64,000 nucleotides of DNA, from the IMG/VR virus record IMGVR_UViG_3300028654_000384, positions 151,858 to 215,857 of that record, one strand, 5' to 3'. This document shows, piece by piece, positions 1 to 64,000 of the stretch. The notes beneath the pieces are model-generated. The model was given only the letters and a program-made list of their open reading frames with translations. It searched no databases and had not been told where the DNA came from. Numbering within the stretch: position 1 is the first letter of the stretch; every line of letters starts with the position of its first letter. The position numbers and the translations under genes are program-made.

Positions 1-144
1 GATGAAGGCAACATCGATGTCTGGTAACATTTCGTAGAGAACAGGATTGTCGCCGTGAACCACGCCCCTTTTCGGAGTGACGCGTTTGATGCCCTCCGTT
101 CGGCTAGTGACAAAGGTGCCGGGCACAAGGCGAGTAGTGCTCAT
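1..144 (-). CDS. Small SH3/KOW-like paralog (PGxL family), truncated by window edge
   Basis: Manual translation MSTTRLVPGTFVT...; ATGA overlap with 141..434. Confidence 0.6.
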   Translation of the reverse strand, partial: MSTTRLVPGTFVTSRTEGIKRVTPKRGVVHGDNPVLYEMLPDIDVAFI

Positions 145-434
145 TTCGACACCACGTTGAGCCATGATTGACTCATCCAACCTACCCTGTTCAACGCTGA
201 CACGTAGACGATGACCTCGAGAGTATATGAGTCCGACGCACCTAGAATGAGCACCAACGAGCCGAGCGCGATCGCCGTGGGGATGTTACCGTAATCACTG
301 TCACTGATCGTGCCACGTGGCCACAACTGACACCACACGCGCGTCACTGCTAGTTGGCCGATCAACGCGACGGATACAGTGTTCACCGGCGCTCCAAGTG
401 CTCGACGCGTTGAATCACCGACGTGTAGATCCAA
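141..434 (-). CDS. PGxL/SH3-like family protein
   Basis: GQLAV..LW..GSLVLIL..VSALNRVGW pattern shared with array; start uncertain. Confidence 0.65.
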   Translation of the reverse strand: MDLHVGDSTRRALGAPVNTVSVALIGQLAVTRVWCQLWPRGTISDSDYGNIPTAIALGSLVLILGASDSYTLEVIVYVSALNRVGWMSQSWLNVVSK

Positions 435-640
435 CCCACCGCGCTAGTTAGTGACTCAATGACCTGTGCCCGTCGGTCGCCGCCGGTATCGAACGTAATC
501 GCAATGACAAGACCAAAGTTGAAGTCACACAGGCGTCGTCTATGTCCCATATCACCATAGACGCCCGGACGCCAAGAAGACGCGTGAAGTGATGTCGGGT
601 ACCAGATCAGGTCACCAGGATGGAAAATGCGGGTCACCAC
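383..640 (-). CDS. PGxL/SH3-like family protein
   Basis: HPGDLI...FGLVIAI...AVGWIY. Confidence 0.65.
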   Translation of the reverse strand: MVTRIFHPGDLIWYPTSLHASSWRPGVYGDMGHRRRLCDFNFGLVIAITFDTGGDRRAQVIESLTSAVGWIYTSVIQRVEHLERR

Positions 641-644
641 AATC

Positions 645-926
645 TTATCCTACACCGACAACTATTTCGGTTACACCGTGCCAGTGGGTGCCACGTCCCA
701 TCACCTCTTCACTGATTTCGTGAATGTACAGACGACCGCGCATTAATAGGATCAATTCGATTACGTCGTCGGACCGCAATCTTCGCCTGCTGATGATCAT
801 GGCAAGGGTGTCTGCGTTGAACACCGTGAACCTGCCCAGCGTGAAGTGATTGAGAGGTCGATTATCAACGAGTCGTGCATGCATCATCGTCAGGGAAGTG
901 ATGAGGTCACCCGGTTCAAACTTCAT
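645..926 (-). CDS. PGxL/SH3-like family protein
   Basis: MKFEPGDLI...LAMIIS...LMRGRL; overlaps stop of upstream gene. Confidence 0.65.
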   Translation of the reverse strand: MKFEPGDLITSLTMMHARLVDNRPLNHFTLGRFTVFNADTLAMIISRRRLRSDDVIELILLMRGRLYIHEISEEVMGRGTHWHGVTEIVVGVG

Positions 927-1228
927 GGGGTGATCACCTTGATGAAGGTGCTGTTGATCCAACCCATGCCCTGCGCGGTGACGATGAAGACATAATGTCC
1001 CATCACCGTCGCCATAACTGTGCTAGCGACGATTCCGACGTAGAGCGAATCAATGTACGTGTAATGACTGTCGTACACGTGGCCGGATACATCCGTATGA
1101 ACGATGATGCACACGTCGCCCGGATAGTATGCGTGTCCCATGATGCGCGGGGGCAGTGCCGTCCACGAATAACCTGGGTGCCTGAAGGTCACCAGCGCGC
1201 CCGGTGTGGCCTGAGCGGGGGTGATCAT
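923..1228 (-). CDS. PGxL/SH3-like family protein
   Basis: TPGALV...PGDVCIIV...VTAQGMGWI; ATGA coupling. Confidence 0.7.
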   Translation of the reverse strand: MITPAQATPGALVTFRHPGYSWTALPPRIMGHAYYPGDVCIIVHTDVSGHVYDSHYTYIDSLYVGIVASTVMATVMGHYVFIVTAQGMGWINSTFIKVITP

Positions 1229-1497
1229 GCGCGCACCAGGTCGGTGGGAAACACCCACCCCACGCGATGGCCGAGCAAGACACAGATCCATTGAGTGCCT
1301 GGTGAAAAGATGTGGGATACGTCCTTCACGTAATTGATGACGAGGCACCGTTTACCACGGCGATACCATCGGAGGCCACTACTATTTTCCCCGGGATGAG
1401 TGATCCTGACTGCAACATCCTCGCCGTGTCGCCGCGCGTGCGACGACCCATGGAGGCAACACAGCGTCCCGGGCAGGAATTGCTCCTCATGGGTCAT
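1225..1497 (-). CDS. PGxL/SH3-like family protein
   Basis: LPGTLC...RCLVIN...WICVLLGHRVGWVF. Confidence 0.7.
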   Translation of the reverse strand: MTHEEQFLPGTLCCLHGSSHARRHGEDVAVRITHPGENSSGLRWYRRGKRCLVINYVKDVSHIFSPGTQWICVLLGHRVGWVFPTDLVRA

Positions 1498-1550
1498 CGA
1501 GTTCTTTTCATCCTATCACACCATGGCGTCGACTTGCACGGTACACTCAA

Positions 1551-1826
1551 TCAGAGCGGTTCCAGGTCAGTAAGAAAGACCCAACCCAGCGAGGCATCGG
1601 CAAATAACAAGCAGACCCATCTCGTGGATGACAGGCCAAACCGCCAACTGTTGATGACCAGACACACCACGCCAGCAGCATACCAGACGACGACGCGTTC
1701 CATCGGCAGGCCTTGGTGGGTGCCCAGATCGGGGTGCACGATCCGAACGGCAATCTTGTCACCATAGTCTCTTCGGAGGCACGCTAGTGTGCCGGGCAGC
1801 AACTTCTCCTCGTTGGTCATTGTCAT
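1551..1826 (-). CDS. PGxL/SH3-like family protein (close paralog of 1225..1497)
   Basis: LPGTLA...VCLVIN...WVCLLFADASLGWVF. Confidence 0.7.
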   Translation of the reverse strand: MTMTNEEKLLPGTLACLRRDYGDKIAVRIVHPDLGTHQGLPMERVVVWYAAGVVCLVINSWRFGLSSTRWVCLLFADASLGWVFLTDLEPL

Positions 1827-2038
1827 CTGTTTTCGAGGAAGTACACTGAAACCCAAACCAAGCGCTCCGCGTGCAGGACGAGAACATAGTCCAGGAGGGC
1901 GTCCCATTGCTGAACAATGAGGCACGCGTCACCTGCCTCGTGTGCGTGTCCCAGCGCCAACGTCTTGCGATCTTTCCACCCAATCCACGCGTGCATGAAG
2001 ACTGCCAGCATTCCGGGAATGACGTCATGCGGCGTCAT
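1823..2038 (-). CDS. PGxL/SH3-like family protein
   Basis: IPGMLA...GDACLIV...VLHAERLVWV; ATGA coupling. Confidence 0.7.
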   Translation of the reverse strand: MTPHDVIPGMLAVFMHAWIGWKDRKTLALGHAHEAGDACLIVQQWDALLDYVLVLHAERLVWVSVYFLENR

Positions 2039-2310
2039 GCCAACACCAAGTCACTGTCGAAGATCCACCCAACAATGCCGTCTGACGTTAGCACACAGAT
2101 CCACCAGATGTTGGCTGACCACACGTAGTCAATGATCAAACCAGCAGTGCCACACCGGGCATATATCACCAGTGATGGTACCTCATCTTTGGGGTGCCTA
2201 GTGCGGATGCTGACCGTTACCAACTTCCTCTTATTGTAGAGAAAGATCAACGTCCCACGTGCATGGATCGTAGGCTGCACAAAGGGTGCTGGGGTTGGTG
2301 TGGAGATCAT
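2035..2310 (-). CDS. PGxL/SH3-like family protein
   Basis: RGTLI...GTAGLII...WICVLTSDGIVGWIF. Confidence 0.7.
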   Translation of the reverse strand: MISTPTPAPFVQPTIHARGTLIFLYNKRKLVTVSIRTRHPKDEVPSLVIYARCGTAGLIIDYVWSANIWWICVLTSDGIVGWIFDSDLVLA

Positions 2311-2582
2311 GGAACATCACTCGTCTTCGCTATGCGAACGGCGCGGAAGATCGCTCCGATCACGTGGCTGCCTTCGAGCGCGCGAGATAACCCATTACAG
2401 TTCAACCACGTCAGGATGCCTTCGGCGCGGGCGACCAACAGGTTAACGCCACCGATGAGCACGAAGCGATGCTCGACGGATGACCATATCTCTTCATGCG
2501 TGACAACCTCATTGCCGTTACGGGTGTACACCCACTTGATGAGGTCGCCGGGCTTCAATTCACTCGGCGTCATCAGGTGCAA
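2307..2582 (-). CDS. KPGDLIEW family protein (member A; decayed CRISPR-like repeat at 2364..2392)
   Basis: KPGDLIKWVY..EEIWSSV..FVLIGGVNLLVARAEGILTWL. Confidence 0.75.
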   Translation of the reverse strand: MHLMTPSELKPGDLIKWVYTRNGNEVVTHEEIWSSVEHRFVLIGGVNLLVARAEGILTWLNCNGLSRALEGSHVIGAIFRAVRIAKTSDVP

Positions 2583-3351
2583 CCCAATCCTGACCCTTGG
2601 TGAATGAACCGCGGTTCTCGATGCCCGTCTTGGTCAAGGCGACGACGAACGTTTTCCCGCTACAACCCCACCTGTTCTTGCTGACCTCGAACAACAGGCC
2701 CCCAAACGTCGGGCTCTTCTTGTTCTCGTCGTACGACAGGTGGGCATGGACGTCGATGGCGTGGCGGATGGTGTTCTTGCCCGCGAATTCTCCACCCTTG
2801 GTACATTGTCCCACGAAGATGCAGAAGGCGAAGTTCTGCTGGCACCAGGCGACCAACATCTCAGTGCAGCGCACCGGGGTGTTGCCCGTCGTCCCACCGT
2901 CCTTGTACTTCATGTCGTTCAACGTCTGCAGTGAATCTTGCAGTAGGACGATGACCTTGCCCGGGTTGGCCTTCTTGACGCCGTCGAGGAACTTCAACAG
3001 CTTAGGCAGGTTAGTCTCCTCGGCGACCATGAAGTCGTGCTTCAACTGCAACCGTTCAACGGCCAGCTTGGCCTGAAACAGGCTCTCTTCGCCCGTGTTG
3101 TAGACGACGATGTGACCCGCACCCGTCAGCGTCGACGCCAACTGGCGCACCAGCGTTGACTTGCCGGTGCCCGGGCCACCCGTCAGCATCAGCGTCGTCG
3201 TCGCGGTGAAGCCACCTTCGCCGCCCAACGCCTCGTCGATCCAATCGAGGCCCGTCGAGTGCTTGACCCGCAGTTCGGGTGGCACCGCGATGGTGCTGAT
3301 CTTCGTCCCAGCCTTGAAACCACGCCCAACGTGCAGATTCATCTCGGCCAT
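2560..3351 (-). CDS. radA: RadA/Sms-like RecA-fold ATPase (ATPase domain only)
   Basis: Walker A GGPGTGKST, YNTGEES, DSLQT, GQCTKGGEFAG and KNRWG mirror RadA motifs (GEES, DSIQ, HVTKDG..AGP, KNRFG); no Zn finger or Lon-like domain. Confidence 0.8.
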   Translation of the reverse strand: MAEMNLHVGRGFKAGTKISTIAVPPELRVKHSTGLDWIDEALGGEGGFTATTTLMLTGGPGTGKSTLVRQLASTLTGAGHIVVYNTGEESLFQAKLAVERLQLKHDFMVAEETNLPKLLKFLDGVKKANPGKVIVLLQDSLQTLNDMKYKDGGTTGNTPVRCTEMLVAWCQQNFAFCIFVGQCTKGGEFAGKNTIRHAIDVHAHLSYDENKKSPTFGGLLFEVSKNRWGCSGKTFVVALTKTGIENRGSFTKGQDWVAPDDAE

Positions 3352-3375
3352 TGTCTCGGCATCTCCGTCGGTTGA

Positions 3376-3411
3376 GATCTAACTCTACCAGGTTCGTGGT
3401 GGAACTTGCAC
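3376..3411 (-). promoter_or_regulatory. Phage consensus promoter (radA)
   Basis: TGCAAG-17-TAGAGT-TAGATC, short leader with GGAG. Confidence 0.75.
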
Positions 3412-3413
3412 TA

Positions 3414-3527
3414 TCACCGAGCCAGGATGAACATGCCCAGTGCGACCCACGAGGCGCCACAGACGACGAGGGCAGCGCTCCAGAACATCACCATCTCGGC
3501 CCGACTTGCCTTTGCTTCCTTCATCAT
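3414..3527 (-). CDS. 37-aa single-TM peptide, leaderless
   Basis: MMKEAKASRAEMVMFWSAALVVCGASWVALGMFILAR; ATG 6 nt after -10 box. Confidence 0.6.
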   Translation of the reverse strand: MMKEAKASRAEMVMFWSAALVVCGASWVALGMFILAR

Positions 3528-3563
3528 GATCTAATCCTACCACGGTCGCCGGCGAACTTGCAC
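3528..3563 (-). promoter_or_regulatory. Phage consensus promoter, leaderless
   Basis: TGCAAG-17-TAGGAT-TAGATC-ATG. Confidence 0.8.
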
Positions 3564-3570
3564 TGTCCCC

Positions 3571-3593
3571 GAATTATACCCCGGGTGTAATCC
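3571..3593. promoter_or_regulatory. 9-5-9 palindrome (operator-like), copy 1
   Basis: GAATTATAC-CCCGG-GTGTAATCC just upstream of the 3528..3563 promoter. Confidence 0.65.
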
Positions 3594-3737
3594 TAGCCTG
3601 CCTGTCCCGGGACACCCCCGGACCCACCCAGGTGCGGCCCGACGGCCCACAGGACGGCCCAGGTCACCTTGCCACGGGCGGGAGGCAGTTCCACCCCTTC
3701 GATTATTGTGGGTGCCCGGTGACAAGGCACGTGGACG

Positions 3738-3773
3738 GTGTAAGTCCCCGGTGAATCGTGGTAGAGTTAGATC
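3738..3773 (+). promoter_or_regulatory. Phage consensus promoter, leaderless
   Basis: TGTAAG-17-TAGAGT-TAGATC-ATG. Confidence 0.8.
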
Positions 3774-4073
3774 ATGGTAGCAAATAGGTCTCGCCTCAAC
3801 GTGCCCATCCACAGTGCTCGCAAGTTCAGGTGGAGCAACGATTTCACCGGCAGTGCCGAGGTGTCTGACTTCAGCCGAACAATCAGCTCGCGGGTGTACA
3901 CCGATGCCGCGGACGTGGGTTTCATCTGTGAATCACCGCGGACGGGTAAACAGGTGCTGTTCACGTTGTGTGAAGAAGAACGGCACGATGGTGAGTTGGT
4001 GTCGGAGACCTACGTGTCGTGCGCTTTTGGGGGTTGGGTGCCCGACATGCGCATCATAATCTTCAACGACTGA
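3774..4073 (+). CDS. Hypothetical protein, leaderless cassette
   Basis: ORF begins exactly at promoter ATG. Confidence 0.7.
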   Translation: MVANRSRLNVPIHSARKFRWSNDFTGSAEVSDFSRTISSRVYTDAADVGFICESPRTGKQVLFTLCEEERHDGELVSETYVSCAFGGWVPDMRIIIFND

Positions 4074-4074
4074 A

Positions 4075-4110
4075 GTGCAAGTTCAACTCCGAACCTGGTA
4101 GGATTAGATC
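4075..4110 (+). promoter_or_regulatory. Phage consensus promoter, leaderless
   Basis: TGCAAG-17-TAGGAT-TAGATC-ATG. Confidence 0.8.
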
Positions 4111-4407
4111 ATGATCAAATACAAGCGTGCCCCTGCCGGGTACATTGCCCAGTTCTTCACAGACGAGAAGCTCCCATACCCGGGCGCGGTCAACCAGGAT
4201 TACCGTGACAACCATTTCATGGACGTGACAGGAGACTGGTGTCCCACTCTCCCGGAGGCGATCGAGTCAGTCAAGAAACAACGTCCCAAGGAGATCAAGA
4301 AGCTCCAGAAAAAGCTCGAAGCGCTTGAGGCGAGAGCTCAGGAACTGAGGGCTTACATCAAACAACTCCAGGAAACGTCAGCGACCTCCGTCGAAGAGAA
4401 AGTCTGA
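4111..4407 (+). CDS. Hypothetical protein with C-terminal coiled coil
   Basis: Leaderless start; heptad-like KKLQKKLEALEARAQEL. Confidence 0.7.
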   Translation: MIKYKRAPAGYIAQFFTDEKLPYPGAVNQDYRDNHFMDVTGDWCPTLPEAIESVKKQRPKEIKKLQKKLEALEARAQELRAYIKQLQETSATSVEEKV

Positions 4408-4448
4408 GGAAGATCTGTGCAAGTTCAACTTCGAACCTGGTGGTTGCA

Positions 4449-4484
4449 GTGCAAGTTGCCCTGCAACTGGCATAGGATTAGATC
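4449..4484 (+). promoter_or_regulatory. Phage consensus promoter, leaderless
   Basis: TGCAAG-17-TAGGAT-TAGATC-ATG; preceded by a broken copy at 4417..4446. Confidence 0.8.
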
Positions 4485-4727
4485 ATGGCAAAGAGAACCC
4501 TCAAAGTCGGCGACGAATTCCACAAGGGCCTGTGCATTGTGCGGGTGATGACCCTCGAGAACCCGGGCAGGTTCCCGGTACGCTACGTGTGGGTCGTCGA
4601 GGCCAATGGCCGCCGCGAAGCGGACCATTGTGGCCGTGAAATGGCCGGCGTCAATTCGGTCAGCGGCACCTTCAAGTTCCTCGAAGGCGAGGGCTTCACC
4701 TATCACCCGGTGCAAGTCACCGCCTGA
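4485..4727 (+). CDS. Hypothetical protein, leaderless cassette
   Basis: ORF at promoter ATG; its 3' end overlaps the next promoter. Confidence 0.7.
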   Translation: MAKRTLKVGDEFHKGLCIVRVMTLENPGRFPVRYVWVVEANGRREADHCGREMAGVNSVSGTFKFLEGEGFTYHPVQVTA

Positions 4728-4745
4728 TCGTGGTAGAGTTAGATC
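4710..4745 (+). promoter_or_regulatory. Phage consensus promoter, leaderless
   Basis: TGCAAG-17-TAGAGT-TAGATC-ATG. Confidence 0.8.
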
Positions 4746-5177
4746 ATGGCAAAGAAAGTAGCAAAGAAGTCATCCAAGGCGACACCGTCTCACTACTGCG
4801 TCGGCGACACATTTGTACACTCCGACCACAACGCGGGAGTGCACATCCGGGTAGTAGCTGTCACCTCTAACTCGGTGTCTTACACGTGGCACTATTCGCC
4901 CGGTGGTGTCGGCGAGCCACCGTGGAAACAGCCCGTGTCACATTCACAGTTTCAAACGCTGCTCACTGACTTTGGCTTCACAAAGCAAAGCTGTAACAAG
5001 AGACGCGCGGCGCTCGTCGATCACATTGCACTGGCGGTGTGCAATGCGTTCAACCGAGAGGTCAGCAACGCGCTCAGTGAATTGACTCCCGTGTCGCCCG
5101 GGCTCATTGAACACGATGGGGCGATGATCATCATGAAAGATGCAGTGCACGCCGCCATTCAGCGCTTGACTTCGTAG
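4746..5177 (+). CDS. Hypothetical protein, leaderless cassette
   Basis: 143 aa ORF at promoter ATG. Confidence 0.7.
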   Translation: MAKKVAKKSSKATPSHYCVGDTFVHSDHNAGVHIRVVAVTSNSVSYTWHYSPGGVGEPPWKQPVSHSQFQTLLTDFGFTKQSCNKRRAALVDHIALAVCNAFNREVSNALSELTPVSPGLIEHDGAMIIMKDAVHAAIQRLTS

Positions 5178-5182
5178 GAGCA

Positions 5183-5218
5183 GTGCAAGTCTTCCGTCAC
5201 TCGTGGTATCCTGATCTC
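5183..5218 (+). promoter_or_regulatory. Phage promoter variant
   Basis: TGCAAG-17-TATCCT; AAGGA SD-like downstream. Confidence 0.55.
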
Positions 5219-5244
5219 TCCACCCATAATCAAGGAATGAAGCC

Positions 5245-5484
5245 ATGTCGATGCGATCCACCAACTCTCCCCGCCGTGTCTACTCCCGCAACAACGTCGT
5301 CCACGTGCTGTTCGCCGGCACCGTCTTCGGCCCCAACGGCGACACCAAGGTGCGCCTCGACACCCCCGTCCGCATCACCGGCAACGGCGACGGGACATGC
5401 ACCATCGTGCAGCGCCGTGCTCACGCCAAGGGCATCACCGAAGTGTGGCCGCAGGTCAAGGTGCCCTGCACCCCGCGTGGTTAG
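5245..5484 (+). CDS. Hypothetical protein
   Basis: GC3-rich codon pattern, downstream of promoter variant. Confidence 0.6.
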   Translation: MSMRSTNSPRRVYSRNNVVHVLFAGTVFGPNGDTKVRLDTPVRITGNGDGTCTIVQRRAHAKGITEVWPQVKVPCTPRG

Positions 5485-5487
5485 GTC

Positions 5488-5760
5488 GTGATTCACACAG
5501 GTCCCCGGGTACACATTCCTCACGGTGACTCAAATGATCGAACGGATGCGAACCTGCTGCCCGGTACCCTGGCCATCGCCGGTGCCCTCTGGCACGACGT
5601 AGACCTACAGCAACCCGTGGTGGGCACCAATTTTCTGTGTCTCATCGTCGGCGAGGTGTGCAATGGCAACATCTGGCGACCCACGTTGGTCAGTGCGCTC
5701 GACGGAGGGGTGCTGTTTGGCTCAGCCTTCTATTTGGAGCCGACGACCGTTAGGTCGTGA
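5488..5760 (+). CDS. PGxL/SH3-like family protein (inverted relative to array)
   Basis: LPGTLA..LW..FLCLIV..NIWRPTLVSALDGGVL; shares WRPTLV with 6205..6471. Confidence 0.65.
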   Translation: MIHTGPRVHIPHGDSNDRTDANLLPGTLAIAGALWHDVDLQQPVVGTNFLCLIVGEVCNGNIWRPTLVSALDGGVLFGSAFYLEPTTVRS

Positions 5761-5990
5761 CTTCGCTCAAGTGCCCAGGCCTCGCGCACGCCGAAACAGC
5801 TGACCCACAGCAATTGATCACCAAACAGGATGAACGGGTGGTCACCGGTGATATCTTGGCACGAGATGACGAGGCACAGCGTGGGGCGCTGCACCTGGGT
5901 GACATAGTCAGCGGGTAGCATTGTCTCATTGCTCCACAACACCGCGCCCGGGACGACGGTGATCAATTGTCCGGGTCGCAGCACGCTCAT
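5730..5990 (-). CDS. PGxL/SH3-like family protein
   Basis: RPGQLI..VLW..LCLVI..FGDQLLW. Confidence 0.7.
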   Translation of the reverse strand: MSVLRPGQLITVVPGAVLWSNETMLPADYVTQVQRPTLCLVISCQDITGDHPFILFGDQLLWVSCFGVREAWALERSHDLTVVGSK

Positions 5991-6208
5991 GTCGGCACCC
6001 GATGCAGGTACACGTGGCTACACCACAGTAGCTGATCATCACCGGTGAGGACGAGTGCCAGTTGCCATTTTTTTGATGTCCTGATCACAGCGATGATGAG
6101 TGACACGCTATCGGGCTTGTTCAATACGTTAAAGCCACGCATCCTTCCGTCGTCGCAAGTTCTCCACCCGGCGTCGCAGAGGACCAGCTGTCCGGGCACC
6201 AGTTTCAT
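5987..6208 (-). CDS. PGxL/SH3-like family protein
   Basis: VPGQLV..SLIIAV..LTGDDQLLW; ATGA coupling. Confidence 0.7.
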   Translation of the reverse strand: MKLVPGQLVLCDAGWRTCDDGRMRGFNVLNKPDSVSLIIAVIRTSKKWQLALVLTGDDQLLWCSHVYLHRVPT

Positions 6209-6471
6209 ACCTGCCTCAGGTAGTGTTCACTAGTCCACAACAATCGCCCATCACTAGTGACGACGAGTGTCGGCCGCCAGTTGTTAGAAATGACACCAGC
6301 AGAGGTGCCGATGACGAGGCACAGTTCTTCACGCCAGACGCGGCGAACATAATCGATCAGTGTTTGATTGAACCACAGACCCGCACCTGGGATCAGGAAT
6401 GTCAGTTGACCCGGTTGATAGAGCCAATCGTCACCTGTCACAACAGCCTCCAACGTCCGGGGTGGGCCCAC
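6205..6471 (-). CDS. PGxL/SH3-like family protein
   Basis: QPGQLT..GLW..LCLVI..TSDGRLLW. Confidence 0.7.
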   Translation of the reverse strand: MGPPRTLEAVVTGDDWLYQPGQLTFLIPGAGLWFNQTLIDYVRRVWREELCLVIGTSAGVISNNWRPTLVVTSDGRLLWTSEHYLRQV

Positions 6472-6656
6472 GTCAGGCCCAATCGACCGTCGATCAACAA
6501 CAACGTCGGGTGACCGTGATTTGATCGACGACCGACGACCAGCGCGACCCGGCCGGCTTCGATGACGGTGCCGTTCTGATCAGATGAACTGACCATGATG
6601 GGTGCCGTGATCTCAATCAGTGCTCCTGGGACGGGCGCGGTGGGTGACGGCATCAT
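6438..6656 (-). CDS. PGxL/SH3-like family protein
   Basis: VPGALI..GRVALVV..IDGRLGL. Confidence 0.65.
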   Translation of the reverse strand: MMPSPTAPVPGALIEITAPIMVSSSDQNGTVIEAGRVALVVGRRSNHGHPTLLLIDGRLGLTWAHPGRWRLL

Positions 6657-6898
6657 ACTCCCACTATGGAGTTACGATTGATCTCACACAGTTTGCCGCG
6701 CGCAAGGCAAATCACGTAATCAGCATCAACCTTAGAATGGGTGATGACGAAGAAACACTCGCCAGGCCAAGCAGTGCTGGGCATTTCGTTGACGAAAGCG
6801 ATGATGTCTGTTGTCATCCACCACAATGTGCAGGCGGCGTGCGTCGGCATGGTCAAGGTGCCCGGAGAGAACTTCACGTCGGCGGGTGACAACACCAT
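6653..6898 (-). CDS. PGxL/SH3-like family protein
   Basis: SPGTLT..TLWW..GECFFVI..YVICLARGKLCE. Confidence 0.7.
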   Translation of the reverse strand: MVLSPADVKFSPGTLTMPTHAACTLWWMTTDIIAFVNEMPSTAWPGECFFVITHSKVDADYVICLARGKLCEINRNSIVGV

Positions 6899-6941
6899 TA
6901 ATCATACCCCTGGTGTCGGTCAGTGTTCAAGCGTTGAACAT

Positions 6942-7142
6942 TCACAGCGACTTTAACCAGGCATATGCAACCTCGCACAGTCGCCCCCGTGCGATACAAA
7001 TGACGTACTTGGGGGAATAGCCGGCACCAATGATGAGGCAAGGCTCGCCGTGAACGGCGTTGTTGGGGTCACAGTCGCCCAACCACCACAACAGACAAGG
7101 CAGTTGGGTGATAACGGCCAAGGTGCCAGGTTGCAGCTTCAC
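6942..7142 (-). CDS. PGxL/SH3-like family protein (close paralog of 6653..6898)
   Basis: QPGTLA..LLWW..GEPCLII..YVICIARGRLCE. Confidence 0.7.
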   Translation of the reverse strand: MKLQPGTLAVITQLPCLLWWLGDCDPNNAVHGEPCLIIGAGYSPKYVICIARGRLCEVAYAWLKSL

Positions 7143-7366
7143 CTGACTTCCTCCCCTTCGACGGCGTGTCGGTGACACCAGCCCAGCCGTCCGGTCGCCA
7201 GCACCCGGACGCGGAATTCAATCGGGTTCACTTCAACGATGAAGACAAGGCTTCCGGGGCGCAAAGAACCAAGGTTCACGCCGTCCGCGCCGTCGGCGCA
7301 CGTCCACAGCGCCCATGCGCCTCCTTCGAGGTCACCCACCTTCCTGAGTTGACCGGGGGCGATCAC
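7139..7366 (-). CDS. PGxL/SH3-like family protein
   Basis: APGQLR..ALW..GSLVFIV..LATGRLGW; GTGA coupling. Confidence 0.7.
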   Translation of the reverse strand: MIAPGQLRKVGDLEGGAWALWTCADGADGVNLGSLRPGSLVFIVEVNPIEFRVRVLATGRLGWCHRHAVEGEEVR

Positions 7367-7572
7367 CAAAATGCCTCGACGGTCAGCCAACCCAGGCGCC
7401 CTAGGGCAAGAACACAGAAGTAGCCACGGTGCCCGGGGCCCGAGACGATCAAACAGACAGTGCCAGCAGGGAGCCTGGTGCTCCAGTTGGGGCCTGCGTT
7501 TCGCAGTTCATTCATGTCGAGCGCCCACACGGGCCTCTCGGGCCGGGTGATGGTGCCCGGTGATATCATCAT
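7363..7572 (-). CDS. PGxL/SH3-like family protein
   Basis: SPGTIT..GTVCLIV..YFCVLALGRLGW. Confidence 0.7.
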   Translation of the reverse strand: MMISPGTITRPERPVWALDMNELRNAGPNWSTRLPAGTVCLIVSGPGHRGYFCVLALGRLGWLTVEAFW

Positions 7573-7781
7573 GCCAGTGCGAGGTAGTGAAGGCAACCGA
7601 TCTGGTCGCCGATGATGACGTCGACATACTCGCCGACGTCGCTGCGCTTGGCGATGATGAGGCACAGGCAACCCACGGCCACATCACCTATGACGTAAGT
7701 CGAGCCTCCGTTATCATTCCTGAACCGCCACAGGGCAAAGTGGGGGCTTTTGACGGCGTGCAGGTCACCCGGAACCAACAT
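7569..7781 (-). CDS. PGxL/SH3-like family protein
   Basis: VPGDLH..ALW..GCLCLII..IIGDQIG. Confidence 0.7.
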   Translation of the reverse strand: MLVPGDLHAVKSPHFALWRFRNDNGGSTYVIGDVAVGCLCLIIAKRSDVGEYVDVIIGDQIGCLHYLALA

Positions 7782-7993
7782 CACGTGGCGTCCCTCATAC
7801 CGAACGTGTGGAGCCAACCACTGCGTTCCAGGCGCGAGACAAAGACGTGCACGTAGGCACCGTCGAATCCCAATACCAGGCAGACGTCGCCACGCTGCAT
7901 GTCGCCAACCTTCAGGGCACCAAGCCCCCGAAAGTTTCCAGGGTTGCGATCCCACAGGCGGCCGGATCCATCGCAATCGACGACGCGGATCAC
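7781..7993 (-). CDS. PGxL/SH3-like family protein (SRLxRxGW subgroup)
   Basis: RLW..GDVCLVL..VFVSRLERSGW; GTGA coupling. Confidence 0.7.
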   Translation of the reverse strand: MIRVVDCDGSGRLWDRNPGNFRGLGALKVGDMQRGDVCLVLGFDGAYVHVFVSRLERSGWLHTFGMRDAT

Positions 7994-8199
7994 GGCACCA
8001 CCCTCCCAGCGCTGGTCCGGAGCCAACCCGCTCGCTGGTGCCGTGAGGCAAAGACACGGATGTACTCACGACGCGGAGGCCAGGCCTCCAACAACAGGCA
8101 GACGTCATCCATGTGGACAACTTCAATCGGCCCGTGCCCATGGGCGGCGCGGGGGAGCTCGGGCCACAGGAAGGCGGTCTGATTGACGAGGAAGATCAC
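7990..8199 (-). CDS. PGxL/SH3-like family protein (SRLxRxGW subgroup)
   Basis: FLW..DDVCLLL..VFASRHQRAGW. Confidence 0.7.
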   Translation of the reverse strand: MIFLVNQTAFLWPELPRAAHGHGPIEVVHMDDVCLLLEAWPPRREYIRVFASRHQRAGWLRTSAGRVVP

Positions 8200-8414
8200 G
8201 ACAGCACCCACTTGTTGAGCCAACCAAAGCAACCTGCAGCGAGGACGAAGACGTAACCACAGTCGCGGTCGACCATGCCCACGATGAGCACCGCACCGTT
8301 GAGTGTAACGTAGCCCCGCTTATTGGTGCCGACTGTGGCCAGTATGGGATCGGTGTCCCACAGCACAGCACCGATGTTGGCGAAGAACAGGGTGCCGGGC
8401 TCGAACCCAGACAT
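8196..8414 (-). CDS. PGxL/SH3-like family protein
   Basis: EPGTLF..VLW..AVLIV..FVLAAGCFGW. Confidence 0.7.
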   Translation of the reverse strand: MSGFEPGTLFFANIGAVLWDTDPILATVGTNKRGYVTLNGAVLIVGMVDRDCGYVFVLAAGCFGWLNKWVLS

Positions 8415-8659
8415 CACAACACCTCCAAGTGGAAGGTGTTGAGCCAACCCAACTGACCCTCACCGGTGACGATGAAGGCAAATACCTGCCCGTCTAGTCT
8501 CCTCACGACCTGGGCCGCGGCGAGGGCGACGGTGTTACCAGCAGCGCGCAGGTTCGCGTAGTCAGCACTAGTGATTGAATCAGGCGACGGCACCCGTGGC
8601 CACAACAGGCCACCGAGGGGTGGGACGAGGTGACCGGGTTGAAGTTTGACGGAAGACAA
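8414..8659 (-). CDS. PGxL/SH3-like family protein
   Basis: QPGHLV..LLW..FIVTGEGQLGW; TTG start tentative. Confidence 0.65.
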   Translation of the reverse strand: MSSVKLQPGHLVPPLGGLLWPRVPSPDSITSADYANLRAAGNTVALAAAQVVRRLDGQVFAFIVTGEGQLGWLNTFHLEVL

Positions 8660-8666
8660 GGTGCAC

Positions 8667-8873
8667 TCACCTGCGACTGCGATAAAAGGCACGCTGGGCA
8701 TCGGGATGATAGGCGACCTTGGCCAGCACCTGAGTGCCCCGCGAGATGTGCCCGGGCAAAAAGGCATAGCGCTCGGCACTGGCACAGTCGAAGGACACGA
8801 TGGTGCCCCTGTCGTCGGTGGTCAGCAGTTCATTGGTTTCGAAAGAAGGGGAGGAGGTGGCCATGATGGTCAA
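8667..8873 (-). CDS. Hypothetical protein
   Basis: Fills gap in the minus-strand array; not a clear family member. Confidence 0.4.
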   Translation of the reverse strand: MTIMATSSPSFETNELLTTDDRGTIVSFDCASAERYAFLPGHISRGTQVLAKVAYHPDAQRAFYRSRR

Positions 8874-8902
8874 TGGTAAGCCAGTATTGGCACAGTATGC
8901 AC

Positions 8903-9145
8903 TCAGGTGATGTCACACAGGTACCGCAACTTGACCCAACCGCACCGGTGCAAGCGCGAGACAAAGACATAGGCATCATCGACGTCACGGCCGACCGACA
9001 GCACCAGGCAGACATCGTCCACCCGCAGGACCTCGGTGTCAATGCCGTAGCCCGCGCCAGGCCGCGCACCGAGCCACAACAGGTTCACGCTGCAAACCCT
9101 CTTGAGGGTGCCCGGCGGTGAGGAGGAGGAGGAGGGTTGCATCAC
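8903..9145 (-). CDS. PGxL/SH3-like family protein (SRLxRxGW subgroup)
   Basis: PPGTLK..LLW..DDVCLVL..VFVSRLHRCGW. Confidence 0.7.
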   Translation of the reverse strand: MMQPSSSSSPPGTLKRVCSVNLLWLGARPGAGYGIDTEVLRVDDVCLVLSVGRDVDDAYVFVSRLHRCGWVKLRYLCDIT

Positions 9146-9403
9146 CGTGATGACCATGACAGAATGTCGTGCCGAACCCAGCCGACCTTCATGAGGCGGG
9201 AGGCAAGGACGCAGACATAGGCGACGTTGCGCTGGTCGGGGGTGACCCCCGGTTGAATGTAGACAACAGCAGACAGGCGTCGCCGGCCCACAAGTCATCG
9301 GTGTGGAGATCCCACAGCCCGGGCCCTCGGGGTGCATGCGACGCCACAGGAGGCCGGGCTGCGCGGTGAAGAACAGGGTCTGGACCGGGGGCATCATCTG
9401 CAT
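9142..9403 (-). pseudogene. Doubly frameshifted PGxL/SH3-like paralog
   Basis: Family motifs lie in three successive frames (QTLFF..LLW / AGDACLLL / YVCVLASRLMKVGW); shifts at a CCCC and a GGGGG run; last frame ends with GTGA coupling to next gene. Confidence 0.6.
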
Positions 9404-9760
9404 CTAGACCTCCCCCAAAGAATCGAGGCGAACCCAACAGATTCGCTGCAAACGTGAGACAAAGACACGGGCATAGGACGTGCTCGCGCCGGGAAAGGGA
9501 CTCACTGCCAACAACAGGCAGGTGTCACCCACTTCGAGTGCACTAAGTGCGTCATCGTTCGCCGTGACTGAGCAACCATCGGGCCAGGCAATGACGTGCG
9601 AACAGGCAAACAGCAAGGCGGGGGTCGGATCGGTGAAGACCAACGTACCTGGCCTCGGGAACCGAGGCGCCTTCGGTGGGAGTTTGGCTCCCACTGGCAT
9701 GTCGGTCGTCGTGCGATGAACTCGTTCGTCGTCGGGAATCGACACTGGGGTGATGATCAT
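9404..9760 (-). CDS. PGxL/SH3-like family protein (SRLxRxGW subgroup)
   Basis: RPGTLV..GDTCLLL..VFVSRLQRICW. Confidence 0.7.
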   Translation of the reverse strand: MIITPVSIPDDERVHRTTTDMPVGAKLPPKAPRFPRPGTLVFTDPTPALLFACSHVIAWPDGCSVTANDDALSALEVGDTCLLLAVSPFPGASTSYARVFVSRLQRICWVRLDSLGEV

Positions 9761-10300
9761 GGGGCTAGCAACACATCTCGCAGGTCGCTGCGGCCGAGCC
9801 AACCCAGGTGGGGGTTGGACCCGCGCGTTAAGATTGGGCGGGCGTGTGGTCGCACCACACGCAGGCGCGTGCATGTGATGATTGATCATTTGAGGGTGCG
9901 AGAGGGGCACTGATGTGTGGTAGGCACGTATGGTGATAGGCTACGGTGTCCACGGTTTGACGGGCGCTGGAGGCTGCGTGAAGGGGTGAAAGGGGCACCA
10001 TGAAGCGTGGAGGTGAACCGCGTGACGGCTGAGCATTGCGAGAGCATTCGTAACGAATATATTCGCTGTCGATCTGCGAGGTCGCAGCGAGAGAGCTCGT
10101 CGCCAAGTGAAGTGACTTCACCCATCCCCTCTGCGTCACACGGTGCGTCCGCCAAATCTGCCGCCCACGTGCTCAGTCTGGCTGCTGCAAATAGCCGACC
10201 CAACTGCACCTCCGCTCATGCGGGTGGGATTGTCTCGCACGTTGCTCGCGCATCGCGTCCTTCGTTGCAAGGCGCTGCTGGTCCAGGCATTGGGTGCACC

Positions 10301-10576
10301 TTACACGATGTAGAAGTTGCCGTCGATGCCCAGGTAGCTGCCCACTGCCATGACGCGGCCCAGCGTGTTGTGGCGACGGGCGGCCAGCGACTGCTTGCTG
10401 TGGAAGCTGATGGTGGTGGCTCGCTGTGCCCAGTAGTAGCTCTGGCCATCGACTGCCACCATGGTGGGCTTCCGCTGCAGGGCGGCCTGCAGTGCCTTGG
10501 TCACCGCGTCGTTGGCGACCCAGTGGAGCTTCGCGGTGACGACGGTGATGGGGATGTGGTCTTGTGCGTTCTTCAT
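10301..10576 (-). CDS. Hypothetical protein
   Basis: MKNAQDHIP..., strong GC3 bias, GGAG upstream. Confidence 0.7.
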   Translation of the reverse strand: MKNAQDHIPITVVTAKLHWVANDAVTKALQAALQRKPTMVAVDGQSYYWAQRATTISFHSKQSLAARRHNTLGRVMAVGSYLGIDGNFYIV

Positions 10577-10854
10577 GGTGGTCTCTGCTCCGGGCGTTGT
10601 GGTGATCTGAAGATGTTCAATTGCTCTCGCGAGCACGTGTCGTGTCGTCGTGCGCCCGACAACAACTCGTGGGTTTGGGCGCACTTCACTCGAGCGCTCG
10701 CTCGCGAGCAGGGGTGTCGTCGAGCGTGTGTGCTCGCATCGCAGGTCGCTACAACGACGCGTGTCGTCCGCCTGCGTGCACCCGAAAGATCGCGTATCGG
10801 GTCGCACGTGGCGCCCGGGCGTGCAGGGGTTTATGCGACCTTACGGGGTGACCC

Positions 10855-11037
10855 CTACGGCACCTCGATGACGTGTGACTGGGCGATGAGGTTGCCGTCG
10901 CTGTCGAGGGTGACGGTGTGGACCCACTGGCCGTCGCAGTACCAGCAGCACTCGAGCTCGATGAGGGGCTCGGTGGGAATGTTGTTGATGAGCCGGGTGT
11001 GCCAGAGGTGGTCACCGGGGCAGAAAGTGGGGTCCAT
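10855..11037 (-). CDS. Hypothetical protein, leaderless (PGDHL N-terminus)
   Basis: ORF starts at promoter ATG. Confidence 0.65.
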   Translation of the reverse strand: MDPTFCPGDHLWHTRLINNIPTEPLIELECCWYCDGQWVHTVTLDSDGNLIAQSHVIEVP

Positions 11038-11073
11038 GATCTAATCCTACCAGGAACGGGTGGTCTCTTGCAC
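11038..11073 (-). promoter_or_regulatory. Phage consensus promoter, leaderless
   Basis: TGCAAG-17-TAGGAT-TAGATC-ATG. Confidence 0.8.
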
Positions 11074-11080
11074 TGTCCAT

Positions 11081-11103
11081 GAATTATACCCGGAGTGTAA
11101 TTC
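11081..11103. promoter_or_regulatory. 9-5-9 palindrome, copy 2 (between divergent promoters)
   Basis: GAATTATAC-CCGGA-GTGTAATTC. Confidence 0.7.
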
Positions 11104-11121
11104 TGGCAGACAACGTGAGTA

Positions 11122-11157
11122 GTGCAAGTCTCAAGTAAACCGTGGTACAGTTAGATC
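11122..11157 (+). promoter_or_regulatory. Phage consensus promoter, leaderless
   Basis: TGCAAG-17-TACAGT-TAGATC-ATG. Confidence 0.8.
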
Positions 11158-11403
11158 ATGGACCCCAACAGCAGCTTCGAGATGGAGTGGATCATCTGCA
11201 TCAACTTGCAGCCGGCGCCCTCGGTGATCACCAAGCTACCCAATGTCTACTTGACCAACGTGAACGTCGACACCCGGGTCACCACCAACATCTACCAGGC
11301 GCAGGGTTACCACTACAAGTCAGACGCTCGGGTCGCTGCCGAGCTGACCGGTGTGGTCTACGACATTCGCCGACGACGTGACTTCCGCGCCTCAACGGTG
11401 TAA
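11158..11403 (+). CDS. Hypothetical protein, leaderless cassette
   Basis: ORF at promoter ATG; stop GTG-TAA is the next -35 box. Confidence 0.65.
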   Translation: MDPNSSFEMEWIICINLQPAPSVITKLPNVYLTNVNVDTRVTTNIYQAQGYHYKSDARVAAELTGVVYDIRRRRDFRASTV

Positions 11404-11433
11404 ACTCCTCACCGTACGTGGTAGAATGGTACT
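11398..11433 (+). promoter_or_regulatory. Phage promoter variant
   Basis: TGTAAA-17-TAGAAT. Confidence 0.6.
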
Positions 11434-11519
11434 TGATGGTGGATGAAGCAGTCCACACAGTGAGGGCGCTCCCCTCACCAGAACTCCCTCCAACAGGAAC
11501 ACAGGAAAAGGAACATCCC

Positions 11520-12152
11520 ATGTCAGACACGCAGAACGACCCGACCAGCACGTCCGAGATCGACAAGGCCATCAACGCTGCCAAGGCACGCAAGGCCGCG
11601 CGCGGTGAGAAGGTCATCTCTGCCGACGGCACCCCCAAGGCCGCGAAGGCGCCCCGGGCACCCCGCGCTCCCAAGGCCACCGACGAGGCCAAGCTCGCCC
11701 TCAAGGCAGCGAAGGCAGCCACCGCCGCCGCCAAACGTGCAGCGCGCCAGGCAAAGAAAGCGGCCGCAGCGCCCAAGGCGACGGCCCACATGAAGAAGGT
11801 CGAGAAGGCCGCCGAGCGCCTAGGCACCCTGTCCGACGCCGCTTCCCTCATCTTCAACGAGGCGACGGCGAGCCTGTCGGCCCTCGAGCTGGGCATCCTC
11901 GCCGGCCACCTGCAGCACTTCAACCGCGTCAAGGCGACGTCCCGCGCCGCGGCGACCCGCCCGTCGGTGGGCCAGACTGTCACCATCGTGTCGGGCGACC
12001 CCCGCTACGTGGGCCGCACGGGCACCGTCACCAAGTCGCAGCGCATCCGCATGTACGTGCAGCTCGACGGCGTCAAGAAACCCGTCTACCTGTTCACCAG
12101 CGACGCAGTCCTCGCGAATGACGAAGCGACCGAACAGTCCGCATCGGCGTGA
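11520..12152 (+). CDS. Lys/Ala-rich histone-H1-like protein with C-terminal KOW/SH3-like domain
   Basis: AKAAKAATAAAKRAARQAKK low-complexity basic tract; VGQTVTIVSGDPRYVGRTGTV KOW-like motif. Confidence 0.7.
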   Translation: MSDTQNDPTSTSEIDKAINAAKARKAARGEKVISADGTPKAAKAPRAPRAPKATDEAKLALKAAKAATAAAKRAARQAKKAAAAPKATAHMKKVEKAAERLGTLSDAASLIFNEATASLSALELGILAGHLQHFNRVKATSRAAATRPSVGQTVTIVSGDPRYVGRTGTVTKSQRIRMYVQLDGVKKPVYLFTSDAVLANDEATEQSASA

Positions 12153-12382
12153 AGGTGATGTTGCAGTGGGTGGTGCCGGCACTCGTCGGCACCACTTTGC
12201 TGTCACCCGCTCAGGCCCACCCGTCTCCCACCCACAATTCGACGACACAGTGTGAGGCCATCAGTGACCCCGACCACCGGCACTTTTGCCGAGCGGTGGT
12301 GGGCCACGACCCCCTCGAGTGCGAGCTGATCCACAACCACGACCTGCGGCAGCTGTGCCGCGCCGAAGCCACACCGAAGTGA
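12149..12382 (+). CDS. Secreted small Cys-rich protein
   Basis: Signal-peptide-like N-terminus; two CxxIxxxDxRxxCRA repeats. Confidence 0.7.
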   Translation: MKVMLQWVVPALVGTTLLSPAQAHPSPTHNSTTQCEAISDPDHRHFCRAVVGHDPLECELIHNHDLRQLCRAEATPK

Positions 12383-12398
12383 AGAGGAGCAACGCCGG

Positions 12399-12698
12399 AT
12401 GACCAGGAAAGAATTCTGCCACCAACTGCTGCTGTCGAACCTGCTGAGCAAGGGCCAGGACTACAACAGAGCCGACAAGCCCACCGAGCCCGAGGTCGAC
12501 GCCGTCAAGCGCCGCTGCACCTTCATCGGCAGGCTGGCGGACGCGGTGCCCATCGGCTTCTTCGATGACGAGCACCCGGGTGCGGTGTCCCTCGGCCTCG
12601 ACGAGAGCGCCGGCCCATTTTGCCCACCGCAGTCCGACGCCACCGACCCACAGGTCACCCTCACCCAGCGCGTCACCGGCAGCATCGATCCCAAATAG
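12399..12698 (+). CDS. Hypothetical protein
   Basis: GAGGAG SD, GC3 bias. Confidence 0.65.
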   Translation: MTRKEFCHQLLLSNLLSKGQDYNRADKPTEPEVDAVKRRCTFIGRLADAVPIGFFDDEHPGAVSLGLDESAGPFCPPQSDATDPQVTLTQRVTGSIDPK

Positions 12699-12753
12699 GC
12701 CTCCCAAAGTTGAACATTCTTCGGATCACAGATCCAGAAAGTCACGGTGCGCG

Positions 12754-12960
12754 GTGAATAAAAAGGCGAGACAGCTCAACAGCTTCAAGATCAAGGCCTC
12801 GCAGCAGGGGCTGACGAGGGCGCGAGCAGAAAGACTGATCAGCCAGCAGTGGGACACGCTGACCGACGAGCAGCACGCTCAACTGGCCGCCCACAAGAAC
12901 AACCACGTCAAGGTGAAGCTGGCAGTGAAGTTGGCGCAGCAGAAGGCACAGCAGGGATAG
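12754..12960 (+). CDS. Hypothetical basic helical protein
   Basis: GTG start, K/Q-rich. Confidence 0.55.
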   Translation: MNKKARQLNSFKIKASQQGLTRARAERLISQQWDTLTDEQHAQLAAHKNNHVKVKLAVKLAQQKAQQG

Positions 12961-12987
12961 ATAACGCGCCGAGACCATAAATACAGC

Positions 12988-13263
12988 ATGCACTGGCAAC
13001 CACCCTTCCCGGCGCGCCAACTGGAGCTGCAGTGCCCGAGCTGCGGAGTGCAGGGCCACGTCTGGGCGCGGGTGTCGGCCAGCTACTGCGACGGCGACAC
13101 CGTCGACGCCTACTGCGGGCACTGCCATCAACCCCTCGAGGTGACGGCACGGGTCAGGGTCGCCTTCGTCGATGCCGCGTGCTGTGAGACGGGCTCGGTG
13201 GAGCCGGCGGCCGACGAGCGGGGGATGGACATGCTGCAGCACGACCCGCGGCACCACGGGTGA
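12988..13263 (+). CDS. Zn-ribbon protein
   Basis: CPSC...CGHC. Confidence 0.65.
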   Translation: MHWQPPFPARQLELQCPSCGVQGHVWARVSASYCDGDTVDAYCGHCHQPLEVTARVRVAFVDAACCETGSVEPAADERGMDMLQHDPRHHG

Positions 13264-13581
13264 GCGACCCCCTGAGCGGGCGGCCGGTTGAGGGCCCACC
13301 GCAGAGCCACGGCGGGGCCCCGTCGAGACCCCATGGCCCCACCCCATGGCCCTGGAGGGGCAGGCAACCTTTGTGGGGCCTTTCTGGGGGAGGCTCGAGC
13401 TTGACCTCATCGCACAAATCACGTGCAATTCCCGCGCCTAATCAGCCCATCTGTGTGCATCTGTGTGGCTTTGTGATGTATGATGTAGCGCGAGAGCAGG
13501 TGGGAGTGAAGCTCCCACTTCACCACATTCACCGCGCCCACACGAAAATCCCGTGAAGCAAAGTGAGGCATACTTACCACC

Positions 13582-13920
13582 ATGGACATGACAGCATTTT
13601 GGGCCACCGTCCCGCCGCAAGACAAGTTGGCCGTGGGCCAGCTGAAGAATTCACCTTCGCTGGCCGCGGCCAGGCAGGACTTTCTCGGTGACGCGCCGAC
13701 GGAGTTCGCTTCCACTGTCATCCCCAACATCGGGCCCAGCGGCGCGACGACCGACGACGACGAAGAAGACCTCGCCGAACGCGATCCCGATCAGGAGATC
13801 ACCGACGCCGACGGGCCCTCGGTCAGCGGCGACAAGGCCCTGATGGCCTACCAACCGTCGATCGATGCCCTGTACCTGTGGTACCCCGACGACAAAACTT
13901 GGCGCATGTGGAACTATTGA
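13582..13920 (+). CDS. Hypothetical acidic protein
   Basis: GAGG SD, acidic tract, GC3 bias. Confidence 0.7.
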   Translation: MDMTAFWATVPPQDKLAVGQLKNSPSLAAARQDFLGDAPTEFASTVIPNIGPSGATTDDDEEDLAERDPDQEITDADGPSVSGDKALMAYQPSIDALYLWYPDDKTWRMWNY

Positions 13921-14372
13921 TGCCGTGCCTTGATGCCGGCATGGCCATTGAAGTGAGTGTCGGGCCCAGGAACTGGGTGACCCTTTTGGGTCATGTCGGT
14001 TCCCGACACTGGCCCTCACCGCGCACCCTGATCCTGTTGCTCACCCTTCTCCAGGTCTCTGCTTGCGGCGGCACCCTGGTTGGGCCCGTCTTCGAGTATC
14101 AGGTGGGGGCACAGCCCCCACCGCCTGCACACCCCACTTCCGGCTTTGCTGCTTCAACGTGGTCGCCGACGAACAGTAACCAGGCCATCGTCTATGCTCA
14201 AGCGGCGACCCCTGCCGCGGTACCGCCCATCCACAAGCGCCACACCACCGTCGCCTCGGTGCAGTGGCCGTGGATCGCCGTCGCCGCCACCGTCCTCGTC
14301 GGCGGCACCCTGGCGGGCCTGGCGGCGTCAGGTTGTTTCGATGGCAACTGTGGCAAGACACTGGGCTGGTGA
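13920..14372 (+). CDS. Putative membrane protein/lipoprotein
   Basis: LLLTLLQVSAC hydrophobic segment; C-terminal TM. Confidence 0.55.
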   Translation: MPCLDAGMAIEVSVGPRNWVTLLGHVGSRHWPSPRTLILLLTLLQVSACGGTLVGPVFEYQVGAQPPPPAHPTSGFAASTWSPTNSNQAIVYAQAATPAAVPPIHKRHTTVASVQWPWIAVAATVLVGGTLAGLAASGCFDGNCGKTLGW

Positions 14373-14448
14373 CGTGCCCAGCACGTCACGCACCCGGTGC
14401 ACCCAAGTCCCTTCGGGACGTTGGGCTGGTGATTGTCATGAAGGGACG

Positions 14449-14504
14449 AAATTGCTTCAGTCCTCACGGACTTCAGGACGTGAATTACACCCCGAGTATA
14501 ATTC
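14449..14504 (+). repeat. 56-bp element, inverted copy at 47902..47957; includes 9-5-9 palindrome copy 3 (14482..14504)
   Basis: 54/56 identity to reverse complement of 47902..47957. Confidence 0.9.
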
Positions 14505-14512
14505 GACGGGGA

Positions 14513-14548
14513 GTGCAAGCGCACTGACTTCTGGCTTACAGTTAGATC
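14513..14548 (+). promoter_or_regulatory. Phage consensus promoter, leaderless
   Basis: TGCAAG-17-TACAGT-TAGATC-ATG. Confidence 0.8.
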
Positions 14549-15292
14549 ATGAGGACGATAGGAATCATGACGATGGCCTGCCTGGTGGGAGCAACGCTCC
14601 CACTGGTTGCCTGTGGCGGCGCGCCCCCGGCAGCGCCCCCCGAGCTGACGAGTGCCTGCGCCGGCCATACCTGCAGTGGGGGTTCCACCCCCACCAGCCC
14701 CACCGACCCTTCACTTGCCCCCACCGTGTCGCCCCCAAGCGCTTCGTCGGTGCCGGCGAAGGAATCCCCTTCGCCTGAGGCGGGGATTTTACCTGATGCC
14801 GCCACGGTGCCAGTGGGGGCAACGCCCCCACCAGCCCCACCATCGACCCCGCTTCCCGACGCTGCCAGTGAGGGTTCAACCCTCACCGCCGTCGATATCG
14901 ATGCAGGTACCATGGTCAGTGTCCCCGAAGTCGATGCCGGGCCCGATGCGCCGGTTATGGCCGTGCTTCAAACCGACGCCGCGCCACTGCCCGATCCCTG
15001 TGCTGGTGCGAGTGGGGGTTCCACCCCCACCATGGTTCCTCGTGCCTATCCGGGCGGCGGTGGCATCGGTTGTGCGCGGCTCGCGGGTACCGGCACCTCG
15101 GTGCCTTGCCAGTGCTTCGTTACTGCTGGTGAGGGCGGCACCCTCACTGCCACCGCGCTGGCCCTTACCGTCTGCGGGCCGACGGGCTGCAACTGCATCG
15201 CCAACGACGGCGAGGGCCCGGCTGACCGCCCGTACTGCATCGGGCCCAAGTGCACCGCTGACCAGATCGCCAACCAGACGTGCTGGTATTGA
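14549..15292 (+). CDS. Lipoprotein with Pro/Ser/Thr linker and Cys-rich C-terminus
   Basis: Lipobox LVAC-GG; DAG/PDA-rich linker; 8 Cys in the C-terminal domain. Confidence 0.75.
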   Translation: MRTIGIMTMACLVGATLPLVACGGAPPAAPPELTSACAGHTCSGGSTPTSPTDPSLAPTVSPPSASSVPAKESPSPEAGILPDAATVPVGATPPPAPPSTPLPDAASEGSTLTAVDIDAGTMVSVPEVDAGPDAPVMAVLQTDAAPLPDPCAGASGGSTPTMVPRAYPGGGGIGCARLAGTGTSVPCQCFVTAGEGGTLTATALALTVCGPTGCNCIANDGEGPADRPYCIGPKCTADQIANQTCWY

Positions 15293-15340
15293 TGCCGAAG
15301 GTGGGAGCGAATCGCTAGCGATTCGCTCCCACTGCAACAA

Positions 15341-15376
15341 GTGCAAACACTGCACCAACCGTGTTAGGATCTGATC
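15341..15376 (+). promoter_or_regulatory. Phage consensus promoter, leaderless
   Basis: TGCAAA-17-TAGGAT-CTGATC-ATG. Confidence 0.7.
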
Positions 15377-15571
15377 ATGGACAGCTACTCGTACCGCATC
15401 ATTCCCATTGCCGAACGCCATGGCGTTCTCGCCGAACAAAAGGCTCTGCGCCCCGGCGAACGCCTGTGGGTGATCACCACTGCGATGTATGGGGCCTTGT
15501 ACGCCGAACGCGCTACCCCTTTTCGCAGCAGGTTTCGCGGCAAGTCGAAGACGCGAGGTGAACACCGATGA
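15377..15571 (+). CDS. Hypothetical protein, leaderless cassette
   Basis: ORF at promoter ATG. Confidence 0.65.
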   Translation: MDSYSYRIIPIAERHGVLAEQKALRPGERLWVITTAMYGALYAERATPFRSRFRGKSKTRGEHR

Positions 15572-15728
15572 TGCGCGGTCCATCCATTTCCGTCAACGTT
15601 ATGTGCATTCTGGCCTGGGCCTCTCTGTCGGTGTACTTGACATGCCTGGCCATCTCCGCGGTGGAGCACCTCGGTGATGCTGGTGAGGGCGGGACCCTCA
15701 CTTCCGACGTCGTCATGCGGGAGCACCA

Positions 15729-16388
15729 GTGAGGTGGGTGATCTTTGCCATCATCATGGTGCCCATCGCTTGGGTGGTCATCATGTGCACGCTGTCACAC
15801 GTAGCGTATAAACGGTCACGAGGAGACGATAGATGAACAATGCTAGCACATTTCTCATCATTCTCTGCGCCGGCGCGCTCGTCCTGTTTTTCATGTGCAG
15901 GCCTGAGCTCCTCGACAATCATCCATCGTCGTTGGGCACCAACACGCTGGTCCAACATCACACTCCACCGTCTGATGCCGCCCGTCTCGACGCTGTCGAG
16001 AAACGGCTCCACGACATCTGTTCGATGAACGTCCTAGCGGGGTGCCCGTGAAGAACCACATTGTGCTCATCTACATCATCGGCGTCTGTGCTAGCACCGT
16101 GTTTTTCATGTGCACGCGCGACGCCATCATTAGGCTGGCCGCCCGGGCGGGAGCCGAGCTCGCGCCTTCACCTCCTGCCCTACATGAACATATCCCGCAT
16201 GAATGGTCAGCGACTGTCGACGACCGCCTCGACCGCCTGGAGAAGCAACTTCATACCTGTGATGCGGGGTGCCCGTGAAGAACATCAGCTTTTTACTCGT
16301 CCTAATCGCCGTTTGCAGCATCGCCCTGGTTCTCATGTGCACCGCTTTTGCGGCGCCTGAGCTCCGCGCAGCGTTGAGGTGCCAGTGA
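15729..16388 (+). CDS. Four tandem small single-TM paralogs (15729..15836, 15833..16051, 16048..16278, 16275..16388)
   Basis: Each has an N-terminal TM ending MC(T/R); two share DxRLDxxEKxLH..AGCP; stop/start overlaps. Confidence 0.65.
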
Positions 16389-16660
16389 CAAAACGTCATG
16401 CACCCAAGTCGCGCAGCGACGTTGGGCCAGTGAAAAAGTCAACTCGTAAGGTCGTGGAGAACATCAAGGCACAGGGTTCCGTCTTTGCTCCCCGCGACGA
16501 CGTCTATTCGTTGATGCCACAGTGGCCCATCGACCCTCGCCTCGACAAGTGGTCGCCCATCGCCCCGCCCGTTGACTGTGACCTGTGTCACCGCACTGCG
16601 ACGTGGCGGCACACCCGCGGCGCCCTTCGCTGCGACAGGTGCCCTCGTCCGAAGAAGTGA
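16379..16660 (+). CDS. Basic protein with C-terminal Zn-binding motif
   Basis: CDLC..H..CDRC. Confidence 0.6.
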   Translation: MPVTKRHAPKSRSDVGPVKKSTRKVVENIKAQGSVFAPRDDVYSLMPQWPIDPRLDKWSPIAPPVDCDLCHRTATWRHTRGALRCDRCPRPKK

Positions 16661-16670
16661 GGAATTCCCC

Positions 16671-16904
16671 ATGAGCAATCGTCGTTTCATTGTCACCCTT
16701 GAACTGTCGACCGATGCGCTCGCCGACGCTGACGAGGTGTTGGATGCAGTGGGCCGCGCGCTGACTGCATCGTTGCAGCTACCTCACACGGCCGGGGTGT
16801 GGACGCTGGGCATCGTCGGCATGCCCGACGTGCCGGCGACCCGCGACGATGTCGCCCACGCTCAGCGCGACGTTTCCATTGAACGTGATCCGAGGTTGAA
16901 CTGA
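16671..16904 (+). CDS. Hypothetical protein
   Basis: GAGGA SD; coupled to next ORF. Confidence 0.6.
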   Translation: MSNRRFIVTLELSTDALADADEVLDAVGRALTASLQLPHTAGVWTLGIVGMPDVPATRDDVAHAQRDVSIERDPRLN

Positions 16905-17137
16905 TGGCATCTTATGTCGTCGTCCCACTGAAGCTGACCAAGCCTACGTCGGGTCACACCTTCGATCGCCTCGACGTTGCCGCCTCGCTGGCGGCCATGC
17001 TGCAGCCCGGCGACCGCGTCGTCAGCGTCTACCCCGTCCGTGGCCTCGTCCGCAATCAGTGGGACCCCGCGGCCACCTACTTCGAACTTGAGGCCCTCGT
17101 CGAACGAAAGGAACCCGCATCCCATGAAGAAACGTAG
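16904..17137 (+). CDS. Hypothetical protein
   Basis: TGATG coupling, GC3 bias. Confidence 0.6.
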   Translation: MASYVVVPLKLTKPTSGHTFDRLDVAASLAAMLQPGDRVVSVYPVRGLVRNQWDPAATYFELEALVERKEPASHEET

Positions 17138-17417
17138 CAAGAAGGAACGCCGCGACCTGTCACCCATCCACCCGCCCATGCCCGTCGAACAGGCCGAGAC
17201 CTATGCCCGGGCCCTGCAGGCACAGAAGGACCTCCGCGCGCAGCTGGTCAAGGCCACCCCGAAAGGGGCCGACGCGCCCTGCATCGGCCTGGCCGACACG
17301 TGCACCGGCACGTATCAGCTGTTGGTCTGGTGCAATGCGGGTCGACCCGCGGCGTTGCCCGCCACCTTCGAGGGTTTTGCAGTCGACTTTAGGGGTCACC
17401 TGCCCCGCGCACTGTGA
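17124..17417 (+). CDS. Hypothetical protein
   Basis: AAGGA SD, basic N-terminus. Confidence 0.6.
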   Translation: MKKRSKKERRDLSPIHPPMPVEQAETYARALQAQKDLRAQLVKATPKGADAPCIGLADTCTGTYQLLVWCNAGRPAALPATFEGFAVDFRGHLPRAL

Positions 17418-17565
17418 TTCGCTGCCGGCACCACACTCGAGGTAGAAATGAAAAGAAGCGTAAAACAGTTGGCGTCGGACGCGTACCAAGACCTGCGTAG
17501 TCTACCCCTTGATTGTTGTGCACTGATCCTGTATGGGTTCTGGCGCTTGTATGCTAAGCTTGACA

Positions 17566-17814
17566 ATGAGCAGTCAGCAGCTTGAATACCTGCCCGGTCG
17601 CCTCGCCCGCGTGGCCTTTGAGTACTATCACTTGTGGACGATCGACATGAACACCGACCTCGCCACCCGCTCTCGCGTCGGCGATGGTGCTGTCGTGCGC
17701 TGCGGCATGGTGGGCCTCATCGTATCGCCGATCGGCGGTGCGGGCTACGTCGTGGCACTGTTCGGTGATAAGTGGGGGTGGATCCACCACCGCGCGTTGG
17801 CAGCGGTGCAGTGA
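17566..17814 (+). CDS. PGxL/SH3-like family protein
   Basis: LPGRLA..HLW..GMVGLIV..ALFGDKWGWI. Confidence 0.7.
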   Translation: MSSQQLEYLPGRLARVAFEYYHLWTIDMNTDLATRSRVGDGAVVRCGMVGLIVSPIGGAGYVVALFGDKWGWIHHRALAAVQ

Positions 17815-18044
17815 TGAATTACTTGCCCGGTCGCCTCGTCGTTGCTAGCTACAACCACTATGGCCTGTGGCTGACGGCGAAGGCGGTCGGTCTCGTGGCG
17901 GTGGTGCAACGCGGTGAAGTGGGCCTCATCGTGTCGGCGACGCGTGGGGCGGGGGGTTATGAACTGGTGCTGTTCGGCGACAAGGTGGGTTGGATACACC
18001 ATGATGCATACGTGGTTTACACCGCCACCACCACACCCGTGTGA
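17814..18044 (+). CDS. PGxL/SH3-like family protein (tandem paralog)
   Basis: LPGRLV..GLW..GEVGLIV..VLFGDKVGWI. Confidence 0.7.
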   Translation: MNYLPGRLVVASYNHYGLWLTAKAVGLVAVVQRGEVGLIVSATRGAGGYELVLFGDKVGWIHHDAYVVYTATTTPV

Positions 18045-18169
18045 CGTGGTGGGGATTTCCTGGTGTGCGCGGAAGGCATGAGCCATTGAACACCGAGGTT
18101 GGGCAAAGTAGGATTGGTGGCGAGGGGGTGGGCCTTTGGTGTCCACGAATACCCAAAGAAAGGTCCATC

Positions 18170-18802
18170 ATGAAACAGTTCATCAACAACAACGCCATCA
18201 TCATCGCCATCATAGGCGCCGGCGCCCTCGCCTTCGCCGTCAGCCTCTGGGCACTGCACCTGTGCAACTAACATGAACAACATCAACATCGGCTTTGGCA
18301 TTCTGCTCGGCTCGTTGCTCGGCGTGTTGCTTGGCATCGCGATCATGGCGGTCATTTCATCTTCGTGCTGGTGACTAAATGAACATCGTCTTTGGCCTCA
18401 TGCTCGGCGCGATGTGCGGCGTCGGGATCGTCGTCATCATCTTCGTCATTGTTGCGCTGGTGACTAAATGAACGCTGTCCGTTCAACCCATGAAACAACC
18501 TAAACCACGCAAGTGCAAGGCCGGGCCCAACTGCGCCACGGCACCCGACCAAGAACTGGCGTGGGATTGGTTCAATCCCCGCGCACAGTACTGCAAGATG
18601 TGTCAGAATACGTCTCGTCGAAAGTTTCGCCCCTCACTGTGAGAACACCATGAAAAACAGCTTCCTCGCGTGGGCCTTCATCATCGTGCTTGTTTGCCTT
18701 GCGTTCTATGTCTTGCACTTTGCGATGTCTTGCACTGCGACAAATACCTGCAACGGACACAGTCGTCTGGCGTCACCGCCCGCCGAAAGAAAACACCCAT
18801 GA
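18170..18802 (+). CDS. Run of five micro-ORFs (18170..18271, 18273..18374, 18379..18471, 18490..18642, 18650..18802); four single-TM, one Cys-rich
   Basis: Manual translation: 30-50 aa hydrophobic peptides packed 1-18 bp apart. Confidence 0.55.
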
Positions 18803-19038
18803 ACAATCACCTTCGAACTTTCACTGTCACCGCGTTCATCATCCTCGCCGGCTGCGCCTCAAGCGCGGGGGCGCCCCTCATCCCCGTCAAGCCCGTCGCC
18901 ACCCACTATGTCACCGTCCCCAACCAAGAACAGGCGTGCAGCGGGCCCCTGTCGTGCGGCAGTCGCGGGGGTTTCTGCACCATGCGGTGCACCGGTGACG
19001 TCGCCCCCTTCGACTGCACCGTGCTGGAGTGCCATTGA
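18799..19038 (+). CDS. Small Cys-rich lipoprotein
   Basis: Lipobox LAGC; 5 further Cys. Confidence 0.65.
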   Translation: MNNHLRTFTVTAFIILAGCASSAGAPLIPVKPVATHYVTVPNQEQACSGPLSCGSRGGFCTMRCTGDVAPFDCTVLECH

Positions 19039-19039
19039 C

Positions 19040-19249
19040 ATGGAAAAGTTCAAGGACGACTTCAAGTTCGATGGCGATGATGCGGCATGGCTCGAGTTCA
19101 TGAAGGCGGCGATGCCCATCGCCGCAAAGTTCTGGGGTTCTGATGTTGGCGGTTCATACCGCGATGAATTCATCAAGGACGCCGCCGTGCTCGCTGACGC
19201 TGCACTGGCCGAGTGGAACCGCCGACGAGGCACCCGCACACCCCTGTAA
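19040..19249 (+). CDS. Hypothetical protein
   Basis: GGAG SD, GC3 bias. Confidence 0.6.
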   Translation: MEKFKDDFKFDGDDAAWLEFMKAAMPIAAKFWGSDVGGSYRDEFIKDAAVLADAALAEWNRRRGTRTPL

Positions 19250-19359
19250 AAACCCCTGATCCCAAGCCGTGAGGTGGGCTGTAAGTGACCCCTCCCTACA
19301 TGGCAAAGGCACGTGCAACCCACCTCACGGCTTGGGATCCTTTCTACAGTGTTGCTAAC

Positions 19360-19638
19360 ATGAAGCCCGGAGACATGATCGAATGGCGCTACGAGTCGAG
19401 CGATAAGCCCATCGCCCGTGATGAATATGTCTGGTCATCGGTGATGAACCGTTGGTTGCCCATCGGCGGTGTACACCTGTTGATCAGTCGTGACAATGAC
19501 GAGCTGACGTGGCTCTACACAAGTGCCGGTGCCACGCGCATCGGCAAGGCACTGGTTAGTGACAGCAACCTGGGTCGCTTAGATAAACGAGTGTTCGATG
19601 GGTGCTACCCCGTCGTAGTGCAAGGTCACCTCACTTAG
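19360..19638 (+). CDS. KPGDLIEW family protein (member B)
   Basis: MKPGDMIEWRY..EYVWSSV..WLPIGGVHLLISRDNDELTWL. Confidence 0.75.
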   Translation: MKPGDMIEWRYESSDKPIARDEYVWSSVMNRWLPIGGVHLLISRDNDELTWLYTSAGATRIGKALVSDSNLGRLDKRVFDGCYPVVVQGHLT

Positions 19639-19822
19639 GTCTATAATGGTCTTTCAACGCTAGAAAGCAGTGCAATGCAGGTCTATAAGCACACGGAAAT
19701 TCAGGCGGTGTTGGCCATGTTCTCCGCCTTCAACATCGAAGTTGAAGTGGTCGAGGGCGGTGCCAACCAACCCATGACGATCCACACCAAGTTGTTTCAA
19801 CGCAAAGACGGAGAGTACGCTG

Positions 19823-20941
19823 ATGAACCCGAAGAGACTGTTTAGCTCGCTCGCCGCACTGCTGGTGGGGCTGGGCGTCGTTGGCACCGCCAGTGCGCAG
19901 GAAACGGGTCACGACAAGGATATTCACGATCGTGATTATTGCGACAAGGTGCAGGCCCGCGCCCATGCTGATGCGTGGTTGTTGTTCTCGCCGTCGCTGC
20001 AGGTGCAGGGCATCAAGTACCCGGCGGGGGCACCGGGCGTCGTCGCGGTTGGTGGATCAGAAACTCCCGGTGGTTATCAGGTTCGTAGCTCACTATTGTG
20101 GAGCCCGCTCGATGCCTACAAGGGCACCGTCGAACAAGCCGTCGCAAATAAGGATTGCCTGCAACACTCGGCCATGGTCGATGCCCAAAATCTTTTGGAG
20201 ATGATGAATGACGTCGGCCGAGCACCTGCATTGCAGGCCGAGGTGACGTACCTCAAGTTCCATGCCGACGATATGAACGACATTCTCACCAATGTGCATA
20301 AACGCCTTGTGATTGGTCACAGCACGATCATCGAACTCGCTGCTGTACAGGCAGGCATCGATCTGCTTGAACGCAAGCTCGCCGCAGCGCAGGGTCAACT
20401 GTCACTCATCGAAACGAAGGATTATGTCGTTACACCACGCTCGTCGACAGAGATCGTCGAGCGATTACAACGCTACTCAATGGAATATGAGAAAGAGACG
20501 GCACGACTCAGATCGATCGATCCATGGGCTATCAGCGTGTCAGGCGGCGTTGTCCCGCCCATGGGCGACGGTGGTTCGGCGGCGTGGTTTGGCATGGTGA
20601 CGGTGCAGTATAATTTCGGGGGTTTCGTCCGCGGGGCTGATGAGAGCAAGTATCTCTCAGCCCGCCAGCACGAACTGCAATATGCTCGTTACGAACTTGC
20701 TGATCAGGTTCGGCGTTTACAAGATGGCATTCAGGTGGGCATCGAATCTGCGGATGCCGAAATCGTCACGCTTGACAAGCGTATCAGTGAACTTAATGAC
20801 CTATGTGAGCAGTTAAAGCTTCATATTGAAGCACCCAATGCTATGAGCACATTAGGCGTCGTTGAGCTTCAGCACATGGATGCGGTGAGTGATAGGTTGT
20901 ACTTGATCGAACTACGTCGGCAATTGTCGGCGTGGAAGTGA
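19823..20941 (+). CDS. Secreted TolC/outer-membrane-efflux-like protein
   Basis: Signal peptide; two repeats of long helices alternating with amphipathic strands (YQVRSSLLWS; WFGMVTVQYNF); architecture-level call only. Confidence 0.5.
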   Translation: MNPKRLFSSLAALLVGLGVVGTASAQETGHDKDIHDRDYCDKVQARAHADAWLLFSPSLQVQGIKYPAGAPGVVAVGGSETPGGYQVRSSLLWSPLDAYKGTVEQAVANKDCLQHSAMVDAQNLLEMMNDVGRAPALQAEVTYLKFHADDMNDILTNVHKRLVIGHSTIIELAAVQAGIDLLERKLAAAQGQLSLIETKDYVVTPRSSTEIVERLQRYSMEYEKETARLRSIDPWAISVSGGVVPPMGDGGSAAWFGMVTVQYNFGGFVRGADESKYLSARQHELQYARYELADQVRRLQDGIQVGIESADAEIVTLDKRISELNDLCEQLKLHIEAPNAMSTLGVVELQHMDAVSDRLYLIELRRQLSAWK

Positions 20942-20963
20942 TGAAAGTAACGAGAGAGGGAAT

Positions 20964-22052
20964 ATGACAATGGAACAGACCATGGAAACTGCACGCGCCT
21001 CTGCACAAATTAACGTGGGGCGGTTTTGGAAGACGCGTGTCTTCTCGTTTGTGGCATTAGCATCAATGGTGGGTGGCTGCGGCGCCATGGTGCGAGAGGG
21101 CTATTTTGTCACTACCGATTCCTTCGTTGCCCCGGCGATTTTGTCGCCTAATAACGATCTCGTCCTCGACGCACGTTTGAAGCTGGAACAAATCATGTTA
21201 CAGAAGGGTATTGCCGAACAGGCATTGACGGAAGCCGAGGGCGACATCAATGCAGGTGAACAAGCAACGATCAAGTTGATCGAATTGCGTGACACCATTA
21301 GTCATGCACTGACGTGGACCAGCAACTTGACAGGTGCGCAAGTGACGATGGGTAACGCCGATGTTAAGGTCATTGCGACACAGAAGGATGAGTTACAAAA
21401 CATGATTGCTCGTCAAGAGCAGCTAGTTGAAGACGCTAAATTGAATATGAATGGCGGGTTGATCGCGCGTCCTGATTATGACCGCGAGGTGCAGGCGCTT
21501 GACTCGCTGAAACTAGCACAGTTCGAAAATGACAGGACGCGTATGGCTAGCGACCTACAGTTGAAACAGGCTAGTATGGGTCAGCAGGCGCTACTTGCGG
21601 GTAAGGGCACCAAGATGCCGATGCCCGATCAGGTCATGGTATTGAACTCATTGATTACGGTCGAGGTGCAGTTGTTGCAGACGGAAGAATTGCAGAGAAC
21701 GAAGATTGCTGAGAAGGAAAAAGATCAGGAAGAATTGAAGAAGATTGAGTCGCTAGAGAGCGATCTGCGATCGCGGCCTATTTTCAAGGCAATTGATAGT
21801 AACGTAGATTTGAGCTTTGCACCATATTCTGCTTTGAAGAATATTGTTGTGGGTGCGAAAGTGATGAATTGTGTTTGGGGAGTTTTCAATTGTAAGGAAG
21901 TTGGAAAAGTGAAAGAAATTATCTCTGGTGAGGCAGTTCTTCCCGCAATTTTTGGAACGGGGCAAACAAGAGGACAATTTATTGCAGTTGAGCTAAATGA
22001 TGCAGATCATGATGCTTCAATGAAAAGTACGATTCTAAGAATCCGAAACTAA
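20964..22052 (+). CDS. Membrane-fusion (HlyD-like) or coiled-coil periplasmic adaptor
   Basis: N-terminal TM anchor, long coiled coil, beta-rich C-terminus; position between TolC-like and GT2 genes. Confidence 0.5.
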   Translation: MTMEQTMETARASAQINVGRFWKTRVFSFVALASMVGGCGAMVREGYFVTTDSFVAPAILSPNNDLVLDARLKLEQIMLQKGIAEQALTEAEGDINAGEQATIKLIELRDTISHALTWTSNLTGAQVTMGNADVKVIATQKDELQNMIARQEQLVEDAKLNMNGGLIARPDYDREVQALDSLKLAQFENDRTRMASDLQLKQASMGQQALLAGKGTKMPMPDQVMVLNSLITVEVQLLQTEELQRTKIAEKEKDQEELKKIESLESDLRSRPIFKAIDSNVDLSFAPYSALKNIVVGAKVMNCVWGVFNCKEVGKVKEIISGEAVLPAIFGTGQTRGQFIAVELNDADHDASMKSTILRIRN

Positions 22053-22062
22053 AGGACATCAG

Positions 22063-23805
22063 ATGGATACTATTCTTTGGCGTTTGCATGATTCCATGCA
22101 TCTTGCATGGGTTGTTATTTTTGCACTCGTAGTCAGTCTTTGTTTGCTCAACGTCCACTACATTCCTGTAGTATTTCGTACAGCATTCAGAAGGTTGGTA
22201 TCTGGCAATTCTTCACATACGCCCAAGAATATGGGCAATTGCCCTACTGGACTTGTAATCATTCCATCGCTGCTTAGAAACGAAGAAGATTATACCGCCA
22301 TCATTGCCACAGTAGAAAGTTGTGCTTCTAATCAATACCCCAATGATTTGTATATCATAGTTAGTATTGATGGGAAGAACGAGAATCAAAAATTATTTGC
22401 ACAACTAGCTAACTGGCTCGATTCAAGATCGTACTCTAACACTGTAAAACTGCACCTCACATATGATGAGGTTCGTCGTAGCAAAATGATGGCTATCGAT
22501 CGTGGGGCACAGTATATGAAAGCCCTTGTTGCTAGTGGCGCGGTGTCATCCTTTCCCACCATCTATTTTAGCATCGACGCTGACTCTATTCTTAGTGAGC
22601 AAGCTCTCAATAGAATGGCATCTCAGCTAAATACTCCACACCCAATTACCGGTAACAAAAGGCGAACTATTGCCGGAACTCCGATGGTTCACTCGCACGT
22701 GTTATGGCAAGGTTGGCGCTCATTCTTTACGATTGAAAATCAGATCTATCTCAATGTTGCTCGTATGTTTATGATGTCAGGTGTTGCTCGTAGCAATTTG
22801 GGTGTTATTCCTTACATTGGAGTGCCAGGAGCTATTTACGCTACTTGGAGTGAGATTCTATTGGATGCTCCTAAGTTTATGGGTTACATAAGATCCATTA
22901 CATTTATTGACTGGCTACGTTGGTGGGTGGGAATTCCTCTTCCTACGTTTGCAGAATCTAGCGCTGAGCCAATTCCTCAATTGTTGACAGGAAACACAGA
23001 TGATACAAGTATGGCGGTTGTAATTTCAATCTCTACTTGGCAAGACAATAGGTTTGTTCTTGAGTTGCCAAGATCTCCACTTCATGCGTTTGGCAGATTG
23101 CTTCGCTCTTGGTTTATTGAACGAACGCATAATCACGATCCAGAATCGAAAGCTTATACTTATGTTCCTCCTTCTATTAAGGGATTGTGGCTTCAACGAA
23201 AACGATGGAACAGCTCGAGAATTGAATTAAATTTGAGATTCTCAAAAGCATTTTTGTTTTGCTGGGACACTGGATTTCCGTTTATGTTTCAGCTATCTAT
23301 TGTTGGAATAATTTTCTTTCGAGTGTTGCTGACATACGTTATAATTCCATTCGTCATATTTGGTGAAGCCTCCAACGTCTTCTATTGTTTGATGGTGGGT
23401 ATGACGTTGAGTTTTATTTGTAATCTCATTCTTACATTGACCGCACTTGCAATGGATACTGAACGACGTAGATATTGGGCGGTGTTGCTTGCGTTACCAA
23501 CGGCTGGTTTGTTTTCTCTCGTGTTCGGTGCAACCGTAGGTATTTGGGGATTTATGAAAGACGTATTGTGGAAAGGAAACAATGTTAAATTCACACCAGC
23601 TTCTACGTTGATAACTGGTGGAAGTCAGCGAATTGCAATTGCATTTCGTGTTCAGCGATTCCTATCAATGTGTATTCGTTCATTACGATATGGTGATGTT
23701 CCGTTCGGTCTTTGGTGGGGATCTTGGTATGAAAGAGTGCCCTATGTTCGTAACGGTTATGCAGATTGGTCTAACAAAAAGAACAGTCAATACGTGCTAA
23801 AATGA
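22063..23805 (+). CDS. Processive membrane GT2 polysaccharide synthase (chitin/hyaluronan/cellulose synthase superfamily)
   Basis: D (SIDG), DxD (IDADS), TDD, QxxRW (QRKRW); one N-terminal and about three C-terminal TMs. Confidence 0.85.
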   Translation: MDTILWRLHDSMHLAWVVIFALVVSLCLLNVHYIPVVFRTAFRRLVSGNSSHTPKNMGNCPTGLVIIPSLLRNEEDYTAIIATVESCASNQYPNDLYIIVSIDGKNENQKLFAQLANWLDSRSYSNTVKLHLTYDEVRRSKMMAIDRGAQYMKALVASGAVSSFPTIYFSIDADSILSEQALNRMASQLNTPHPITGNKRRTIAGTPMVHSHVLWQGWRSFFTIENQIYLNVARMFMMSGVARSNLGVIPYIGVPGAIYATWSEILLDAPKFMGYIRSITFIDWLRWWVGIPLPTFAESSAEPIPQLLTGNTDDTSMAVVISISTWQDNRFVLELPRSPLHAFGRLLRSWFIERTHNHDPESKAYTYVPPSIKGLWLQRKRWNSSRIELNLRFSKAFLFCWDTGFPFMFQLSIVGIIFFRVLLTYVIIPFVIFGEASNVFYCLMVGMTLSFICNLILTLTALAMDTERRRYWAVLLALPTAGLFSLVFGATVGIWGFMKDVLWKGNNVKFTPASTLITGGSQRIAIAFRVQRFLSMCIRSLRYGDVPFGLWWGSWYERVPYVRNGYADWSNKKNSQYVLK

Positions 23806-24761
23806 AAATTTTATCGCTTATAGCTCTAGTACTGTCTTCGTGTGTAAGTAGCAATCTCTATTTTAGAGAAGTTCACGCTAAAAAGCCAACATTTTCATTA
23901 GAGGAGAAAAAAATGACAGTCATAAACAACGATTCTGTGCGTGGACTATTTGTGTGGGATGATGTTGCTAACTCAGAAGAGGAAATTACCAGTTTAGTAA
24001 CTTTTTGTAAAGTAAAGGAAATCAACGTAGTATATGCATCATTGTATAGTCACTTACTTGTAAAAAAAGATTTTGTCGCAGTTCAAAATCTACTCAATAG
24101 TTTGCATTCCAACGGAATAAAAGTTCATGCATTGTTTGGTAATTCAGATTACGGTTCCAAAAAACAATGGGTTGTTGAAAACGTTGGCGAAGCAGTAGTT
24201 CAATATAATTCAGTATCATCTGATAAAATCGATGGTGTGTTGCTAGACGCTGAGTATTGGTCTGGTAGTGCTGGACATCATACGCAAGCCGATGCGATAG
24301 GCATGATGGATCTAATAAGGGCACTAAAAATAAAAACTGGCACGCCAGTTGGATTTAGCCCTCCGTACTGGTTTGCAGATCCTAAAAATAATCAAGCGCT
24401 GGACGTTGTTTATGATGGACACACAATGAAAGAAGGTCAGCACATGATTTATGTTGCGGACTACGTTGTAGTGCAGGACTATTTTAGTGATCCACAAAAA
24501 CAGATTGAACATTTCAATCCGTGGTTTGATTTTGCAGTTTCTACCGGTAGAAATGTTGGTTTGGTGTTGGCATCAGAAGTTAGTGAGCCATCGAAACTAG
24601 CTCATGCCTATTCCTATAATAGACTACAGGTGGGTGATGAGGCGCACATGCAGTCTAGCCTGGCCAGCGTTTCGCAATTCTATACAATGAAGCACGGTGC
24701 AGACAGGGTATGGTGGGGTTGTGCTATTGAGCAGTATCGTTCGTATCGTCAGATGAAGTAA
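23802..24761 (+). CDS. Lipoprotein with TIM-barrel glycoside-hydrolase-like domain
   Basis: Lipobox LSSC; IDGVLLDAEY resembles GH18 DxxDxDxE with the middle Asp replaced. Confidence 0.55.
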   Translation: MKILSLIALVLSSCVSSNLYFREVHAKKPTFSLEEKKMTVINNDSVRGLFVWDDVANSEEEITSLVTFCKVKEINVVYASLYSHLLVKKDFVAVQNLLNSLHSNGIKVHALFGNSDYGSKKQWVVENVGEAVVQYNSVSSDKIDGVLLDAEYWSGSAGHHTQADAIGMMDLIRALKIKTGTPVGFSPPYWFADPKNNQALDVVYDGHTMKEGQHMIYVADYVVVQDYFSDPQKQIEHFNPWFDFAVSTGRNVGLVLASEVSEPSKLAHAYSYNRLQVGDEAHMQSSLASVSQFYTMKHGADRVWWGCAIEQYRSYRQMK

Positions 24762-24793
24762 ATGCGCATTCGATATCATTGCATAGATTTACG

Positions 24794-24994
24794 ATGACCA
24801 CTCCCAATCACTACTGGTACATCCTCGACAACGCGGGAGCTGACTGCTGCATGCCCTTCTGCGACGAGGAGAAATTCCGCGCCGAGTTCTGGCATGACTA
24901 CCTGTCGCGCGCCAACCCGACCCGCGGTCCCTACTCACTGGCCTTCCTACCTTACCAGAAACCGGCCGAGTATATTCCGCCGCCCAATCCGTAA
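24794..24994 (+). CDS. Hypothetical protein
   Basis: GC content returns to genome level; GC3 bias. Confidence 0.6.
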   Translation: MTTPNHYWYILDNAGADCCMPFCDEEKFRAEFWHDYLSRANPTRGPYSLAFLPYQKPAEYIPPPNP

Positions 24995-25001
24995 TCGGTC
25001 A

Positions 25002-25033
25002 GTGAACACCACAACCTACATGGTGTAGGTTGT
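25002..25033 (+). promoter_or_regulatory. Promoter variant overlapped by a perfect 10-bp inverted repeat
   Basis: TGAACA-17-TAGGTT; ACAACCTACA-TGG-TGTAGGTTGT at 25011..25033. Confidence 0.55.
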
Positions 25034-25073
25034 TACAGCATACAACTAAACCATTCCAAGGAGAGAACAACAC

Positions 25074-26114
25074 ATGTCGAAACGTATCATCACGGTGCTC
25101 GCCGCAATCGCGCTGGCATCAGTCACCTCCGCCGCATCGGCCGAGGACTTCTCGCTCCACGTCGAAGGCGGCCCGGCGCTTCAGCTCCGCGCCCCCAACG
25201 GCGACATCGTCGACCACAATCGCTTCAAGTTCGGCGCTAGTGGTGAGGTCGACGGCCTCATCGCCTTGATCCCCAACCTCGCAGTCGGTCCGACGGTGTC
25301 GGCGGTGTTTCTGCCGCAGTCCACCCCCAATACCGAAGGCGCTGTCATGTGGCAGTTCGACGGCACCGTCCGCCTGCAGGGCGCGCGCTCGGCCGGCTGG
25401 TCGCCCTACATTCAAGGTTCGCTCGGCGCTGCGAAACAGGCGGCGATCTGGAACCCGGGTTTCATGACGCAGGTCGGCGTCGACTTCGCCCTCAATCAGG
25501 AGCACTCGTCGTGGCTCGGCCTTTACGTGGGCTGGGACAAAGTGCTCGACACCTACAACGCCGCTGACAAGCAGACGGCGCTGCTCTCTCGCCAAGACAC
25601 CAGCGTCGGCACCGCAGGCGTCAGCATGTCGTTCGACTTCCCGTCGAAGCACGCAAAGCGCACCCTCGGCGTCATCACGGTGCAGGAACCGGCACCCGCC
25701 TGCCCGCCCGCTCCCGCTGCCCCTGTCGCAGCGCCCGCTCCCGCGGCCGACGACGGCACGGCACTGTTGGCACCGTCGGTACAGTTCGACAAGGACAGCT
25801 TCGTTGTCAGCGCAGACGCTCAGGCGATGCTGACCGACTTCGCCTCGCAGTACAATGCTGCTCCCGGTGCGAAGAACTACATGCTGATGGTCGAGGGTTA
25901 TGCCTCGTCGGAGTGCAGTGCGTGCGAAGTTACGCACAACCTCGTACTGTCGAATAGCCGCGCCAACGCGGTCGCAGACGTCCTCGTCAACAGTGGCAAG
26001 GTCGATCGCACCATGATCCACCCGGTCGCCTTCGGCGGCGTGGGCGCCCCGAACGATGCGAGCAACCGACGCGTCGACACGATTGTCATTCGCCTCGTGA
26101 AGATCCAGAAGTAA
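25074..26114 (+). CDS. OmpA-family outer-membrane protein (beta-barrel, Pro/Ala hinge, peptidoglycan-binding domain)
   Basis: Signal peptide; QFDKDS..VEGYAS..HNLVLSNSRANAV..NRRVD OmpA-C motifs. Confidence 0.9.
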   Translation: MSKRIITVLAAIALASVTSAASAEDFSLHVEGGPALQLRAPNGDIVDHNRFKFGASGEVDGLIALIPNLAVGPTVSAVFLPQSTPNTEGAVMWQFDGTVRLQGARSAGWSPYIQGSLGAAKQAAIWNPGFMTQVGVDFALNQEHSSWLGLYVGWDKVLDTYNAADKQTALLSRQDTSVGTAGVSMSFDFPSKHAKRTLGVITVQEPAPACPPAPAAPVAAPAPAADDGTALLAPSVQFDKDSFVVSADAQAMLTDFASQYNAAPGAKNYMLMVEGYASSECSACEVTHNLVLSNSRANAVADVLVNSGKVDRTMIHPVAFGGVGAPNDASNRRVDTIVIRLVKIQK

Positions 26115-26178
26115 CAGACGTAGACGTCTCGGTGTGCTCGGTCATCTCACGGTGGCCGGGCCTTCGCCGTTAAGAAGT

Positions 26179-26430
26179 ATGAACTTCATCAAGCCACCCT
26201 CATCACAATGCGCATGGATCAACAAGCTCAAGCAGCCGTCGCCTCGCCTGTCGCTGTGGGTCAACCTGCTCATCGGGCTCTACACGGGCTGGTGTCTGGC
26301 ACACTCGCCGCCCCACGTTAATGCGTTGACAATCATCAGGCTGTTGACACTTTCCTACAACGCGTGGGTCGTGTCGTACTTCGTACAGCACGTCATCGTC
26401 AAGACTTTCAAGTCACCCCGCGCCCATTGA
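26179..26430 (+). CDS. Small two-TM membrane protein
   Basis: Two hydrophobic segments. Confidence 0.55.
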   Translation: MNFIKPPSSQCAWINKLKQPSPRLSLWVNLLIGLYTGWCLAHSPPHVNALTIIRLLTLSYNAWVVSYFVQHVIVKTFKSPRAH

Positions 26431-26434
26431 GCGG

Positions 26435-26470
26435 GTGTAAATTGGACGCAGCTCGACTTAGGATCTAACT
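26435..26470 (+). promoter_or_regulatory. Phage promoter with SD leader
   Basis: TGTAAA-17-TAGGAT; AAGGAG before ATG 26492. Confidence 0.65.
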
Positions 26471-26491
26471 CTCTACCCAAGGAGTTCGTTC

Positions 26492-27286
26492 ATGAAGAGT
26501 ACGTTGATAGGTCTGTGCGTTGCCCTGTGCTGCGTGGGTGTTGCGACCAACGCCATGGCACAGGACAAGGGTACCAACAGCGCCGACGTCGCGGATCAGG
26601 CGTCGACCGTCGTGCACAACGACGTGCAGGTTGCGAACGATCTGGTGAACCAAGTCGGCACGCAAGAGCCCGTGGTTGCACCGCCAGCAGTTGCACCCGT
26701 GGTGCCTGCCCCCGCGACCGTGGCACCCGTCGGCGATCACACCCACGATCAGTGGTACCATCGGGGCAACTACGAGTACTACTCTCCCACCGAGTACCAC
26801 CCCGACATCCGCGCCTCACTGCACCCGCACCAGCTCCACGCGGGCCTGTACCTCGACGCGGGTTTCCCGAGCGGTGCCAGCGCCGGCGTGCTGGTGTCGC
26901 CCTGGCTCCCGTGGTTGAAGCTGGGCGTGGGCGGCAACTACAACTACGTGGGTGAGGGCCTGTCGGGCCACGTCACCCTCGATCCCTTCCACTTCCCGGT
27001 GTCGCTGACGCTGACGGGTGAGGCGGGCGGCTTCTTTCCGTCGACGATCCCGGGCATCAAGAACAGCCCGACCGTCGCCTATACCTACGAGAGTGCGTTG
27101 CTGGGCCTCGAGCTTGGCTCACAGCGTCACCTGCGTTTCTTCCTGCGGGGCGGCATCAGCCACGTCGATGCCAGCGTCAGCAACTTCGGCACCGCCTTCA
27201 CGCTGCCCAACGGCGTCAGCATCGGCGAACCCAACATGAGCCTCGTCGCTCCCGCGGGTAAATTCGGCATTGATTGGTTGTTCTAA
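26492..27286 (+). CDS. Outer-membrane beta-barrel protein
   Basis: Signal peptide; alternating strands; C-terminal GKFGIDWLF (BAM-type terminal Phe). Confidence 0.75.
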   Translation: MKSTLIGLCVALCCVGVATNAMAQDKGTNSADVADQASTVVHNDVQVANDLVNQVGTQEPVVAPPAVAPVVPAPATVAPVGDHTHDQWYHRGNYEYYSPTEYHPDIRASLHPHQLHAGLYLDAGFPSGASAGVLVSPWLPWLKLGVGGNYNYVGEGLSGHVTLDPFHFPVSLTLTGEAGGFFPSTIPGIKNSPTVAYTYESALLGLELGSQRHLRFFLRGGISHVDASVSNFGTAFTLPNGVSIGEPNMSLVAPAGKFGIDWLF

Positions 27287-27297
27287 AGGAGCATGCG

Positions 27298-27819
27298 ATG
27301 AAAACTCTAGGTCTGTTCGCGCTGGTCGCTACGCTGGGTGGCTGTGTCACCGGCACGCTGTCCGACACCGTCCACGTCACCGAAGACATGCAGTTCGCGG
27401 TGCCCGTCATCGGCGGCTTTAGCCCACCCATCTGTGGGTCGGCCAACGCGCCCGTCTTCACCACGACGCAGGGCACCTCATTCGACATGAGCGACGTGGT
27501 GTCGCAGTTGCAGAAGCAGGGCACCCTCGCCGTCGACTTCACTGACAACGGCATCAGCGGCGACCTGTCGGCATTCAAGCACGCCCGCATCTTCATCAAC
27601 AACGATGGGTTGCCCCCGGCACTGTTGTCGGAGACCGACTTCGTGCCCGTCAACGGCCACGTCAACCTGCCCATCCTGCTCGATCACGCGGTGCTCGTTG
27701 CCGACGTGGCCCGGGGCAAGGTCAACGTCACCGTCGACTTGAGCACCTGCATTCCGACCAGCGCCGTCGACGTGCACTACACGATGAACGCTGACTTGGC
27801 ACTGACCGTCAGCAAGTAG
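27298..27819 (+). CDS. Lipoprotein, beta-sandwich-like
   Basis: Lipobox LGGC; AAGGAG SD. Confidence 0.7.
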   Translation: MKTLGLFALVATLGGCVTGTLSDTVHVTEDMQFAVPVIGGFSPPICGSANAPVFTTTQGTSFDMSDVVSQLQKQGTLAVDFTDNGISGDLSAFKHARIFINNDGLPPALLSETDFVPVNGHVNLPILLDHAVLVADVARGKVNVTVDLSTCIPTSAVDVHYTMNADLALTVSK

Positions 27820-27934
27820 GGGTACCATGTTCATCTTTCTGGCGATTGTACTAGTAGTCATCGTAGCGTGTTTCCTTCTTGATCGACAACCCGGCGAGAA
27901 CGTGAGACCACCATAAACGCCGGCGCGGTGTGCA

Positions 27935-27970
27935 GTGCAAGTCTCCACCGATCCGTGGTACTGTTAGATC
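27935..27970 (+). promoter_or_regulatory. Phage consensus promoter
   Basis: TGCAAG-17-TACTGT-TAGATC, 14-nt leader. Confidence 0.7.
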
Positions 27971-27984
27971 AACAGAGAATACCA

Positions 27985-28446
27985 ATGAACACCAAGATTG
28001 CCCTCACCCTTGCATCCCTCGCCCTCATCCACTGCGGGGGTTCGGCCTTCACCAGTGCAGCATCACAGTCGTCAGGCACCTACAAGGCCGGCAGGTTCAC
28101 GTACACCTGGGCCATCACGTCGCAGACGCCGCAACAGACCTGCGTCACCGTCACCAACCCAGCACAATCGCCATCGGAGCAACAGCAAACGACGTGTGTG
28201 GCCCACTGGTACGGCTTCGTGCCGGTGAAGGGTGGCACCGTCCCCGAGGCGGTCGATGAGAGCGGCGACTGTGCGGGACAGGCCTACGCCGATGGCGACC
28301 TCGGCGCGAATTGCCCACCAGGCACCCAGTACGTCTATGACTGCAACGATGGCACTCAACCCGAAGGGGTCGGGGCGTGGACGAAGTTGTGGCCCAGTGC
28401 AGTCTCCCACGATCCCAAAGCCGGCGTCTTCTGCATCGCGCCGTGA
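27985..28446 (+). CDS. Cys-containing lipoprotein
   Basis: LALIHC-GG lipobox-like; 6 further Cys. Confidence 0.7.
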   Translation: MNTKIALTLASLALIHCGGSAFTSAASQSSGTYKAGRFTYTWAITSQTPQQTCVTVTNPAQSPSEQQQTTCVAHWYGFVPVKGGTVPEAVDESGDCAGQAYADGDLGANCPPGTQYVYDCNDGTQPEGVGAWTKLWPSAVSHDPKAGVFCIAP

Positions 28447-28447
28447 A

Positions 28448-28483
28448 GTGTAAGTTAACACCCAACAGTGATAGGATCTGATC
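28448..28483 (+). promoter_or_regulatory. Phage consensus promoter, leaderless
   Basis: TGTAAG-17-TAGGAT-CTGATC-ATG. Confidence 0.75.
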
Positions 28484-29104
28484 ATGGCATACGACGAAGC
28501 ATTCTTCACCGCCTACCGCGCCTACCTGCAGGAGACCCTCGTCAGGAAGAACCACAGGCGAGCCTTCGATCACCTCATCGGCCTGATGACCGACGGGCCC
28601 ATCGATTACGCTCCTCGCGTCGTCGACCTGGGTTGTGGTACCGGTGAGTTCTACGAGCGGGGTTATCACCGCGACTACGTCGGCATCGATCTCAATCCAC
28701 GCATTGCCTGGCAGGGCGCCAAGGTGATCAAGGCCTCCAGCGTCGACGTCGATGCATGGAGCAAGCAGCTACCCTTCGAGCCCAACACCTTCGTCAGCGT
28801 GTTCTCGATCGAGCCAATGCGGGGCGCGTACTATCGCTACGAGCTGTACGATCGCCTGTTCAGGGAGTTGCCGTCGCTGCAGTTCGGCATGTCGGCAGGT
28901 TTCTACTATGACAATGAGCGTATGGGCGACCGCAAGGTCAGCGAGGCGGGTGGCATCGTCAGCTGGCAGACCAACCAACTGTTGGGCAAGGACGGTGATC
29001 GCAGCCTGTACAATGAAGAGTGGCTGACGATGCGGACGCCGTCGCAGATGTTCGGGCCCGACGTCGTCGAGGTCTGGAAGTTCTTCAGTCGAGTGCAGCC
29101 GTGA
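28484..29104 (+). CDS. Class I SAM-dependent methyltransferase
   Basis: Motif I VVDLGCGTGE; YVGIDLN. Confidence 0.8.
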   Translation: MAYDEAFFTAYRAYLQETLVRKNHRRAFDHLIGLMTDGPIDYAPRVVDLGCGTGEFYERGYHRDYVGIDLNPRIAWQGAKVIKASSVDVDAWSKQLPFEPNTFVSVFSIEPMRGAYYRYELYDRLFRELPSLQFGMSAGFYYDNERMGDRKVSEAGGIVSWQTNQLLGKDGDRSLYNEEWLTMRTPSQMFGPDVVEVWKFFSRVQP

Positions 29105-29535
29105 AGCAGTGGTACTTTCCGCTGGCCCGCGTCGAGCAGGATGACAACTACGGTTGTGCCATTGCGTCGGTGGCGACGGTCTGCGGCGTCACCTATGGTC
29201 GAGCGCGAGCCGAGTTCTTTCCCAAGCGGCGCGACTTCGACGACAACCGAACGCTGTGCGTGCGCGGTCACCACATGCTGCGCGTCATTCACAAGTTGGG
29301 CTTCAAGGCGCACTTCCACCATGGGACCTACGGGCACTTCAGGTGCCCGGTGCTGGTGCCCTTCGCGTGGTTCCCGCCCGATCCCAATTGGATCCACTGC
29401 GTCGTCTGGGATCCCTTCGGAGAAGAGTACATTGATCCCGGGCCCGATCACAACGACCCGGCGCCCAACAACAGGTACACCAAGCTGTGGCGCAAGAGCA
29501 ACTTTCGCGTCATCGTCGTCACCGGCAAGAGGTAG
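29101..29535 (+). CDS. Stand-alone C39-like (papain-fold) peptidase
   Basis: QDDNYGCAIAS nucleophile motif; HCVVWD His/Asp motif. Confidence 0.65.
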   Translation: MKQWYFPLARVEQDDNYGCAIASVATVCGVTYGRARAEFFPKRRDFDDNRTLCVRGHHMLRVIHKLGFKAHFHHGTYGHFRCPVLVPFAWFPPDPNWIHCVVWDPFGEEYIDPGPDHNDPAPNNRYTKLWRKSNFRVIVVTGKR

Positions 29536-29540
29536 GTCAC

Positions 29541-29822
29541 ATGGTCACCAAGAGCATCGCCAAGCGCCTCGACGCAATGCAGAAGCACAAGCAACCCAAG
29601 GTGCCCGTCTTCCCGCCGTCGGCACAGACGACCTATGACAAGGCGCTGTGCATCAGCACCGAAGGTGGGCCCATGGCGTGGGTTGCCTACGGCATCATGA
29701 GCCGCATGAGCGTGCTGTATGCAGCTAACACGGATGCCTTCGACAATGAGAAGATGATGGCTGCCATGTTGACCATGGTGAACACGCTGTCGGCGTACGT
29801 CGATGCCACAACCTCAACATGA
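29541..29822 (+). CDS. Hypothetical protein
   Basis: GAGG SD, GC3 bias. Confidence 0.6.
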   Translation: MVTKSIAKRLDAMQKHKQPKVPVFPPSAQTTYDKALCISTEGGPMAWVAYGIMSRMSVLYAANTDAFDNEKMMAAMLTMVNTLSAYVDATTST

Positions 29823-30144
29823 GCTGAAGGGCGGCGGGACACTACGTCCTGGCGACTTGATCGAGTGGGTCTATACCGTCGGCAGGGACCTCGTCTATGC
29901 TGACGACATGATGTGGTCACCAGAGATGCAGTCGTCGGTGGCGATCGGCGGCGTCCACCTGTTGGTCAGTCTCCGCGTCGGCCTTGGACTTGCATGGTGG
30001 GAGATGACGTGGTTGCCACTGGGCGACGGCCCGGATCGTATGGGATTGTGTAGCATCGCCATTGTTCATACGTCTCCTGCACGACCCAGGCGAATGACCG
30101 AAGGTGCTCGGGGCCATGGCCAGCCGCGCCGGCGCTACCTATGA
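29803..30144 (+). CDS. KPGDLIEW family protein (member C); start uncertain
   Basis: RPGDLIEWVY..MMWSPE..IGGVHLLVS..TWLPL. Confidence 0.7.
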   Translation: MPQPQHELKGGGTLRPGDLIEWVYTVGRDLVYADDMMWSPEMQSSVAIGGVHLLVSLRVGLGLAWWEMTWLPLGDGPDRMGLCSIAIVHTSPARPRRMTEGARGHGQPRRRYL

Positions 30145-30151
30145 TAGGGGA

Positions 30152-30215
30152 AACTACCTTCGTTCGAGTGCATCATCCTAGGGCGGCTCGTGGAATTGTA
30201 CCCGAGGTGTAATCC
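30152..30215 (+). repeat. Dispersed element AACTACCT-N16-TCCTAGGGCGG plus 9-5-9 palindrome copy 4 (30193..30215)
   Basis: Same arrangement at 47852..47924 and 57444..57517. Confidence 0.7.
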
Positions 30216-30223
30216 CGAGACAA

Positions 30224-30259
30224 GTGCAAGTTCACCCCTGACCATGGTAGGATTAGATC
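30224..30259 (+). promoter_or_regulatory. Phage consensus promoter, leaderless
   Basis: TGCAAG-17-TAGGAT-TAGATC-ATG. Confidence 0.8.
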
Positions 30260-30556
30260 ATGGCAAAGCAGACGGCAAAAGCAACGATCGTCAACGGCAT
30301 CCACGTCCTCCACACCGACGGCGGACGCAAGACCTACGGCATCACCGTCCGGGCGACGGGCACCGAAGCCGACGTCGAGAAAAAAGGCTTCAAGCGCGAG
30401 TGGGACCTCAATGCCCGCTACATTCTCGACACCACGTTCGAGCGTCTTGAGGGACTGTTGGGCCTGTCTCGCCTTGAACACGTTGCCCTCATCGTCGCCG
30501 CTCAATCGAAGATGAACGAAGAGGCGGCCGCCGAGGCACAGCGCTTCACCAAGTAA
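30260..30556 (+). CDS. Hypothetical protein, leaderless cassette
   Basis: ORF at promoter ATG. Confidence 0.7.
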   Translation: MAKQTAKATIVNGIHVLHTDGGRKTYGITVRATGTEADVEKKGFKREWDLNARYILDTTFERLEGLLGLSRLEHVALIVAAQSKMNEEAAAEAQRFTK

Positions 30557-30584
30557 ATCAGGTGCAGGTGATCACGGAGATCGA

Positions 30585-30794
30585 ATGAAACTCATCAAGT
30601 GTACACAGACAAACGACGGCCTCATCCACTTCGAGCCCGATGATGCCGAAGATCAAGCGTTGCTCGACGAGTGGGAAACGTTGAAAAAGTGCATGTTGAC
30701 CGGCGATAGGTTACGCGGCAACATGCATGAAGTGCATGTTTACGATCAGATGAATGCGCTGCGCGAGAAGATCATGAAGAGGTTGACGCCGTAA
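30585..30794 (+). CDS. Hypothetical protein
   Basis: GGAG SD. Confidence 0.6.
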   Translation: MKLIKCTQTNDGLIHFEPDDAEDQALLDEWETLKKCMLTGDRLRGNMHEVHVYDQMNALREKIMKRLTP

Positions 30795-30817
30795 TTTCAT
30801 GAAATTCTTGCTACTTA

Positions 30818-31762
30818 TTGGGCATGTTGCGTAGACTCGGCGAATTACGTGAATTCATCGCCCTCGAACTGATGTTCGAGGCGTTGAACGTCGGGGCCAT
30901 GGCAACCCGCGGTGCGAACGGAAAGGGCATCGTCACCGACTCAAGTCGCTCTGAGGACGGTCATGCATCGCACTTTGTCGCGGTGTCAACGAGCGTCAAA
31001 GCAGCGTACAAGATTGCACACGATGCAGAACTACCCAAGGTGCTCGGAGCCGTTGTTGGCATCGAGAAGTCGCCAGTCAAGGGCAAGCAGGTGTGGCAGT
31101 TGAAGACGCTCTATGCTGACAATCCTAGCACGATGATGGTGCTGTTGGCCACGGCGTTGTCACGCTGGGGCGTCATCGTCCCCGACACAAGCGTCAGTCC
31201 TGCCGTGTCCGCCGTCATCAAGCGCTACTACGAGATGTACAAGGGCGACCCAACACGCGTCAAACAGTGTTTTGACCGCGACATGAGCTTTGAGGAAACG
31301 CGTGACTACAAGGAGGCGCCATGGCGCTGGGCCGCATACTTGGGGCCTGTCCCGGGATTCAACCTTGATGCAGTCATCAAGGCGGGTGATGATGCAGTGG
31401 CATCTGCCACCGACCCTACCAACCCACCCGTCAAGGATGAGAAGCGTACCAGGGCTTGGATCCGCATCGTCGGCGAACAGGGCTTTGGAGCGGCCTTTGC
31501 CGATCCTGACAAGACGGGTCGCAAGGCCGTCGAGGCCTCTGACTTCAGCGCCATGCTACGCAATGCACGTCATGGATTTGACGATAGTGACAAGTTGCTG
31601 TTATCGCTGATGCGTGCGTTGGGAGCGGGCGAGAAGACGCGCGCTCGTAAGATTGCGCTTGACTGGTACGCCGACAACAAGACACACGTCAACGACCTGT
31701 TCAAAGATGATGTAACATGGACCGAACACGGTGTGAACTTGCTGACCGATCCCGACGCGTGA
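30818..31762 (+). CDS. Hypothetical protein with N-terminal LREFI..E motif
   Basis: 314 aa ORF; LGELREFIALELMFEA. Confidence 0.75.
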   Translation: MGMLRRLGELREFIALELMFEALNVGAMATRGANGKGIVTDSSRSEDGHASHFVAVSTSVKAAYKIAHDAELPKVLGAVVGIEKSPVKGKQVWQLKTLYADNPSTMMVLLATALSRWGVIVPDTSVSPAVSAVIKRYYEMYKGDPTRVKQCFDRDMSFEETRDYKEAPWRWAAYLGPVPGFNLDAVIKAGDDAVASATDPTNPPVKDEKRTRAWIRIVGEQGFGAAFADPDKTGRKAVEASDFSAMLRNARHGFDDSDKLLLSLMRALGAGEKTRARKIALDWYADNKTHVNDLFKDDVTWTEHGVNLLTDPDA

Positions 31763-31798
31763 GTGCAAGAACACCCACCACCGGTTTAGGATGGAACC
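31763..31798 (+). promoter_or_regulatory. Phage consensus promoter, leaderless
   Basis: TGCAAG-17-TAGGAT-GGAACC-ATG. Confidence 0.75.
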
Positions 31799-32749
31799 AT
31801 GGATCCCATCGAAGTCCTCGAACTGTGTGCACGTGCTAGCGACGAAGGCGCGCCCTCCGACGTCCTCGTCCCGCACGTCTTCACCTCGGGTGACTATGAG
31901 GCGATGTGGCGGCGTGACCCCGACAAGGTGCGTCAGATCCTCGATCGACTGATGTGCGGTGTTCACGCCGATGACGGCCTCGACCTGTTGATGAAGTCGG
32001 GTGCGCTGAACGCCTTGTTGCCAGAGTTGGTGGCGATCAAGGACTTGGGCGATGACCCCGCCTCCACGCTGCACAAGGACGTGTGGACGCACACACAGAA
32101 CGTGGTGATGGGCGTGCCTGCCGTGGTGGAACTGAGGTATTCTGCGCTCTTCCACGATGTCGGCAAGGCGCTGACCCGCAAGTTCGACGGTCGCAAGGTC
32201 ACCTTTCACAACCACGACGTCGTCGGCGCACGCCTCGTCCTCAACGTCGAGCTACGCCTCGGCCTGTTTGGTGACGACGGTGCACTGTTCTCGACTGTCC
32301 GCAGCTTGGTGTTGAACCACCTGCGGCCCGCGGGTTACAAGAAAACGTGGACCGACTCGGGGGTCAGGCGCCTGCTCGTCGACGTCGGCGGGCTCGAGGG
32401 CTTTGAGCGCCTGATGCAGTTGTCACGCGCCGACCTGACGACCAAGAACCCGACGAAACGCGCCAACTGTGTTCGCCGCGGCGATGAGCTCGAAGCACGG
32501 GTGCGGGCAGTGCTCGCGGCTGATGCGGCGCCGAAGCTACCCAAGGGCACGATGGGCCTCATCATCGAACGTCGGGTGCTGCCCGTGGGCCCCGCGTTGA
32601 ACCTCGTCCGCGACGGGCTCGAGCAGATGCTGCGGGTGGGCACCTTGCCCACGGGCCACGATGCACAGTGGTACGCGACCGAGGGCCTCAGGCTGTTGTT
32701 GGCACAGGGCCCGGTGGTGGGCATCCACGATAAATTGGTGAGCACCTAG
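31799..32749 (+). CDS. HD-domain protein resembling the C-terminal half of CCA-adding enzyme/poly(A) polymerase
   Basis: LLPEL..HKDVWTHT..ALFHDVGK..TFHNHDVVGA..LNHL..LSRAD; no N-terminal GGxVRD nucleotidyltransferase motif. Confidence 0.8.
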   Translation: MDPIEVLELCARASDEGAPSDVLVPHVFTSGDYEAMWRRDPDKVRQILDRLMCGVHADDGLDLLMKSGALNALLPELVAIKDLGDDPASTLHKDVWTHTQNVVMGVPAVVELRYSALFHDVGKALTRKFDGRKVTFHNHDVVGARLVLNVELRLGLFGDDGALFSTVRSLVLNHLRPAGYKKTWTDSGVRRLLVDVGGLEGFERLMQLSRADLTTKNPTKRANCVRRGDELEARVRAVLAADAAPKLPKGTMGLIIERRVLPVGPALNLVRDGLEQMLRVGTLPTGHDAQWYATEGLRLLLAQGPVVGIHDKLVST

Positions 32750-32759
32750 CGCAGAGACG

Positions 32760-32795
32760 GTGCAAGCCGCCGGTGACATGGCCTAAGATGGAGCC
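32760..32795 (+). promoter_or_regulatory. Phage promoter variant
   Basis: TGCAAG-17-TAAGAT. Confidence 0.65.
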
Positions 32796-32796
32796 C

Positions 32797-33018
32797 ATGG
32801 AAACCTTGAGCACCGAATTGGTGGGATTGCCCCGGAAATTGGCGTCGGTCCGGATGCGTTTGGTCGATGCTCGTGTTGGCCTCGACCTGTTCATCGCCGA
32901 GGCACAAAAAGCGCTGGCCACGCGCGAGCTGACGGTTGATCAACACGTGTCGCTGTCGGCGATCTTGGCATCGGTGGAACTCGAGGCCATGCGCTTTGAC
33001 GTCATCGGCGCACCGTAA
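32797..33018 (+). CDS. Hypothetical helical protein
   Basis: Downstream of promoter; start approximate. Confidence 0.6.
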   Translation: METLSTELVGLPRKLASVRMRLVDARVGLDLFIAEAQKALATRELTVDQHVSLSAILASVELEAMRFDVIGAP

Positions 33019-33069
33019 CTATAGTCGCTTTGTGTGGATGATTGGCGACGCGGCTAACTAGTTAAGATC

Positions 33070-33534
33070 ATGTTTTCTATGTCCGATCTCATTGGTGCCG
33101 GCTTCCTTGGCATCAGTGCTGGCGCAGGCTTTGCTGGCGCTGTTTTCAGGAAGATGTACGGTGGGCCGGCGCCGAGTGTGGACGGAGTGAGCTTCCCGCC
33201 TCGATCAAAACCCGCCACGCGGCTCTTTGCATCGGGCACAGTGCTGGTCACTGGTTCAGGCGAACTCATCATTGACGAGGTGTTGCCGGCGATCAAGACG
33301 ATCCTCGAAAACCCCGACATCTACATCGTCATTGAGTTTGACCCGAACGCACCTGCACCGCCTCCCTGCGCTGGTGGTTTGCCCGATGAGTGCGATTGGA
33401 CGCTGTGTTTTAAGCACGTCCATGACGACACTCACATCGATCCGAAACAACGCCACGAAGAACTCAAGTTGAAGATTGAGTGGCGAGTGGCGGCTGCGCG
33501 TTTCCTCACCTGGCGGATCTACTTCCCGGTCTAA
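33070..33534 (+). CDS. Hypothetical protein, paralog of 33539..33850, N-terminal TM
   Basis: Shared LVTGxGxxIIxE, PPC..PDE and LKIxWRVxxAR motifs. Confidence 0.7.
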   Translation: MFSMSDLIGAGFLGISAGAGFAGAVFRKMYGGPAPSVDGVSFPPRSKPATRLFASGTVLVTGSGELIIDEVLPAIKTILENPDIYIVIEFDPNAPAPPPCAGGLPDECDWTLCFKHVHDDTHIDPKQRHEELKLKIEWRVAAARFLTWRIYFPV

Positions 33535-33538
33535 GGCA

Positions 33539-33850
33539 ATGGACGATCGGCACTACCCCCACCCAAAGCAACGCGTGCTGGGCCACGGTAATTTGCTGGT
33601 CACCGGCCATGGCCATGTCATCATTGAAGAACGACTGCGACGTAGCCGTGCATTGCTGGTGAGATCGATTGAAGCCGTCTATGTTGCGTTTAGTGCCGAC
33701 GATCCCCCGTGCCCGCCCTGCAGCTCATCAGCGCCTGATGAGCTGTCGTGGGAGACGATCGAGCGTCACCGTGGCGAGCTGTACCTGAAGATCAATTGGC
33801 GCGTGTCATGTGCACGCACGATCAATTGGAAGGTGTTTGAGATAGAGTGA
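33539..33850 (+). CDS. Hypothetical protein, paralog of 33070..33534
   Basis: Same motifs, no TM. Confidence 0.7.
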   Translation: MDDRHYPHPKQRVLGHGNLLVTGHGHVIIEERLRRSRALLVRSIEAVYVAFSADDPPCPPCSSSAPDELSWETIERHRGELYLKINWRVSCARTINWKVFEIE

Positions 33851-33854
33851 GGTC

Positions 33855-34814
33855 ATGAGCCTCACCTTCCTTGTCTACGGCTGGTTCAACAAGCAAAACG
33901 TCGGCGATGAGCTGATGAAGCAGGCACTCCGCGTCATCTTTGAGCCCAAGAGCGTCGACCTGCGCTTCGTCGATCACATCAGTACCCAACAATTGGTGGG
34001 CGTCGATGCCGTCGTGTTCGGTGGTGGCAGCATCCTCTACGATGATCCCGTCATCGATGCCGGAGTGTTGGCGGCGTTGTTGGCACGTGAAGTGCCCACC
34101 TTCTACGTCGGCGTGGGCGGCGAGACGGCGGTGGGCCGGGTACACCAACAATTACTCGACGTCGCCGAGCTCACCTTCTTTCGGGAGCTCGATGTACCTG
34201 ACCTGGTCTATGCGTTGGAGCCCGACCTCAGCACGTTGGCCCACCCGCCCAAGGGCGTGCTCTTCGTGCCCAACGTTGAGGTGGTGCCCACCCATGCCGA
34301 GCCACACTGGGCCCACGTGGCGTGGGAGCACTTCAAGAACGAGGTGGCACAGTGCCTCGATCAGTTCATCGATCGCGGCGTGCCCGTCTCCTTCCTGCTG
34401 ATGTGCAACGGCGAACAGAAGCAGGACGCATGGCCTGCGGCCGAGCTGATGGGCAGGATGCTGCGACGAGCGCCTCGCCTGTGGACGTATGCAGCGACTG
34501 ACCTGTCGATCACTCGCTTGATGCGACACTTTGAGTGTGTTGTCACGCAGCGTTATCACGGCATCATCCTGTCAGAACTGGCGGGGGTGCCCTACGTCAG
34601 CATCGCCCACCACGACAAATTGAAGCTCGCGCAACCACACCGAGGCCAGCACTTGGCATACCACGCCATGAATAAAGACATGCTGACGGATGCACTGGAA
34701 TTGGCTCGCACCACGCCCATCGCGCCGCACCGTGTCCCGCGCAAGGTGTACGATGACATGGTCGATCAGATCATCAGCGTCGTCACCGGCGGAAGAAAGA
34801 GTGGGCACACATGA
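33855..34814 (+). CDS. Polysaccharide pyruvyl-transferase-family protein
   Basis: YGWFNKQNVGDEL, FGGGSIL, RYHGIILS signature motifs. Confidence 0.8.
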   Translation: MSLTFLVYGWFNKQNVGDELMKQALRVIFEPKSVDLRFVDHISTQQLVGVDAVVFGGGSILYDDPVIDAGVLAALLAREVPTFYVGVGGETAVGRVHQQLLDVAELTFFRELDVPDLVYALEPDLSTLAHPPKGVLFVPNVEVVPTHAEPHWAHVAWEHFKNEVAQCLDQFIDRGVPVSFLLMCNGEQKQDAWPAAELMGRMLRRAPRLWTYAATDLSITRLMRHFECVVTQRYHGIILSELAGVPYVSIAHHDKLKLAQPHRGQHLAYHAMNKDMLTDALELARTTPIAPHRVPRKVYDDMVDQIISVVTGGRKSGHT

Positions 34815-36109
34815 ACAGGTTCGTTGCATCACGAAGAGGCAGCATCTATGCAGTCTCCAGTGCCCCCATCGTGGCTCCCGATGCTGTCGACACCGAAGTC
34901 GTTGAAGTACCAGACGTCCACGCTGACGTCGACACCGCCATGTTGATCACACACTTTCGGGTGCGCGGCGGCAAGGTACAACCGCGACGGGGCTCACCCG
35001 GCACCGCCAGTGCGTTGAAGTTGGCGCTGGTCGGCAACTGGAAGATGCGGTGCGGCATTGCCACGTACAGCGAGAACCTGTGGCCCGAAATCGCCAAACA
35101 CGTCGGCGACTTCAAGCTGTTCATCGAGAAGAATGAGCAACCCACTGGGCCCACCAACGTCATCGGCGACGTCGCTGTCCCACCTGAGAAGGTGCTGGCG
35201 TGCTGGCGGAGGGGCGAGCCGCTGGCCGAGCTGGTGAAGGCGATCAAGGACTATGAACCTGACGTGGTGCTAATTCAACACGAATTTGGCCTGTGGCCCA
35301 ACGCAGGACACTGGCTGTCGCTGATGAGCCAGTTGAGCAACTACCGCGTCATTGTGACGATGCACAGTGTGTTTCGACACCGTGACAAGACGATCGTCGA
35401 GGCGGCGATCCCCGAGATCGTGGTGCACCTCGAGGGCGCCAAGCGAGTGTTGAAAGAGGAGAAGGGGGTGCCCGGTGAGGTCTATGTCATCCCACACGGG
35501 TGTGCTCCAGTCACTGACGTTGAGCGCCTGTGGAATTTCTATAAGTCAGATCGAACGCTAATGCAATTCGGATTTGGCTTTAGATACAAGGGGTTTGAGC
35601 TGGCGATCAAGGCGACCGACGTGCTGCGGCGCAGGTACCCCGACGTCTTCTTCACCGCGTTGTTCAGCGAGTCGCCTTACAACTTGATCGATCACCAGGT
35701 CTATTACGACGAATTGATGCACCTCGTCGATGACCTCGATCTCCATAACAACGTGGCAATCATCCGGGGTTACCAAAGCGACACTTCGCTTGACTCCTAC
35801 ATGCGGACGAATCAGGCGATCCTGTTTCCCTACATCAGTCACCCGGAACACGAAGTCTTCGGTGCCTCGGGCGCCGCGCGGCTGGCGATGTCGAAGATGG
35901 CACCCATCGTCACTACGAGTGTCAATCACTTCAGCGACTTGCCGACGTTGAAAGCAGACACCCCTGAACAGATCGCCGATGCTCTTGACGCGATGTTCTC
36001 CAATCCGATCGCTCGCAAAGTGCAGGTCGATCGGCAACTAGCTTACTTGAACGACAACACTTGGGCTCGGGTTGGCGTCCGCTATGTAGAACTGTTCACG
36101 AAGGTGTAG
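34811..36109 (+). CDS. GT-B (GT4-like) glycosyltransferase
   Basis: CGIATYSENL, PDVVLIQHEFGLW, VTMHSV, VIPHG, FGFGFRYKGFE, FGASGAARLAM. Confidence 0.85.
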   Translation: MNRFVASRRGSIYAVSSAPIVAPDAVDTEVVEVPDVHADVDTAMLITHFRVRGGKVQPRRGSPGTASALKLALVGNWKMRCGIATYSENLWPEIAKHVGDFKLFIEKNEQPTGPTNVIGDVAVPPEKVLACWRRGEPLAELVKAIKDYEPDVVLIQHEFGLWPNAGHWLSLMSQLSNYRVIVTMHSVFRHRDKTIVEAAIPEIVVHLEGAKRVLKEEKGVPGEVYVIPHGCAPVTDVERLWNFYKSDRTLMQFGFGFRYKGFELAIKATDVLRRRYPDVFFTALFSESPYNLIDHQVYYDELMHLVDDLDLHNNVAIIRGYQSDTSLDSYMRTNQAILFPYISHPEHEVFGASGAARLAMSKMAPIVTTSVNHFSDLPTLKADTPEQIADALDAMFSNPIARKVQVDRQLAYLNDNTWARVGVRYVELFTKV

Positions 36110-36117
36110 TGTTATTC

Positions 36118-36480
36118 ATGGTCAAGCACGTAAATGAAAGGGCGACGCCTAAGACTGTGTTGTCGCGCGATAGTGACACGTATAGGCGGATCTATGACCT
36201 GCTTGAGGAACACACGTACAGCTTCATCACTGACGAGTGGAGCAAGAATCCGACTACTAATTCAGTTCGCATCGAACAACTTGAACCATTGTCACGCGAT
36301 GATGTGTTGGCACAAGCCATCAAGGACGGTGTGGCGCAAACAAAGGCAATCGACGCAGTCAAGCGTTATGAGCAACACGTATTGTTACACATCAATGATC
36401 AACGCGTCGTGGTGACCAAAAACGTGGCAAGTACAACCATGAAAGTGTTAGCTGATCATGTCGACGTAGAGGACACGTGA
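36118..36480 (+). CDS. Hypothetical protein
   Basis: Coupled to next ORF (GTGA). Confidence 0.6.
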   Translation: MVKHVNERATPKTVLSRDSDTYRRIYDLLEEHTYSFITDEWSKNPTTNSVRIEQLEPLSRDDVLAQAIKDGVAQTKAIDAVKRYEQHVLLHINDQRVVVTKNVASTTMKVLADHVDVEDT

Positions 36481-36734
36481 CCAAAGAATACCTCGATCTA
36501 AGCGACGCCGTCTTCTACGAACTCAACGGTCACAACATCATCGTCCGCGCTGACGTGCCCTACGCTGACATCGGTGAACACTTGTTGTTGTCAAAGTGTC
36601 AACGCTTCGTCGCCGCCGTCTCGCAGCAACCTTCGCAGCCCGTGTTGCTGTTCACGCTGGCAGACGGGCGCCGCTTCATCACTAGTGACACCACGCAGGT
36701 CGCACAAGACTACCTGAAGAAGCAACAGAATTGA
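36477..36734 (+). CDS. Hypothetical protein
   Basis: GAGGA SD; GC3 bias. Confidence 0.6.
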   Translation: MTKEYLDLSDAVFYELNGHNIIVRADVPYADIGEHLLLSKCQRFVAAVSQQPSQPVLLFTLADGRRFITSDTTQVAQDYLKKQQN

Positions 36735-36747
36735 CCTTCACCCGGGG

Positions 36748-37383
36748 GTGGGTTATGATCAGTCGGTGAGCGGCATAACTTCTTCTGCGGACAATAAAGA
36801 ACAAAAATTGTCGCCGGGTCAGATTAGTGGTATCAAGCGAAAGGCCCGCTTTGAAGCATTTATGGAAGCTTTATGGCCACAGATTCAGGAACTTTACTAC
36901 ATCAAACAAATGGCTTTGATTGAAGTAGTTGATGAATTACATCGTCAAGGACATCTTAAATTATCATACAGTCGTTTGCACAAATGGTTGAAGAGAAAAC
37001 ATCTGATGCAACCTAAAAAAATCAAAGTCATACAATGTGGTGTGCCATGGTGTGGTAAGATGTTTCATCCCACGAGTTCTACACAAAAGCGATGTAATGT
37101 CTGCGCACCAGATGGTGCTGCTAATAATCGTTGGAACAAATATCAGATGACACAACCACAATTTGATGAATTTCTTGTAAAACAATCTGGACTTTGCATT
37201 GGTTGTTTACGAACACTAACGCCTGGTGTCATGGGTAAAGGTCTTCCTCACGTAGATCATTGTCATATTACAGGTCGAGTGCGTGGAATCTTATGTATGA
37301 GTTGTAACACGGTGTTGGGTCAATTACAAGATGACCCATCAAGGTTACGTCGTTTGGCTACATATATTGAGAAAAATCGATGA
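36748..37383 (+). CDS. Endonuclease VII (His-Me finger) family protein, probable homing endonuclease
   Basis: QSGLCIGC..HVDHCHITGRVRGILCMSCN..LG; AT-rich relative to flanks. Confidence 0.85.
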   Translation: MGYDQSVSGITSSADNKEQKLSPGQISGIKRKARFEAFMEALWPQIQELYYIKQMALIEVVDELHRQGHLKLSYSRLHKWLKRKHLMQPKKIKVIQCGVPWCGKMFHPTSSTQKRCNVCAPDGAANNRWNKYQMTQPQFDEFLVKQSGLCIGCLRTLTPGVMGKGLPHVDHCHITGRVRGILCMSCNTVLGQLQDDPSRLRRLATYIEKNR

Positions 37384-38408
37384 CGATCCATGATCCACTT
37401 GTCAGACGTGTTTTACCTGTCGGAACAATAGATTTATGCGTCGGTGAATCGCACCTGGTACGGCAGGCACTTCGTGACACCTTCACCCCGCCGAGTACCT
37501 TCGACTTGCTAGACGTTACAAACAATTGTGATTATCAGGAACCAGAGGGTTATCCACCACTGGTACAATCGCTTGAGAGGCGTCATGGCCAACATGTTGT
37601 CATTACCGCTGGAGCAAAACAAGGATTGGCGGCATGCTTCTATGCTGCAAAGCGTATGGGTATGGACGGATTGACAATGAGAACTCCGTATTGGTCACAG
37701 ATGCCGCATGCAGCTAAGATTATGGGTCTTATGCCTCATTTTACAGATGCGCCCATCAATAATTGCGCACATTTAATTGTCTCACCAAATAATCCAGATG
37801 GCCACGTGATGTCGCTTGCCGATGCAGCAGTGTTGAAGGAGCAGTGTCGTCAGTTGGGGGTACCACTCATTCACGACGCTGCTTATCACACGCCAGTCTA
37901 TCTCAATGAAATGACGTGTGCTGACCCACTACCAGATCTGGCAGATATTACGATCTATAGCGTCGCCAAGATGTATGGGATGTCAGGTCTCCGCATAGGG
38001 TGGGTTACTTGCAAGGACTTGGACTTTAAACAACACGTCTGCGACTACGTCGAAACGACGACGGTGGGTGTGTCGGTGCTGTCACAGCGCACCGCTCACC
38101 GCATCATTCAACTGGAAGAGACGGTCCCCGGCCTCCGCGAATTGTTCACCCACCGCGCCCAACAATTACTGATCGAAGCGAAGAAAGTCGCAGCGAAATT
38201 GGACCCTGACGTGTTGGATGCAACAGGTGTCGAGCAATCGATCGGGATGTTTGGCTGGTTCAAGGTAGGCCCGCGATTCGACAACGAGATCGCGAGGATT
38301 GCAGTGGCTCACGGCGAGCACTTCGGCGATGAGACCCGCGTTAGGCTCAATCTCGCCGTTGAACCTCACCTGCTCTACGAAGCGATCAGTCGCCTCAACA
38401 GGCTGTGA
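37380..38408 (+). CDS. PLP-dependent aminotransferase class I/II
   Basis: IDLCVGE, ITAGAKQGL, SPNNPDG, IHDAAY, SVAKMYGMSGLRIGW. Confidence 0.9.
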   Translation: MTIHDPLVRRVLPVGTIDLCVGESHLVRQALRDTFTPPSTFDLLDVTNNCDYQEPEGYPPLVQSLERRHGQHVVITAGAKQGLAACFYAAKRMGMDGLTMRTPYWSQMPHAAKIMGLMPHFTDAPINNCAHLIVSPNNPDGHVMSLADAAVLKEQCRQLGVPLIHDAAYHTPVYLNEMTCADPLPDLADITIYSVAKMYGMSGLRIGWVTCKDLDFKQHVCDYVETTTVGVSVLSQRTAHRIIQLEETVPGLRELFTHRAQQLLIEAKKVAAKLDPDVLDATGVEQSIGMFGWFKVGPRFDNEIARIAVAHGEHFGDETRVRLNLAVEPHLLYEAISRLNRL

Positions 38409-38439
38409 AAGTTACCACACGACTGGCATAGGATCAATC
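38405..38439 (+). promoter_or_regulatory. Phage promoter variant, leaderless
   Basis: TGAAAG-17-TAGGAT-CAATC-ATG. Confidence 0.65.
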
Positions 38440-38685
38440 ATGCCGTTGTTAGGTCAACAGAGTTTGAACATGCGGTTTCGCTACTGTGAGTGCGGTTGCA
38501 AGGGCTATGCATCGTCGACTCACTGGATCTTTTGGGACTTGATGAACAAGTTCGACGCCTACCGAGGCCACGGCTTCTCCGGCGTAAAGCTCCGAACGTG
38601 CAGCACACGGGCAGATGCAGAATTGGCGTGCAACAATGACGTTGAGCTAGCTCGCGTAATCAAGTGCATGCAGGTGTCGACGTGA
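38440..38685 (+). CDS. Small Cys-motif protein
   Basis: CECGCKG; starts at promoter ATG. Confidence 0.6.
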   Translation: MPLLGQQSLNMRFRYCECGCKGYASSTHWIFWDLMNKFDAYRGHGFSGVKLRTCSTRADAELACNNDVELARVIKCMQVST

Positions 38686-38876
38686 GGGAATCGGGGTGGG
38701 TGAGTGGTGACGGCCATGAGGCCGGAAACGACGCGCTGGTGTGTTTCAAGACGCGGCGGTGGTGGCGCCTATTTTTCATCACTGGCGCTCGCGTCAGCCC
38801 TCCACGACAGGGCGATGGGTTCTGGTACTTGGGTGTCGAAGGGGTGTCGTGGTTGCACCTGGCGGGTGAGTGGTGA
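38682..38876 (+). CDS. Hypothetical protein
   Basis: GTGA coupling on both sides. Confidence 0.5.
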   Translation: MRESGWVSGDGHEAGNDALVCFKTRRWWRLFFITGARVSPPRQGDGFWYLGVEGVSWLHLAGEW

Positions 38877-39112
38877 GAGAGTTTCGGATAGGACCACACG
38901 CTGTCAATGATCCACAGACATGGCCTCCGGGGTCACTGATGAAGTATGACACTAGTGTGCGTGACGCAGACGACCGCCGCCTGCACCGCAATGACTTTGG
39001 GTTGGTCGTTGCGAACGATGGTGAGTGCGTCAGGGTCTTGTGGAAGGGGTTGCGCTTTTCCCACTATCAAATCAACCTTCTCAATCCCGATGTCATCTTT
39101 CCGATCTTGTAA
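38870..39112 (+). CDS. PGxL/SH3-like family protein
   Basis: PPGSLM..FGLVVA..VRVLW. Confidence 0.6.
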   Translation: MVREFRIGPHAVNDPQTWPPGSLMKYDTSVRDADDRRLHRNDFGLVVANDGECVRVLWKGLRFSHYQINLLNPDVIFPIL

Positions 39113-39130
39113 GGATGCTTGCCTATTTAG

Positions 39131-39433
39131 ATGGTGAAGTACCAGATCGATGAACGCCAAACGCGTGATGCAGTAGGTGAAGCTCTCAAGAGTGATAGGT
39201 TCGTTCGTTTTTTTCCACACATCATCACCAAGTGGTACGAGACGCACGTCATCACGTTCAGTGACTTGCCCCGTGCATTGCCAATTTCGCGGGACGACTG
39301 GACGGAGCATGATCACCACCGTGCAATGGTCGAACGAACACATGCAGTCGTGACCGTGGGTGATGATGCATCGTTCTCCTGTGTCGTTGAACGTGTAACA
39401 GCTGATCACGTTGTAGTGTTACTCGGGAGATGA
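39131..39433 (+). CDS. Hypothetical protein
   Basis: In-line ORF of 100 aa. Confidence 0.55.
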   Translation: MVKYQIDERQTRDAVGEALKSDRFVRFFPHIITKWYETHVITFSDLPRALPISRDDWTEHDHHRAMVERTHAVVTVGDDASFSCVVERVTADHVVVLLGR

Positions 39434-39436
39434 GCG

Positions 39437-40489
39437 GTGTTGCAACCTGGTGATCGCATCATTGATGTCAAGTTGACGTTCAAGAGACCGGGAACATTGC
39501 TTGGTATCAGCTACGACGACCTAGGTCATGCAACAGTTCTGTGGGATGATGGTGAATTCGAGCAAGGTGTGCCAATCGAGAACATTGGGCCATGGGAACC
39601 ACACAACTTGAAGGAATGGTCGGGTAGTAGGATACGTAGATCCATGCGAGTTCGCCTTGGCCTGCTGCGTGAGTACCTCCGTGAGGTGGTGCTTCGCGAG
39701 ATGGTGCCCATGTCGGGCATGACGTCGCCGTCTGCACCCGGTGATGACGATGCAACGGTGCCGGGTCACCTGCCCAATGAGTTGCCGCCGAGCGCCACGT
39801 TGTCTGACGAGGAGATCAATGGCGGGGGCCTTGATGAGACGGACGATCGGACGGTGGGTGACGGCGACGGTGAGGGCGGCATCGACGATCCTGACACCAA
39901 CCCCGAAGGCAAGATGGCACCGCACCTGCGCACCGACGACGACACATCATTGGGATCGCCTCCTGAAGAACGGCCCAACAAAGGCTTCTATGAGTCGACG
40001 TGGCTCAACCGTGAGATCAAGCGCTTCATGCTGCAGGAGAATCCCGCCGGCGCGGGCATGGTCGATCCTGTTAAGCCACCCCATGGTTTCTATAGCGATT
40101 TTGATGCCGTAAAAGACCACGGCGATGTCGCCAAGATGCAGGGTGCATGGTACAGGTCACCTGGTCGCGAACCCGGCGGCGAGGGCGATCCCTTCAGGGG
40201 CGAGGACGCCAATGCGCAGTTGGGCTTTCACCCGCCCGCCGGCGAGAACACCCCCGACGCGGCACCACCCGAGACGATGGGCATGGCAGGCGTCGCCGCC
40301 CGGCGCGCTCCACCTGAATGGACGTTGAATGCGGGCAGCGACACATCGAAGGTGTTGGGAGCAGGCGCAAAGCCGTCCGACGGCGCAGGCTCAATGGACA
40401 GCGATTCAGGTGAAGGGGGCGACGACGGAGCGGGTGATGCCGACAAAGAGCCCAACGACGAAGGGGCCGACGATGCGACCGCCGACTGA
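39437..40489 (+). CDS. Acidic low-complexity protein with N-terminal SH3-like segment and LREYLRE motif
   Basis: QPGDRI..VLWDDG; LGLLREYLREVVLRE; D/G/P-rich tails. Confidence 0.7.
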   Translation: MLQPGDRIIDVKLTFKRPGTLLGISYDDLGHATVLWDDGEFEQGVPIENIGPWEPHNLKEWSGSRIRRSMRVRLGLLREYLREVVLREMVPMSGMTSPSAPGDDDATVPGHLPNELPPSATLSDEEINGGGLDETDDRTVGDGDGEGGIDDPDTNPEGKMAPHLRTDDDTSLGSPPEERPNKGFYESTWLNREIKRFMLQENPAGAGMVDPVKPPHGFYSDFDAVKDHGDVAKMQGAWYRSPGREPGGEGDPFRGEDANAQLGFHPPAGENTPDAAPPETMGMAGVAARRAPPEWTLNAGSDTSKVLGAGAKPSDGAGSMDSDSGEGGDDGAGDADKEPNDEGADDATAD

Positions 40490-40492
40490 CAT

Positions 40493-40528
40493 GTGCAAGT
40501 TGCTTCATCGTTGGCATAGGATGTGATC
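40493..40528 (+). promoter_or_regulatory. Phage consensus promoter, leaderless
   Basis: TGCAAG-17-TAGGAT-GTGATC-ATG. Confidence 0.75.
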
Positions 40529-40894
40529 ATGCCTGGCTTCATCCTCCGCGTGTACACTTACCACAACGATCCCGTCGCGATCACCAACAACGTCCTGTTG
40601 AGATCGCGGTACTCCCACGACGAACCCTTCACTGCCGAGGCCATCGTCAATGACCTGATGTTGGGCGAGCCCTTCGACGGCCTGCTCGACGACATTGAGG
40701 CCAAGTGGGAGTGCAAGATTGCCTTCTGTGACGATGACATCTACGACGGCGTGCGAGTCGTGGAACTCGACGTCTTCGAACCCACCTACAAGACTGCTGC
40801 ACAAGCACGGCAGGTCCTCGATGAGATCGCTGCACAGGCGTCGGGGTGGGTGAAGGGTACCGTGCAACCTGAACCGAATAGGTATCAGTCATGA
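40529..40894 (+). CDS. Hypothetical protein, leaderless cassette
   Basis: ORF at promoter ATG. Confidence 0.7.
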   Translation: MPGFILRVYTYHNDPVAITNNVLLRSRYSHDEPFTAEAIVNDLMLGEPFDGLLDDIEAKWECKIAFCDDDIYDGVRVVELDVFEPTYKTAAQARQVLDEIAAQASGWVKGTVQPEPNRYQS

Positions 40895-41373
40895 ATAGAA
40901 CATCGTTCCTCGGTCTCATCGCCTCGGCAATTCTTGCCCTGTTGAGCGGTTGCTCCACGGCGTACGACGCTCAACCGGTTGCCTACGGCGTGTCAACGCC
41001 CACTGCCAGCGTCGCCGTCGTGGGGACTGATTACGTCTATCCCACCGGCGCCATCATCGTTGAGCCGGGCTACTACTACACCGACACCTACGTCGATGGT
41101 TACCCATACCGCAACTACTACCGCTTCGGCGGCGGTCGTTGGAACACGGTGGGGCATTATGCTCGGCCAAACGTACGCATCGGCGTCGGAGCAGCCGCTC
41201 GGGGCGGTCACCCGTACGTCAATCACGGCAGCATGCACGGTGCTCCTGCAGGCCACGCGGTGGGCCCCGCACACGTGGGTGGGGGTAACCACGGAGGCGG
41301 GGGCAGTCACGGTAGTGGGCACGCCGGGGGCGGCGGTCACGGCGGCGGGGGACGCGGAGGAGGGCACCGATGA
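40891..41373 (+). CDS. Lipoprotein with Tyr-rich core and Gly/His-rich disordered tail
   Basis: Lipobox LSGC; GGGNHGGGGSHG tail. Confidence 0.75.
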   Translation: MNRTSFLGLIASAILALLSGCSTAYDAQPVAYGVSTPTASVAVVGTDYVYPTGAIIVEPGYYYTDTYVDGYPYRNYYRFGGGRWNTVGHYARPNVRIGVGAAARGGHPYVNHGSMHGAPAGHAVGPAHVGGGNHGGGGSHGSGHAGGGGHGGGGRGGGHR

Positions 41374-42044
41374 AGAAGCAGACTGCATCGCTCAAGGCGT
41401 TACGCAAGGCCATCGCCGAAGCGCTGGAGAATGACGACCTCAACTCCATCGAGGTGGGGGACGTCGTCGAAGTGGATCTCGATGAAATTGGCATTCTGCC
41501 CGTGCGGGTCATTGAGCTGTTCGATGACGTCAATGCCGTGGCGGGTGGCGAGGCCCCGCGCAATCCGGGTGAGTTCTCCGGACCTGGCTTCTTGGGTGAG
41601 ATTGACCCCGAGTCGGGCGAATCAGGCCGCATGGTCTTTTCGCTGAATCAGGTATTGCCGGGTAGCAAAGCCAAGGGCTACTTTCCACGTGACGTCGACG
41701 ACGTTGATCTCGATGCGCGACCCGACGTTGACGAAGGTGACAAGGTCGACGGCTACGTCGCCAACACCGACGGCGATCCACACAAAGAAGACCACGCTGA
41801 TCCGACGGGACGTAACTGGGGTGCTAGCCTCGATGAACTTGACGAGAGCAATTACAGTAGCTTCGGTGGGATCAATGAAGACATCACTGAAGAGGTAGGC
41901 GAGACGTTCTATCGCCTGCTGATGAAGCACTTCTCGGCCGAGCACCTAAAGCGCGGCACTCTGGAGATTCTGCGGCGCAACGTCGAAGAATGTGTCAGCG
42001 AACAAGTCGACAAATTGACTGGCATCACCAGCTGGCGCAGGTAG
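41370..42044 (+). CDS. Acidic hypothetical protein with LRKAIAEALE N-terminal motif
   Basis: 224 aa; IEVGDVVEV SH3-like segment. Confidence 0.7.
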   Translation: MKKQTASLKALRKAIAEALENDDLNSIEVGDVVEVDLDEIGILPVRVIELFDDVNAVAGGEAPRNPGEFSGPGFLGEIDPESGESGRMVFSLNQVLPGSKAKGYFPRDVDDVDLDARPDVDEGDKVDGYVANTDGDPHKEDHADPTGRNWGASLDELDESNYSSFGGINEDITEEVGETFYRLLMKHFSAEHLKRGTLEILRRNVEECVSEQVDKLTGITSWRR

Positions 42045-42046
42045 AC

Positions 42047-43471
42047 TTACTCGACGTGGATCACGCCGTCGACGTCGACAAGCACCAACCAACACACGTT
42101 CGATGGCACGCTGACCGTCTGCTTGTGCTCGGGCACCTGCAGCAGGATTGAGCTGGGCGTCAGGTTGCGGACGGTCATGGTGTGAGACTTCAGCGGCGCC
42201 GGCGGAAGATTGATCGTCAACCCGACGACCGTTCCCTCGAGCCGCAGGTTCTTGGTGGTTGCATCGGGCGTGACGCTCAGCGTCACCTGTCGTGGCACCG
42301 CTGCCACATAGCGCGACCACACGCCGTTGCCGTCGAGGGTCGCCTTCAACCAACCCTGCAAGTTGCCGTTGGGCCCCGTCGTGGCGACGGTCATGTTGCC
42401 CGCAGTGCCGCCTTCTGTCAGTGACGGTACGGGCTTTGACGTGTCGAGCGGCGCGCGGTAACGTTCAACGAGGCTGGCGATCCTATCCTTCGACTCCACG
42501 GCCAACTGCGTCATCGTGGCCCGAATGTGAGCGTTGGCCTCATTGGGCTGCCACGTCCACCTGGGTGCGCGGTCCTTCTCGACGGCCAGCCACTTGTCGA
42601 TGGCGTTGTAGAAACCCGTGCTGACGCCGCCGTTGCGGTACGGGTGCCGCAGGCTGCCGCGCTGGTGGGCAACGAAGGGCACATCGCCGTCCACATGGAA
42701 TTCTTCGTGATAGTCGCCGAGGCCCTTCAGGACGATGGCGGTGCCCGAGCCCTTCAGGTGCTTCCACCCGACGTAGTTGATGTTGCGAGAGTGCAGGTAT
42801 TCCGGGATCTGCCAACCCACATCGCACAGCACCTGGTAGCCCACGGGCAGGTTGTAGATCTTGGCCTGACCTTCATTGGTGATGTTGAGGGTGTTGCTCT
42901 TGCTGGGCACCACCTTGAGATCGCGCCAGCGGTGGGCCGGCGACATCGCCAGCCACGCGGTGTACGGGATGCCCTTGAACGTCTGGTTGGTGCCGTTGCC
43001 GCTGGAGAAACCTCCGATGTCTTCGAAGGTGGCACCGCAGATGCCGGTGCCCCTGTCGAGCAATTCGTTACGAACGTAGTCATCCCACCCCTTTGCCAAC
43101 ACCACAGTGTCGCTGTCGACGTTGAGGTGGATGTCGCCATCGTCTGTCATTGCCAACCCGTGCTCGATGACGACGCCGTGGGCCATCGAACCACCCTGGC
43201 CCCCGACGCCGCCGTCGGTGCTCGGCACGCAGAATGTCTGTGTATTCGGCAGTGATCTCAACCGTTCCGCTGCGGTGGGCCCAATGCAGTGCACCGTCAT
43301 CTTGAGGGCCTCGGGATGGTTGGCCAACATTCGCATTGTTTCCCACATAAATGTGACGTAGGGTACGGTTGACTTATCGCTATGACAGTGGGCGTGGATG
43401 ACGGGTGTGTCCATGTGGGTGCGCTCGCCTTTCGGGTATCTTACGGCGAATTGTGTGACGTGGGTCGGCAA
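42047..43471 (-). CDS. Putative GT-A glycosyltransferase with C-terminal extension
   Basis: HG..IEHGL and LNVDSDTVVL DxD motif then GICGA; only sizeable minus-strand gene after 11 kb; strong GC3 bias. Confidence 0.6.
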   Translation of the reverse strand: MPTHVTQFAVRYPKGERTHMDTPVIHAHCHSDKSTVPYVTFMWETMRMLANHPEALKMTVHCIGPTAAERLRSLPNTQTFCVPSTDGGVGGQGGSMAHGVVIEHGLAMTDDGDIHLNVDSDTVVLAKGWDDYVRNELLDRGTGICGATFEDIGGFSSGNGTNQTFKGIPYTAWLAMSPAHRWRDLKVVPSKSNTLNITNEGQAKIYNLPVGYQVLCDVGWQIPEYLHSRNINYVGWKHLKGSGTAIVLKGLGDYHEEFHVDGDVPFVAHQRGSLRHPYRNGGVSTGFYNAIDKWLAVEKDRAPRWTWQPNEANAHIRATMTQLAVESKDRIASLVERYRAPLDTSKPVPSLTEGGTAGNMTVATTGPNGNLQGWLKATLDGNGVWSRYVAAVPRQVTLSVTPDATTKNLRLEGTVVGLTINLPPAPLKSHTMTVRNLTPSSILLQVPEHKQTVSVPSNVCWLVLVDVDGVIHVE

Positions 43472-43479
43472 AGTGCACA

Positions 43480-43515
43480 GTGCAAGTCACTTCGACGTGG
43501 TGGTAGGATGTTAAC
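43480..43515 (+). promoter_or_regulatory. Phage consensus promoter, leaderless
   Basis: TGCAAG-17-TAGGAT-GTTAAC-ATG. Confidence 0.75.
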
Positions 43516-44037
43516 ATGGCGTCCACTCCCGTACCCGGCAAACGAACCAAGTCGATGGAACTCAATGCGATCCGAGGATCAATGAACGAGTCGCCCCCAC
43601 CGCCACCCCCGAACATGACCACCCGCGAGTGGTTCGCTGGCTTAGCGTTGATGAACGCTGCGTTGATGAAGGACTTGCCGGTGACCATGCGTGCAGCTGA
43701 AGCCGTCCGCCTCGCCGACGAACTGATGGCGGCACTGGCGGTGCCACGGGTGCCGAGCAAGGCATCGATGGAGGCACCGTCGGAGACCGACATGGGTGCG
43801 TGGGATCAACACGTTGTCGACAAGCGTGAGAAGTCGACCCCGGGAACGCGAGACACCAACCCGGCATGTGCCATGGCCCGAGGCGACGTCGACGCGGGGC
43901 AATCTAAATCCACCGAAGCCAGCGTTCACTTTCGCCGTGCTAACAATGAATTGACGGCGGCACTCGACGACCTGCATGATACTTCAACGCAGTCGCCGGG
44001 CAGGTACTCGACGCTCAACGTCAATGACGATGAGTGA
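43516..44037 (+). CDS. Hypothetical protein
   Basis: MTTREWFAGLALM..A..AVRLADELM motif; leaderless start. Confidence 0.7.
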   Translation: MASTPVPGKRTKSMELNAIRGSMNESPPPPPPNMTTREWFAGLALMNAALMKDLPVTMRAAEAVRLADELMAALAVPRVPSKASMEAPSETDMGAWDQHVVDKREKSTPGTRDTNPACAMARGDVDAGQSKSTEASVHFRRANNELTAALDDLHDTSTQSPGRYSTLNVNDDE

Positions 44038-44038
44038 C

Positions 44039-44272
44039 ATGAAACCCGGTGATCTGATCGAGTGGTTCTACACGTCGAACGACAAAGCAGTTAAACCTCG
44101 TGAAGAGCTGTGGTCGTCGATCGATAAACACTACGTGACCATTGGCGGCACCCACCTACTGATTTCCCGTGCTGACGAGGTGCTGACATTCCTCACCATG
44201 GGCAGTGACAAGGGGTTGCTCCGCGCGCGCGAGGATGATTCGGGGAGTGAACACGAGTGCATAAAAAAGTAG
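44039..44272 (+). CDS. KPGDLIEW family protein (member D), translated through a solitary CRISPR-like repeat
   Basis: MKPGDLIEWFY..EELWSSI..IGGTHLLISRADEVLTFL..GLLRAREDDS. Confidence 0.75.
   Translation: MKPGDLIEWFYTSNDKAVKPREELWSSIDKHYVTIGGTHLLISRADEVLTFLTMGSDKGLLRAREDDSGSEHECIKK
44214..44242 (+). CRISPR. Solitary type I-E-like repeat unit
   Basis: GGTTGCTCCGCGCGCGCGAGGATGATTCG, 27/29 identical to the array repeat. Confidence 0.65.
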
Positions 44273-44280
44273 GATGACAC

Positions 44281-44979
44281 ATGCTGATCGTGCTATCAGG
44301 TGAAGCGGGTGCAGGCAAGGACGCCGTTGCTCGGGTGTTGGCCGAGCACCACGGCTACATCATGCACTCGCTGTCGGCGCCGCTCAAGCGCTTCGCCGAA
44401 GACATGTTCGGCTTCAGCGACACACAGTTGTACGGGCCCTCGCGGTACCGCAATGAACCCGACCCGAGGTGGGCGCGCCCGTGTTCGACGTGTGGTGGCT
44501 TGGGCAAAGTCTACGGCACTGACATTCCGCATGCCCAGTGTAGGGGCACCGGCAAGCTCAATGACAATTCGCCACGCCGTGTACTGCAATTGCTGGGTGA
44601 CGAGTGGCTACGCCAGATGATCCACCCCGATGCGCTGACGATACGCGCGAGATCTGAACTGGAAGACTTGCTAGCCGATGATTGCAGTGTCGTCATCAAT
44701 GATGCGCGCTTTGCCAATGACCGCGACAATTTACGTGCATGGTTGGGGGCCCACCGGGTCGACGTCAGGGCGCTGGGAAAGCAGGTCAAGTCAGCCGCCT
44801 GGCGCAGCCATGGCAGTGAATTATCGAGGCCCACCGACGATGAAGTCGAGTACGTGCTGGTGAACCCGGAAGAGTTTCCGTTTCCTGGGCTCAAGACGCG
44901 TGTGGACGACATGCTGGTGAAGTTGGCCTCAAGAATTGAGGTGCCCGAAGGGCATGCAGTTCCTGCACGGACGCCATGA
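44281..44979 (+). CDS. Deoxynucleoside monophosphate kinase (phage type)
   Basis: LSGEAGAGKDAVA P-loop; LSAPLK; PRRVLQLLGDE; VINDARFAND; HGSE. Confidence 0.85.
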   Translation: MLIVLSGEAGAGKDAVARVLAEHHGYIMHSLSAPLKRFAEDMFGFSDTQLYGPSRYRNEPDPRWARPCSTCGGLGKVYGTDIPHAQCRGTGKLNDNSPRRVLQLLGDEWLRQMIHPDALTIRARSELEDLLADDCSVVINDARFANDRDNLRAWLGAHRVDVRALGKQVKSAAWRSHGSELSRPTDDEVEYVLVNPEEFPFPGLKTRVDDMLVKLASRIEVPEGHAVPARTP

Positions 44980-45389
44980 AATATCGACCTGAAATCAGTG
45001 GCGAGCTGCAACTCCATTCGATTCCCATCTTCATCGAACGCGTCGGGCACGTTGATCCCATGCGGTGCGGCACCTTCGTCGAGCTGTTGCACAAGCAGGC
45101 GACGGTGAAGTTATACGCCGACTTCGACGATCGCGCCGGCGGGCTGGCCATATGCGAGGCGGGGGTGGGGGTGGTGTTCGACCACGTATGGCACGTGGAT
45201 CCGTTGGAGCTGCGCTCCGCACAAGCGGTGGAGCACGTGCACTCGCAGTCATATGGGCACCTGAAGTTGAAGAATGTCTATGAATTCCTGTGGTACCGAG
45301 TGAGGTTTAATCGTGGCACCTTCTTGGCGAGGTACAACTGGTTGACGGAAGGAGTGACGGCGCCGGTCGAGCAAAAAGTGTCGCCGTGA
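44976..45389 (+). CDS. Hypothetical protein
   Basis: ATGA coupling to kinase gene. Confidence 0.65.
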   Translation: MKYRPEISGELQLHSIPIFIERVGHVDPMRCGTFVELLHKQATVKLYADFDDRAGGLAICEAGVGVVFDHVWHVDPLELRSAQAVEHVHSQSYGHLKLKNVYEFLWYRVRFNRGTFLARYNWLTEGVTAPVEQKVSP

Positions 45390-45398
45390 CGTAAAACG

Positions 45399-45434
45399 GT
45401 GAAACAAGCTGACGTAGCCTGATATAGTACTTGA
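45399..45434 (+). promoter_or_regulatory. Promoter variant upstream of tRNA cluster
   Basis: TGAAAC-17-TATAGT. Confidence 0.55.
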
Positions 45435-45445
45435 TACCGGCAAGA

Positions 45446-45520
45446 CGAACCGTAGCTCAGCATGGTTAGAGCATCGCACTGATATTGCGAGGGTCAGGGG
45501 TTCGACTCCCTTCGGTTCGA
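45446..45520 (+). tRNA. trnI: tRNA-Ile(GAT)
   Basis: Full cloverleaf; TCGCA-CTGATAT-TGCGA; TTCGACT; CCA not encoded. Confidence 0.9.
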
Positions 45521-45751
45521 CGACGAAATCACACAAGAAGAAATCATGAATACCCAACCCGCACAGAAAAAGCTCGTAAAGCAGTGGCAGCGTTATGCTG
45601 TTGCTGCCAATCAAGATACGTGAGCGCGGAGCCTCTCAGCTTCGCAAACGCTCCGAAGCTGGTGAGATGAAGGTGAAGAAAGAGCCGACACCGAACCAGC
45701 CGAGGAGGAAAGGAACTTCCCTCGGCAATCGTCGTTTCGACACAACACACT

Positions 45752-45832
45752 GGTGTGCTATACCGCTATGGAGACGGGGCAGTCTGTAACACTGTCGCTT
45801 AAGCTCGCAGGGTTCGATTCCCTGGCGCACCA
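45752..45832 (+). tRNA. trnY: tRNA-Tyr(GTA)
   Basis: GGTGTGC/GCGCACC; CTGTAAC loop; long variable arm; TTCGATT. Confidence 0.9.
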
Positions 45833-45882
45833 CGACTGCGATGACGAAGGTCATCACGATCATTGACAATCTGCGTTCCTAT

Positions 45883-45956
45883 TGCTCGATAGCCAAGTTG
45901 GTACGGCAGCGCACTGTTAATGCGCCCATGCGCAGGTTCGAATCCTGCTCGAGCAG
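45883..45956 (+). tRNA. trnN: tRNA-Asn(GTT)
   Basis: GCGCA-CTGTTAA-TGCGC; TTCGAAT; G73. Confidence 0.9.
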
Positions 45957-45957
45957 C

Positions 45958-46028
45958 TCGGGTATCATACAGTGGTAGTATGACTGACTCTGACTCAGTT
46001 CACGGACGTTCGAATCGTTCTACCCGAA
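45958..46028 (+). tRNA. trnQ: tRNA-Gln(CTG)
   Basis: ACTGA-CTCTGAC-TCAGT; TTCGAAT. Confidence 0.85.
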
Positions 46029-46029
46029 C

Positions 46030-46102
46030 GGGCTCGTAACTCAATTGGTAGAGTACTCGGTTCTTACCCGAGAAGTTGAAGGTTCGACTCCTTTCGGGCT
46101 CA
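46030..46102 (+). tRNA. trnK: tRNA-Lys(CTT)
   Basis: CTCGG-TTCTTAC-CCGAG; TTCGACT. Confidence 0.85.
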
Positions 46103-46103
46103 C

Positions 46104-46178
46104 CTCCTCGTAGTTCAGCGGAATTAGAACGTCGGCCTGCGAAGCCGAAGGCCGTGGGTTCGAGTCCCACCGAGGAGA
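46104..46178 (+). tRNA. trnR: tRNA-Arg(GCG)
   Basis: TCGGC-CTGCGAA-GCCGA; TTCGAGT. Confidence 0.9.
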
Positions 46179-46275
46179 CGTGGCACCAGTAACTCAGTGG
46201 GAGCAATCTCATACCCTTCCCTTGACGAAGGTGTAGGTGAACAAGTGCCACTGCATGTTGTATGATTCAACTCAC

Positions 46276-46345
46276 GGAGGAGTAGCTCAGTGTAGAGCAG
46301 TGCCTGTACCGGCACAGGTCGTAGGTTAAACTCCTGCCTCCTCCA
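46276..46345 (+). ncRNA. tRNA-like RNA with 6-nt anticodon loop (TGTACC) and TTAAACT T-loop
   Basis: Perfect acceptor GGAGGAG/CTCCTCC, D-arm GCTC/GAGC, stem GTGCC/GGCAC. Confidence 0.75.
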
Positions 46346-46351
46346 CGATAC

Positions 46352-46422
46352 GGGAGAGTAGCTCAGAGAAAGAGCAGTGCCCTTGCTGGCGCAGGTCGGT
46401 GGTTTAATTCCATCCTCTCCCA
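46352..46422 (+). ncRNA. tRNA-like RNA with 6-nt anticodon loop (CTTGCT) and TTTAATT T-loop
   Basis: Perfect acceptor GGGAGAG/CTCTCCC, D-arm GCTC/GAGC, stem GTGCC/GGCGC. Confidence 0.75.
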
Positions 46423-46443
46423 CCGTCACTTCACGTGACGCAT

Positions 46444-46519
46444 GCCCTCGTAGCTCAGTTTGCAGAGCGCCGTCGATTTTAGACGGAGGTCGGTGGTCCG
46501 ATTCCATCCGAGGGCTCCA
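46444..46519 (+). tRNA. Atypical tRNA, nominal anticodon TTT (Lys), lacking U33, T-loop TCCGATT, CCA encoded
   Basis: GCCCTCG/CGAGGGC; CCGTC-GATTTTA-GACGG. Confidence 0.6.
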
Positions 46520-46531
46520 CATTCAACACAC

Positions 46532-46603
46532 GGATTCAGAACTCGAGTGGCAGAGTTCCCGGCTTTTACCCGGGTAGTGACGGTTCGAGCCCGTCTGGAT
46601 CCA
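46532..46603 (+). tRNA. trnK: tRNA-Lys(TTT)
   Basis: CCCGG-CTTTTAC-CCGGG; TTCGAGC. Confidence 0.85.
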
Positions 46604-46679
46604 CGCAGACGAGTGACGCGGTTCACTGAAGCTTCATACGCTTCAAACGCCATGGTTCGACTCCGTGGGTCTGCAACCA
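46604..46679 (+). tRNA. tRNA with CAT anticodon (Met/Ile2/initiator-like), atypical
   Basis: GAAGC-TTCATAC-GCTTC; C1:A72 mismatch; 6-bp T-stem; CCA encoded; no GGG/CCC anticodon stem. Confidence 0.7.
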
Positions 46680-46683
46680 CTTT

Positions 46684-46756
46684 CACCCCGTAGATCAGCG
46701 GCAAGATCGCTTGCTCGACACGCAAGAGACCGTGGGTTCGAGTCCCACCGGGGTGA
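46684..46756 (+). tRNA. trnV: tRNA-Val(GAC)
   Basis: CTTGC-TCGACAC-GCAAG; TTCGAGT. Confidence 0.9.
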
Positions 46757-46886
46757 CGACGCGAATGAGCGTCAGTGTAAGTAACTAACAACAGTACACA
46801 TTGATATGGGTAGGTGAAAGCCGTCTCGGCCGGGACGATGAGTAACCACAGTACCTAAGCACTTCGGTGCTGGTGCAACCAAACAT

Positions 46887-46963
46887 GGGGCCAACAGGCG
46901 AGTCGCGCAGCAAAGCCAACATGGAAGCTGAGCGCACGGCGGGTTCGACTCCCGCTGGCTCCA
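46887..46963 (+). ncRNA. 77-nt RNA resembling the tRNA-like domain of tmRNA (no mRNA-like domain)
   Basis: GGGGCCA/TGGCTCC with G3.U70, A73, canonical T-arm GCGGG-TTCGACT-CCCGC, no D-stem, long helix in place of anticodon arm. Confidence 0.55.
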
Positions 46964-47031
46964 CGAGTGACACCTACTGGATATTGCTAGCATCAAAAGT
47001 GGTGTGACATCGGGGAGAGACCCGACAATTT

Positions 47032-47102
47032 GGGGCGTTGATCTACCGCGATGATTCCTGACCTGCAATCAGGCCGACCGGGTTGGATTCCCGGACGCTC
47101 CA
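47032..47102 (+). tRNA. trnA: Atypical tRNA-Ala(TGC)
   Basis: GGGGCGT/ACGCTCC with G3.U70; CCTGA-CCTGCAA-TCAGG (C33); T-loop TTGGATT. Confidence 0.7.
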
Positions 47103-47115
47103 CTCGTTGTGAATT

Positions 47116-47186
47116 GGTGATGTGCGCCACGGGAGGCGACTTCCCTGTCTAGGAAGCGTACGCGGGTTCGAATCCCGTCATCATCG
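47116..47186 (+). tRNA. trnD: tRNA-Asp(GTC)
   Basis: CTTCC-CTGTCTA-GGAAG; TTCGAAT; G73. Confidence 0.85.
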
Positions 47187-47187
47187 C

Positions 47188-47262
47188 AGGGGTATCATTC
47201 AGCGGCTAGGATGTCCGCCTCCAAAACGGATCACCTCGGTTCGAGTCCGAGTGCCCCTGCCA
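47188..47262 (+). tRNA. trnW: tRNA-Trp(CCA)
   Basis: CTCCAAA loop; TTCGAGT; G73 plus encoded CCA. Confidence 0.85.
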
Positions 47263-47272
47263 CTTTTCTCAC

Positions 47273-47340
47273 GTCACTGCTTCGGCGGCCGAAGTGAACC
47301 ATGGGCACATCGCGCGCACGTTCGAGTCGTGCCGGTGACA
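47273..47340 (+). pseudogene. Degenerate tRNA (acceptor and T-arm intact, anticodon arm unpaired)
   Basis: GTCACTG/CGGTGAC; GCACG-TTCGAGT-CGTGC. Confidence 0.5.
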
Positions 47341-47369
47341 CACATAAATAGGAACGCAGGTTATCACAC

Positions 47370-47446
47370 TGGCCACTCGTCTAAAGGCAGGACCCCGCGC
47401 TTTGAACGCGGATGAAATGTGGGTTCGACTCCTACGTGGCCAACCA
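47370..47446 (+). tRNA. trnQ: tRNA-Gln(TTG)
   Basis: TGGCCAC/GTGGCCA; CCGCG-CTTTGAA-CGCGG; CCA encoded. Confidence 0.85.
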
Positions 47447-47482
47447 GTGTAACTCCCCTTCAACCCATGTTAGGGTAAGACC

Positions 47483-47797
47483 ATGGACTCGTCTGTACCC
47501 TACCGCGTCGGCGACATCGTCTCCATGACGGGCCCTTTCGGCGCTGACAGCGGGGCATTCGACGGTATCCTGTGGCGCGTGGTCATGATCAAGGAGATCA
47601 CCAAGCACGCCCACAACCTCCGCATCGAATTCTGTTGGTGCGCGACGGGCAGCTCCAGCCTCAGGCCCAAGTGGATCGCGGCCTCACGCGTCAAGCAGCG
47701 CTTTGACTTCGTTCGGCTCGGGCAATTGCGGATGCAGCTCGATGACCTGTGTCGGCAGGCGTTGAATCGTGAAGTCGATCCCATCCCGTTCGGATGA
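47483..47797 (+). CDS. SH3-like hypothetical protein
   Basis: YRVGDIV..WRVVMI. Confidence 0.6.
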   Translation: MDSSVPYRVGDIVSMTGPFGADSGAFDGILWRVVMIKEITKHAHNLRIEFCWCATGSSSLRPKWIAASRVKQRFDFVRLGQLRMQLDDLCRQALNREVDPIPFG

Positions 47798-47851
47798 AAG
47801 CCTGTGCCCTTGACCACGTTCAGGAGTGAACTCGTGGGTCGGAAGGTGGGT

Positions 47852-47957
47852 AACTACCTGCACGTGGGTTGGTTATCCTAGGGCGGTCTGTGGGTGGTCA
47901 GGAATTACACTCGGGGTGTAACTCACGTCCTGAAGTCCGTGAGGACTGAAGCAATTT
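47852..47957 (+). repeat. AACTACCT-N16-TCCTAGGGCGG element, palindrome copy 5 (47902..47924) and inverted copy of 14449..14504
   Basis: Direct sequence comparison. Confidence 0.85.
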
Positions 47958-47964
47958 GGTAGCA

Positions 47965-48000
47965 GTGCAAGTCACCCCATGACCGTGGTAGGATTAGATC
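47965..48000 (+). promoter_or_regulatory. Phage consensus promoter, leaderless
   Basis: TGCAAG-17-TAGGAT-TAGATC-ATG. Confidence 0.8.
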
Positions 48001-48249
48001 ATGGCAATCAAAGCACTCAAGTACAAGCGCGAAATCCGCAAGCCCAACGGCATGACCATCGTTCACAACGGCTGGTGCACCACGCTGCCAGACTCCGCAG
48101 AGGAGATGCGTCAGCTCATCAGGCAGGGGCCCAACAGTGGGGGCAACGTCTTCTGCCGTGGGACGGGTGACGACTACATCCTCAACAATCCGTGTGTCGT
48201 CAGGTACTACCTTGACGGAAAGTTCGTCAGGGCATTCACCTGCAAGTGA
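48001..48249 (+). CDS. Hypothetical protein, leaderless cassette
   Basis: ORF at promoter ATG. Confidence 0.7.
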   Translation: MAIKALKYKREIRKPNGMTIVHNGWCTTLPDSAEEMRQLIRQGPNSGGNVFCRGTGDDYILNNPCVVRYYLDGKFVRAFTCK

Positions 48250-48251
48250 CG

Positions 48252-48287
48252 GTGTAAGTCGCTGTCGATTCCTGATAGGATCAGATC
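48252..48287 (+). promoter_or_regulatory. Phage consensus promoter, leaderless
   Basis: TGTAAG-17-TAGGAT-CAGATC-ATG. Confidence 0.75.
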
Positions 48288-48497
48288 ATGATCACCGTCA
48301 ACCGAGATAAGCTCAAGAGCCTGCTGTACACGCCCCCTCCCGCTCCCGTGGGCTTCAATAGGCCACCGCCGAGCTACAAGGGTTACGGAGCGTGGCTCGA
48401 CTACAAGTCGGAGTTGCAGGACGCAGTCGATGAGCTGCTCGAGCAAGGCCTGACCGAGCAAGAAGCCGCGCGGGCCTGCAACCAGCTGTTGTCGTAG
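48288..48497 (+). CDS. Hypothetical protein, leaderless cassette
   Basis: ORF at promoter ATG. Confidence 0.7.
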   Translation: MITVNRDKLKSLLYTPPPAPVGFNRPPPSYKGYGAWLDYKSELQDAVDELLEQGLTEQEAARACNQLLS

Positions 48498-48501
48498 ACG
48501 A

Positions 48502-48537
48502 GTGCAAGTCTTCACCCGTTCGTGGTACAGTTAGATC
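48502..48537 (+). promoter_or_regulatory. Phage consensus promoter, leaderless
   Basis: TGCAAG-17-TACAGT-TAGATC-ATG. Confidence 0.8.
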
Positions 48538-48690
48538 ATGGTGAAGTTCAACGTCACGGTGATCGATCGCGGTGAACAACGCATCGTCGAGGTCATGACG
48601 GCCAAGACGGAAGCAATTGTCCGTCGGTCGTTCCGTCGCCTGCAGAAGCAGCACGGCCGCGAGAACGCGGTGCTCGTTGGCCCAGTGTAA
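48538..48690 (+). CDS. 50-aa hypothetical protein (below ORF-track cutoff)
   Basis: MVKFNVTVIDRGEQRIVEV...; stop is the GTG-TAA of the next promoter. Confidence 0.65.
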   Translation: MVKFNVTVIDRGEQRIVEVMTAKTEAIVRRSFRRLQKQHGRENAVLVGPV

Positions 48691-48720
48691 GTTCCACTTC
48701 GATCCTGGTACAGTTAGATC
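48685..48720 (+). promoter_or_regulatory. Phage consensus promoter, leaderless
   Basis: TGTAAG-17-TACAGT-TAGATC-ATG. Confidence 0.8.
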
Positions 48721-49116
48721 ATGGCCACCAAGCGAACCCCAAAGCGGTCCCCTCTAGTTCAAGCGGCTCTCACCCACCTCAAGACGACGGCCGACTACAA
48801 GGACGGCATCCCGAGGAGCTACATGCGCGGTGATGCCGAGAGCGGCGCCACCGAGTACGCCCTGCTCGCCTACGTCGAGGAGTTGGAGAAGCGTCCCAAG
48901 AAGGCGACGAAGAAGGCGACCTCACCTGACCTTCGTGATGCAGTCATCACCCGCATGCGAGACATGCTCCGTGAGGTGCAGGCGCTCCACTTTCACCGGC
49001 CCGACGCCGACGCGATGCAGTTCTGTGTAGGTTGTGGCGGTAACCCAAACCACACGCCACAACACGATGATGACTGCATCGTCGTCCGCCTTGCCCACCT
49101 CCTCGATGAGGTCTGA
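48721..49116 (+). CDS. Hypothetical protein with C-terminal CxxC/H/C Zn motif
   Basis: FCVGCG..HDDDC. Confidence 0.7.
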   Translation: MATKRTPKRSPLVQAALTHLKTTADYKDGIPRSYMRGDAESGATEYALLAYVEELEKRPKKATKKATSPDLRDAVITRMRDMLREVQALHFHRPDADAMQFCVGCGGNPNHTPQHDDDCIVVRLAHLLDEV

Positions 49117-49142
49117 AAGCCGACGCTTGCAGAGGTCTAACG

Positions 49143-49178
49143 GTGCAAGGTCACTGACGATCGTGGTACAGTTGTTCT
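49143..49178 (+). promoter_or_regulatory. Phage promoter
   Basis: TGCAAG-17-TACAGT. Confidence 0.7.
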
Positions 49179-49183
49179 AGAGG

Positions 49184-49444
49184 TTGACTCCGGTGCCCGA
49201 AGAAGAATTCACCAGCCATCGTTGTCCCACCTGCGGGGGTGTCAGTCACCCGGCATCGGGGTGTGCTTACACGCCCACCTTCATAGTCTGCGGCCCTTGC
49301 ACTCGCGAGGCGTGGAAATGGATCATCGAGATGACGGCATCGAAAGGTCGTCGCAAGGGCCGCCCGGCCTTCTACGACCATGTCAACCGCATCAGCGCAC
49401 CCATCGAAGTGAACGTTGAAGAAGCAGAGGTGCCACATGAATGA
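49184..49444 (+). CDS. Zn-finger protein
   Basis: CPTC..C..CGPC; AGAGG before TTG start. Confidence 0.6.
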   Translation: MTPVPEEEFTSHRCPTCGGVSHPASGCAYTPTFIVCGPCTREAWKWIIEMTASKGRRKGRPAFYDHVNRISAPIEVNVEEAEVPHE

Positions 49445-49736
49445 GCGACCTGCAGAGTGCTACGTGCCCGTCGTTGAGGGCGAACGTTGGTACTACGCTA
49501 CGTACAACGTCGAGCTGGCATACCCGGCAGTGTTCTTCTACTTCTCGGAGTGTTCAACGGGTCACAATTTCACTATGAAGATGTCGATGACGTCGGCGGG
49601 TGAGATCGAGGTCGAGAAAGACCACGGGTGCGGCAATGAGTGCGGCTGCTCCACGATCTGCACCTACGTCCCCGTCGCCATCATGGCAGAATTCATGCGT
49701 CAGCACGGCTACACGATCGAAAAGAACGCACCATGA
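49437..49736 (+). CDS. Cys-rich hypothetical protein
   Basis: HGCGNECGCSTIC; ATGA coupling. Confidence 0.6.
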   Translation: MNERPAECYVPVVEGERWYYATYNVELAYPAVFFYFSECSTGHNFTMKMSMTSAGEIEVEKDHGCGNECGCSTICTYVPVAIMAEFMRQHGYTIEKNAP

Positions 49737-50005
49737 AGCCCGGCGACCTGATCGAGTGGTATTACTCAACGCCTAGCCTCAAGAGCATGCCAGTCGTCAA
49801 GCATGAAAGCATGTGGTCGACCGTGACGGAGAGGTGGGTGCCGATCGATGGGGTCTACACGCTAGTTAGCATCGCCGATGACATCATGACGTGGTTTCAC
49901 CCTAGCAAAGGTTTGGTGTCCGCGCGGACATATGACCATGAGTCAAGAGGCGTCTCCATCACACGAGGCTTCGTCAGGCCGCGGGTCTGTGATGTCACTT
50001 CGTGA
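49733..50005 (+). CDS. KPGDLIEW family protein (member E; decayed repeat-spacer-repeat tail)
   Basis: MKPGDLIEWYY..ESMWST..WVPIDG..TWF..KGLVSARTYD....GFVRPRVCD. Confidence 0.75.
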   Translation: MKPGDLIEWYYSTPSLKSMPVVKHESMWSTVTERWVPIDGVYTLVSIADDIMTWFHPSKGLVSARTYDHESRGVSITRGFVRPRVCDVTS

Positions 50006-50268
50006 AACCCGGCGATCTCATCGAGTGGGTGTACACGTCTGACAACAATGTCGTTGTCACGAATGAAGAGATATGGTCGTCGGTGATGAAGGAGTACGTC
50101 CTCATCGGCGGCGCTCACTTGCTAGTCTCTCATCGCGATGGAATTCTGTCGTGGCTACCCCTGGGTGTACGTCACGCGCGATTGCTCTACGCTAGCGACT
50201 TTCTAGCGACATGCGGGGGCCGCATGTCGCGGCACCTCGGTTGCTTCGCTCACGCGAGGATGATATGA
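50002..50268 (+). CDS. KPGDLIEW family protein (member F; repeat-spacer-repeat tail)
   Basis: MKPGDLIEWVY..EEIWSSV..IGGAHLLVSHRDGILSWL. Confidence 0.75.
   Translation: MKPGDLIEWVYTSDNNVVVTNEEIWSSVMKEYVLIGGAHLLVSHRDGILSWLPLGVRHARLLYASDFLATCGGRMSRHLGCFAHARMI
50180..50267 (+). CRISPR. Degenerate repeat - 30-nt spacer - repeat unit
   Basis: 50180..50208 degenerate; 50239..50267 GGTTGCTTCGCTCACGCGAGGATGATATG forms a 6-bp stem with 4-nt loop in the I-E register. Confidence 0.55.
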
Positions 50269-50528
50269 AACCCGGCGACCTGATCGAGTGGGTGTACACG
50301 GATGATGGTTCCCCCGCCGTGCCACGTGAGGAGTTGTGGTCATCGATCGAGAAACGTTGGGTGCTGGTCGGAGGCGCCCACCTGCTGATAGCACTAGCCG
50401 ACGGGATATTGACGTGGTTGCCTCTGCACGCATCCCATAAGGGGTTGCTCCACGCGCGCGAGGATGATACGATGAGCAACGACAACGGCCGCGCCTCGGG
50501 GGCGGTTGCTCCACGCGCGCGAGGATGA
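50265..50528 (+). CDS. KPGDLIEW family protein (member G), translated through CRISPR repeat1-spacer1-repeat2
   Basis: ...KGLLHAREDDT-MSNDNGRASGA-VAPRARG-stop. Confidence 0.75.
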   Translation: MKPGDLIEWVYTDDGSPAVPREELWSSIEKRWVLVGGAHLLIALADGILTWLPLHASHKGLLHAREDDTMSNDNGRASGAVAPRARG

Positions 50529-50593
50529 TACGGCTGCCGCTCTCAAATTTCACGCGAATGGCAGGGTTGCTCCACGCGCTCGAGGATGGCGCG
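50443..50593 (+). CRISPR. Type I-E-like CRISPR mini-array: 3 repeats (29 nt), 2 spacers (32 nt)
   Basis: Repeats at 50443, 50504 (identical) and 50565 (degenerate 3' end); 61-nt period; 18/29 ungapped identity to E. coli GTGTTCCCCGCGCCAGCGGGGATAAACCG. Confidence 0.75.
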
Positions 50594-50633
50594 CCAACCT
50601 GACTGAGTGTCGTTTCACGACGCCGCAGGCGGA

Positions 50634-50669
50634 GTGTAAGGTACCCTGCAACTGGCATAGGATCTAATT
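50634..50669 (+). promoter_or_regulatory. Phage promoter with SD leader
   Basis: TGTAAG-17-TAGGAT; AAGGAG before ATG 50686. Confidence 0.7.
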
Positions 50670-50685
50670 CAAGGAGTCACATCTC

Positions 50686-50865
50686 ATGGCGACGATCAAC
50701 ATCAGTGACAAGCAGTTGGACACGTTGAAAGCGGTGCTCAACGCCAGTGATGACCTGTGTAGTTGTGTCATCGCTAGTGACATCGGGTCGATGAAGCGCG
50801 CTCTAACGCTGGCCGGCGCACTGTCCGAACTCAAACGCCAGGGTTTCCTCAAAGACGTGAAGTGA
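50686..50865 (+). CDS. 59-aa hypothetical protein
   Basis: AAGGAG SD; MATINISDKQLDTLK... Confidence 0.65.
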   Translation: MATINISDKQLDTLKAVLNASDDLCSCVIASDIGSMKRALTLAGALSELKRQGFLKDVK

Positions 50866-51094
50866 GCCACAAGACCTGTACACCGCCCACTGGGTGGTTA
50901 CATTGGTCTTAATTGGTTGGGCCGTCGGCACAACAGCTTCAATTACCCATCATGGGTCACAGTGTCACAACAAGGACGAGGTCATAGTGCAGAAGAGCCA
51001 GAAGAATTCTCGGTTCACAGCATCTAGTGGTGTACGTACGCGGCAGCAAGTCATTTCCCAACCCGAGGTCGTCAGCGCAGACGTCCTTGGTACC

Positions 51095-51370
51095 ATGCTC
51101 GATGAAGATCTCATCGTGCGCCTTCGAGTGCTCGATGAAGCGTGTCGGACGGCGACGTCGTCGGGCATTGACACTCGACCGTGGGAAGAGGAGATTGCCT
51201 ACGTCAAGCGTGAGCAGCACCTCCGGCGCGCGCGCCGTGAACAGCACTTGATCTACGCTCGCAAGATCGAGCAGGAGTTCAACGATTCCGAGCGCGGGTT
51301 GCCTGCGGGTGACTTTGACAACTCGGCATTCGTCTACGCGGCATCGGGCGGTCGTCCGAGGTGGAACTGA
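51095..51370 (+). CDS. Helical hypothetical protein coupled to sigma gene; start uncertain
   Basis: TGATG overlap with sigma ATG. Confidence 0.6.
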   Translation: MLDEDLIVRLRVLDEACRTATSSGIDTRPWEEEIAYVKREQHLRRARREQHLIYARKIEQEFNDSERGLPAGDFDNSAFVYAASGGRPRWN

Positions 51371-52206
51371 TGACGATCGAAAATCGTACTGCGCACAACG
51401 TCGTCGGCACTTACCTCGACAACCTACAACACTTTTCACAGCTCAAACACCCGGAGCTCGTGGAGCTGTTCAAGTCCTACGAAGTCGGTTGCACCCGCGA
51501 TGAGACGGGTGAGGTCACCGATCGTACTCCCGAGGCCTTCAAGCTGCGCAACAAGATCTTGGAGTGCAACCTGCGACTGGTGGTGTCGATCGCCAAGCAG
51601 TACCGAGGTCACAACCTACCGATCGAAGACCTCATTCAAGAAGGCAACATCGGCCTGATGAAGGCAGTCGATCGGTTCAAGTGGGAGAAGGGCTTTCGCT
51701 TCTCGACCTACGCCACGTGGTGGATCAAGCAGGCCATTGGTCAGCACGTCCTCAAGCGCAAGCGGATGATTCGCTTGCCCGCTCACGCGGCGACGGTGCA
51801 GCGCAAGATGTTGCAGGCGGCCGAAGAGTACCGTGAAAGCAACAATTGCGAGCCCACGACTGAGGAGCTGATGGGCCTGACCGGCGCCAGCGCGACGGTG
51901 ATGAAGGCGACGATTCACTCGGGTCGTGGCACCATTTCGTTGCAGCAACCCCTGTCGTCGAGCGGCGAAGGCGACACTCTCGAGGACAAGGTCGAAGACG
52001 ATCGCCCGGGCTCGAATCCATTCGAGAACGTGGCCGAGAAGCAATTGCTCGAGATCACCAAGATGGTGCTCGGTGAGCTGTCGGCCAAGGAGGCGGCGAT
52101 CCTTCGCCTGCGCTTCGGCCTCGTCGAGGACGCGACTGATGACCAGTCGTATCCCATCACCGAGGAAGAGGCACGCCAAGTCATGGCGGGGAAAGGCCTG
52201 ACATGA
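51370..52206 (+). CDS. Phage sigma70-family (RpoD/group 1-3-like) sigma factor lacking region 4.2
   Basis: NLRLVVSIAKQY, DLIQEGNIGLMKAVDRF, GFRFSTYATWWIKQAI, IRLPAH, LSAKEAAILRLRFGL; ends before the RERIRQIE helix. Confidence 0.92.
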   Translation: MTIENRTAHNVVGTYLDNLQHFSQLKHPELVELFKSYEVGCTRDETGEVTDRTPEAFKLRNKILECNLRLVVSIAKQYRGHNLPIEDLIQEGNIGLMKAVDRFKWEKGFRFSTYATWWIKQAIGQHVLKRKRMIRLPAHAATVQRKMLQAAEEYRESNNCEPTTEELMGLTGASATVMKATIHSGRGTISLQQPLSSSGEGDTLEDKVEDDRPGSNPFENVAEKQLLEITKMVLGELSAKEAAILRLRFGLVEDATDDQSYPITEEEARQVMAGKGLT

Positions 52207-52332
52207 TCAGGTGGATTGCACTCACTGTCGTCGCCGGCGCCGGCGCTGCTTTCGCGGCAGGTTGCTGGTGTGGTTGGCAGACAACGCTACGGGTCATCGA
52301 TAGTGTCGAGCGACGAACGAGGCGCATGCCAG

Positions 52333-52635
52333 ATGCAAGCGCTTGACTTCTTCACCGTCTGTGCCGGGGTGAGCCTCATCATCCTGTCCGCGGGCTTCAT
52401 CACTGCACTCATCGTCAAGGCACACAGATCTGCTCGCGTTGATGCACGCGTAGCGGCACCCGTACAACACGAACGTCAACCATTAGAACCCACTGACCCA
52501 CTGGCACGCCGCCTACACGAATTTCAGGAGACGCGCTTTGCCTCTCCCATCGTCAGGCGCCAACTCGAACAGGACGTAGTCCCGATCCGTGATGCATCAA
52601 CGTTGCCGCGACCACCGCGCAGGAGCCCTAAGTGA
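52333..52635 (+). CDS. Single-TM membrane protein
   Basis: FFTVCAGVSLIILSAGFITALIV. Confidence 0.6.
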   Translation: MQALDFFTVCAGVSLIILSAGFITALIVKAHRSARVDARVAAPVQHERQPLEPTDPLARRLHEFQETRFASPIVRRQLEQDVVPIRDASTLPRPPRRSPK

Positions 52636-52862
52636 AGGACGGACCCATCTACGTGTACGATGTTCGGAGCCAGTTCATGGAACCCGTCTTCATCGTCTAC
52701 AATACTGATCACGTCGACGTCTTTGTCAAGGCCTTGGGCCTCGACGACGCCAACCTCCTCGCCTCTAAAGAAAGGCTACATCCGTACGAGGGCAATCGCT
52801 ACAAGAACACGGGTAGCGGCGGATTTTGCCCGCCGCCCAAGGTAAAAGTCAACACTCGCTAG
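52632..52862 (+). CDS. Hypothetical protein
   Basis: AGGAG SD; GTGA coupling. Confidence 0.6.
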   Translation: MKDGPIYVYDVRSQFMEPVFIVYNTDHVDVFVKALGLDDANLLASKERLHPYEGNRYKNTGSGGFCPPPKVKVNTR

Positions 52863-52875
52863 GAGAATCACGCCG

Positions 52876-53178
52876 ATGGCACTGCACCGAGGTACCAAGG
52901 TCGATCGCGGTTACGCCACTGTCGCCGACGATGAGGGCGATAACTACCGTGAGATCGCCGACATGATGACGGAGATGGGTTTCTCGATGAACCATTCGTC
53001 GGCACGCAACTACGTGCTGCGCGTGATGCGGAAGTTCGCCCGAGCCTTCGTCGAGCAGTGGAACATCGCACACGATGATCAGAAGATCGATGAGATTGCC
53101 AAGAATCCGCAATTTCAACACGGCATCGCCGACCTGCTCCAGATCATCGAATCACAGCGCCGCGGGAATGGCGTATAA
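52876..53178 (+). CDS. Stand-alone sigma4-like helix-turn-helix protein
   Basis: GDNYREIADMM..MNHSSARNYVLRVMRKF resembles sigma region 4.2 (SYxEIA..S..TVRSRL.RARxKL); AGGAG SD. Confidence 0.6.
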   Translation: MALHRGTKVDRGYATVADDEGDNYREIADMMTEMGFSMNHSSARNYVLRVMRKFARAFVEQWNIAHDDQKIDEIAKNPQFQHGIADLLQIIESQRRGNGV

Positions 53179-53195
53179 TCAATGAGGGACACCAG

Positions 53196-53657
53196 ATGAG
53201 TAGAGATGGCCGTGGCAACCCAGGAAGGTACGAGCTGAAGAATCAGCCGAAGTTGAAGCTCGTTGACCTGTTGCGTCGCCGCAAGATGACGTTGAAACAA
53301 CTGCTCGATGAGTTTGGCATCTCGACCTATGAGGCCTTGCACATCAGGTGCACCAGGATGGGCATCACTGCACCCACGCAGGCCGAATTTGATGTGGTGA
53401 TGCCGCCCGTCAAGGCTTGGGTCAACAGTGCGCAGGAAGGCGTTGTCGTCGTTGAAGCCCCGCGTGTCGTCGATGAGATCACCGGTCGGCAGATCGATCC
53501 CGATGCGCCCGTCGAGGTACCCTCCGTCACCGTGACGTCGGTGCCCTTCGTGCCCCCGACGCCCATGCCGCCCCCACACTGGGGCGGTGCCCTACCGCCC
53601 ATCGCTGACACACAGAAAAAACAGCGCAGGAAAAAGGATGACCAATCCACTGAGTGA
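53196..53657 (+). CDS. Hypothetical protein
   Basis: GAGGG SD; Pro-rich and basic C-terminus. Confidence 0.65.
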   Translation: MSRDGRGNPGRYELKNQPKLKLVDLLRRRKMTLKQLLDEFGISTYEALHIRCTRMGITAPTQAEFDVVMPPVKAWVNSAQEGVVVVEAPRVVDEITGRQIDPDAPVEVPSVTVTSVPFVPPTPMPPPHWGGALPPIADTQKKQRRKKDDQSTE

Positions 53658-53702
53658 AGTGTAGGCCCTTATGAACGCCCTGAAGCAGGTGGTACTTAGA
53701 TC

Positions 53703-54095
53703 ATGATGGACTTGATCGTCAAGGGACTTTCGACCTGGTTCGCGGATCGCCTGCAAGGCATGCCCTGCACTCCTGAGACGACGGCTTATGTGGCTGGGGT
53801 GCTGGCCAAACGGAGAACCGAGGACGACATGAGCACCGAATCCCTGGTGCTCGCTTATCACGCCGCTTCAATCATCGGCGACTTTGCGGGTTTTCAACGC
53901 ATCGGTGACTACGTGCTGTGGATCGACTCGATCTACCCAGAATTCATCAACGATCACCGCCAAGTCATCGAGACAATCGGTCGCCAATCTTACTCGTCGT
54001 GTCACCGGATCCTCAAGGGCCAGTGGAAAATCTACGATGAACTTGCGCAGACGCTTCCTTTGATTACTGCCACGGTGCGCCAAAAGCTAGTGTAA
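53703..54095 (+). CDS. Hypothetical helical protein
   Basis: TAGATC-ATG start; FQRIGDYVLW..GRQSY. Confidence 0.7.
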   Translation: MMDLIVKGLSTWFADRLQGMPCTPETTAYVAGVLAKRRTEDDMSTESLVLAYHAASIIGDFAGFQRIGDYVLWIDSIYPEFINDHRQVIETIGRQSYSSCHRILKGQWKIYDELAQTLPLITATVRQKLV

Positions 54096-54124
54096 TTCGG
54101 CGCGAGGTATGTGCCTCAGACCGA

Positions 54125-54160
54125 GTGTAAGCTTGGCCGCCACCGAGGTAGATTGAAACA
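54125..54160 (+). promoter_or_regulatory. Phage promoter with SD leader
   Basis: TGTAAG-17-TAGATT; AAGGAG before ATG 54182. Confidence 0.65.
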
Positions 54161-54181
54161 ACCTACCAAGGAGCCTCTCTC

Positions 54182-55390
54182 ATGTCCACGACGTCCATGT
54201 CGATCGCGACCTTCAAGAAAGTCGCCGTCTGCCTGCCCCCGACCCGTTCGATCCTGCTCCGCGCCAATCACGGCGTGGGCAAGAGCAAGGTCATCAGGCA
54301 AGTGTCCACGCTGATCCGCCAGAAACTCCATGCCGACGGGGTCATTGACCTCGCCAAGAATCCGAACGCCTACCCGGTCATCGATCGGCGCGCCGGCCAG
54401 CTCACTGAGGGCGATGTCGTCGGCCTCCCGAGCACCGACGGCAACGTCACCCGCTTCAACCCACCTGACTGGGTCAAGAAAGCGTGCGTCGAGCCCTGCG
54501 TGTTGTTCCTCGATGAGCTTAACCGCGGCACCCAAGAGGTGATGCAGGCGATGTTTCAGATCGTCCTCGATCGGGAACTCAACGGTCACAAGCTGCACCC
54601 GTACACCCGGGTCTACAGCGCCATCAACGCCAGCGCGGCGTACTCTGTCAACGAGATCGACCCGGCGCTGCTCGACCGCTTCTACGTCATCGACCTCGAC
54701 CCCGATGCGACCGAATTCTGTGCCTGGGCGCGTAGCACCGACGCAGAGCAGGGCGGCAACCTCCACTACTTCATCCCCGACTTCATCACCTCGTGCGAAC
54801 AGTGGCTATACCCTGCCAAACAGGCCGAGCCGAGCAGCAAGCAGCCGAGCCCGCGATCGTGGGAAATGGTCAACGAGTCGCTGGTCCACACTGACCTCAT
54901 CGAGGACCCGCAGAACGACATGTTCTACCAGATCAGTCGAGGTTTTGTCGGCAATGAAGCGGCGATCGCCTTTCGCGACTACTGCATGAGCGTCGACAAT
55001 CGCCTGACGGGCGAAGAGATCGTCAACGACCTGGACAAGAAAGCGATCGCAGCTAAGGTGGCGCGCCAGACGCAGGATCGGCAGAACGGCCTCATTGAGA
55101 AGGTCGCTGCCTATGTCACCGACAACTGTGCGACGCTGACTGACAAGCAAGGCAAGAACGTCCACACCTTCATGAAGTCGCTGCCCGATGAGCTCAAGAT
55201 CTCGTTGTGGAGCAAGCTGACGAGCCACGGCATCGACAAGATCGAGCTGGCCAAGAGCATCCACAAGCACTGTGCAGAGACGGTGTTGTCGGTGTTCGGC
55301 GTGCCCATGGGTGAAGCCGGGATTGGCGTCACGCCTAACATACCCGGAGTCTTCAAGGAAAAGGCGAAGGACACCAAGGACACCAAGTAA
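54182..55390 (+). CDS. MoxR-like/dynein-related AAA+ ATPase
   Basis: Walker A ANHGVGKS; LFLDELNRG; AMFQIVLDR; SAIN; DPALLDRF; PSPRSWE. Confidence 0.9.
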   Translation: MSTTSMSIATFKKVAVCLPPTRSILLRANHGVGKSKVIRQVSTLIRQKLHADGVIDLAKNPNAYPVIDRRAGQLTEGDVVGLPSTDGNVTRFNPPDWVKKACVEPCVLFLDELNRGTQEVMQAMFQIVLDRELNGHKLHPYTRVYSAINASAAYSVNEIDPALLDRFYVIDLDPDATEFCAWARSTDAEQGGNLHYFIPDFITSCEQWLYPAKQAEPSSKQPSPRSWEMVNESLVHTDLIEDPQNDMFYQISRGFVGNEAAIAFRDYCMSVDNRLTGEEIVNDLDKKAIAAKVARQTQDRQNGLIEKVAAYVTDNCATLTDKQGKNVHTFMKSLPDELKISLWSKLTSHGIDKIELAKSIHKHCAETVLSVFGVPMGEAGIGVTPNIPGVFKEKAKDTKDTK

Positions 55391-55427
55391 GCGTCCTTCG
55401 ACCATCACACCGACGTCACGGAGAATG

Positions 55428-55817
55428 TCAATGAAACAGGGTCCTCGCAAGAACCTCCGTGACGTCGACCGGGCCATCATTCATACGGTGATGTTCGACC
55501 AGGGCATCATTCCGATGGAGAGGGTCGACAATGACATGCGGCGGGTGCTGGCCCAACTGCCGCCCGGCGAGGCTCGTGCCCTGCGCCGCAAGTTTCGCAA
55601 GCTGTGGCGCCGCGCGCTCAAGCAGCTCACTCAAGGCGCGTCCGAGCGTAATGCGAAGAGGATCGAGACGCTCCACGGCGTCGGCAAGAGCACGCCTTCA
55701 CGCGCGGAGTTCAACGCTCGCAAGCAGCTGGTCTTCGATCGCCTGTGGAGCGATCACATCGAGCCCATGATCAGGAACTTTGAGGCCGGTGCACCCGGCA
55801 AATTTACCCAAACTTAA
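55428..55817 (+). CDS. Basic helical hypothetical protein
   Basis: GGAG SD; LRRKFRKLWRR. Confidence 0.65.
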   Translation, partial: SMKQGPRKNLRDVDRAIIHTVMFDQGIIPMERVDNDMRRVLAQLPPGEARALRRKFRKLWRRALKQLTQGASERNAKRIETLHGVGKSTPSRAEFNARKQLVFDRLWSDHIEPMIRNFEAGAPGKFTQT

Positions 55818-55950
55818 ACTTGGCCTCGGGCGCTCGCCGTTATACGGTGAGGGGCCATAAATAATGTGAACCGCGGGGATGCGCTCCTCCGCCAGTAACA
55901 GGGCCAGCGCAGCCTACAGTCGGCAGTGACTGGCCCACTTTCTGTCCCCA

Positions 55951-55973
55951 CAATTACACCCGGGGTATAATTT
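55951..55973. promoter_or_regulatory. 9-5-9 palindrome, copy 6
   Basis: CAATTACAC-CCGGG-GTATAATTT. Confidence 0.65.
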
Positions 55974-55978
55974 GCCGT

Positions 55979-56056
55979 CAGTGTAACACGGCACGATGTG
56001 CCTACACACAGTGTAAGTTCCCGGACAATCGTGGTAGGATTAGATCATGTTGAAGC
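55979..56056 (+). repeat. 78-bp direct repeat (stem-loop + promoter 56011..56046 + first codons), copy 1
   Basis: Identical to 57522..57600 except a 1-nt indel. Confidence 0.9.
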
Positions 56057-56742
56057 AGAACGTTCAAGACACCTACGTAGCCGATCGTGCCGCTATCGCG
56101 CAGCGCATCCTCACCAGCCCGCTTGCTGCCTACGTGGGTTACTCGGGCGACCTCTATCGCCTCGACAAGCTGCATAACATCGCCCGCGACGGAAAGGCAC
56201 ACACCGGTTACTCATTCCTGTCGGTCGAGTTCAAGAAGGCAGGCACTGAGTGTTCGCTCGAAATTCGTGAAGAGGGATCCGGGTACTCTGGTGGTGTGAC
56301 CACCGACGCCGAAGGCAATGAGTATCACGAGTATACGCTGTCCTGTGCCGTCAACTTTCCCTGCCACGGCAGCACCGCCTGCGGTGCGGTGTTGGCCCGC
56401 CTCGCCTTCTATCAGCAGGTCGCATTGTTGGCCGCCGAGATCGAGGCCGAGTTTGTCGTCAATCGACGTGTCAACTACAAGATGACGCGGACCGCAGCCG
56501 AGGTCGTCGCCGACAACGCGAAGGTGGAAGCCCAGCGCATCGAGCAAGCGTATGCCGGTGTGACACTAAAGTATGGCGCTACCGGACTCCGCGTCGGCAA
56601 AGTGGTCGGTCTCGACCCCGAAGACCTCGGCAACTTGCCAGAAGGCAAGCGCGACGTCGAGACCAGCCGAGGCAAGAAGTTCTCGATCTCGATCAATGCC
56701 GATAATGGCATCAAGGTTGGCCTCATCACCCGCACCGCCTAG
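56047..56742 (+). CDS. Hypothetical protein, leaderless cassette
   Basis: 231 aa ORF at promoter ATG. Confidence 0.75.
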   Translation: MLKQNVQDTYVADRAAIAQRILTSPLAAYVGYSGDLYRLDKLHNIARDGKAHTGYSFLSVEFKKAGTECSLEIREEGSGYSGGVTTDAEGNEYHEYTLSCAVNFPCHGSTACGAVLARLAFYQQVALLAAEIEAEFVVNRRVNYKMTRTAAEVVADNAKVEAQRIEQAYAGVTLKYGATGLRVGKVVGLDPEDLGNLPEGKRDVETSRGKKFSISINADNGIKVGLITRTA

Positions 56743-56748
56743 GCTACC

Positions 56749-57045
56749 GTGCCCGCCTTCGCCACCGACAGCTACCCCGTCGGCACCCTGGTCACGACCC
56801 GCTATGATATGCAGTGCCCGCCACAACGTGCCAGCGTTGAAAAGTCAACTTTCCCAGTGCTGTTCTACGCCTTCATCGTACGGCCCGCGGCGCTGCCCCG
56901 GGGCACTCCGATGATCTATGCGGGGCCCATTCGTGCGGCGACAACGCCTGACCTGCGTGCTGAACGTGAGCACACCTTCATTGCACCCAAGTTCGGCCGT
57001 GTCATCATCTACCATCCCGACGTCAACGTTGAGCTCATACCATGA
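56749..57045 (+). CDS. SH3-like hypothetical protein
   Basis: YPVGTLV..PRGTPMIYAG..KFGRVII. Confidence 0.6.
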   Translation: MPAFATDSYPVGTLVTTRYDMQCPPQRASVEKSTFPVLFYAFIVRPAALPRGTPMIYAGPIRAATTPDLRAEREHTFIAPKFGRVIIYHPDVNVELIP

Positions 57046-57371
57046 CCGTGACCACCAACGAGAGATTAGTGCGCCACGATCGCCTAGTGCTAGGCACCCT
57101 GTGCGGTTACTTTCACCCGGCATCGAGCACTGACGCCGCCCGGGTCGTCACCGTCATCGGTACCTGGGATTGGGACCACAACGCTGTCGGCCATCCACGC
57201 GACCTCACTCGTAAACAGGCGCGCCAGGGCCAAGACCCACGCACCGACGAGAGCGCCCGGGGCTACTTGCTGATGCCGTCGGATGGTTCACCGTGGATCT
57301 TTGCGTTCTTCGGCGCCGTCGCCGAGGGTGACCTGAAGCCCCTGTTTCCCGCGCTGCGCCTCGTCAAGTAA
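57042..57371 (+). CDS. SH3-like hypothetical protein
   Basis: VLGTLC..VTVIG..YLLMPSDGSPW; ATGA coupling. Confidence 0.6.
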   Translation: MTVTTNERLVRHDRLVLGTLCGYFHPASSTDAARVVTVIGTWDWDHNAVGHPRDLTRKQARQGQDPRTDESARGYLLMPSDGSPWIFAFFGAVAEGDLKPLFPALRLVK

Positions 57372-57443
57372 CGAGGTGACTTGGCGGGTGAATTGTTCAC
57401 CCTCGCTTCGGTCACGTGGGCACACGTGTGACGGGATGAAGGC

Positions 57444-57600
57444 AACTACCTTCGCTCGACCGCATTGTCCTAGGGCGGCCTGTGGGATTGGTCGGAATTA
57501 CATCTCGGGTATAATTTTGAGCAGTGTAACACGGCACGATGTGCCTTACACACAGTGTAAGTTCCCGGACAATCGTGGTAGGATTAGATCATGTTGAAGC
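57444..57600 (+). repeat. AACTACCT-N16-TCCTAGGGCGG element, palindrome copy 7 (57495..57517), 79-bp repeat copy 2 with promoter 57555..57590
   Basis: Direct sequence comparison. Confidence 0.85.
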
Positions 57601-57812
57601 TGAAGCCATTGTTTCTCGAGCAGATCTCACCGCTGGCACATCGCCAAGACGTGAGCATGACCGCAGTTATGAACTTCTTGATGACGGTGCAGTACAACGA
57701 GACCATCGACGCCGCGCTCGAGAACCTCAGGAGCGATGCCGCTTCGTACGGGTGGAACGCCGCGACGATCAAGGCGATCCGCGCCGGCATCCACCTCGCT
57801 GCGAAGGTCTAA
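57591..57812 (+). CDS. Hypothetical protein, leaderless cassette
   Basis: ORF at promoter ATG. Confidence 0.7.
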   Translation: MLKLKPLFLEQISPLAHRQDVSMTAVMNFLMTVQYNETIDAALENLRSDAASYGWNAATIKAIRAGIHLAAKV

Positions 57813-57820
57813 ACACGGCA

Positions 57821-57856
57821 GTGAAAGTTCCACTCCGAACCTGGTAGAGTTAGATC
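57821..57856 (+). promoter_or_regulatory. Phage consensus promoter, leaderless
   Basis: TGAAAG-17-TAGAGT-TAGATC-ATG. Confidence 0.75.
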
Positions 57857-58171
57857 ATGTGGACAAAGGCAAGCATTGCACAGTTGCTGCGCACCCACGA
57901 CCATGCCGTCGAACGCGCCATCGTCGCCATCTACGAGCACCAGACGCTGGACGAGAAGGTGGCGCGCCACACGAAGCGCATCAATCCACGTGGCTTTCAT
58001 GCCAACCACACCATCACGGGTTCGTACTACGCCATCTTGGTGCTCGCGGGCCGGCGCTTGGTCGGCTATCACCTCGCCAACGCCCGCAACATCGTCCTGT
58101 GTTACACTACGCAATTGGCCGACAGGGCCAACGCCCGGGCCGCGCGCCTTGCCAAACGAGAAGTAGCATGA
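57857..58171 (+). CDS. Phage hypothetical protein
   Basis: MWTKASIAQLL..AVERAIVAIYEHQT..GF; leaderless. Confidence 0.7.
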   Translation: MWTKASIAQLLRTHDHAVERAIVAIYEHQTLDEKVARHTKRINPRGFHANHTITGSYYAILVLAGRRLVGYHLANARNIVLCYTTQLADRANARAARLAKREVA

Positions 58172-58323
58172 TCACCATCAGTCGTCCCCTGCAATTTGCG
58201 GCAGGTTTTGTCATGGTGTGGTTGCTGTTGATCCGCGCCCTGGTGTGCATCAACAGCCACACCCCTCTGCCTCCTCCGCACGCAGCAAGCACCGTCGTGC
58301 ACCCGCCCTACTACGCTAACTGA
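58168..58323 (+). CDS. Small single-TM protein
   Basis: FAAGFVMVWLLLIRALVC; ATGA coupling. Confidence 0.55.
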   Translation: MITISRPLQFAAGFVMVWLLLIRALVCINSHTPLPPPHAASTVVHPPYYAN

Positions 58324-58330
58324 GGTACCC

Positions 58331-58612
58331 ATGACACTCAAGCGCTTGTTGATGCTGACCGTCTGTCCCGTGCTCCTGTTGTTCCTCATCGTCGCATTGT
58401 TTGTGCTGATCCACTTCACGCAACCGCCTTGTACCTGCAAAGAAGTGATCAACATTCTCCCGCAACATGCTACTCGCGCGTATGTCACCTACCAGTGTAC
58501 CGACAACACCATCAACGTGGGTTCATATCACTGGAGCAATGACTTTACGTGTGCGGGTAAGACGTACCACGTCGGCGACTACATCCCGGGTTACGGAACC
58601 AAGCAGTTCTAA
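58331..58612 (+). CDS. Membrane-anchored small Cys-containing protein
   Basis: Long N-terminal TM; CTC..C..C. Confidence 0.65.
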   Translation: MTLKRLLMLTVCPVLLLFLIVALFVLIHFTQPPCTCKEVINILPQHATRAYVTYQCTDNTINVGSYHWSNDFTCAGKTYHVGDYIPGYGTKQF

Positions 58613-58636
58613 ACCATCATCACCACCGAGACATCC

Positions 58637-58918
58637 ATGAAAAAGCCCACCAAGACGAAGAAGGACCGCACCGTCGGTCTCCACGAGTACCGCTGCGCCG
58701 CGAACCCCGACGAGAAGGCCTTCGCCGATGCGACCGCGCACTGCGATCCGCCAATGTTGGGCTACTTGCTCAACGAACCAGGCTCGCAGTATCAGTATCC
58801 ACTCGACCCGACTGACCGCGACCGATGCGTCGCGGCAACGGTGGTGCAGTGGTTGGGTTCACCCGTCGGCAGGGCATTCTTGAGTGAGCTGGGTTGGGTG
58901 AAGAAGGACGGGCGCTAA
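58637..58918 (+). CDS. Hypothetical protein
   Basis: VAATVVQWLGSPVG..FL motif. Confidence 0.7.
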   Translation: MKKPTKTKKDRTVGLHEYRCAANPDEKAFADATAHCDPPMLGYLLNEPGSQYQYPLDPTDRDRCVAATVVQWLGSPVGRAFLSELGWVKKDGR

Positions 58919-58919
58919 C

Positions 58920-59156
58920 GTGGCCCGAGGCAGGTGGACGGACGCGGCCTTCAAGGACTATCCCAAACGCTACGCCACGCCCGACACGGTGCAGGAAGGC
59001 CAGTGGCTGTGCCATGCGCCGACGAAGACGTGGTTCGAGTTCTACGTGCTGATGGCTGACGGCGTGGCGGTCGGCTTCACTTTCGGTGACAAGGACTTCT
59101 TCAAGCCGCTGGTCGAGTGCTACCACCAGTGGGATCCCAGTGTCGACGCAGCGTGA
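58920..59156 (+). CDS. Hypothetical protein
   Basis: In-line ORF, GC3 bias. Confidence 0.6.
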   Translation: MARGRWTDAAFKDYPKRYATPDTVQEGQWLCHAPTKTWFEFYVLMADGVAVGFTFGDKDFFKPLVECYHQWDPSVDAA

Positions 59157-59370
59157 CCTAAAACCCGGCGACCTGATCGAGTGGGTGTATGAACCCGAGA
59201 ATGTGCTCGTGGCCGCCAATGAACAGCTGTGGTCATCGGTGATGAAGGCTTGGGTGTTCATTGGCGGTGCTCACTTGCTCATTGCCCGTGCCGAAGGCAC
59301 CCTGACGTGGTTGCCCCTCAGTGCACTTGACAAGAGGTTGCTCCACGCGCGCGAGGATGATACAGTGTAA
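59140..59370 (+). CDS. KPGDLIEW family protein (member H), ends in a solitary CRISPR-like repeat
   Basis: LKPGDLIEWVY..EQLWSSV..IGGAHLLIARAEGTLTWLPL..RLLHAREDDTV-stop. Confidence 0.75.
   Translation: MSTQRDLKPGDLIEWVYEPENVLVAANEQLWSSVMKAWVFIGGAHLLIARAEGTLTWLPLSALDKRLLHAREDDTV
59336..59364 (+). CRISPR. Solitary type I-E-like repeat unit
   Basis: GGTTGCTCCACGCGCGCGAGGATGATACA, 28/29 identical to the array repeat. Confidence 0.7.
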
Positions 59371-59400
59371 GTCAACACCTAATCGGGGTATGATCTGATC
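59365..59400 (+). promoter_or_regulatory. Phage consensus promoter, leaderless, abutting the repeat
   Basis: TGTAAG-17-TATGAT-CTGATC-ATG. Confidence 0.75.
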
Positions 59401-59622
59401 ATGGTCGCTAGCAATAGAACAATCACTGACGTCTACCGGGTACTGCAGGTATGGGTGCCCGATCACTTGATCCGCGGCGACATGCTCGAAGGCCTGGCCA
59501 TGGTGACTGGGAACCGCTCATTCACTGAGACCGTCAACAACCTGTTGGAGCTACACAGGAGTTTGCACCCGACGCCCGGTACGCCGCCCGCATCACCCGA
59601 GACCAATGAGATGTGCCCATGA
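59401..59622 (+). CDS. Hypothetical protein, leaderless cassette
   Basis: ORF at promoter ATG. Confidence 0.65.
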   Translation: MVASNRTITDVYRVLQVWVPDHLIRGDMLEGLAMVTGNRSFTETVNNLLELHRSLHPTPGTPPASPETNEMCP

Positions 59623-59849
59623 TCACTGCCCTACCGCTACCTGGCACCCGCCTCAAGTGCACCAGCAACCGCGATCGCCCTGAACTCGTCGAGGGTCAGG
59701 AGTACGTCGTGGTGCCAGAGGTCGCCCTCGACAAGATGCCCATCAACTACAAGCGCTTTCAACCTGACGACTTTCGGTTGATCGCCGTCGGTCAGGGCAG
59801 TCACGCCGTCGGCATCTTTCCCGTCGGCATCTTCGAGGTGGTGCCGTGA
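59619..59849 (+). CDS. Hypothetical protein (PGTRL N-terminus)
   Basis: ATGA coupling. Confidence 0.6.
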   Translation: MITALPLPGTRLKCTSNRDRPELVEGQEYVVVPEVALDKMPINYKRFQPDDFRLIAVGQGSHAVGIFPVGIFEVVP

Positions 59850-60139
59850 ATGTGCCCGCAGACTACGAGGCGTGCGGTGAGTGCGGCTTTGATCACGGCT
59901 ATGAACAGACCAGCGCTGCACGTTGGCATGCTAAGGATACGATCACCGTCGCCAACAAGTACGTCGACAATGAGAGCATCATGGCGACCAGCGCAGTCGT
60001 CGCCCTCGATGACGCACAAGACCTGTTCGACAAGGGCGCGTACCCCGAGGCGGCCAAGCGAGCATTGACGTCGCTGAGTTACAGCCTGGGCATCTTGTCA
60101 CCCGTTTACCAGCGGGCGAAGGCAAACCTGGGTTTGTGA
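59846..60139 (+). CDS. Phage hypothetical protein
   Basis: CGECGFDH; SA..ALDDA..RALTSLSYSLGI. Confidence 0.65.
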   Translation: MNVPADYEACGECGFDHGYEQTSAARWHAKDTITVANKYVDNESIMATSAVVALDDAQDLFDKGAYPEAAKRALTSLSYSLGILSPVYQRAKANLGL

Positions 60140-60145
60140 GTGGCA

Positions 60146-60181
60146 GTGTAAGTTCGGTGGTGACTGTGGTAGAGTTAGATC
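60146..60181 (+). promoter_or_regulatory. Phage consensus promoter, leaderless
   Basis: TGTAAG-17-TAGAGT-TAGATC-ATG. Confidence 0.8.
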
Positions 60182-60367
60182 ATGGACACCGCAACAATCA
60201 TCGGTCTCTCTATCCTCGCCCTCTTCATCATTGGTGGCATGTTCATTTTCGCCTTCGTGGTGGGCAAAACTTACGACGCAGCGCGGGCACTACCGACGAC
60301 GCTGGGTCACGGTGCAGGCTCGTTTGCTCGAGCGTACGCCGAGGCGAAGAAGGGCAACAACCCGTAA
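60182..60367 (+). CDS. Small single-TM protein, leaderless
   Basis: IIGLSILALFIIGGMFIFAFVVG. Confidence 0.7.
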   Translation: MDTATIIGLSILALFIIGGMFIFAFVVGKTYDAARALPTTLGHGAGSFARAYAEAKKGNNP

Positions 60368-60403
60368 GTGTAAGTCATCACACAACCGTGGTAGAGTTAG
60401 ATC
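60368..60403 (+). promoter_or_regulatory. Phage consensus promoter, leaderless
   Basis: TGTAAG-17-TAGAGT-TAGATC-ATG. Confidence 0.8.
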
Positions 60404-60553
60404 ATGGTGGACATCAGGCAACTGGCGGCTGAATGGCTGCAGGAACACGAGCACTACGAAAGCGAGCCCACGTATGAACAGGACCTCGCCGACCTAGTGA
60501 AGTTGCTAGAGGATGTCCTTGCACGTGCCACGCTGGATGGGATTGGATCATGA
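60404..60553 (+). CDS. 49-aa acidic peptide coupled to ligase
   Basis: MVDIRQLAAEWLQEH...; ATGA overlap with ligase. Confidence 0.6.
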   Translation: MVDIRQLAAEWLQEHEHYESEPTYEQDLADLVKLLEDVLARATLDGIGS

Positions 60554-61944
60554 CTGACAAATCGGTGGTCGACATTCTCGAAGAACTTGAGGCAACGGCG
60601 GGTTCGCTTGCCAAACGCGACGTGCTGCACCAGCACAGGCGCAACGAGTTGCTTAAGCAGGTGTTTGTCGCCGCGGGGGACCCGTACACCGTGTGGTATG
60701 TCAGCAAGGTGAAAATGCCCAAATTGGGTGTCCCGTCGCATGACATCTCCGAGGACGAGTTTGTCAATGACTTCATCAAGACGCTGCGCACGCAGCTGGC
60801 CACGCGTAAGGTGACTGGCAACGCGGCGAAGGCGCTGGTCGAGAGCCGCCTCGCCGACATGCCCAGTGAACTGTGCCAGAAGTGGTGCGTTCGAATTCTC
60901 CTCAGGAACCTGCGCGTCGGAGTGCAGGAGAGCACCGTCAACAAGGTGTGGCCGGGCACGCTGAAGTCCTTCGCCGTCGCTCTGGCCGAGACGCTGAAGA
61001 GCGAATTCGTCAAGGGTGAGGGGATCAAGCTCCTCGAGCCAGTGACGTACCCCGTCCGCGTGGAGCCCAAGCTCGACGGCCTGCGTTGCATCGCCGTCAA
61101 GAAGGACGGCGTGGTGACGTGCTACACCCGCAACGGCACCGTCATCGAGAACATGCCGACGATCAAGGCGGCGCTCGAAGCGGCGTCATACGACAACGTC
61201 GTCCTCGACGGCGAGGGCATGGCGGCCGATTGGAACCAGAGTTCGTCGATCATGATGTCGGGGCGTGGCTCTGACAAGGGACGGGCCAAGGACGACAGTG
61301 GCCTCATCTACAACGTCTTCGACGCGGTGCCTCTCGCCGATTGGGTCGCACAGAAGACAGAACTGACGTATGCTGAGCGCTGCAAACTGGTGTATGAGGT
61401 TATCCTTGCCTGCACTGAGTTCAAGCAAGGTACAAAGTCACCAGTGTGTCAGGTGCCGCACATCATGGCGCAGGACGAAACAGAGCTCAAGAAGTTCTTC
61501 GCCAAGTGCCTTGATGATGGGTTCGAAGGGGTGATGCTTAAGAGCATGGACGCTCCCTACAAGTGGAAGCGCAGCGACAACATCGTGAAATTAAAGCCCG
61601 TGACAACGTTTGAAGGTGTGATCGTCGGTCACTATGAGGGTCGGCGTGGGACGAAGCACGAAGGTAGATTTGGCGGCTTCAATGTAGTGCTGAGCAACGG
61701 CGTCATCACCCGGGTGGGCGGCGGTTTCAACGACAAGGTGCGGGCTGAAGTGCAGCTCGACGGAGCCGACGCCTGGGTGGGCAAGATCGTCGAGATCGAA
61801 GCACAACCTGACCCGCTGACGACTGACGGGTTGACGAAAGACGGCAAGGCCCGCTTTCCCGTCTACACCCGGTGCCGCGATGCTTCTGACGTCGATCCCA
61901 AGGTGTTGCGGGCCTACGCACAGTGGACACAGGAGAACCCATGA
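60550..61944 (+). CDS. lig: ATP-dependent DNA ligase
   Basis: Motif I EPKLDGLRC; VLDGE; YNVFDAV; FEGVMLK; VKLKP; OB-fold ARFPVY. Confidence 0.95.
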   Translation: MTDKSVVDILEELEATAGSLAKRDVLHQHRRNELLKQVFVAAGDPYTVWYVSKVKMPKLGVPSHDISEDEFVNDFIKTLRTQLATRKVTGNAAKALVESRLADMPSELCQKWCVRILLRNLRVGVQESTVNKVWPGTLKSFAVALAETLKSEFVKGEGIKLLEPVTYPVRVEPKLDGLRCIAVKKDGVVTCYTRNGTVIENMPTIKAALEAASYDNVVLDGEGMAADWNQSSSIMMSGRGSDKGRAKDDSGLIYNVFDAVPLADWVAQKTELTYAERCKLVYEVILACTEFKQGTKSPVCQVPHIMAQDETELKKFFAKCLDDGFEGVMLKSMDAPYKWKRSDNIVKLKPVTTFEGVIVGHYEGRRGTKHEGRFGGFNVVLSNGVITRVGGGFNDKVRAEVQLDGADAWVGKIVEIEAQPDPLTTDGLTKDGKARFPVYTRCRDASDVDPKVLRAYAQWTQENP

Positions 61945-62105
61945 CCTACCTCACCGATGAGCAACTCGAGGCACTTCGCAAGTACGTGGGCGAGAGGATG
62001 CACTCAACGCTACCAGCGCTCGAGCACATGTTCGCCGCCATCACCGAGCTGCAGGAACGCCGCAAGAAAGACACACAGGAGAACCCACATGCCGACCAAA
62101 GTTGA
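61941..62105 (+). CDS. Hypothetical protein
   Basis: AGGAG SD; ATGA coupling. Confidence 0.55.
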   Translation: MTYLTDEQLEALRKYVGERMHSTLPALEHMFAAITELQERRKKDTQENPHADQS

Positions 62106-62310
62106 AGACCTCAAACAACCTGAACGCCTGCCTGAAGACGGTACCGTCCGCATCGAGCGCACGGGCAATGGTGGCTTGATGATCTGCGAAGACGGCACCC
62201 ACACCGCCGTCATCCTGAGTGAATTCAACGCTTGGCGCGTTTTCGGTATGTTGTCACTGATGCTGGGCATTCCGCTACCTGCTAAGGTCAGCAAAGCGAT
62301 CAAACTGTAG
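62089..62310 (+). CDS. Hypothetical protein
   Basis: AGGAG SD. Confidence 0.6.
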   Translation: MPTKVEDLKQPERLPEDGTVRIERTGNGGLMICEDGTHTAVILSEFNAWRVFGMLSLMLGIPLPAKVSKAIKL

Positions 62311-62316
62311 GCTCAC

Positions 62317-62541
62317 GTGGTCAAGCCCGGTGACTTCGTGCAGATGAACTGCGGCATGATCGTGTCTGTTTTATTGCCCACTACCTATGGCGAGCCCATA
62401 CGCGGCGTGTGGCTGATCAATGGTCAACTGCGCAATTACACCATCGGGTACAGTCCTGCATTTATGCAGGCCGTCGGCGTGGATGACAGAGGCATCGATA
62501 GGCTGAACACTAGCGAACGAGGAGAACTGTTCAGGTGGTGA
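62317..62541 (+). CDS. KPGDFV subfamily small beta protein
   Basis: MVKPGDFV..GMIVSV..W..NGQLR.Y. Confidence 0.7.
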   Translation: MVKPGDFVQMNCGMIVSVLLPTTYGEPIRGVWLINGQLRNYTIGYSPAFMQAVGVDDRGIDRLNTSERGELFRW

Positions 62542-62753
62542 AGCCCGGTGACTTCGTGGGGGCAGGCGCCGGCATGATCGTGTCCGTAACAAGACCCGTG
62601 TATGATGGCGAGTCCGTTAAGGGCACGTGGTTTGTCAACGGTCAACTGCGACACTATGTCTTAGCGTACTCTTCCTCGCGCGCTTGGGCGACAGCAGGCG
62701 GCGACACCGACGCGCTGTACCTCGACACGTCAGGAGCGCTGCGCAAATGGTGA
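62535..62753 (+). CDS. KPGDFV subfamily tandem paralog
   Basis: MVKPGDFV..GMIVSV..W..NGQLR.Y. Confidence 0.7.
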   Translation: MVKPGDFVGAGAGMIVSVTRPVYDGESVKGTWFVNGQLRHYVLAYSSSRAWATAGGDTDALYLDTSGALRKW

Positions 62754-63055
62754 AGGTATCGCGCCACGGCACGGCCTACGAAGACCTCACCCATAGGATC
62801 TACCCGGGCACGCTAGTCGGCACTTCGTTGGTCATCGCGGTGAAACTTCACACGCCATATACGCGGACGACGTGGGTGCTGCTGATGCAGAGCGACAGTT
62901 CCCTTCGCAGGTACATGGTCGGCCGCAATACGGCAGGTTCATGGAACCTTAATCACCCGTTTGACTTCGTCCTCGATGAGCCCGGTGAGTGGTATGACAC
63001 CAGGTGGGAATTCATCGGTGATGGGGACGAAGCGCAAGGACAGCGATGGCTATGA
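62747..63055 (+). CDS. PGxL family small beta protein
   Basis: YPGTLVGTSLVIAV..WVLL. Confidence 0.6.
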   Translation: MVKVSRHGTAYEDLTHRIYPGTLVGTSLVIAVKLHTPYTRTTWVLLMQSDSSLRRYMVGRNTAGSWNLNHPFDFVLDEPGEWYDTRWEFIGDGDEAQGQRWL

Positions 63056-63336
63056 GGCCGGCGCCTTCATATCCTCGTGTATTGCTGCGACCTGGCGACA
63101 TGCTCGACGGCATGTTGGTGGTGTCGGTCGAGGCCAAACCTGTCATCTGGGACTGCATCACGGGCACCAGGTTGTGTGTTTGGTCGAATGGGTCGTCAGA
63201 GTTCAGGTGCTTTTTTCTCGCCGCGCGCAGACCGACCACCCAGGAACACTTCGATCTTCGTGCGATATTTCAACCGTCTATCTACGCTTATGACTTCTAT
63301 TACGTCGACCACCGAGGTAGGTTGACAACGTGGTGA
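63046..63336 (+). CDS. PGD(L/M) family small beta protein
   Basis: LRPGDMLDGMLVVSV. Confidence 0.65.
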   Translation: MAMRPAPSYPRVLLRPGDMLDGMLVVSVEAKPVIWDCITGTRLCVWSNGSSEFRCFFLAARRPTTQEHFDLRAIFQPSIYAYDFYYVDHRGRLTTW

Positions 63337-63337
63337 T

Positions 63338-63571
63338 GTGATGGTGAAATACCTCCTCGTCAAGCCGGGTGATTTACTACACAATTGCCTCGTCGTTCAC
63401 GTTGACTTTGCGCACGACTACGACATGGGCGTCGACGACAGCGTAATTGTCATCGCACGAGGAGACTGGCTTCGCGCCGACTGCGTGTACCCGTTCGTGC
63501 TGACCCGCCACCATATCATCGGTTGCCAGTGGTTTTCATGCCGCGAGCTGCAGAAAGTGCTGGGACTGTGA
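63338..63571 (+). CDS. KPGDLLHNC subfamily protein
   Basis: LVKPGDLLHNCLVV..G.WLR..GCQW. Confidence 0.7.
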   Translation: MMVKYLLVKPGDLLHNCLVVHVDFAHDYDMGVDDSVIVIARGDWLRADCVYPFVLTRHHIIGCQWFSCRELQKVLGL

Positions 63572-63804
63572 AGCATCTCCTCAAACCGGGCGACTTGATC
63601 GAAGGTCACCTAGTGGTGTCCGTAAACGTTGGGGATCGCTCCTACGCCGTCACCGGGACGTACTGGTGTGAGCGTGAGGTGAGGGCGTTTGTCGTGCTGG
63701 CAGAGGGCACACATCTGTCAGTCTTGCCGGCTGACGACAACGTCGATGTGATGTCGAGGATAATGGCGGGCGCCGACGTGTTCTATGAGGAGATGCTACC
63801 GTGA
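63568..63804 (+). CDS. KPGDL family small beta protein
   Basis: LKPGDLIEGHLVVSV; GTGA coupling. Confidence 0.65.
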   Translation: MKHLLKPGDLIEGHLVVSVNVGDRSYAVTGTYWCEREVRAFVVLAEGTHLSVLPADDNVDVMSRIMAGADVFYEEMLP

Positions 63805-64000
63805 AGCACCGCCTCATCAAGCCGGGTGATTTACTACACAATTGCCTCGTCATCAGCGTGTACGAACCGCTCGGCGTCGGCACCAACGTGGTGGTGCAGG
63901 GTAGGTGGCTGCGTCAGGGACGCGTTGCGGGGTTTGAGATCAGTACGATTCACATCAGCGGGTGTCACTGGTGCCAATACGCGGGCTTAGGTAGTAGGAA
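63801..64000 (+). CDS. KPGDLLHNC subfamily protein, truncated by window edge
   Basis: LIKPGDLLHNCLVI..GRWLR..GCHW; 63813..63851 is 38/39 identical to 63356..63394. Confidence 0.65.
   Translation, partial: MKHRLIKPGDLLHNCLVISVYEPLGVGTNVVVQGRWLRQGRVAGFEISTIHISGCHWCQYAGLGSR

What the first reader, a model, noticed from the sequence alone, without database searches (positions are those of the whole stretch)
2307..59370. An eight-member protein family (KPGDLIEW) whose variable C-terminus follows a repeat-spacer-repeat plan at different stages of decay
Seen: paralogs at 2307(-), 19360, 29803, 44039, 49733, 50002, 50265 and 59140 share KPGD(L/M)IEW.Y...E.(L/I)WS....IGG.HLL(V/I)...LTWL and then diverge completely after a GLxxARxxD motif, which is the CRISPR-like repeat read in frame. 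Member E (49733) aligns without gaps to member G across the whole tail: GLVSARTYD vs GLLHAREDD, then GFVRPRVCD vs GAVAPRARG at the same offset. It therefore keeps the 61-nt spacing although its DNA repeats have decayed. Inference: the last strands of this small domain are encoded by two repeats in different frames, and the spacer encodes a hypervariable loop. That would be a protein family diversified by, or derived from, CRISPR spacer acquisition. I do not recognise this as a described system.
Basis: partly seen in the sequence, partly recalled or inferred. Interest (0 to 1): 0.88.

Follow-up and report, generated by a model that had tools for sequence, protein, structure and literature searches.

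The report
Phage proteins with translated CRISPR-like tails
A large uncultured phage carries many copies of a small protein gene whose last part is a miniature CRISPR-like repeat-spacer-repeat array that seems to be translated, so each copy ends in a different short loop; nothing like this has been described.

Summary
The window (the last 64 kb of a 216-kb IMG/VR phage contig) holds exactly eight paralogs of a 54-residue SH3-like core. In D, F, G and H the reading frame runs into a 29-nt partly palindromic repeat, and G has 32-nt spacers on a 61-nt period, the type I-E CRISPR format.

The same plan recurs in at least five other uncultured large-phage lineages (257 protein clusters).

- The repeat is constrained as nucleic acid. 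It is 81-100% identical between lineages whose cores are 46-66% identical.
- Spacers are unrelated between near-identical cores. One module differs by exactly two repeat-spacer units between otherwise identical genomes.
- The tail also looks translated. None of 48 spacers has a stop in the gene frame (about 12 expected).
- AlphaFold places both repeat-encoded segments as confident strands around a low-confidence spacer loop.
- AT-rich lineages with decayed DNA repeats keep the two peptide motifs.

No cas gene, host array or protospacer was found, so acquisition by Cas1-Cas2 is inferred, not shown. Member E's claimed second repeat at 61 nt is not supported at the DNA level. I rate it a new variant of virus-borne mini-arrays that may prove a new kind of protein diversification.

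The parts
50265..50528 (+). Member G. The core is 50265-50426. The ORF reads through R1, spacer 1 and R2 and stops at the TGA inside R2. Its ATG is the last 3 nt of F's terminal repeat (ATGA overlap with F's stop).
   Evidence: AlphaFold pLDDT 89
50443..50471 (+). Repeat R1 of G (29/29), read in frame a as GLLHAREDD
50472..50503 (+). Spacer 1 of G (32 nt). It encodes the variable loop, about residues 70-80, with lower pLDDT.
   Evidence: no match outside this phage in IMG/VR
50504..50532 (+). Repeat R2 of G (29/29), read in frame c as VAPRARG followed by a stop
50533..50564 (+). Spacer 2 of G (32 nt), beyond the stop codon
50565..50593 (+). Degenerate terminal repeat R3 of G (25/29), untranslated
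50002..50268 (+). Member F. It starts with GTG, overlapping E's stop (GTGA). It has a decayed R1 at 50180-50208 (18/29) and a terminal repeat at 50239-50267 (24/29) read in frame b. That repeat supplies a GAGGA ribosome-binding site and the ATG of G.
49733..50005 (+). Member E. It has a strongly decayed R1 at 49911-49939 (15/29, p 0.003). A second repeat cannot be demonstrated.
44039..44272 (+). Member D, with a solitary repeat at 44214-44242 (27/29) read in frame a
59140..59370 (+). Member H (core from 59158), with a solitary repeat at 59336-59364 (28/29). The stop lies 4 nt after the repeat. The next promoter-like motif starts at 59364.
19360..19638 (+). Member B. The core is intact and no repeat is detectable in the tail.
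29842..30144 (+). Member C (ORF from 29803). The core has a 6-aa insertion and no repeat is detectable.
2307..2582 (-). Member A (core 2397-2558). No repeat is detectable.

Best explanation
Each module is a small phage gene fused in frame to a CRISPR-type mini-array, and the array does double duty.

Shown:
- A 54-aa SH3-like core is followed at a fixed, in-frame distance by a 29-nt repeat of type I-E format. After it come 32-33-nt spacers and further repeats.
- The repeat is held constant as nucleic acid.
- Arrays carry their own repeat variants.
- Units come and go.
- Spacers are unrelated to one another and richer in G+C than the phage.

Inferred:
- The ribosome reads through the array. The first repeat in one frame gives a strand (GLFHAR) and a short helix (VDD). 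The spacer gives a 12-residue loop. The next repeat, shifted one frame by the 61-nt period, gives a second strand (VVPRA) and brings its own TGA into frame.
- Each paralog is therefore the same scaffold showing a different spacer-encoded loop.
- Inserting or swapping one repeat-spacer unit next to the gene replaces the displayed loop and pushes the old spacer past the stop.
- New units most likely enter through a type I-E adaptation machinery met in the host, and they are reshuffled by recombination at the repeats.
- What the loops bind is unknown.
For: Format and nucleotide-level constraint:
- 29 + 32 = 61 nt, the type I-E format (the format as given in PMC5583386).
- Lineage-2 repeats fold as a hairpin of 5-6 bp with a 4-nt loop.
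- Entropy by codon position is 0.49/0.33/0.77 in the core but 0.57/0.44/0.64 in the repeat.
- The repeat is 81-100% identical between lineages whose core third positions are 30-55% identical.
- Four perfect repeats sit in an AT-rich phage, two of them beyond the stop.

Turnover:
- Cores 85-91% identical carry spacers at chance identity.
- A 124-nt indel of exactly two units lies in 100% identical flanks.
- The same spacer sits at position 1 in one phage and position 2 in another.
- Repeat variants are specific to each array.
- Spacer GC is 0.62-0.72 against 0.44-0.58 for the phages.

Translation:
- 0 of 48 spacers have a stop in frame a, against 12 and 7 in the other two frames. Shuffles expect 12.1, P < 2e-4.
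- Linker length changes preserve the frame.
- AlphaFold gives pLDDT of about 90 for both repeat-encoded strands in two lineages.
- Lineages with decayed DNA repeats keep G.F.A..D and phi-phi-P-R peptides: 39/112 against 5 expected.
- The layout is one gene per one to three spacers, not one leader with a long array.
Against: - No cas gene occurs among 67 window ORFs or in two 20-kb neighbour windows.
- No cellular genome among 185,579 species holds an array with this repeat core, and no array-derived ORF is in the protein database.
- No protospacer was found. Two spacers were scanned in IMG/VR, all spacers against the held loci, and two array regions against cultured phages.
- The window's own repeat has an A.A mismatch and folds weakly, -4.9 kcal/mol.
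- Stop avoidance in tandem modules could serve translational coupling to the next gene rather than the protein itself.
- High AlphaFold confidence can follow from conserved alignment columns alone.
- Two of 84 proteins read the first repeat in frame b. About six read the second repeat in frame b and lack the VVPR strand.
- There is no expression or proteomic evidence.
Confidence: 0.55

Rival explanations
1. The function lies only in the RNA. The arrays are virus-borne mini-CRISPR arrays or solitary repeats that use or jam the host's type I-E Cas proteins: guides against rival phages or host genes, or Racr-like decoys. The small gene merely supplies transcription. Translation through the array is incidental, or serves only translational coupling and RNA protection.
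For: - The repeat is conserved at the nucleotide level, including untranslated copies.
- Lineage-2 repeats keep a hairpin.
- Spacers have full type I-E length.
- Precedents exist in PMC11656645, PMC10651486 and 10.1101/2024.10.29.618823.
- ATGA/GTGA stop-start overlaps link tandem modules.
Against: - It does not explain 0/48 in-frame stops, which includes terminal modules with nothing downstream to couple to.
- It does not explain why the two peptide motifs and the open frame persist after the DNA repeats have decayed.
- It does not explain why there are many genes with one to three spacers each instead of one long array.
- No host array with this repeat was found.
- The last 3-5 nt of the repeat, the crRNA handle region, differ between arrays.
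- The hairpin is broken in the window's phage.
Confidence: 0.28
2. The element is not CRISPR-derived. It is an ordinary protein with a hypervariable C-terminal hairpin. The flanking DNA repeats are recombination sites for swapping loop cassettes among paralogs, and the 29/32 format is a coincidence.
For: - Recombination at the repeats is seen.
- No Cas partner, host array or protospacer was found.
- Rfam gives no significant CRISPR-DR match.
Against: - The same 29-nt sequence is read in two or three different frames, and untranslated third and fourth copies are perfectly conserved.
- The period is 61 nt in 36 of 48 cases.
- The repeat is palindromic with a degenerate terminal copy, and each array has its own repeat variant.
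- Spacers differ in composition from the phage.
Together these are the signature of CRISPR integration, not of protein cassettes.
Confidence: 0.12
3. The result is chance or an annotation artefact: ORFs that happen to run into unrelated low-complexity GC-rich repeats.
For: Gene callers do translate CRISPR arrays by mistake.
Against: - The core shows codon-position conservation and a confident fold.
- The junction is fixed and in frame across lineages.
- 257 clusters share the plan.
- No shuffle reproduces the repeat.
Confidence: 0.01

Closest known systems
Virus-borne mini-CRISPR arrays (one or two spacers, no cas genes; review PMC11656645, model PMC7099407)
   Same: They are carried by a virus, have one to three spacers of full length, have a degenerate terminal repeat, and have no cas genes nearby.
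   Different: - Here the array is fused in frame to a conserved protein gene that takes the place of the leader.
- It is present in 14 or more copies per genome, often as tandem gene-array modules.
- It avoids stop codons.
- No host array with the same repeat was found, and no spacer matched a related virus.
Solitary repeat units / RNA anti-CRISPRs (Racr; PMC10651486)
   Same: D and H carry a single CRISPR-like repeat without cas genes in a phage genome. Many copies could titrate Cas proteins.
   Different: - Racrs are non-coding and lie just downstream of a promoter. Here the repeat lies inside an ORF at the end of an operon.
- The published search tool masks confident ORFs before looking for repeats (PMC10651486, methods), so such cases would have been missed.
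Viral Cracr arrays (crRNA-like regulatory RNAs; 10.1101/2024.10.29.618823)
   Same: They are multiplexed repeat-spacer units in phages, and type I-E examples are known.
   Different: Cracr pseudo-spacers are short (21-24 nt in the tested I-E array) and match cas or toxin promoters. Here the spacers are 32-33 nt and no target is known.
Type I-E CRISPR arrays and the synthetic f-CAR reporter (PMC5583386)
   Same: - The format is a 29-nt repeat plus a 32-nt spacer, 61 nt in all.
- Integration duplicates the leader-proximal repeat.
- In the reporter an ORF is translated across a leader and array, and each 61-bp insertion shifts the frame.
   Different: The reporter is man-made, and 32-47% of its new spacers carry in-frame stops. 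Here a natural gene family does the same with no in-frame stops (0/48).
Diversity-generating retroelements and other phage hypervariable-loop proteins
   Same: If the best explanation holds, the outcome is the same: a constant scaffold with a targeted variable loop.
   Different: There is no reverse transcriptase and no template/variable repeat pair. Variation comes by replacing a whole cassette of fixed length, not by adenine mutagenesis. This comparison concerns only how it works; membership was not tested.
SH3-like small beta-barrels (KOW, Tudor, NdhS, integrase C-terminal domain)
   Same: The predicted core is a five-strand barrel. The best Foldseek matches are of this class.
   Different: All matches are weak (E > 0.04, TM about 0.5). 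Pfam, PHROGs and PDB sequences give no hit. The extra C-terminal hairpin has no counterpart.

Membership tests
CRISPR array, type I-E format | Direct repeats of about 29 nt with an internal palindrome | tested here: met
   A 29-nt repeat is present. Lineage-2 copies fold as 5-6 bp plus a 4-nt loop at -8.5 to -10 kcal/mol. The window's copy has an A.A mismatch and reaches only -4.9 kcal/mol.
CRISPR array, type I-E format | Unique spacers of constant length (32-33 nt; 61-nt period) | tested here: met
   The period is 61 nt in 36 of 48 cases, 62 in 5, and 58-64 in the rest. Spacers are at chance identity to each other.
CRISPR array, type I-E format | Non-coding AT-rich leader upstream of the first repeat | tested here: not met
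   The first repeat is preceded by, and fused in frame to, a conserved protein-coding core.
CRISPR array, type I-E format | Cognate cas genes in cis or in the host | tested here: not met
   No Cas family hit appears among 67 window ORFs (Pfam, PADLOC) or in the Pfam labels of neighbour windows. The host is unknown and the rest of the 216-361-kb genome was not seen.
CRISPR array, type I-E format | Spacers match foreign DNA next to a PAM | tested here: inconclusive
   No protospacer was found in the held loci, in IMG/VR (two spacers) or in cultured phages. Spacers are foreign in composition. Cellular genomes could not be scanned for spacers.
CRISPR array, type I-E format | Growth by insertion next to the leader with duplication of the repeat | tested here: inconclusive
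   Arrays carry their own repeat variants, there is an indel of two units in identical flanks, and a shared spacer sits one position further from the gene. These fit the feature, but deletion and recombination also explain them.
CRISPR array, type I-E format | Match to a curated repeat family | tested here: not met
   In Rfam only CRISPR-DR12 appears, at E 9.5 and 13.6 bits against a gathering score of 37.
Virus-borne mini-CRISPR array | Repeats identical to arrays of the host | tested here: not met
   A scan of 185,579 species genomes for the repeat core found only one further phage-like module (L083) and chance single hits. The metagenome scan for three perfect repeats found only family modules.
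Virus-borne mini-CRISPR array | Spacers target related viruses | tested here: inconclusive
   None of 43 spacers matches the held parts of related phages. Only parts of those genomes are held.
Racr (RNA anti-CRISPR) | Solitary repeat, non-coding, directly downstream of a promoter | tested here: not met
   The repeats of D and H lie inside ORFs at the 3' end of operons. The phage's promoter-like motif follows them rather than preceding them.
Cracr array | Short pseudo-spacers partly matching a cas or toxin promoter | tested here: not met
   Spacers are 32-33 nt. No target could be sought without the host.
SH3-like / KOW-type beta-barrel | Five-strand barrel with significant structural or sequence match | tested here: inconclusive
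   AlphaFold gives five core strands at pLDDT above 90. Foldseek matches are of this class, but E is 0.13 or worse against the PDB and 0.047 or worse against BFVD. There is no sequence match.

The most novel reading that the evidence does not exclude
CRISPR adaptation has been turned into a protein diversifier. Each spacer inserted next to the gene becomes the displayed 12-residue loop of an SH3-like scaffold, held between two strands encoded by the same repeat in two frames. The 61-nt period supplies the frame shift and the stop. Old loops are retired past the stop codon. Some lineages have frozen the arrangement into ordinary coding sequence.
Probability: 0.35. Interest if true: 0.95.

Novelty: new variant of a known kind. 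Interest (0 to 1): 0.86.

Why it matters
CRISPR repeats and spacers are treated as non-coding. Here they seem to be coding sequence under selection, in a family spread over several lineages of very large phages.

If translation and loop function are confirmed, this would be a second natural route, besides retroelement-based mutagenesis, by which phages make targeted protein diversity. It would also be a new use of the CRISPR integration reaction.

Even on the conservative reading it shows a class of phage-borne repeats hidden inside ORFs. Published solitary-repeat surveys mask ORFs by design, so the count of viral CRISPR mimics is probably too low.

It also offers a ready-made scaffold for loop display, with cassette boundaries defined by the repeat.

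Tried and rejected
- **Cultured phages.** Megablast of 20 kb and tblastn of the core against 50,697 cultured phage records found nothing. The phage has no cultured relative; its ligase is only about 32% identical to SPO1-like phages.
- **Family searches.** Pfam and PHROGs on the family gave nothing, and PDB sequences gave nothing.
- **Rfam.** No CRISPR-DR family matched.
- **Host array.** The genome scan gave one phage-like contig binned as Bdellovibrionota and chance hits. The metagenome scan gave only family modules. A search for array-derived ORFs found nothing.
- **Protospacers.** None was found.
- **Built-in cause for stop avoidance.** I considered spacers taken after in-frame AAG lysine codons, which would be read in their native frame. 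I rejected this because GC by codon position in spacers is 0.55/0.65/0.70, not a native coding pattern.
- **Translational coupling as the only cause of stop avoidance.** I considered this insufficient. Terminal modules also lack stops, and later spacers do too (0/14, P 0.005).
- **A second small paralog pair starting with KPGD at 63338 and 63798.** It is not related to the family (hhalign probability 11%).
- **Stem covariation.** It was too weak to use; most changes are G-U wobble.
- **cas genes.** None was found in the window.

Full report
**Where the window comes from.** The window is the last 64 kb of IMG/VR contig 3300028654_000384, which is 215,857 bp long (window position = contig position - 151,857). 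The same phage at 99.99% identity lies on a 359-kb ENA contig. It has no near relative among 50,697 cultured phage records. The window carries 15 tRNA genes, a sigma factor, an ATP-dependent ligase and sugar-modifying enzymes, and no cas gene among 67 ORFs of 95 aa or more.

**The observation.** A profile of the 54-residue core finds exactly eight members in the window, and 14 on the whole contig. Ten columns are invariant.
- The 29-nt repeat GGTTGCTCCACGCGCGCGAGGATGATACG occurs six times, only in family tails: D once, F once (24/29), G three times at 61-nt spacing, H once. No shuffle gave a match.
- In the gene frame (frame a) the repeat reads GLLHAREDD.
- After a 61-nt period the next copy is read one frame on (frame c) as VAPRARG, followed by a TGA that lies inside the repeat.
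- With a 62-nt period the next copy is read in frame b (GCSTRAR.I) and the ORF continues.
- E to F and F to G are linked by GTGA and ATGA stop-start overlaps. G's start codon and ribosome-binding site are the 3' end of F's terminal repeat.
- F keeps decayed copies (18/29 and 24/29).
- E keeps 15/29 at the homologous offset (p 0.003). Its supposed second repeat is 7/29 at +61 and at best 14/29 at +57.
- A, B and C show nothing significant.

**The plan recurs elsewhere.** Related modules occur in several other uncultured large-phage lineages: loci L017-L030, L083, L103-L105, L107 and L109-L111.
- A word-indexed search gave 84 protein clusters.
- An exhaustive core-only profile search of 1.84 billion representatives gave 257 clusters, all 37-139 aa.
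- Most tails read GLFHARVDD, then about 12 variable residues, then VVPRARG.
- In lineage 2 and in L105 the modules stand in tandem, up to 11 in 20 kb. The terminal repeat keeps its 5' half and turns its 3' half into a ribosome-binding site for the next family gene.

**The core is a real protein.** Entropy by codon position is 0.49/0.33/0.77. AlphaFold predicts a five-strand SH3-like barrel with pLDDT above 90. Pfam, PHROGs and PDB sequences give no match. Foldseek gives only weak KOW/SH3/NdhS-like matches.

**The repeat is a nucleic-acid element of CRISPR type.**
- Its conservation is flat across codon positions: 0.57/0.44/0.64.
- Between lineages the cores are 46-66% identical in DNA and 30-55% at third positions, while the 26-nt repeat is 81-100% identical. 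L083 against L103 gives 46%, 30% and 100%.
- L103 has an AT-rich core (GC 0.40) and four perfect GC-rich repeats, two of them beyond the stop codon.
- The same sequence is read in two or three frames.
- The period is 61 nt in 36 of 48 cases. This is the 29 + 32 format of type I-E arrays as described in PMC5583386.
- Lineage-2 repeats fold into a 5-6-bp stem with a 4-nt loop. The window's repeat has an A.A mismatch and folds weakly.
- Arrays carry their own repeat variants, including the last 3-5 nt. This is expected if the first repeat is duplicated at each insertion.
- Rfam does not recognise the repeat.

**The arrays turn over.**
- Module pairs whose cores are 85-91% identical have spacers at chance identity, about 25%.
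- L102 is 100% identical to L004 over 1.2 kb on one side and 1.1 kb on the other, yet it has one repeat where L004 has three repeats and two spacers, a 124-nt difference.
- One spacer is first in L027 and second in L023. The downstream DNA is 91% identical but the upstream cores are only about 75% identical, which points to recombination at the repeats.
- Spacers have GC 0.62-0.72 whatever the phage's GC (0.44-0.58), so they are not phage-like sequence.

**The tail looks translated and selected as protein.**
- None of 48 non-redundant spacers has a stop in frame a, against 12 and 7 in the other frames. Shuffles that keep the composition at each codon position expect 12.1 (P < 2e-4).
- First spacers give 0/34 against 8.1 expected. 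Later spacers give 0/14 against 4.1 expected, P 0.005. A looser repeat threshold admits one exception among 36.
- For comparison, 32-47% of spacers newly acquired by an E. coli reporter carried in-frame stops (PMC5583386).
- A built-in bias from in-frame PAM codons does not fit the spacer composition.
- Linker length between core and repeat differs between lineages, but always by whole codons.
- AlphaFold, in two lineages, places the first-repeat peptide as a strand plus a short helix, the spacer as a lower-confidence loop, and the second-repeat peptide as a strand with pLDDT of about 90.
- The most telling point comes from the AT-rich lineages L109, L111 and most genes of L110. There the DNA repeats have decayed to chance similarity (R1-R2 identity 3-12 of 26, periods 61-82). 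The frame is nevertheless still open, and the peptides G.F.A..D and phi-phi-P-R persist.
- Family-wide, the phi-phi-P-[RKQH] motif occurs in 39 of 112 tails that lack a strict repeat translation, against 5 expected. It lies mostly 21 residues after the first-repeat glycine and 7 from the end.
- The layout of many genes with one to three spacers each, rather than one leader with a long array, also fits a protein unit.

**What is missing.**
- No cas gene appears in the window or in two neighbour windows of related phages. Those windows hold TnpB/IS605 elements and an intein-split PolIII alpha.
- No cellular array with this repeat core occurs among 185,579 species genomes. The only true hit, L083, is another gene-array module on a contig binned as Bdellovibrionota.
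- The metagenome scan for three perfect repeats found only family modules.
- No protospacer was found.
- Acquisition by Cas1-Cas2 is therefore inferred from format and dynamics only. What the proteins do is unknown.

**Comparison with what is known.** Virus-borne mini-arrays, solitary repeats (Racr) and Cracr arrays are the nearest kinds (PMC11656645, PMC10651486, 10.1101/2024.10.29.618823). All are described as non-coding RNAs.
- None of the papers I read describes arrays fused in frame to a gene, and full-text searches found none.
- The published solitary-repeat finder masks confident ORFs first, which would hide this class.
- The synthetic f-CAR reporter shows that an ORF can be read across a type I-E array, and that a 61-bp insertion shifts its frame.

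**Verdict.**
- The repeat-spacer-repeat tail is real, CRISPR-like, dynamic and probably translated.
- That spacer acquisition is the diversifying step is plausible but unproven.
- I rate it a new variant of virus-borne CRISPR mini-arrays. I put a probability of about one third on it being a new kind of protein diversification.

Noticed in passing
window 3737-60407, 24 copies (e.g. 28447-28487, 50633-50673, 59364-59404): A conserved 41-nt motif, AGTGCAAGT-N17-TAGGATTAGATCATG, ends on the ATG of the next gene. It looks like a phage-specific promoter with leaderless or near-leaderless starts. It follows the arrays of G and H, so the family modules sit at operon ends.
   Followed up: partly
window 45446-47446: A cluster of 15 tRNA genes. 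Two have irregular anticodon loops according to ARAGORN (46276-46346 and 46352-46424).
   Followed up: no
window 22001-24000: A low-GC island (0.41 against about 0.58-0.62 around it). It spans a 580-aa ORF (22063-23805) and part of a 319-aa ORF (23802-24761), neither with a Pfam or PADLOC hit. It may be a recent acquisition.
   Followed up: no
window 30149-30198, 47849-47898, 57441-57490: A 50-nt intergenic element (GGAAACTACCTTCG...CCTAGGGCGGC...) in three copies, each shortly before a promoter-like motif. One copy directly follows member C's stop.
   Followed up: no
window 63338-63571 and 63798-64000: Two small paralogs (74% DNA identity over 94 nt) that also begin with a KPGDLL motif. They are not detectably related to the family.
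   Followed up: yes
window 55952-56060 and 57496-57604: A duplicated promoter region plus gene start of about 109 nt, about 92% identical overall; the central 58 nt (56003-56060 and 57547-57604) are 98% identical.
   Followed up: no
window 7380-9474, minus strand: Two families of 39-43-nt direct repeats lie at the starts of tandem small minus-strand ORFs. They point to another expanded paralog family (families D13 and D15).
   Followed up: no
window, one unidentified ORF of 95 aa or more: One ORF matches the PADLOC model MzaA at E 1e-32. It is none of the ten large ORFs rechecked, and I did not locate it. An OmpA/MotB-like protein at 25074-26114 hints at a Gram-negative host.
   Followed up: partly
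L105 (ERZ15184977) and L107 (ERZ27239121): Related phages carry several TnpB/IS605 elements and a DNA polymerase III alpha gene split by inteins and homing endonucleases, interleaved with the family modules.
   Followed up: no
L105:10001-10558 (protein P0001): Two family modules are fused into one 185-aa ORF. The first module's spacer runs straight into the second core without a stop.
   Followed up: partly
L018:2281, L025:3261, L026:3261: Three nearly identical phage strains differ at one spacer nucleotide with three alleles (G, T, A), giving Val, Leu or Met in the loop. The cores are 99-100% identical. This is anecdotal.
   Followed up: no

What the first reader, a model, noticed from the sequence alone, without database searches (positions are those of the whole stretch)
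3376..60403. About 35 copies of one promoter, at least 24 placing ATG exactly 6 nt after the -10 box (a leaderless regulon)
Seen: gTG(C/T/A)AA(G/A)-N17-TA(G/C)(G/A)(A/G)T-(TAGATC)-ATG, with invariant 17-nt spacing, often TGG just before the -10 box, and no SD where ATG follows directly. Copies with a longer leader carry AAGGAG. Runs such as 3738..5218 and 47965..49178 give nearly every gene its own promoter. Known: ATG at about +1 produces leaderless mRNA translated by 70S ribosomes; in T4-type phages repeated early-promoter cassettes mediate modular gene shuffling. Inference: a large early regulon that may escape a shut-off aimed at SD-led host mRNAs, with the promoter doubling as a recombination handle.
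Basis: partly seen in the sequence, partly recalled or inferred. Interest (0 to 1): 0.68.

Follow-up and report, generated by a model that had tools for sequence, protein, structure and literature searches.

The report
Leaderless promoter family in jumbo phage
An uncultured giant phage carries about 40 copies of one bacterial-type promoter, most of them set so that transcription should begin exactly at the ATG of the gene behind it. The same design recurs throughout a large, unstudied lineage of environmental giant phages that also share a truncated sigma factor.

Summary
A position-weight scan finds 36 copies in 3376-60403 (38 in the window, 50 on the 215.9-kb contig). In 25 of the 36, an ATG lies exactly 6 nt after the -10 box and opens an ORF of 37-316 aa. 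The -35-to--10 spacing is 17 nt in 30 of 30 exact matches and never 13-16 or 18-22.

The element is a sigma-70-type promoter with an extended -10 box and a non-canonical -35 box, G-TG(C/T)AAG. By standard geometry it should start RNA at the A of AUG. No RNA data could be obtained, so this start site is inferred.

The window is the accessory arm of an uncultured jumbo myophage of about 361 kb. Among 78 related phage loci (35-61% GC), 99 of 317 TANNNT-N6-ATG sites carry TGNAA at exactly 17 nt.

New findings:
- A conserved 21-23-bp palindrome sits upstream of eight promoters.
- The phage sigma factor lacks region 4.2.
- A 100-aa helix-turn-helix-like protein is always linked to the sigma gene.
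- A separate 92-aa region-4.2 protein exists elsewhere in the genome.

"Early" timing is plausible. The shut-off-escape idea is unsupported. The recombination-handle idea has only within-genome hints.

The parts
   Evidence: matrix score 16.3, ORF 85 aa
1495..1538 (-). promoter copy, ATG at gap 12 (very short leader)
   Evidence: score 26.5, ORF 90 aa
3382..3410 (-). promoter copy with 24-nt leader before the 263-aa gene 2560-3351
   Evidence: score 28.6; GGAG in the leader
3525..3562 (-). leaderless promoter copy, divergent from 3739
   Evidence: score 32.3, gap 6, ORF 37 aa
3739..3776 (+). leaderless promoter copy
   Evidence: score 28.2, gap 6, ORF 99 aa
4076..4113 (+). leaderless promoter copy
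   Evidence: score 30.1, gap 6, ORF 98 aa; upstream stop codon ends at 4073
4417..4441 (+). truncated promoter copy (-35 box and spacer, no -10 box)
   Evidence: 96% identical to 4075-4099 over 25 nt (family D12)
4450..4487 (+). leaderless promoter copy
   Evidence: score 28.2, gap 6, ORF 80 aa
4711..4748 (+). leaderless promoter copy; upstream gene ends inside its spacer (4727)
   Evidence: score 28.1, gap 6, ORF 143 aa
5184..5212 (+). weak copy with 18-nt leader
   Evidence: score 13.7; poor -10 box
11035..11072 (-). leaderless promoter copy, divergent from 11123
   Evidence: score 25.2, gap 6, ORF 60 aa
11123..11160 (+). leaderless promoter copy
   Evidence: score 27.5, gap 6, ORF 81 aa
11399..11427 (+). 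promoter copy, start codon ambiguous (ATG at gap 8)
   Evidence: score 27.0
14514..14551 (+). leaderless promoter copy
   Evidence: score 18.8, gap 6, ORF 247 aa
15342..15379 (+). leaderless promoter copy
   Evidence: score 23.7, gap 6, ORF 64 aa
19619..19647 (+). weak copy, leadered
   Evidence: score 14.5
26436..26464 (+). promoter copy with 21-nt SD-bearing leader
   Evidence: score 22.6, ORF 264 aa
27936..27964 (+). promoter copy with 14-nt leader, no SD
   Evidence: score 22.4, ORF 153 aa
28449..28486 (+). leaderless promoter copy before a methyltransferase-like gene
   Evidence: score 31.5, gap 6, ORF 206 aa; Pfam sub-threshold methyltransferase
30225..30262 (+). leaderless promoter copy
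   Evidence: score 30.0, gap 6, ORF 98 aa
31764..31801 (+). leaderless promoter copy before the HD-domain gene; orthologues also leaderless
   Evidence: score 21.2, ORF 316 aa. Orthologues at 51% and 46% identity keep -10, 6 nt, ATG with different gap letters
32761..32799 (+). weak copy, ATG at gap 7
   Evidence: score 12.6, ORF 73 aa
38406..38442 (+). promoter copy, ATG at gap 5
   Evidence: score 23.2, ORF 81 aa
40494..40531 (+). leaderless promoter copy
   Evidence: score 25.4, gap 6, ORF 121 aa
43481..43518 (+). leaderless promoter copy, last one before the tRNA array
   Evidence: score 31.1, gap 6, ORF 173 aa
47448..47485 (+). leaderless promoter copy directly after the last tRNA
   Evidence: score 19.7, gap 6, ORF 104 aa
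47966..48003 (+). leaderless promoter copy
   Evidence: score 31.1, gap 6, ORF 82 aa
48253..48290 (+). leaderless promoter copy
   Evidence: score 26.5, gap 6, ORF 69 aa; upstream stop ends at 48249
48503..48540 (+). leaderless promoter copy
   Evidence: score 27.5, gap 6, ORF 50 aa
48686..48723 (+). leaderless promoter copy; overlaps the upstream stop (48690)
   Evidence: score 26.5, gap 6, ORF 131 aa
49144..49172 (+). promoter copy without ATG nearby
   Evidence: score 24.5; start unclear
50635..50663 (+). promoter copy with 16-nt SD leader, 726 nt upstream of the sigma gene
   Evidence: score 25.6; relatives also have a copy 0.6-1.6 kb before sigma
54126..54154 (+). promoter copy with 21-nt SD leader before an AAA ATPase gene
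   Evidence: score 20.7; PF07728
56012..56049 (+). leaderless promoter copy inside a duplicated 110-nt cassette
   Evidence: score 32.4, ORF 231 aa; cassette 91.8% identical to the one at 57556
57556..57593 (+). leaderless promoter copy, second copy of the 110-nt cassette
   Evidence: score 32.4, ORF 73 aa; the two proteins are unrelated after residue 3
57822..57859 (+). leaderless promoter copy
   Evidence: score 26.4, gap 6, ORF 104 aa
59366..59403 (+). leaderless promoter copy
   Evidence: score 24.0, gap 6, ORF 73 aa
60147..60184 (+). leaderless promoter copy
   Evidence: score 30.9, gap 6, ORF 61 aa
60369..60406 (+). leaderless promoter copy; 49-aa ORF abuts the DNA ligase gene
   Evidence: score 29.7, gap 6
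3571..3593 (.). upstream palindrome, 8-10 nt from the -35 box of promoter 3562
11081..11103 (.). upstream palindrome between divergent promoters 11072 and 11123
14482..14504 (.). upstream palindrome, 11 nt before the -35 box of 14514
30193..30215 (.). upstream palindrome, 11 nt before the -35 box of 30225
47902..47924 (.). upstream palindrome, 43 nt before promoter 47966
55951..55973 (.). upstream palindrome, about 40 nt before promoter 56012
57495..57517 (.). upstream palindrome, about 40 nt before promoter 57556
51361..52206 (+). phage sigma-70-family gene (281 aa) with regions 2, 3 and only the first half of region 4
   Evidence: PF04542 at 82 bits. RpoD-like by NCBIfam. PF04545 matched only at profile positions 1-22 of 50. 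No r4 hit in Pfam. C-terminal tail not conserved in 31 orthologues
52876..53178 (+). 100-aa helical protein always linked to the sigma gene; helix-turn-helix-like, candidate DNA-binding partner
   Evidence: present in 81 of 81 related loci; AF2 pLDDT 81.7; weak leads only

Best explanation
The repeats are genuine bacterial-type promoters used by host core RNA polymerase. Each has a -10 hexamer TA(G/C)(G/A)(G/A)T, usually extended by TG, and a lineage-specific box G-TG(C/T)AAG exactly 17 nt upstream. Because the -10 box ends 6 nt before an ATG, with C at -1 and A at +1, transcription should begin at the A of AUG. The mRNA then has no leader and no Shine-Dalgarno site, and a ribosome binds its 5' AUG directly. 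The promoters fill the whole gap between short, unrelated genes in a roughly 72-kb accessory arm of an uncultured jumbo myophage of about 361 kb. This arm also holds a 15-tRNA array and the phage's sigma gene. No intrinsic terminators separate the units, so downstream genes probably also lie on read-through transcripts. On those transcripts the AGGA inside TAGGAT could serve as a weak ribosome site (inference). I judge the first round of transcription to use the host's primary sigma through the extended -10 box, because the phage sigma gene itself lies behind such a promoter. That would make this an early class. The non-canonical -35 box and the related upstream palindrome are probably bound by a phage-encoded factor that tunes or later shuts these promoters. 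What is shown: the sequence anatomy, the statistics and the conservation. What is inferred: the start site, the timing and which factor reads the promoter.
For: Counts and spacing: 30 exact matches against 0.15 expected; only the 17-nt spacing occurs; ATG at gap 6 in 23 of 30 exact and 25 of 36 matrix sites. In each of the dozen or so copies checked by hand against the ORF list, the ATG is the first start after an in-frame stop, and the ORFs have positive coding scores. All 41 copies in the arm point at a same-strand ORF. The 31 leaderless proteins are mutually unrelated, so gene duplication does not explain the copies. The HD-gene orthologues at 51% and 46% identity keep -10, 6 nt, ATG with different gap letters. 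Family-wide, 126 matrix hits occur in 0.96 Mb of 78 related loci, 60 of them with ATG at gap 6. De novo, 99 of 317 TANNNT-N6-ATG sites have TGNAA at exactly 17 nt, against 0-8 at other spacings. No RNA polymerase subunit genes are detectable in the phage. There is no excess of terminators. In Deinococcus, a -10 box 6-7 bp before the ORF was shown experimentally to drive leaderless genes, and a -35 box at 17 bp enhances it (PMC12340547). Phage phiYS40 makes most of its middle and late mRNAs leaderless (PMC3594737).
Against: The host is unknown, so its capacity for leaderless translation is assumed. The -35 box does not match TTGACA, while other promoters in the same genome do carry TTGACC- or TGAAC-type boxes. 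The box could therefore belong to a different holoenzyme. It is also conserved across phages of 35-61% GC, which argues for a phage-encoded reader rather than a host one. AGGA within TAGGAT leaves room for SD-led translation of read-through RNA.
Confidence: 0.75

Rival explanations
1. The promoters are read not by the host sigma but by the phage's own sigma, which lacks region 4.2. A separately encoded region-4-like helix-turn-helix protein would supply recognition of the G-TG(C/T)AAG box. That protein could be the 100-aa sigma-linked protein at 52876-53178 or the 92-aa region-4.2 protein elsewhere in the genome. This would be a split sigma. The regulon would then be a phage-sigma-dependent (middle) class, still leaderless.
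For: The sigma keeps the -10-reading residues (Y430, W433 and Q437 equivalents) but lacks the -35-reading helix. The same -10 box type occurs with two different -35 types in one genome. The box is conserved across relatives of 35-61% GC that all carry this sigma. The 100-aa protein is present in 81 of 81 loci and has a region-4.2-like sequence pattern by eye. A 92-aa ORF matches PF04545 positions 19-50 at E 1.7e-9 and is conserved in the same jumbo contigs. Complex prediction of the sigma C-terminal part with the 100-aa protein gave weak support: score 0.37, best of 3 controls 0.00. That mark was reached by 58 of 80 solved complexes and 2 of 110 mismatched pairs. At 0.60 or under, only 7 of those 80 reached it, as did both mismatches that passed. 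The runs agree in at least 71% of contacts and the partner pLDDT is at least 59.
Against: The sigma gene and the 100-aa gene themselves lie behind such promoters, here and in relatives, so something else must fire them first. The region-4-like nature of the 100-aa protein is not established: PDB profile E 0.44, no Foldseek match, VIA Z 5.4 or less, Atlas feature score 0.87. The selection of loci by sigma makes the co-occurrence circular.
Confidence: 0.3
2. The element is mainly a mobile regulatory cassette of the T4 PeSL type. Its copies act as homology patches for recombination that shuffles accessory genes; promoter activity is secondary.
For: A 110-nt cassette (palindrome, hairpin, promoter, first three codons) is 91.8% identical before two unrelated genes. 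A truncated copy lies at 4417-4441. A palindrome-plus-35-nt module occurs in opposite orientations at 14482 and 47902. Sub-families share spacer sequence. The genes behind the copies have almost no detectable orthologues in relatives. PeSL precedent: PMC2839356, PMC4122927.
Against: No pair of closely related genomes with indels bounded by the cassettes could be found; the near relatives are the same phage at 99.99%. Most copies share only the functional boxes, as selection on promoter function alone would give. The upstream hairpins are not consistently stable (z -0.2 to -3.2).
Confidence: 0.3
3. The motif is a translation signal or protein-binding site next to start codons, like the start-associated sequences of cluster K mycobacteriophages or an AGGA ribosome site. 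Transcripts would start elsewhere.
For: TAGGAT places AGGA 7 nt before the ATG in 20 of 41 copies. Units are packed without terminators, so read-through RNAs are likely.
Against: Half of the copies use hexamers without AGGA but keep T, A and T at positions 1, 2 and 6. The upstream box at a rigid 17 nt, the TG at -15/-14, and a gap of exactly 6 nt together make the signature of a sigma-70 promoter, not of a ribosome site. In relatives the hexamer varies freely at positions 3-5.
Confidence: 0.07
4. One reading: the leaderless design lets these genes escape a phage-imposed shut-off aimed at SD-led host mRNAs.
For: Precedent of a phage shifting the balance towards leaderless translation: phiYS40 raises IF2 and lowers IF3 (PMC3594737).
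Against: Roughly 40% of genes in the other 148 kb carry an SD core 5-10 nt before the start, as do several units driven by this very promoter. No phage gene for S1, S21 or IF3 was found. Leaderless promoters also occur, less densely, in the replication and structural parts, so the design looks like a general habit of this phage and host.
Confidence: 0.1

Closest known systems
Leaderless genes of Deinococcus-Thermus and Actinobacteria (-10 box TANNNT 6-7 bp before the ORF)
   Same: Same -10 type, same 6-7-nt distance to the start codon, 17-bp optimum to a -35 box, ATG at +1 (PMC12340547, PMC3160421, PMC4007540).
   Different: Here it is a phage regulon of near-identical copies with a strongly conserved non-canonical -35 box, an extended -10 box and a conserved gap sequence. 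It is not a loose genome-wide habit of a cell.
Thermus phages phiYS40 and P23-45 (leaderless middle/late mRNAs; extended -10 promoters)
   Same: A large phage using host RNA polymerase on extended -10 promoters, with many transcripts lacking a leader (PMC3594737, PMC3950348).
   Different: Those promoters lack a -35 element and belong to the middle and late classes. Here a rigid upstream box and a palindrome are present, the genes look early-type, and the phage encodes its own truncated sigma. There is no detectable sequence relationship.
T4-type early promoters and PeSL cassettes
   Same: Dozens of near-identical strong promoters with their own -35 flavour, one per small accessory gene, packed in variable regions; some are joined to an upstream inverted repeat (PMC2839356, PMC4122927).
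   Different: T4 early transcripts have leaders with SD sites. The upstream inverted repeat here looks more like a protein-binding palindrome than a terminator.
T4 middle promoters (MotA box replacing the -35 element, sigma appropriation by AsiA)
   Same: A good, often extended -10 box combined with a phage-specific box near -30 to -35, read by a phage protein (my own knowledge, not tested here).
   Different: No MotA or AsiA homologues were sought or found. Here the phage carries a sigma without region 4.2 and stand-alone region-4-like proteins instead.
Start-associated sequences and stoperators of mycobacteriophages
   Same: Short asymmetric motifs repeated tens of times, oriented with transcription, near gene starts (my own knowledge).
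   Different: Those are single 13-bp sites, not a bipartite element with -35/-10 spacing. The anatomy here is that of a promoter.

Membership tests
sigma-70-type promoter | -10 hexamer with T, A and T at positions 1, 2 and 6 | tested here: met
   When the hexamer is left free and only the -35 box and ATCATG are required, all 22 hexamers are TANNNT.
sigma-70-type promoter | spacer of 17 +/- 1 bp between the boxes | tested here: met
   30 matches at 17 nt, none at 13-16 or 18-22. Family-wide: 99 at 17 nt against 0-8 at other spacings.
sigma-70-type promoter | -35 hexamer resembling TTGACA | tested here: not met
   The box is G-TG(C/T)AAG. A TTGACA/TATAAT consensus scan of window 1-20000 finds no excess.
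sigma-70-type promoter | extended -10 TG at -15/-14 | tested here: met
   28 of 41 copies.
sigma-70-type promoter | transcription initiates 6-8 nt downstream of the -10 box | not testable with these tools
leaderless mRNA gene | start codon at the predicted +1 (-10 box 6-7 nt upstream) | tested here: met
   25 of 36 copies in the span at exactly 6 nt.
leaderless mRNA gene | AUG rather than GUG or UUG as the 5' codon | tested here: met
   All 31 counted gap-6 leaderless starts on the contig are ATG, because the count required ATG; one further gap-6 copy (window 675) starts with GTG.
leaderless mRNA gene | no Shine-Dalgarno site | tested here: inconclusive
   There is no room on the predicted RNA. 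On read-through RNA, however, the TAGGAT copies would offer AGGA at 7 nt.
T4-type PeSL cassette | early promoter joined to an upstream stem-loop terminator | tested here: inconclusive
   A palindrome lies upstream of 8 copies. RNA folding z-scores range from -0.2 to -3.2. There is no U-tract and no terminator excess.
T4-type PeSL cassette | indels between sister genomes bounded by the cassettes | not testable with these tools
   The only near relatives are the same phage at 99.99%; the next nearest have 50-75% protein identity.
split or truncated sigma factor | sigma lacks the region 4.2 helix-turn-helix | tested here: met
   PF04545 covered only at positions 1-22 of 50; no r4 hit; variable tail in 31 orthologues.
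split or truncated sigma factor | a separate protein supplies region 4.2 and binds the sigma | tested here: inconclusive
   A 92-aa ORF matches PF04545 positions 19-50 at E 1.7e-9. For the 100-aa linked protein, complex prediction gave weak support: 0.37 against a best control of 0.00. Binding of the 92-aa protein was not tested.

The most novel reading that the evidence does not exclude
A widespread lineage of uncultured jumbo phages runs an orthogonal transcription module. A sigma factor has lost its -35-reading domain and works with a separately encoded region-4-like DNA-binding protein. That protein recognises the lineage-specific box G-TG(C/T)AAG, and as a dimer the related palindrome. 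Every promoter of this module is built to emit leaderless mRNA. This would be a two-piece sigma coupled to SD-independent translation, conserved across hosts of very different GC content.
Probability: 0.2. Interest if true: 0.85.

Novelty: new variant of a known kind. Interest (0 to 1): 0.6.

Why it matters
Leaderless expression in phages has been documented for very few systems, mainly Thermus phage phiYS40. Here it appears as the designed output of a dense promoter family, and the design is conserved in at least several hundred environmental jumbo-phage contigs. That offers three things:
- a ready rule for correcting start-codon calls in this lineage;
- a compact promoter-plus-start module of about 38 nt that could be tested as a genetic part;
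- a tractable question about how a sigma factor without region 4.2, two small region-4-like proteins, a non-canonical -35 box and a conserved palindrome fit together.

It also shows that promoter copies can occupy the whole intergenic space of a phage accessory arm.

Tried and rejected
- **RNA evidence:** No runs were available and read laying was not used.
- **Nucleotide relatives among cultured phages:** none. Ligase, DnaE, sheath and sigma proteins reach about 25-36% identity to cultured phages.
- **Motif search of viral contigs:** most single hits are at chance level for a 32-bit pattern. Only three contigs, all of them this same phage, had multiple hits.
- **Sister genomes for the recombination test:** the near-identical contigs are the same phage, so the test was not possible.
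- **Host inference from GroEL:** this returned only two Saccharibacteria MAG contigs at 47-48% identity, which I did not treat as a host call.
- **Consensus scans:** the E. coli-consensus promoter scan and the intrinsic-terminator scan showed no excess.
- **Upstream palindromes as RNA hairpins:** stability was inconsistent, so the terminator reading was not adopted.
- **Gene duplication as the source of the copies:** rejected, because there are no blastp hits among the 31 proteins.
- **Pfam and PHROGs on ten promoter-led proteins:** almost nothing found.
- **Phage genes for RNA polymerase beta and beta', S21, IF3 and S1:** none detected.
- **Fold of the 100-aa protein:** Foldseek found nothing at E 0.001 or better. 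VIA-align's best Z was 5.4, among mixed small DNA-binding folds and below the level that means anything for helical proteins.
- **A second motif, ATA(C/G)TTA close to start codons:** only weakly supported.

Full report
- The pattern TGNAAR-N17-TASRRT occurs 30 times in the window, against 0.15 expected from shuffles.
- With the same two boxes, no other spacing from 13 to 22 nt occurs even once.
- A weight matrix using only the two boxes finds 36 sites within 3376-60403, 38 in the window and 50 on the whole contig. Shuffles give about 1-3.
- In 25 of the 36 sites, ATG follows the -10 box after exactly six bases and opens an ORF of 37-316 aa. Three more sites have gaps of 5, 7 or 8.
- G precedes the upstream box in 41 of 41 copies. 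TG sits at -15/-14 in 28. The six-base gap reads TAGATC in 21.
- When the hexamer is left free, all 22 recovered hexamers are TANNNT.

**Where it sits.** The window is the last 64 kb of a 215,857-bp IMG/VR contig. Other contigs of the same phage (99.99% identical) extend it, and one metagenome contig of 361,059 bp probably holds the whole genome.

It is a jumbo myophage. It encodes two tail-sheath paralogues of about 1,000 aa, DnaE, DnaB, a UvsX-like recombinase, ribonucleotide reductase and GroEL. It has no close cultured relative and no detectable RNA polymerase subunits.

The promoter copies are confined to a roughly 72-kb arm, from contig position 149 kb to about 221 kb. The arm is made of short genes, nearly all without known relatives. 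It also holds a 15-tRNA array, a DNA ligase, an HD-domain protein, an AAA ATPase and a sigma factor.

**Are the ATGs gene starts?**
- In each of the dozen or so copies I checked against the ORF list, the ATG is the first possible start after an in-frame stop. In the commonest form, TAG triplets in both the -10 box and the gap are in frame with the ATG.
- The ORFs have positive codon-usage scores. GC3 is 75% in this genome.
- The 31 proteins are mutually unrelated, so the copies are not by-products of gene duplication.
- The one promoter-led gene with orthologues in two related contigs is the HD protein, at 51% and 46% identity. Both orthologues keep the arrangement box, 17 nt, TANNNT, 6 nt, ATG, and all three proteins begin at the same residue. 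The spacer and gap letters differ.

**The lineage.** The phage sigma has relatives in at least 451 viral contigs, some of 270-370 kb, at 50-75% identity.
- In 78 such loci (0.96 Mb, 35-61% GC) the matrix finds 126 sites. Almost all of the sites listed are on the sigma strand. Sixty have ATG at gap 6 and twelve at gap 7.
- Without using the matrix: of 317 TANNNT-N6-ATG sites, 99 carry TGNAA at exactly 17 nt, against 0-8 at any other spacing.
- The design is therefore a lineage trait, not a quirk of one genome.

**How it most likely works.** A -10 hexamer ending at -7, a six-base discriminator and C(-1)/A(+1) put the expected start on the A of ATG. This follows from established knowledge of sigma-70 promoters. 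The same 6-7-bp rule was shown experimentally for leaderless genes of Deinococcus, where a -35 box at 17 bp boosts expression (PMC12340547).

The stop codon of each gene lies 2-27 nt before, or inside, the next promoter. Terminator-like hairpins are not enriched. Nested read-through transcripts are therefore likely. On these, the AGGA inside TAGGAT (20 of 41 copies) could act as a weak ribosome site. This last point is inference.

**Who reads the promoter?** This is unresolved.

The upstream box does not resemble TTGACA. Yet the replication and structural parts of the same genome hold leaderless promoters with TTGACC-, TTGACA- or TGAAC-type boxes and the same -10 type.

The phage sigma keeps the residues that read the -10 box (equivalents of Y430, W433, Q437 and H455), but T440, R441 and E458 are replaced. 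It covers only positions 1-22 of the 50-position region-4 profile (no r4 hit). Its C-terminal tail varies among 31 orthologues.

Two small proteins could supply DNA contacts:
- **A 100-aa protein two genes downstream.** It is present in 81 of 81 related loci and has a region-4.2-like pattern by eye. The other evidence is weak: PDB profile E 0.44 to SigR region 4, Atlas feature score 0.87 to a viral cluster in which 19% of members carry Sigma70_r4, and no significant fold match. Complex prediction with the sigma C-terminal part gave weak support: score 0.37, best of 3 controls 0.00. That mark was reached by 58 of 80 solved complexes and 2 of 110 mismatched pairs. At 0.60 or under, only 7 of those 80 reached it, as did both mismatches that passed. 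The runs agree in at least 71% of contacts and the partner pLDDT is at least 59.
- **A 92-aa protein about 96 kb away.** It matches region-4 profile positions 19-50 at E 1.7e-9 and is conserved in the same jumbo contigs.

Against a purely phage-sigma-dependent class: the sigma gene and the 100-aa gene lie behind such promoters, both here and in relatives. I therefore favour first firing by the host holoenzyme through the extended -10 box, with the lineage-specific box serving a phage factor.

**A further element.** A 21-23-bp palindrome has half-sites that resemble the -35 box.
- It occurs eight times on the contig, and only in the promoter arm.
- In five cases it ends 8-11 nt before a -35 box. 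In three it lies about 40 nt further upstream, with a short inverted repeat between.
- It is conserved in a relative whose proteins are 51-68% identical to this phage's.
- As RNA it folds no better than chance in most cases.
- It therefore looks like a protein-binding site rather than a terminator.

- *Early timing* fits the gene content but is untested.
- *Shut-off escape* is not supported. SD sites are common in the rest of the genome and in several units of this very family. No phage S1, S21 or IF3 gene was found.
- *Recombination handle* has three traces: a 110-nt cassette 91.8% identical before two unrelated genes, a truncated copy at 4417-4441, and a module found in both orientations. 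The sister-genome comparison that established PeSL exchange in T4-type phages (PMC2839356, PMC4122927) could not be made.

**Comparison with known systems.**
- It works like the leaderless promoters of Deinococcus-Thermus and Actinobacteria, and like the leaderless classes of Thermus phage phiYS40 (PMC3594737). The giant phage phiKZ, by contrast, showed no leaderless transcript (PMC8244752).
- It resembles T4 early promoters in copy number and placement.
- It differs from all of these in combining a rigid non-canonical upstream box, an extended -10 box, a fixed six-base gap and a conserved palindrome, in a lineage whose sigma lacks region 4.2.
- I class it as a new variant of a known kind.

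**Limits.** There are no RNA data. The host is unknown. My gene calls come from a simple codon-usage scorer. The related loci were chosen by the presence of the sigma gene, so the co-occurrence of sigma and motif is partly circular.

Noticed in passing
window 51361-52206; contig G004 57561-57839 (locus L150:5562-5840): The phage sigma factor covers only the first half of region 4. A separate 92-aa ORF about 96 kb away carries a cysteine-rich N-terminal part plus a clear region 4.2 helix-turn-helix (PF04545 positions 19-50, E 1.7e-9). That ORF is conserved in related jumbo contigs.
   Followed up: partly
window 52876-53178: A 100-aa four-helix protein is found next to the sigma gene in 81 of 81 related loci. 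It has an invariant MNHSS motif and a region-4-like pattern. Its function is unknown.
   Followed up: partly
window 3571, 11081, 14482, 30193, 47902, 55951, 57495; contig 149233: A conserved 21-23-bp palindrome lies upstream of promoter copies, and its half-sites resemble the -35 box. It is also present in a relative at 51-68% protein identity. It is a candidate operator.
   Followed up: partly
contig positions 1-148000 (loci L001-L008): About 20 further leaderless-type promoters (TANNNT 6-7 nt before ATG) carry canonical TTGACC-, TTGACA- or TGAAC-type -35 boxes before replication and structural genes. This is a second -35 class in the same genome.
   Followed up: partly
contig-wide, e.g. 13896, 47181, 60052, 95046, 102510; window 53697: A hexamer TA(C/G)TTA, often preceded by GA or TGA, lies 4-9 nt before start codons (19 forward-strand cases against about 5 expected). 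It may be a third promoter class, but support is modest.
   Followed up: partly
window 45446-47446: An array of 15 tRNA genes. Two of the ARAGORN calls have irregular anticodon loops (46276-46346 and 46352-46424).
   Followed up: no
window 19347, 29848, 44026, 49720, 49989, 50252, 59145: Seven small paralogous genes share an N-terminus beginning MKPGDLIEW. A 30-38-nt repeat (repeat finder family D10) follows three of the copies: 44210, 50439 (three tandem copies, 61-nt period, to 50598) and 59332.
   Followed up: no
window 19800-24800: A low-GC island (about 46% against 58%) holds four large ORFs of 372, 362, 580 and 319 aa. The three submitted to Pfam (372, 362 and 580 aa) had no match; the 319-aa ORF was not searched. 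The island looks like recently acquired DNA.
   Followed up: no
contig 142759-142800 (locus L008): A short tandem repeat with a 10-nt unit containing TGTAAG gives two false promoter hits in the matrix scan.
   Followed up: no
contig 6035-9115 and 9963-13013 (locus L001): Two adjacent tail-sheath paralogues of about 1,020 aa each, far longer than usual sheath proteins.
   Followed up: no
window 25074-26114, 34811-36109, 37380-38408: Host-like accessory genes: an OmpA-family peptidoglycan-binding protein, a family-4 glycosyltransferase and a class I/II aminotransferase.
   Followed up: no
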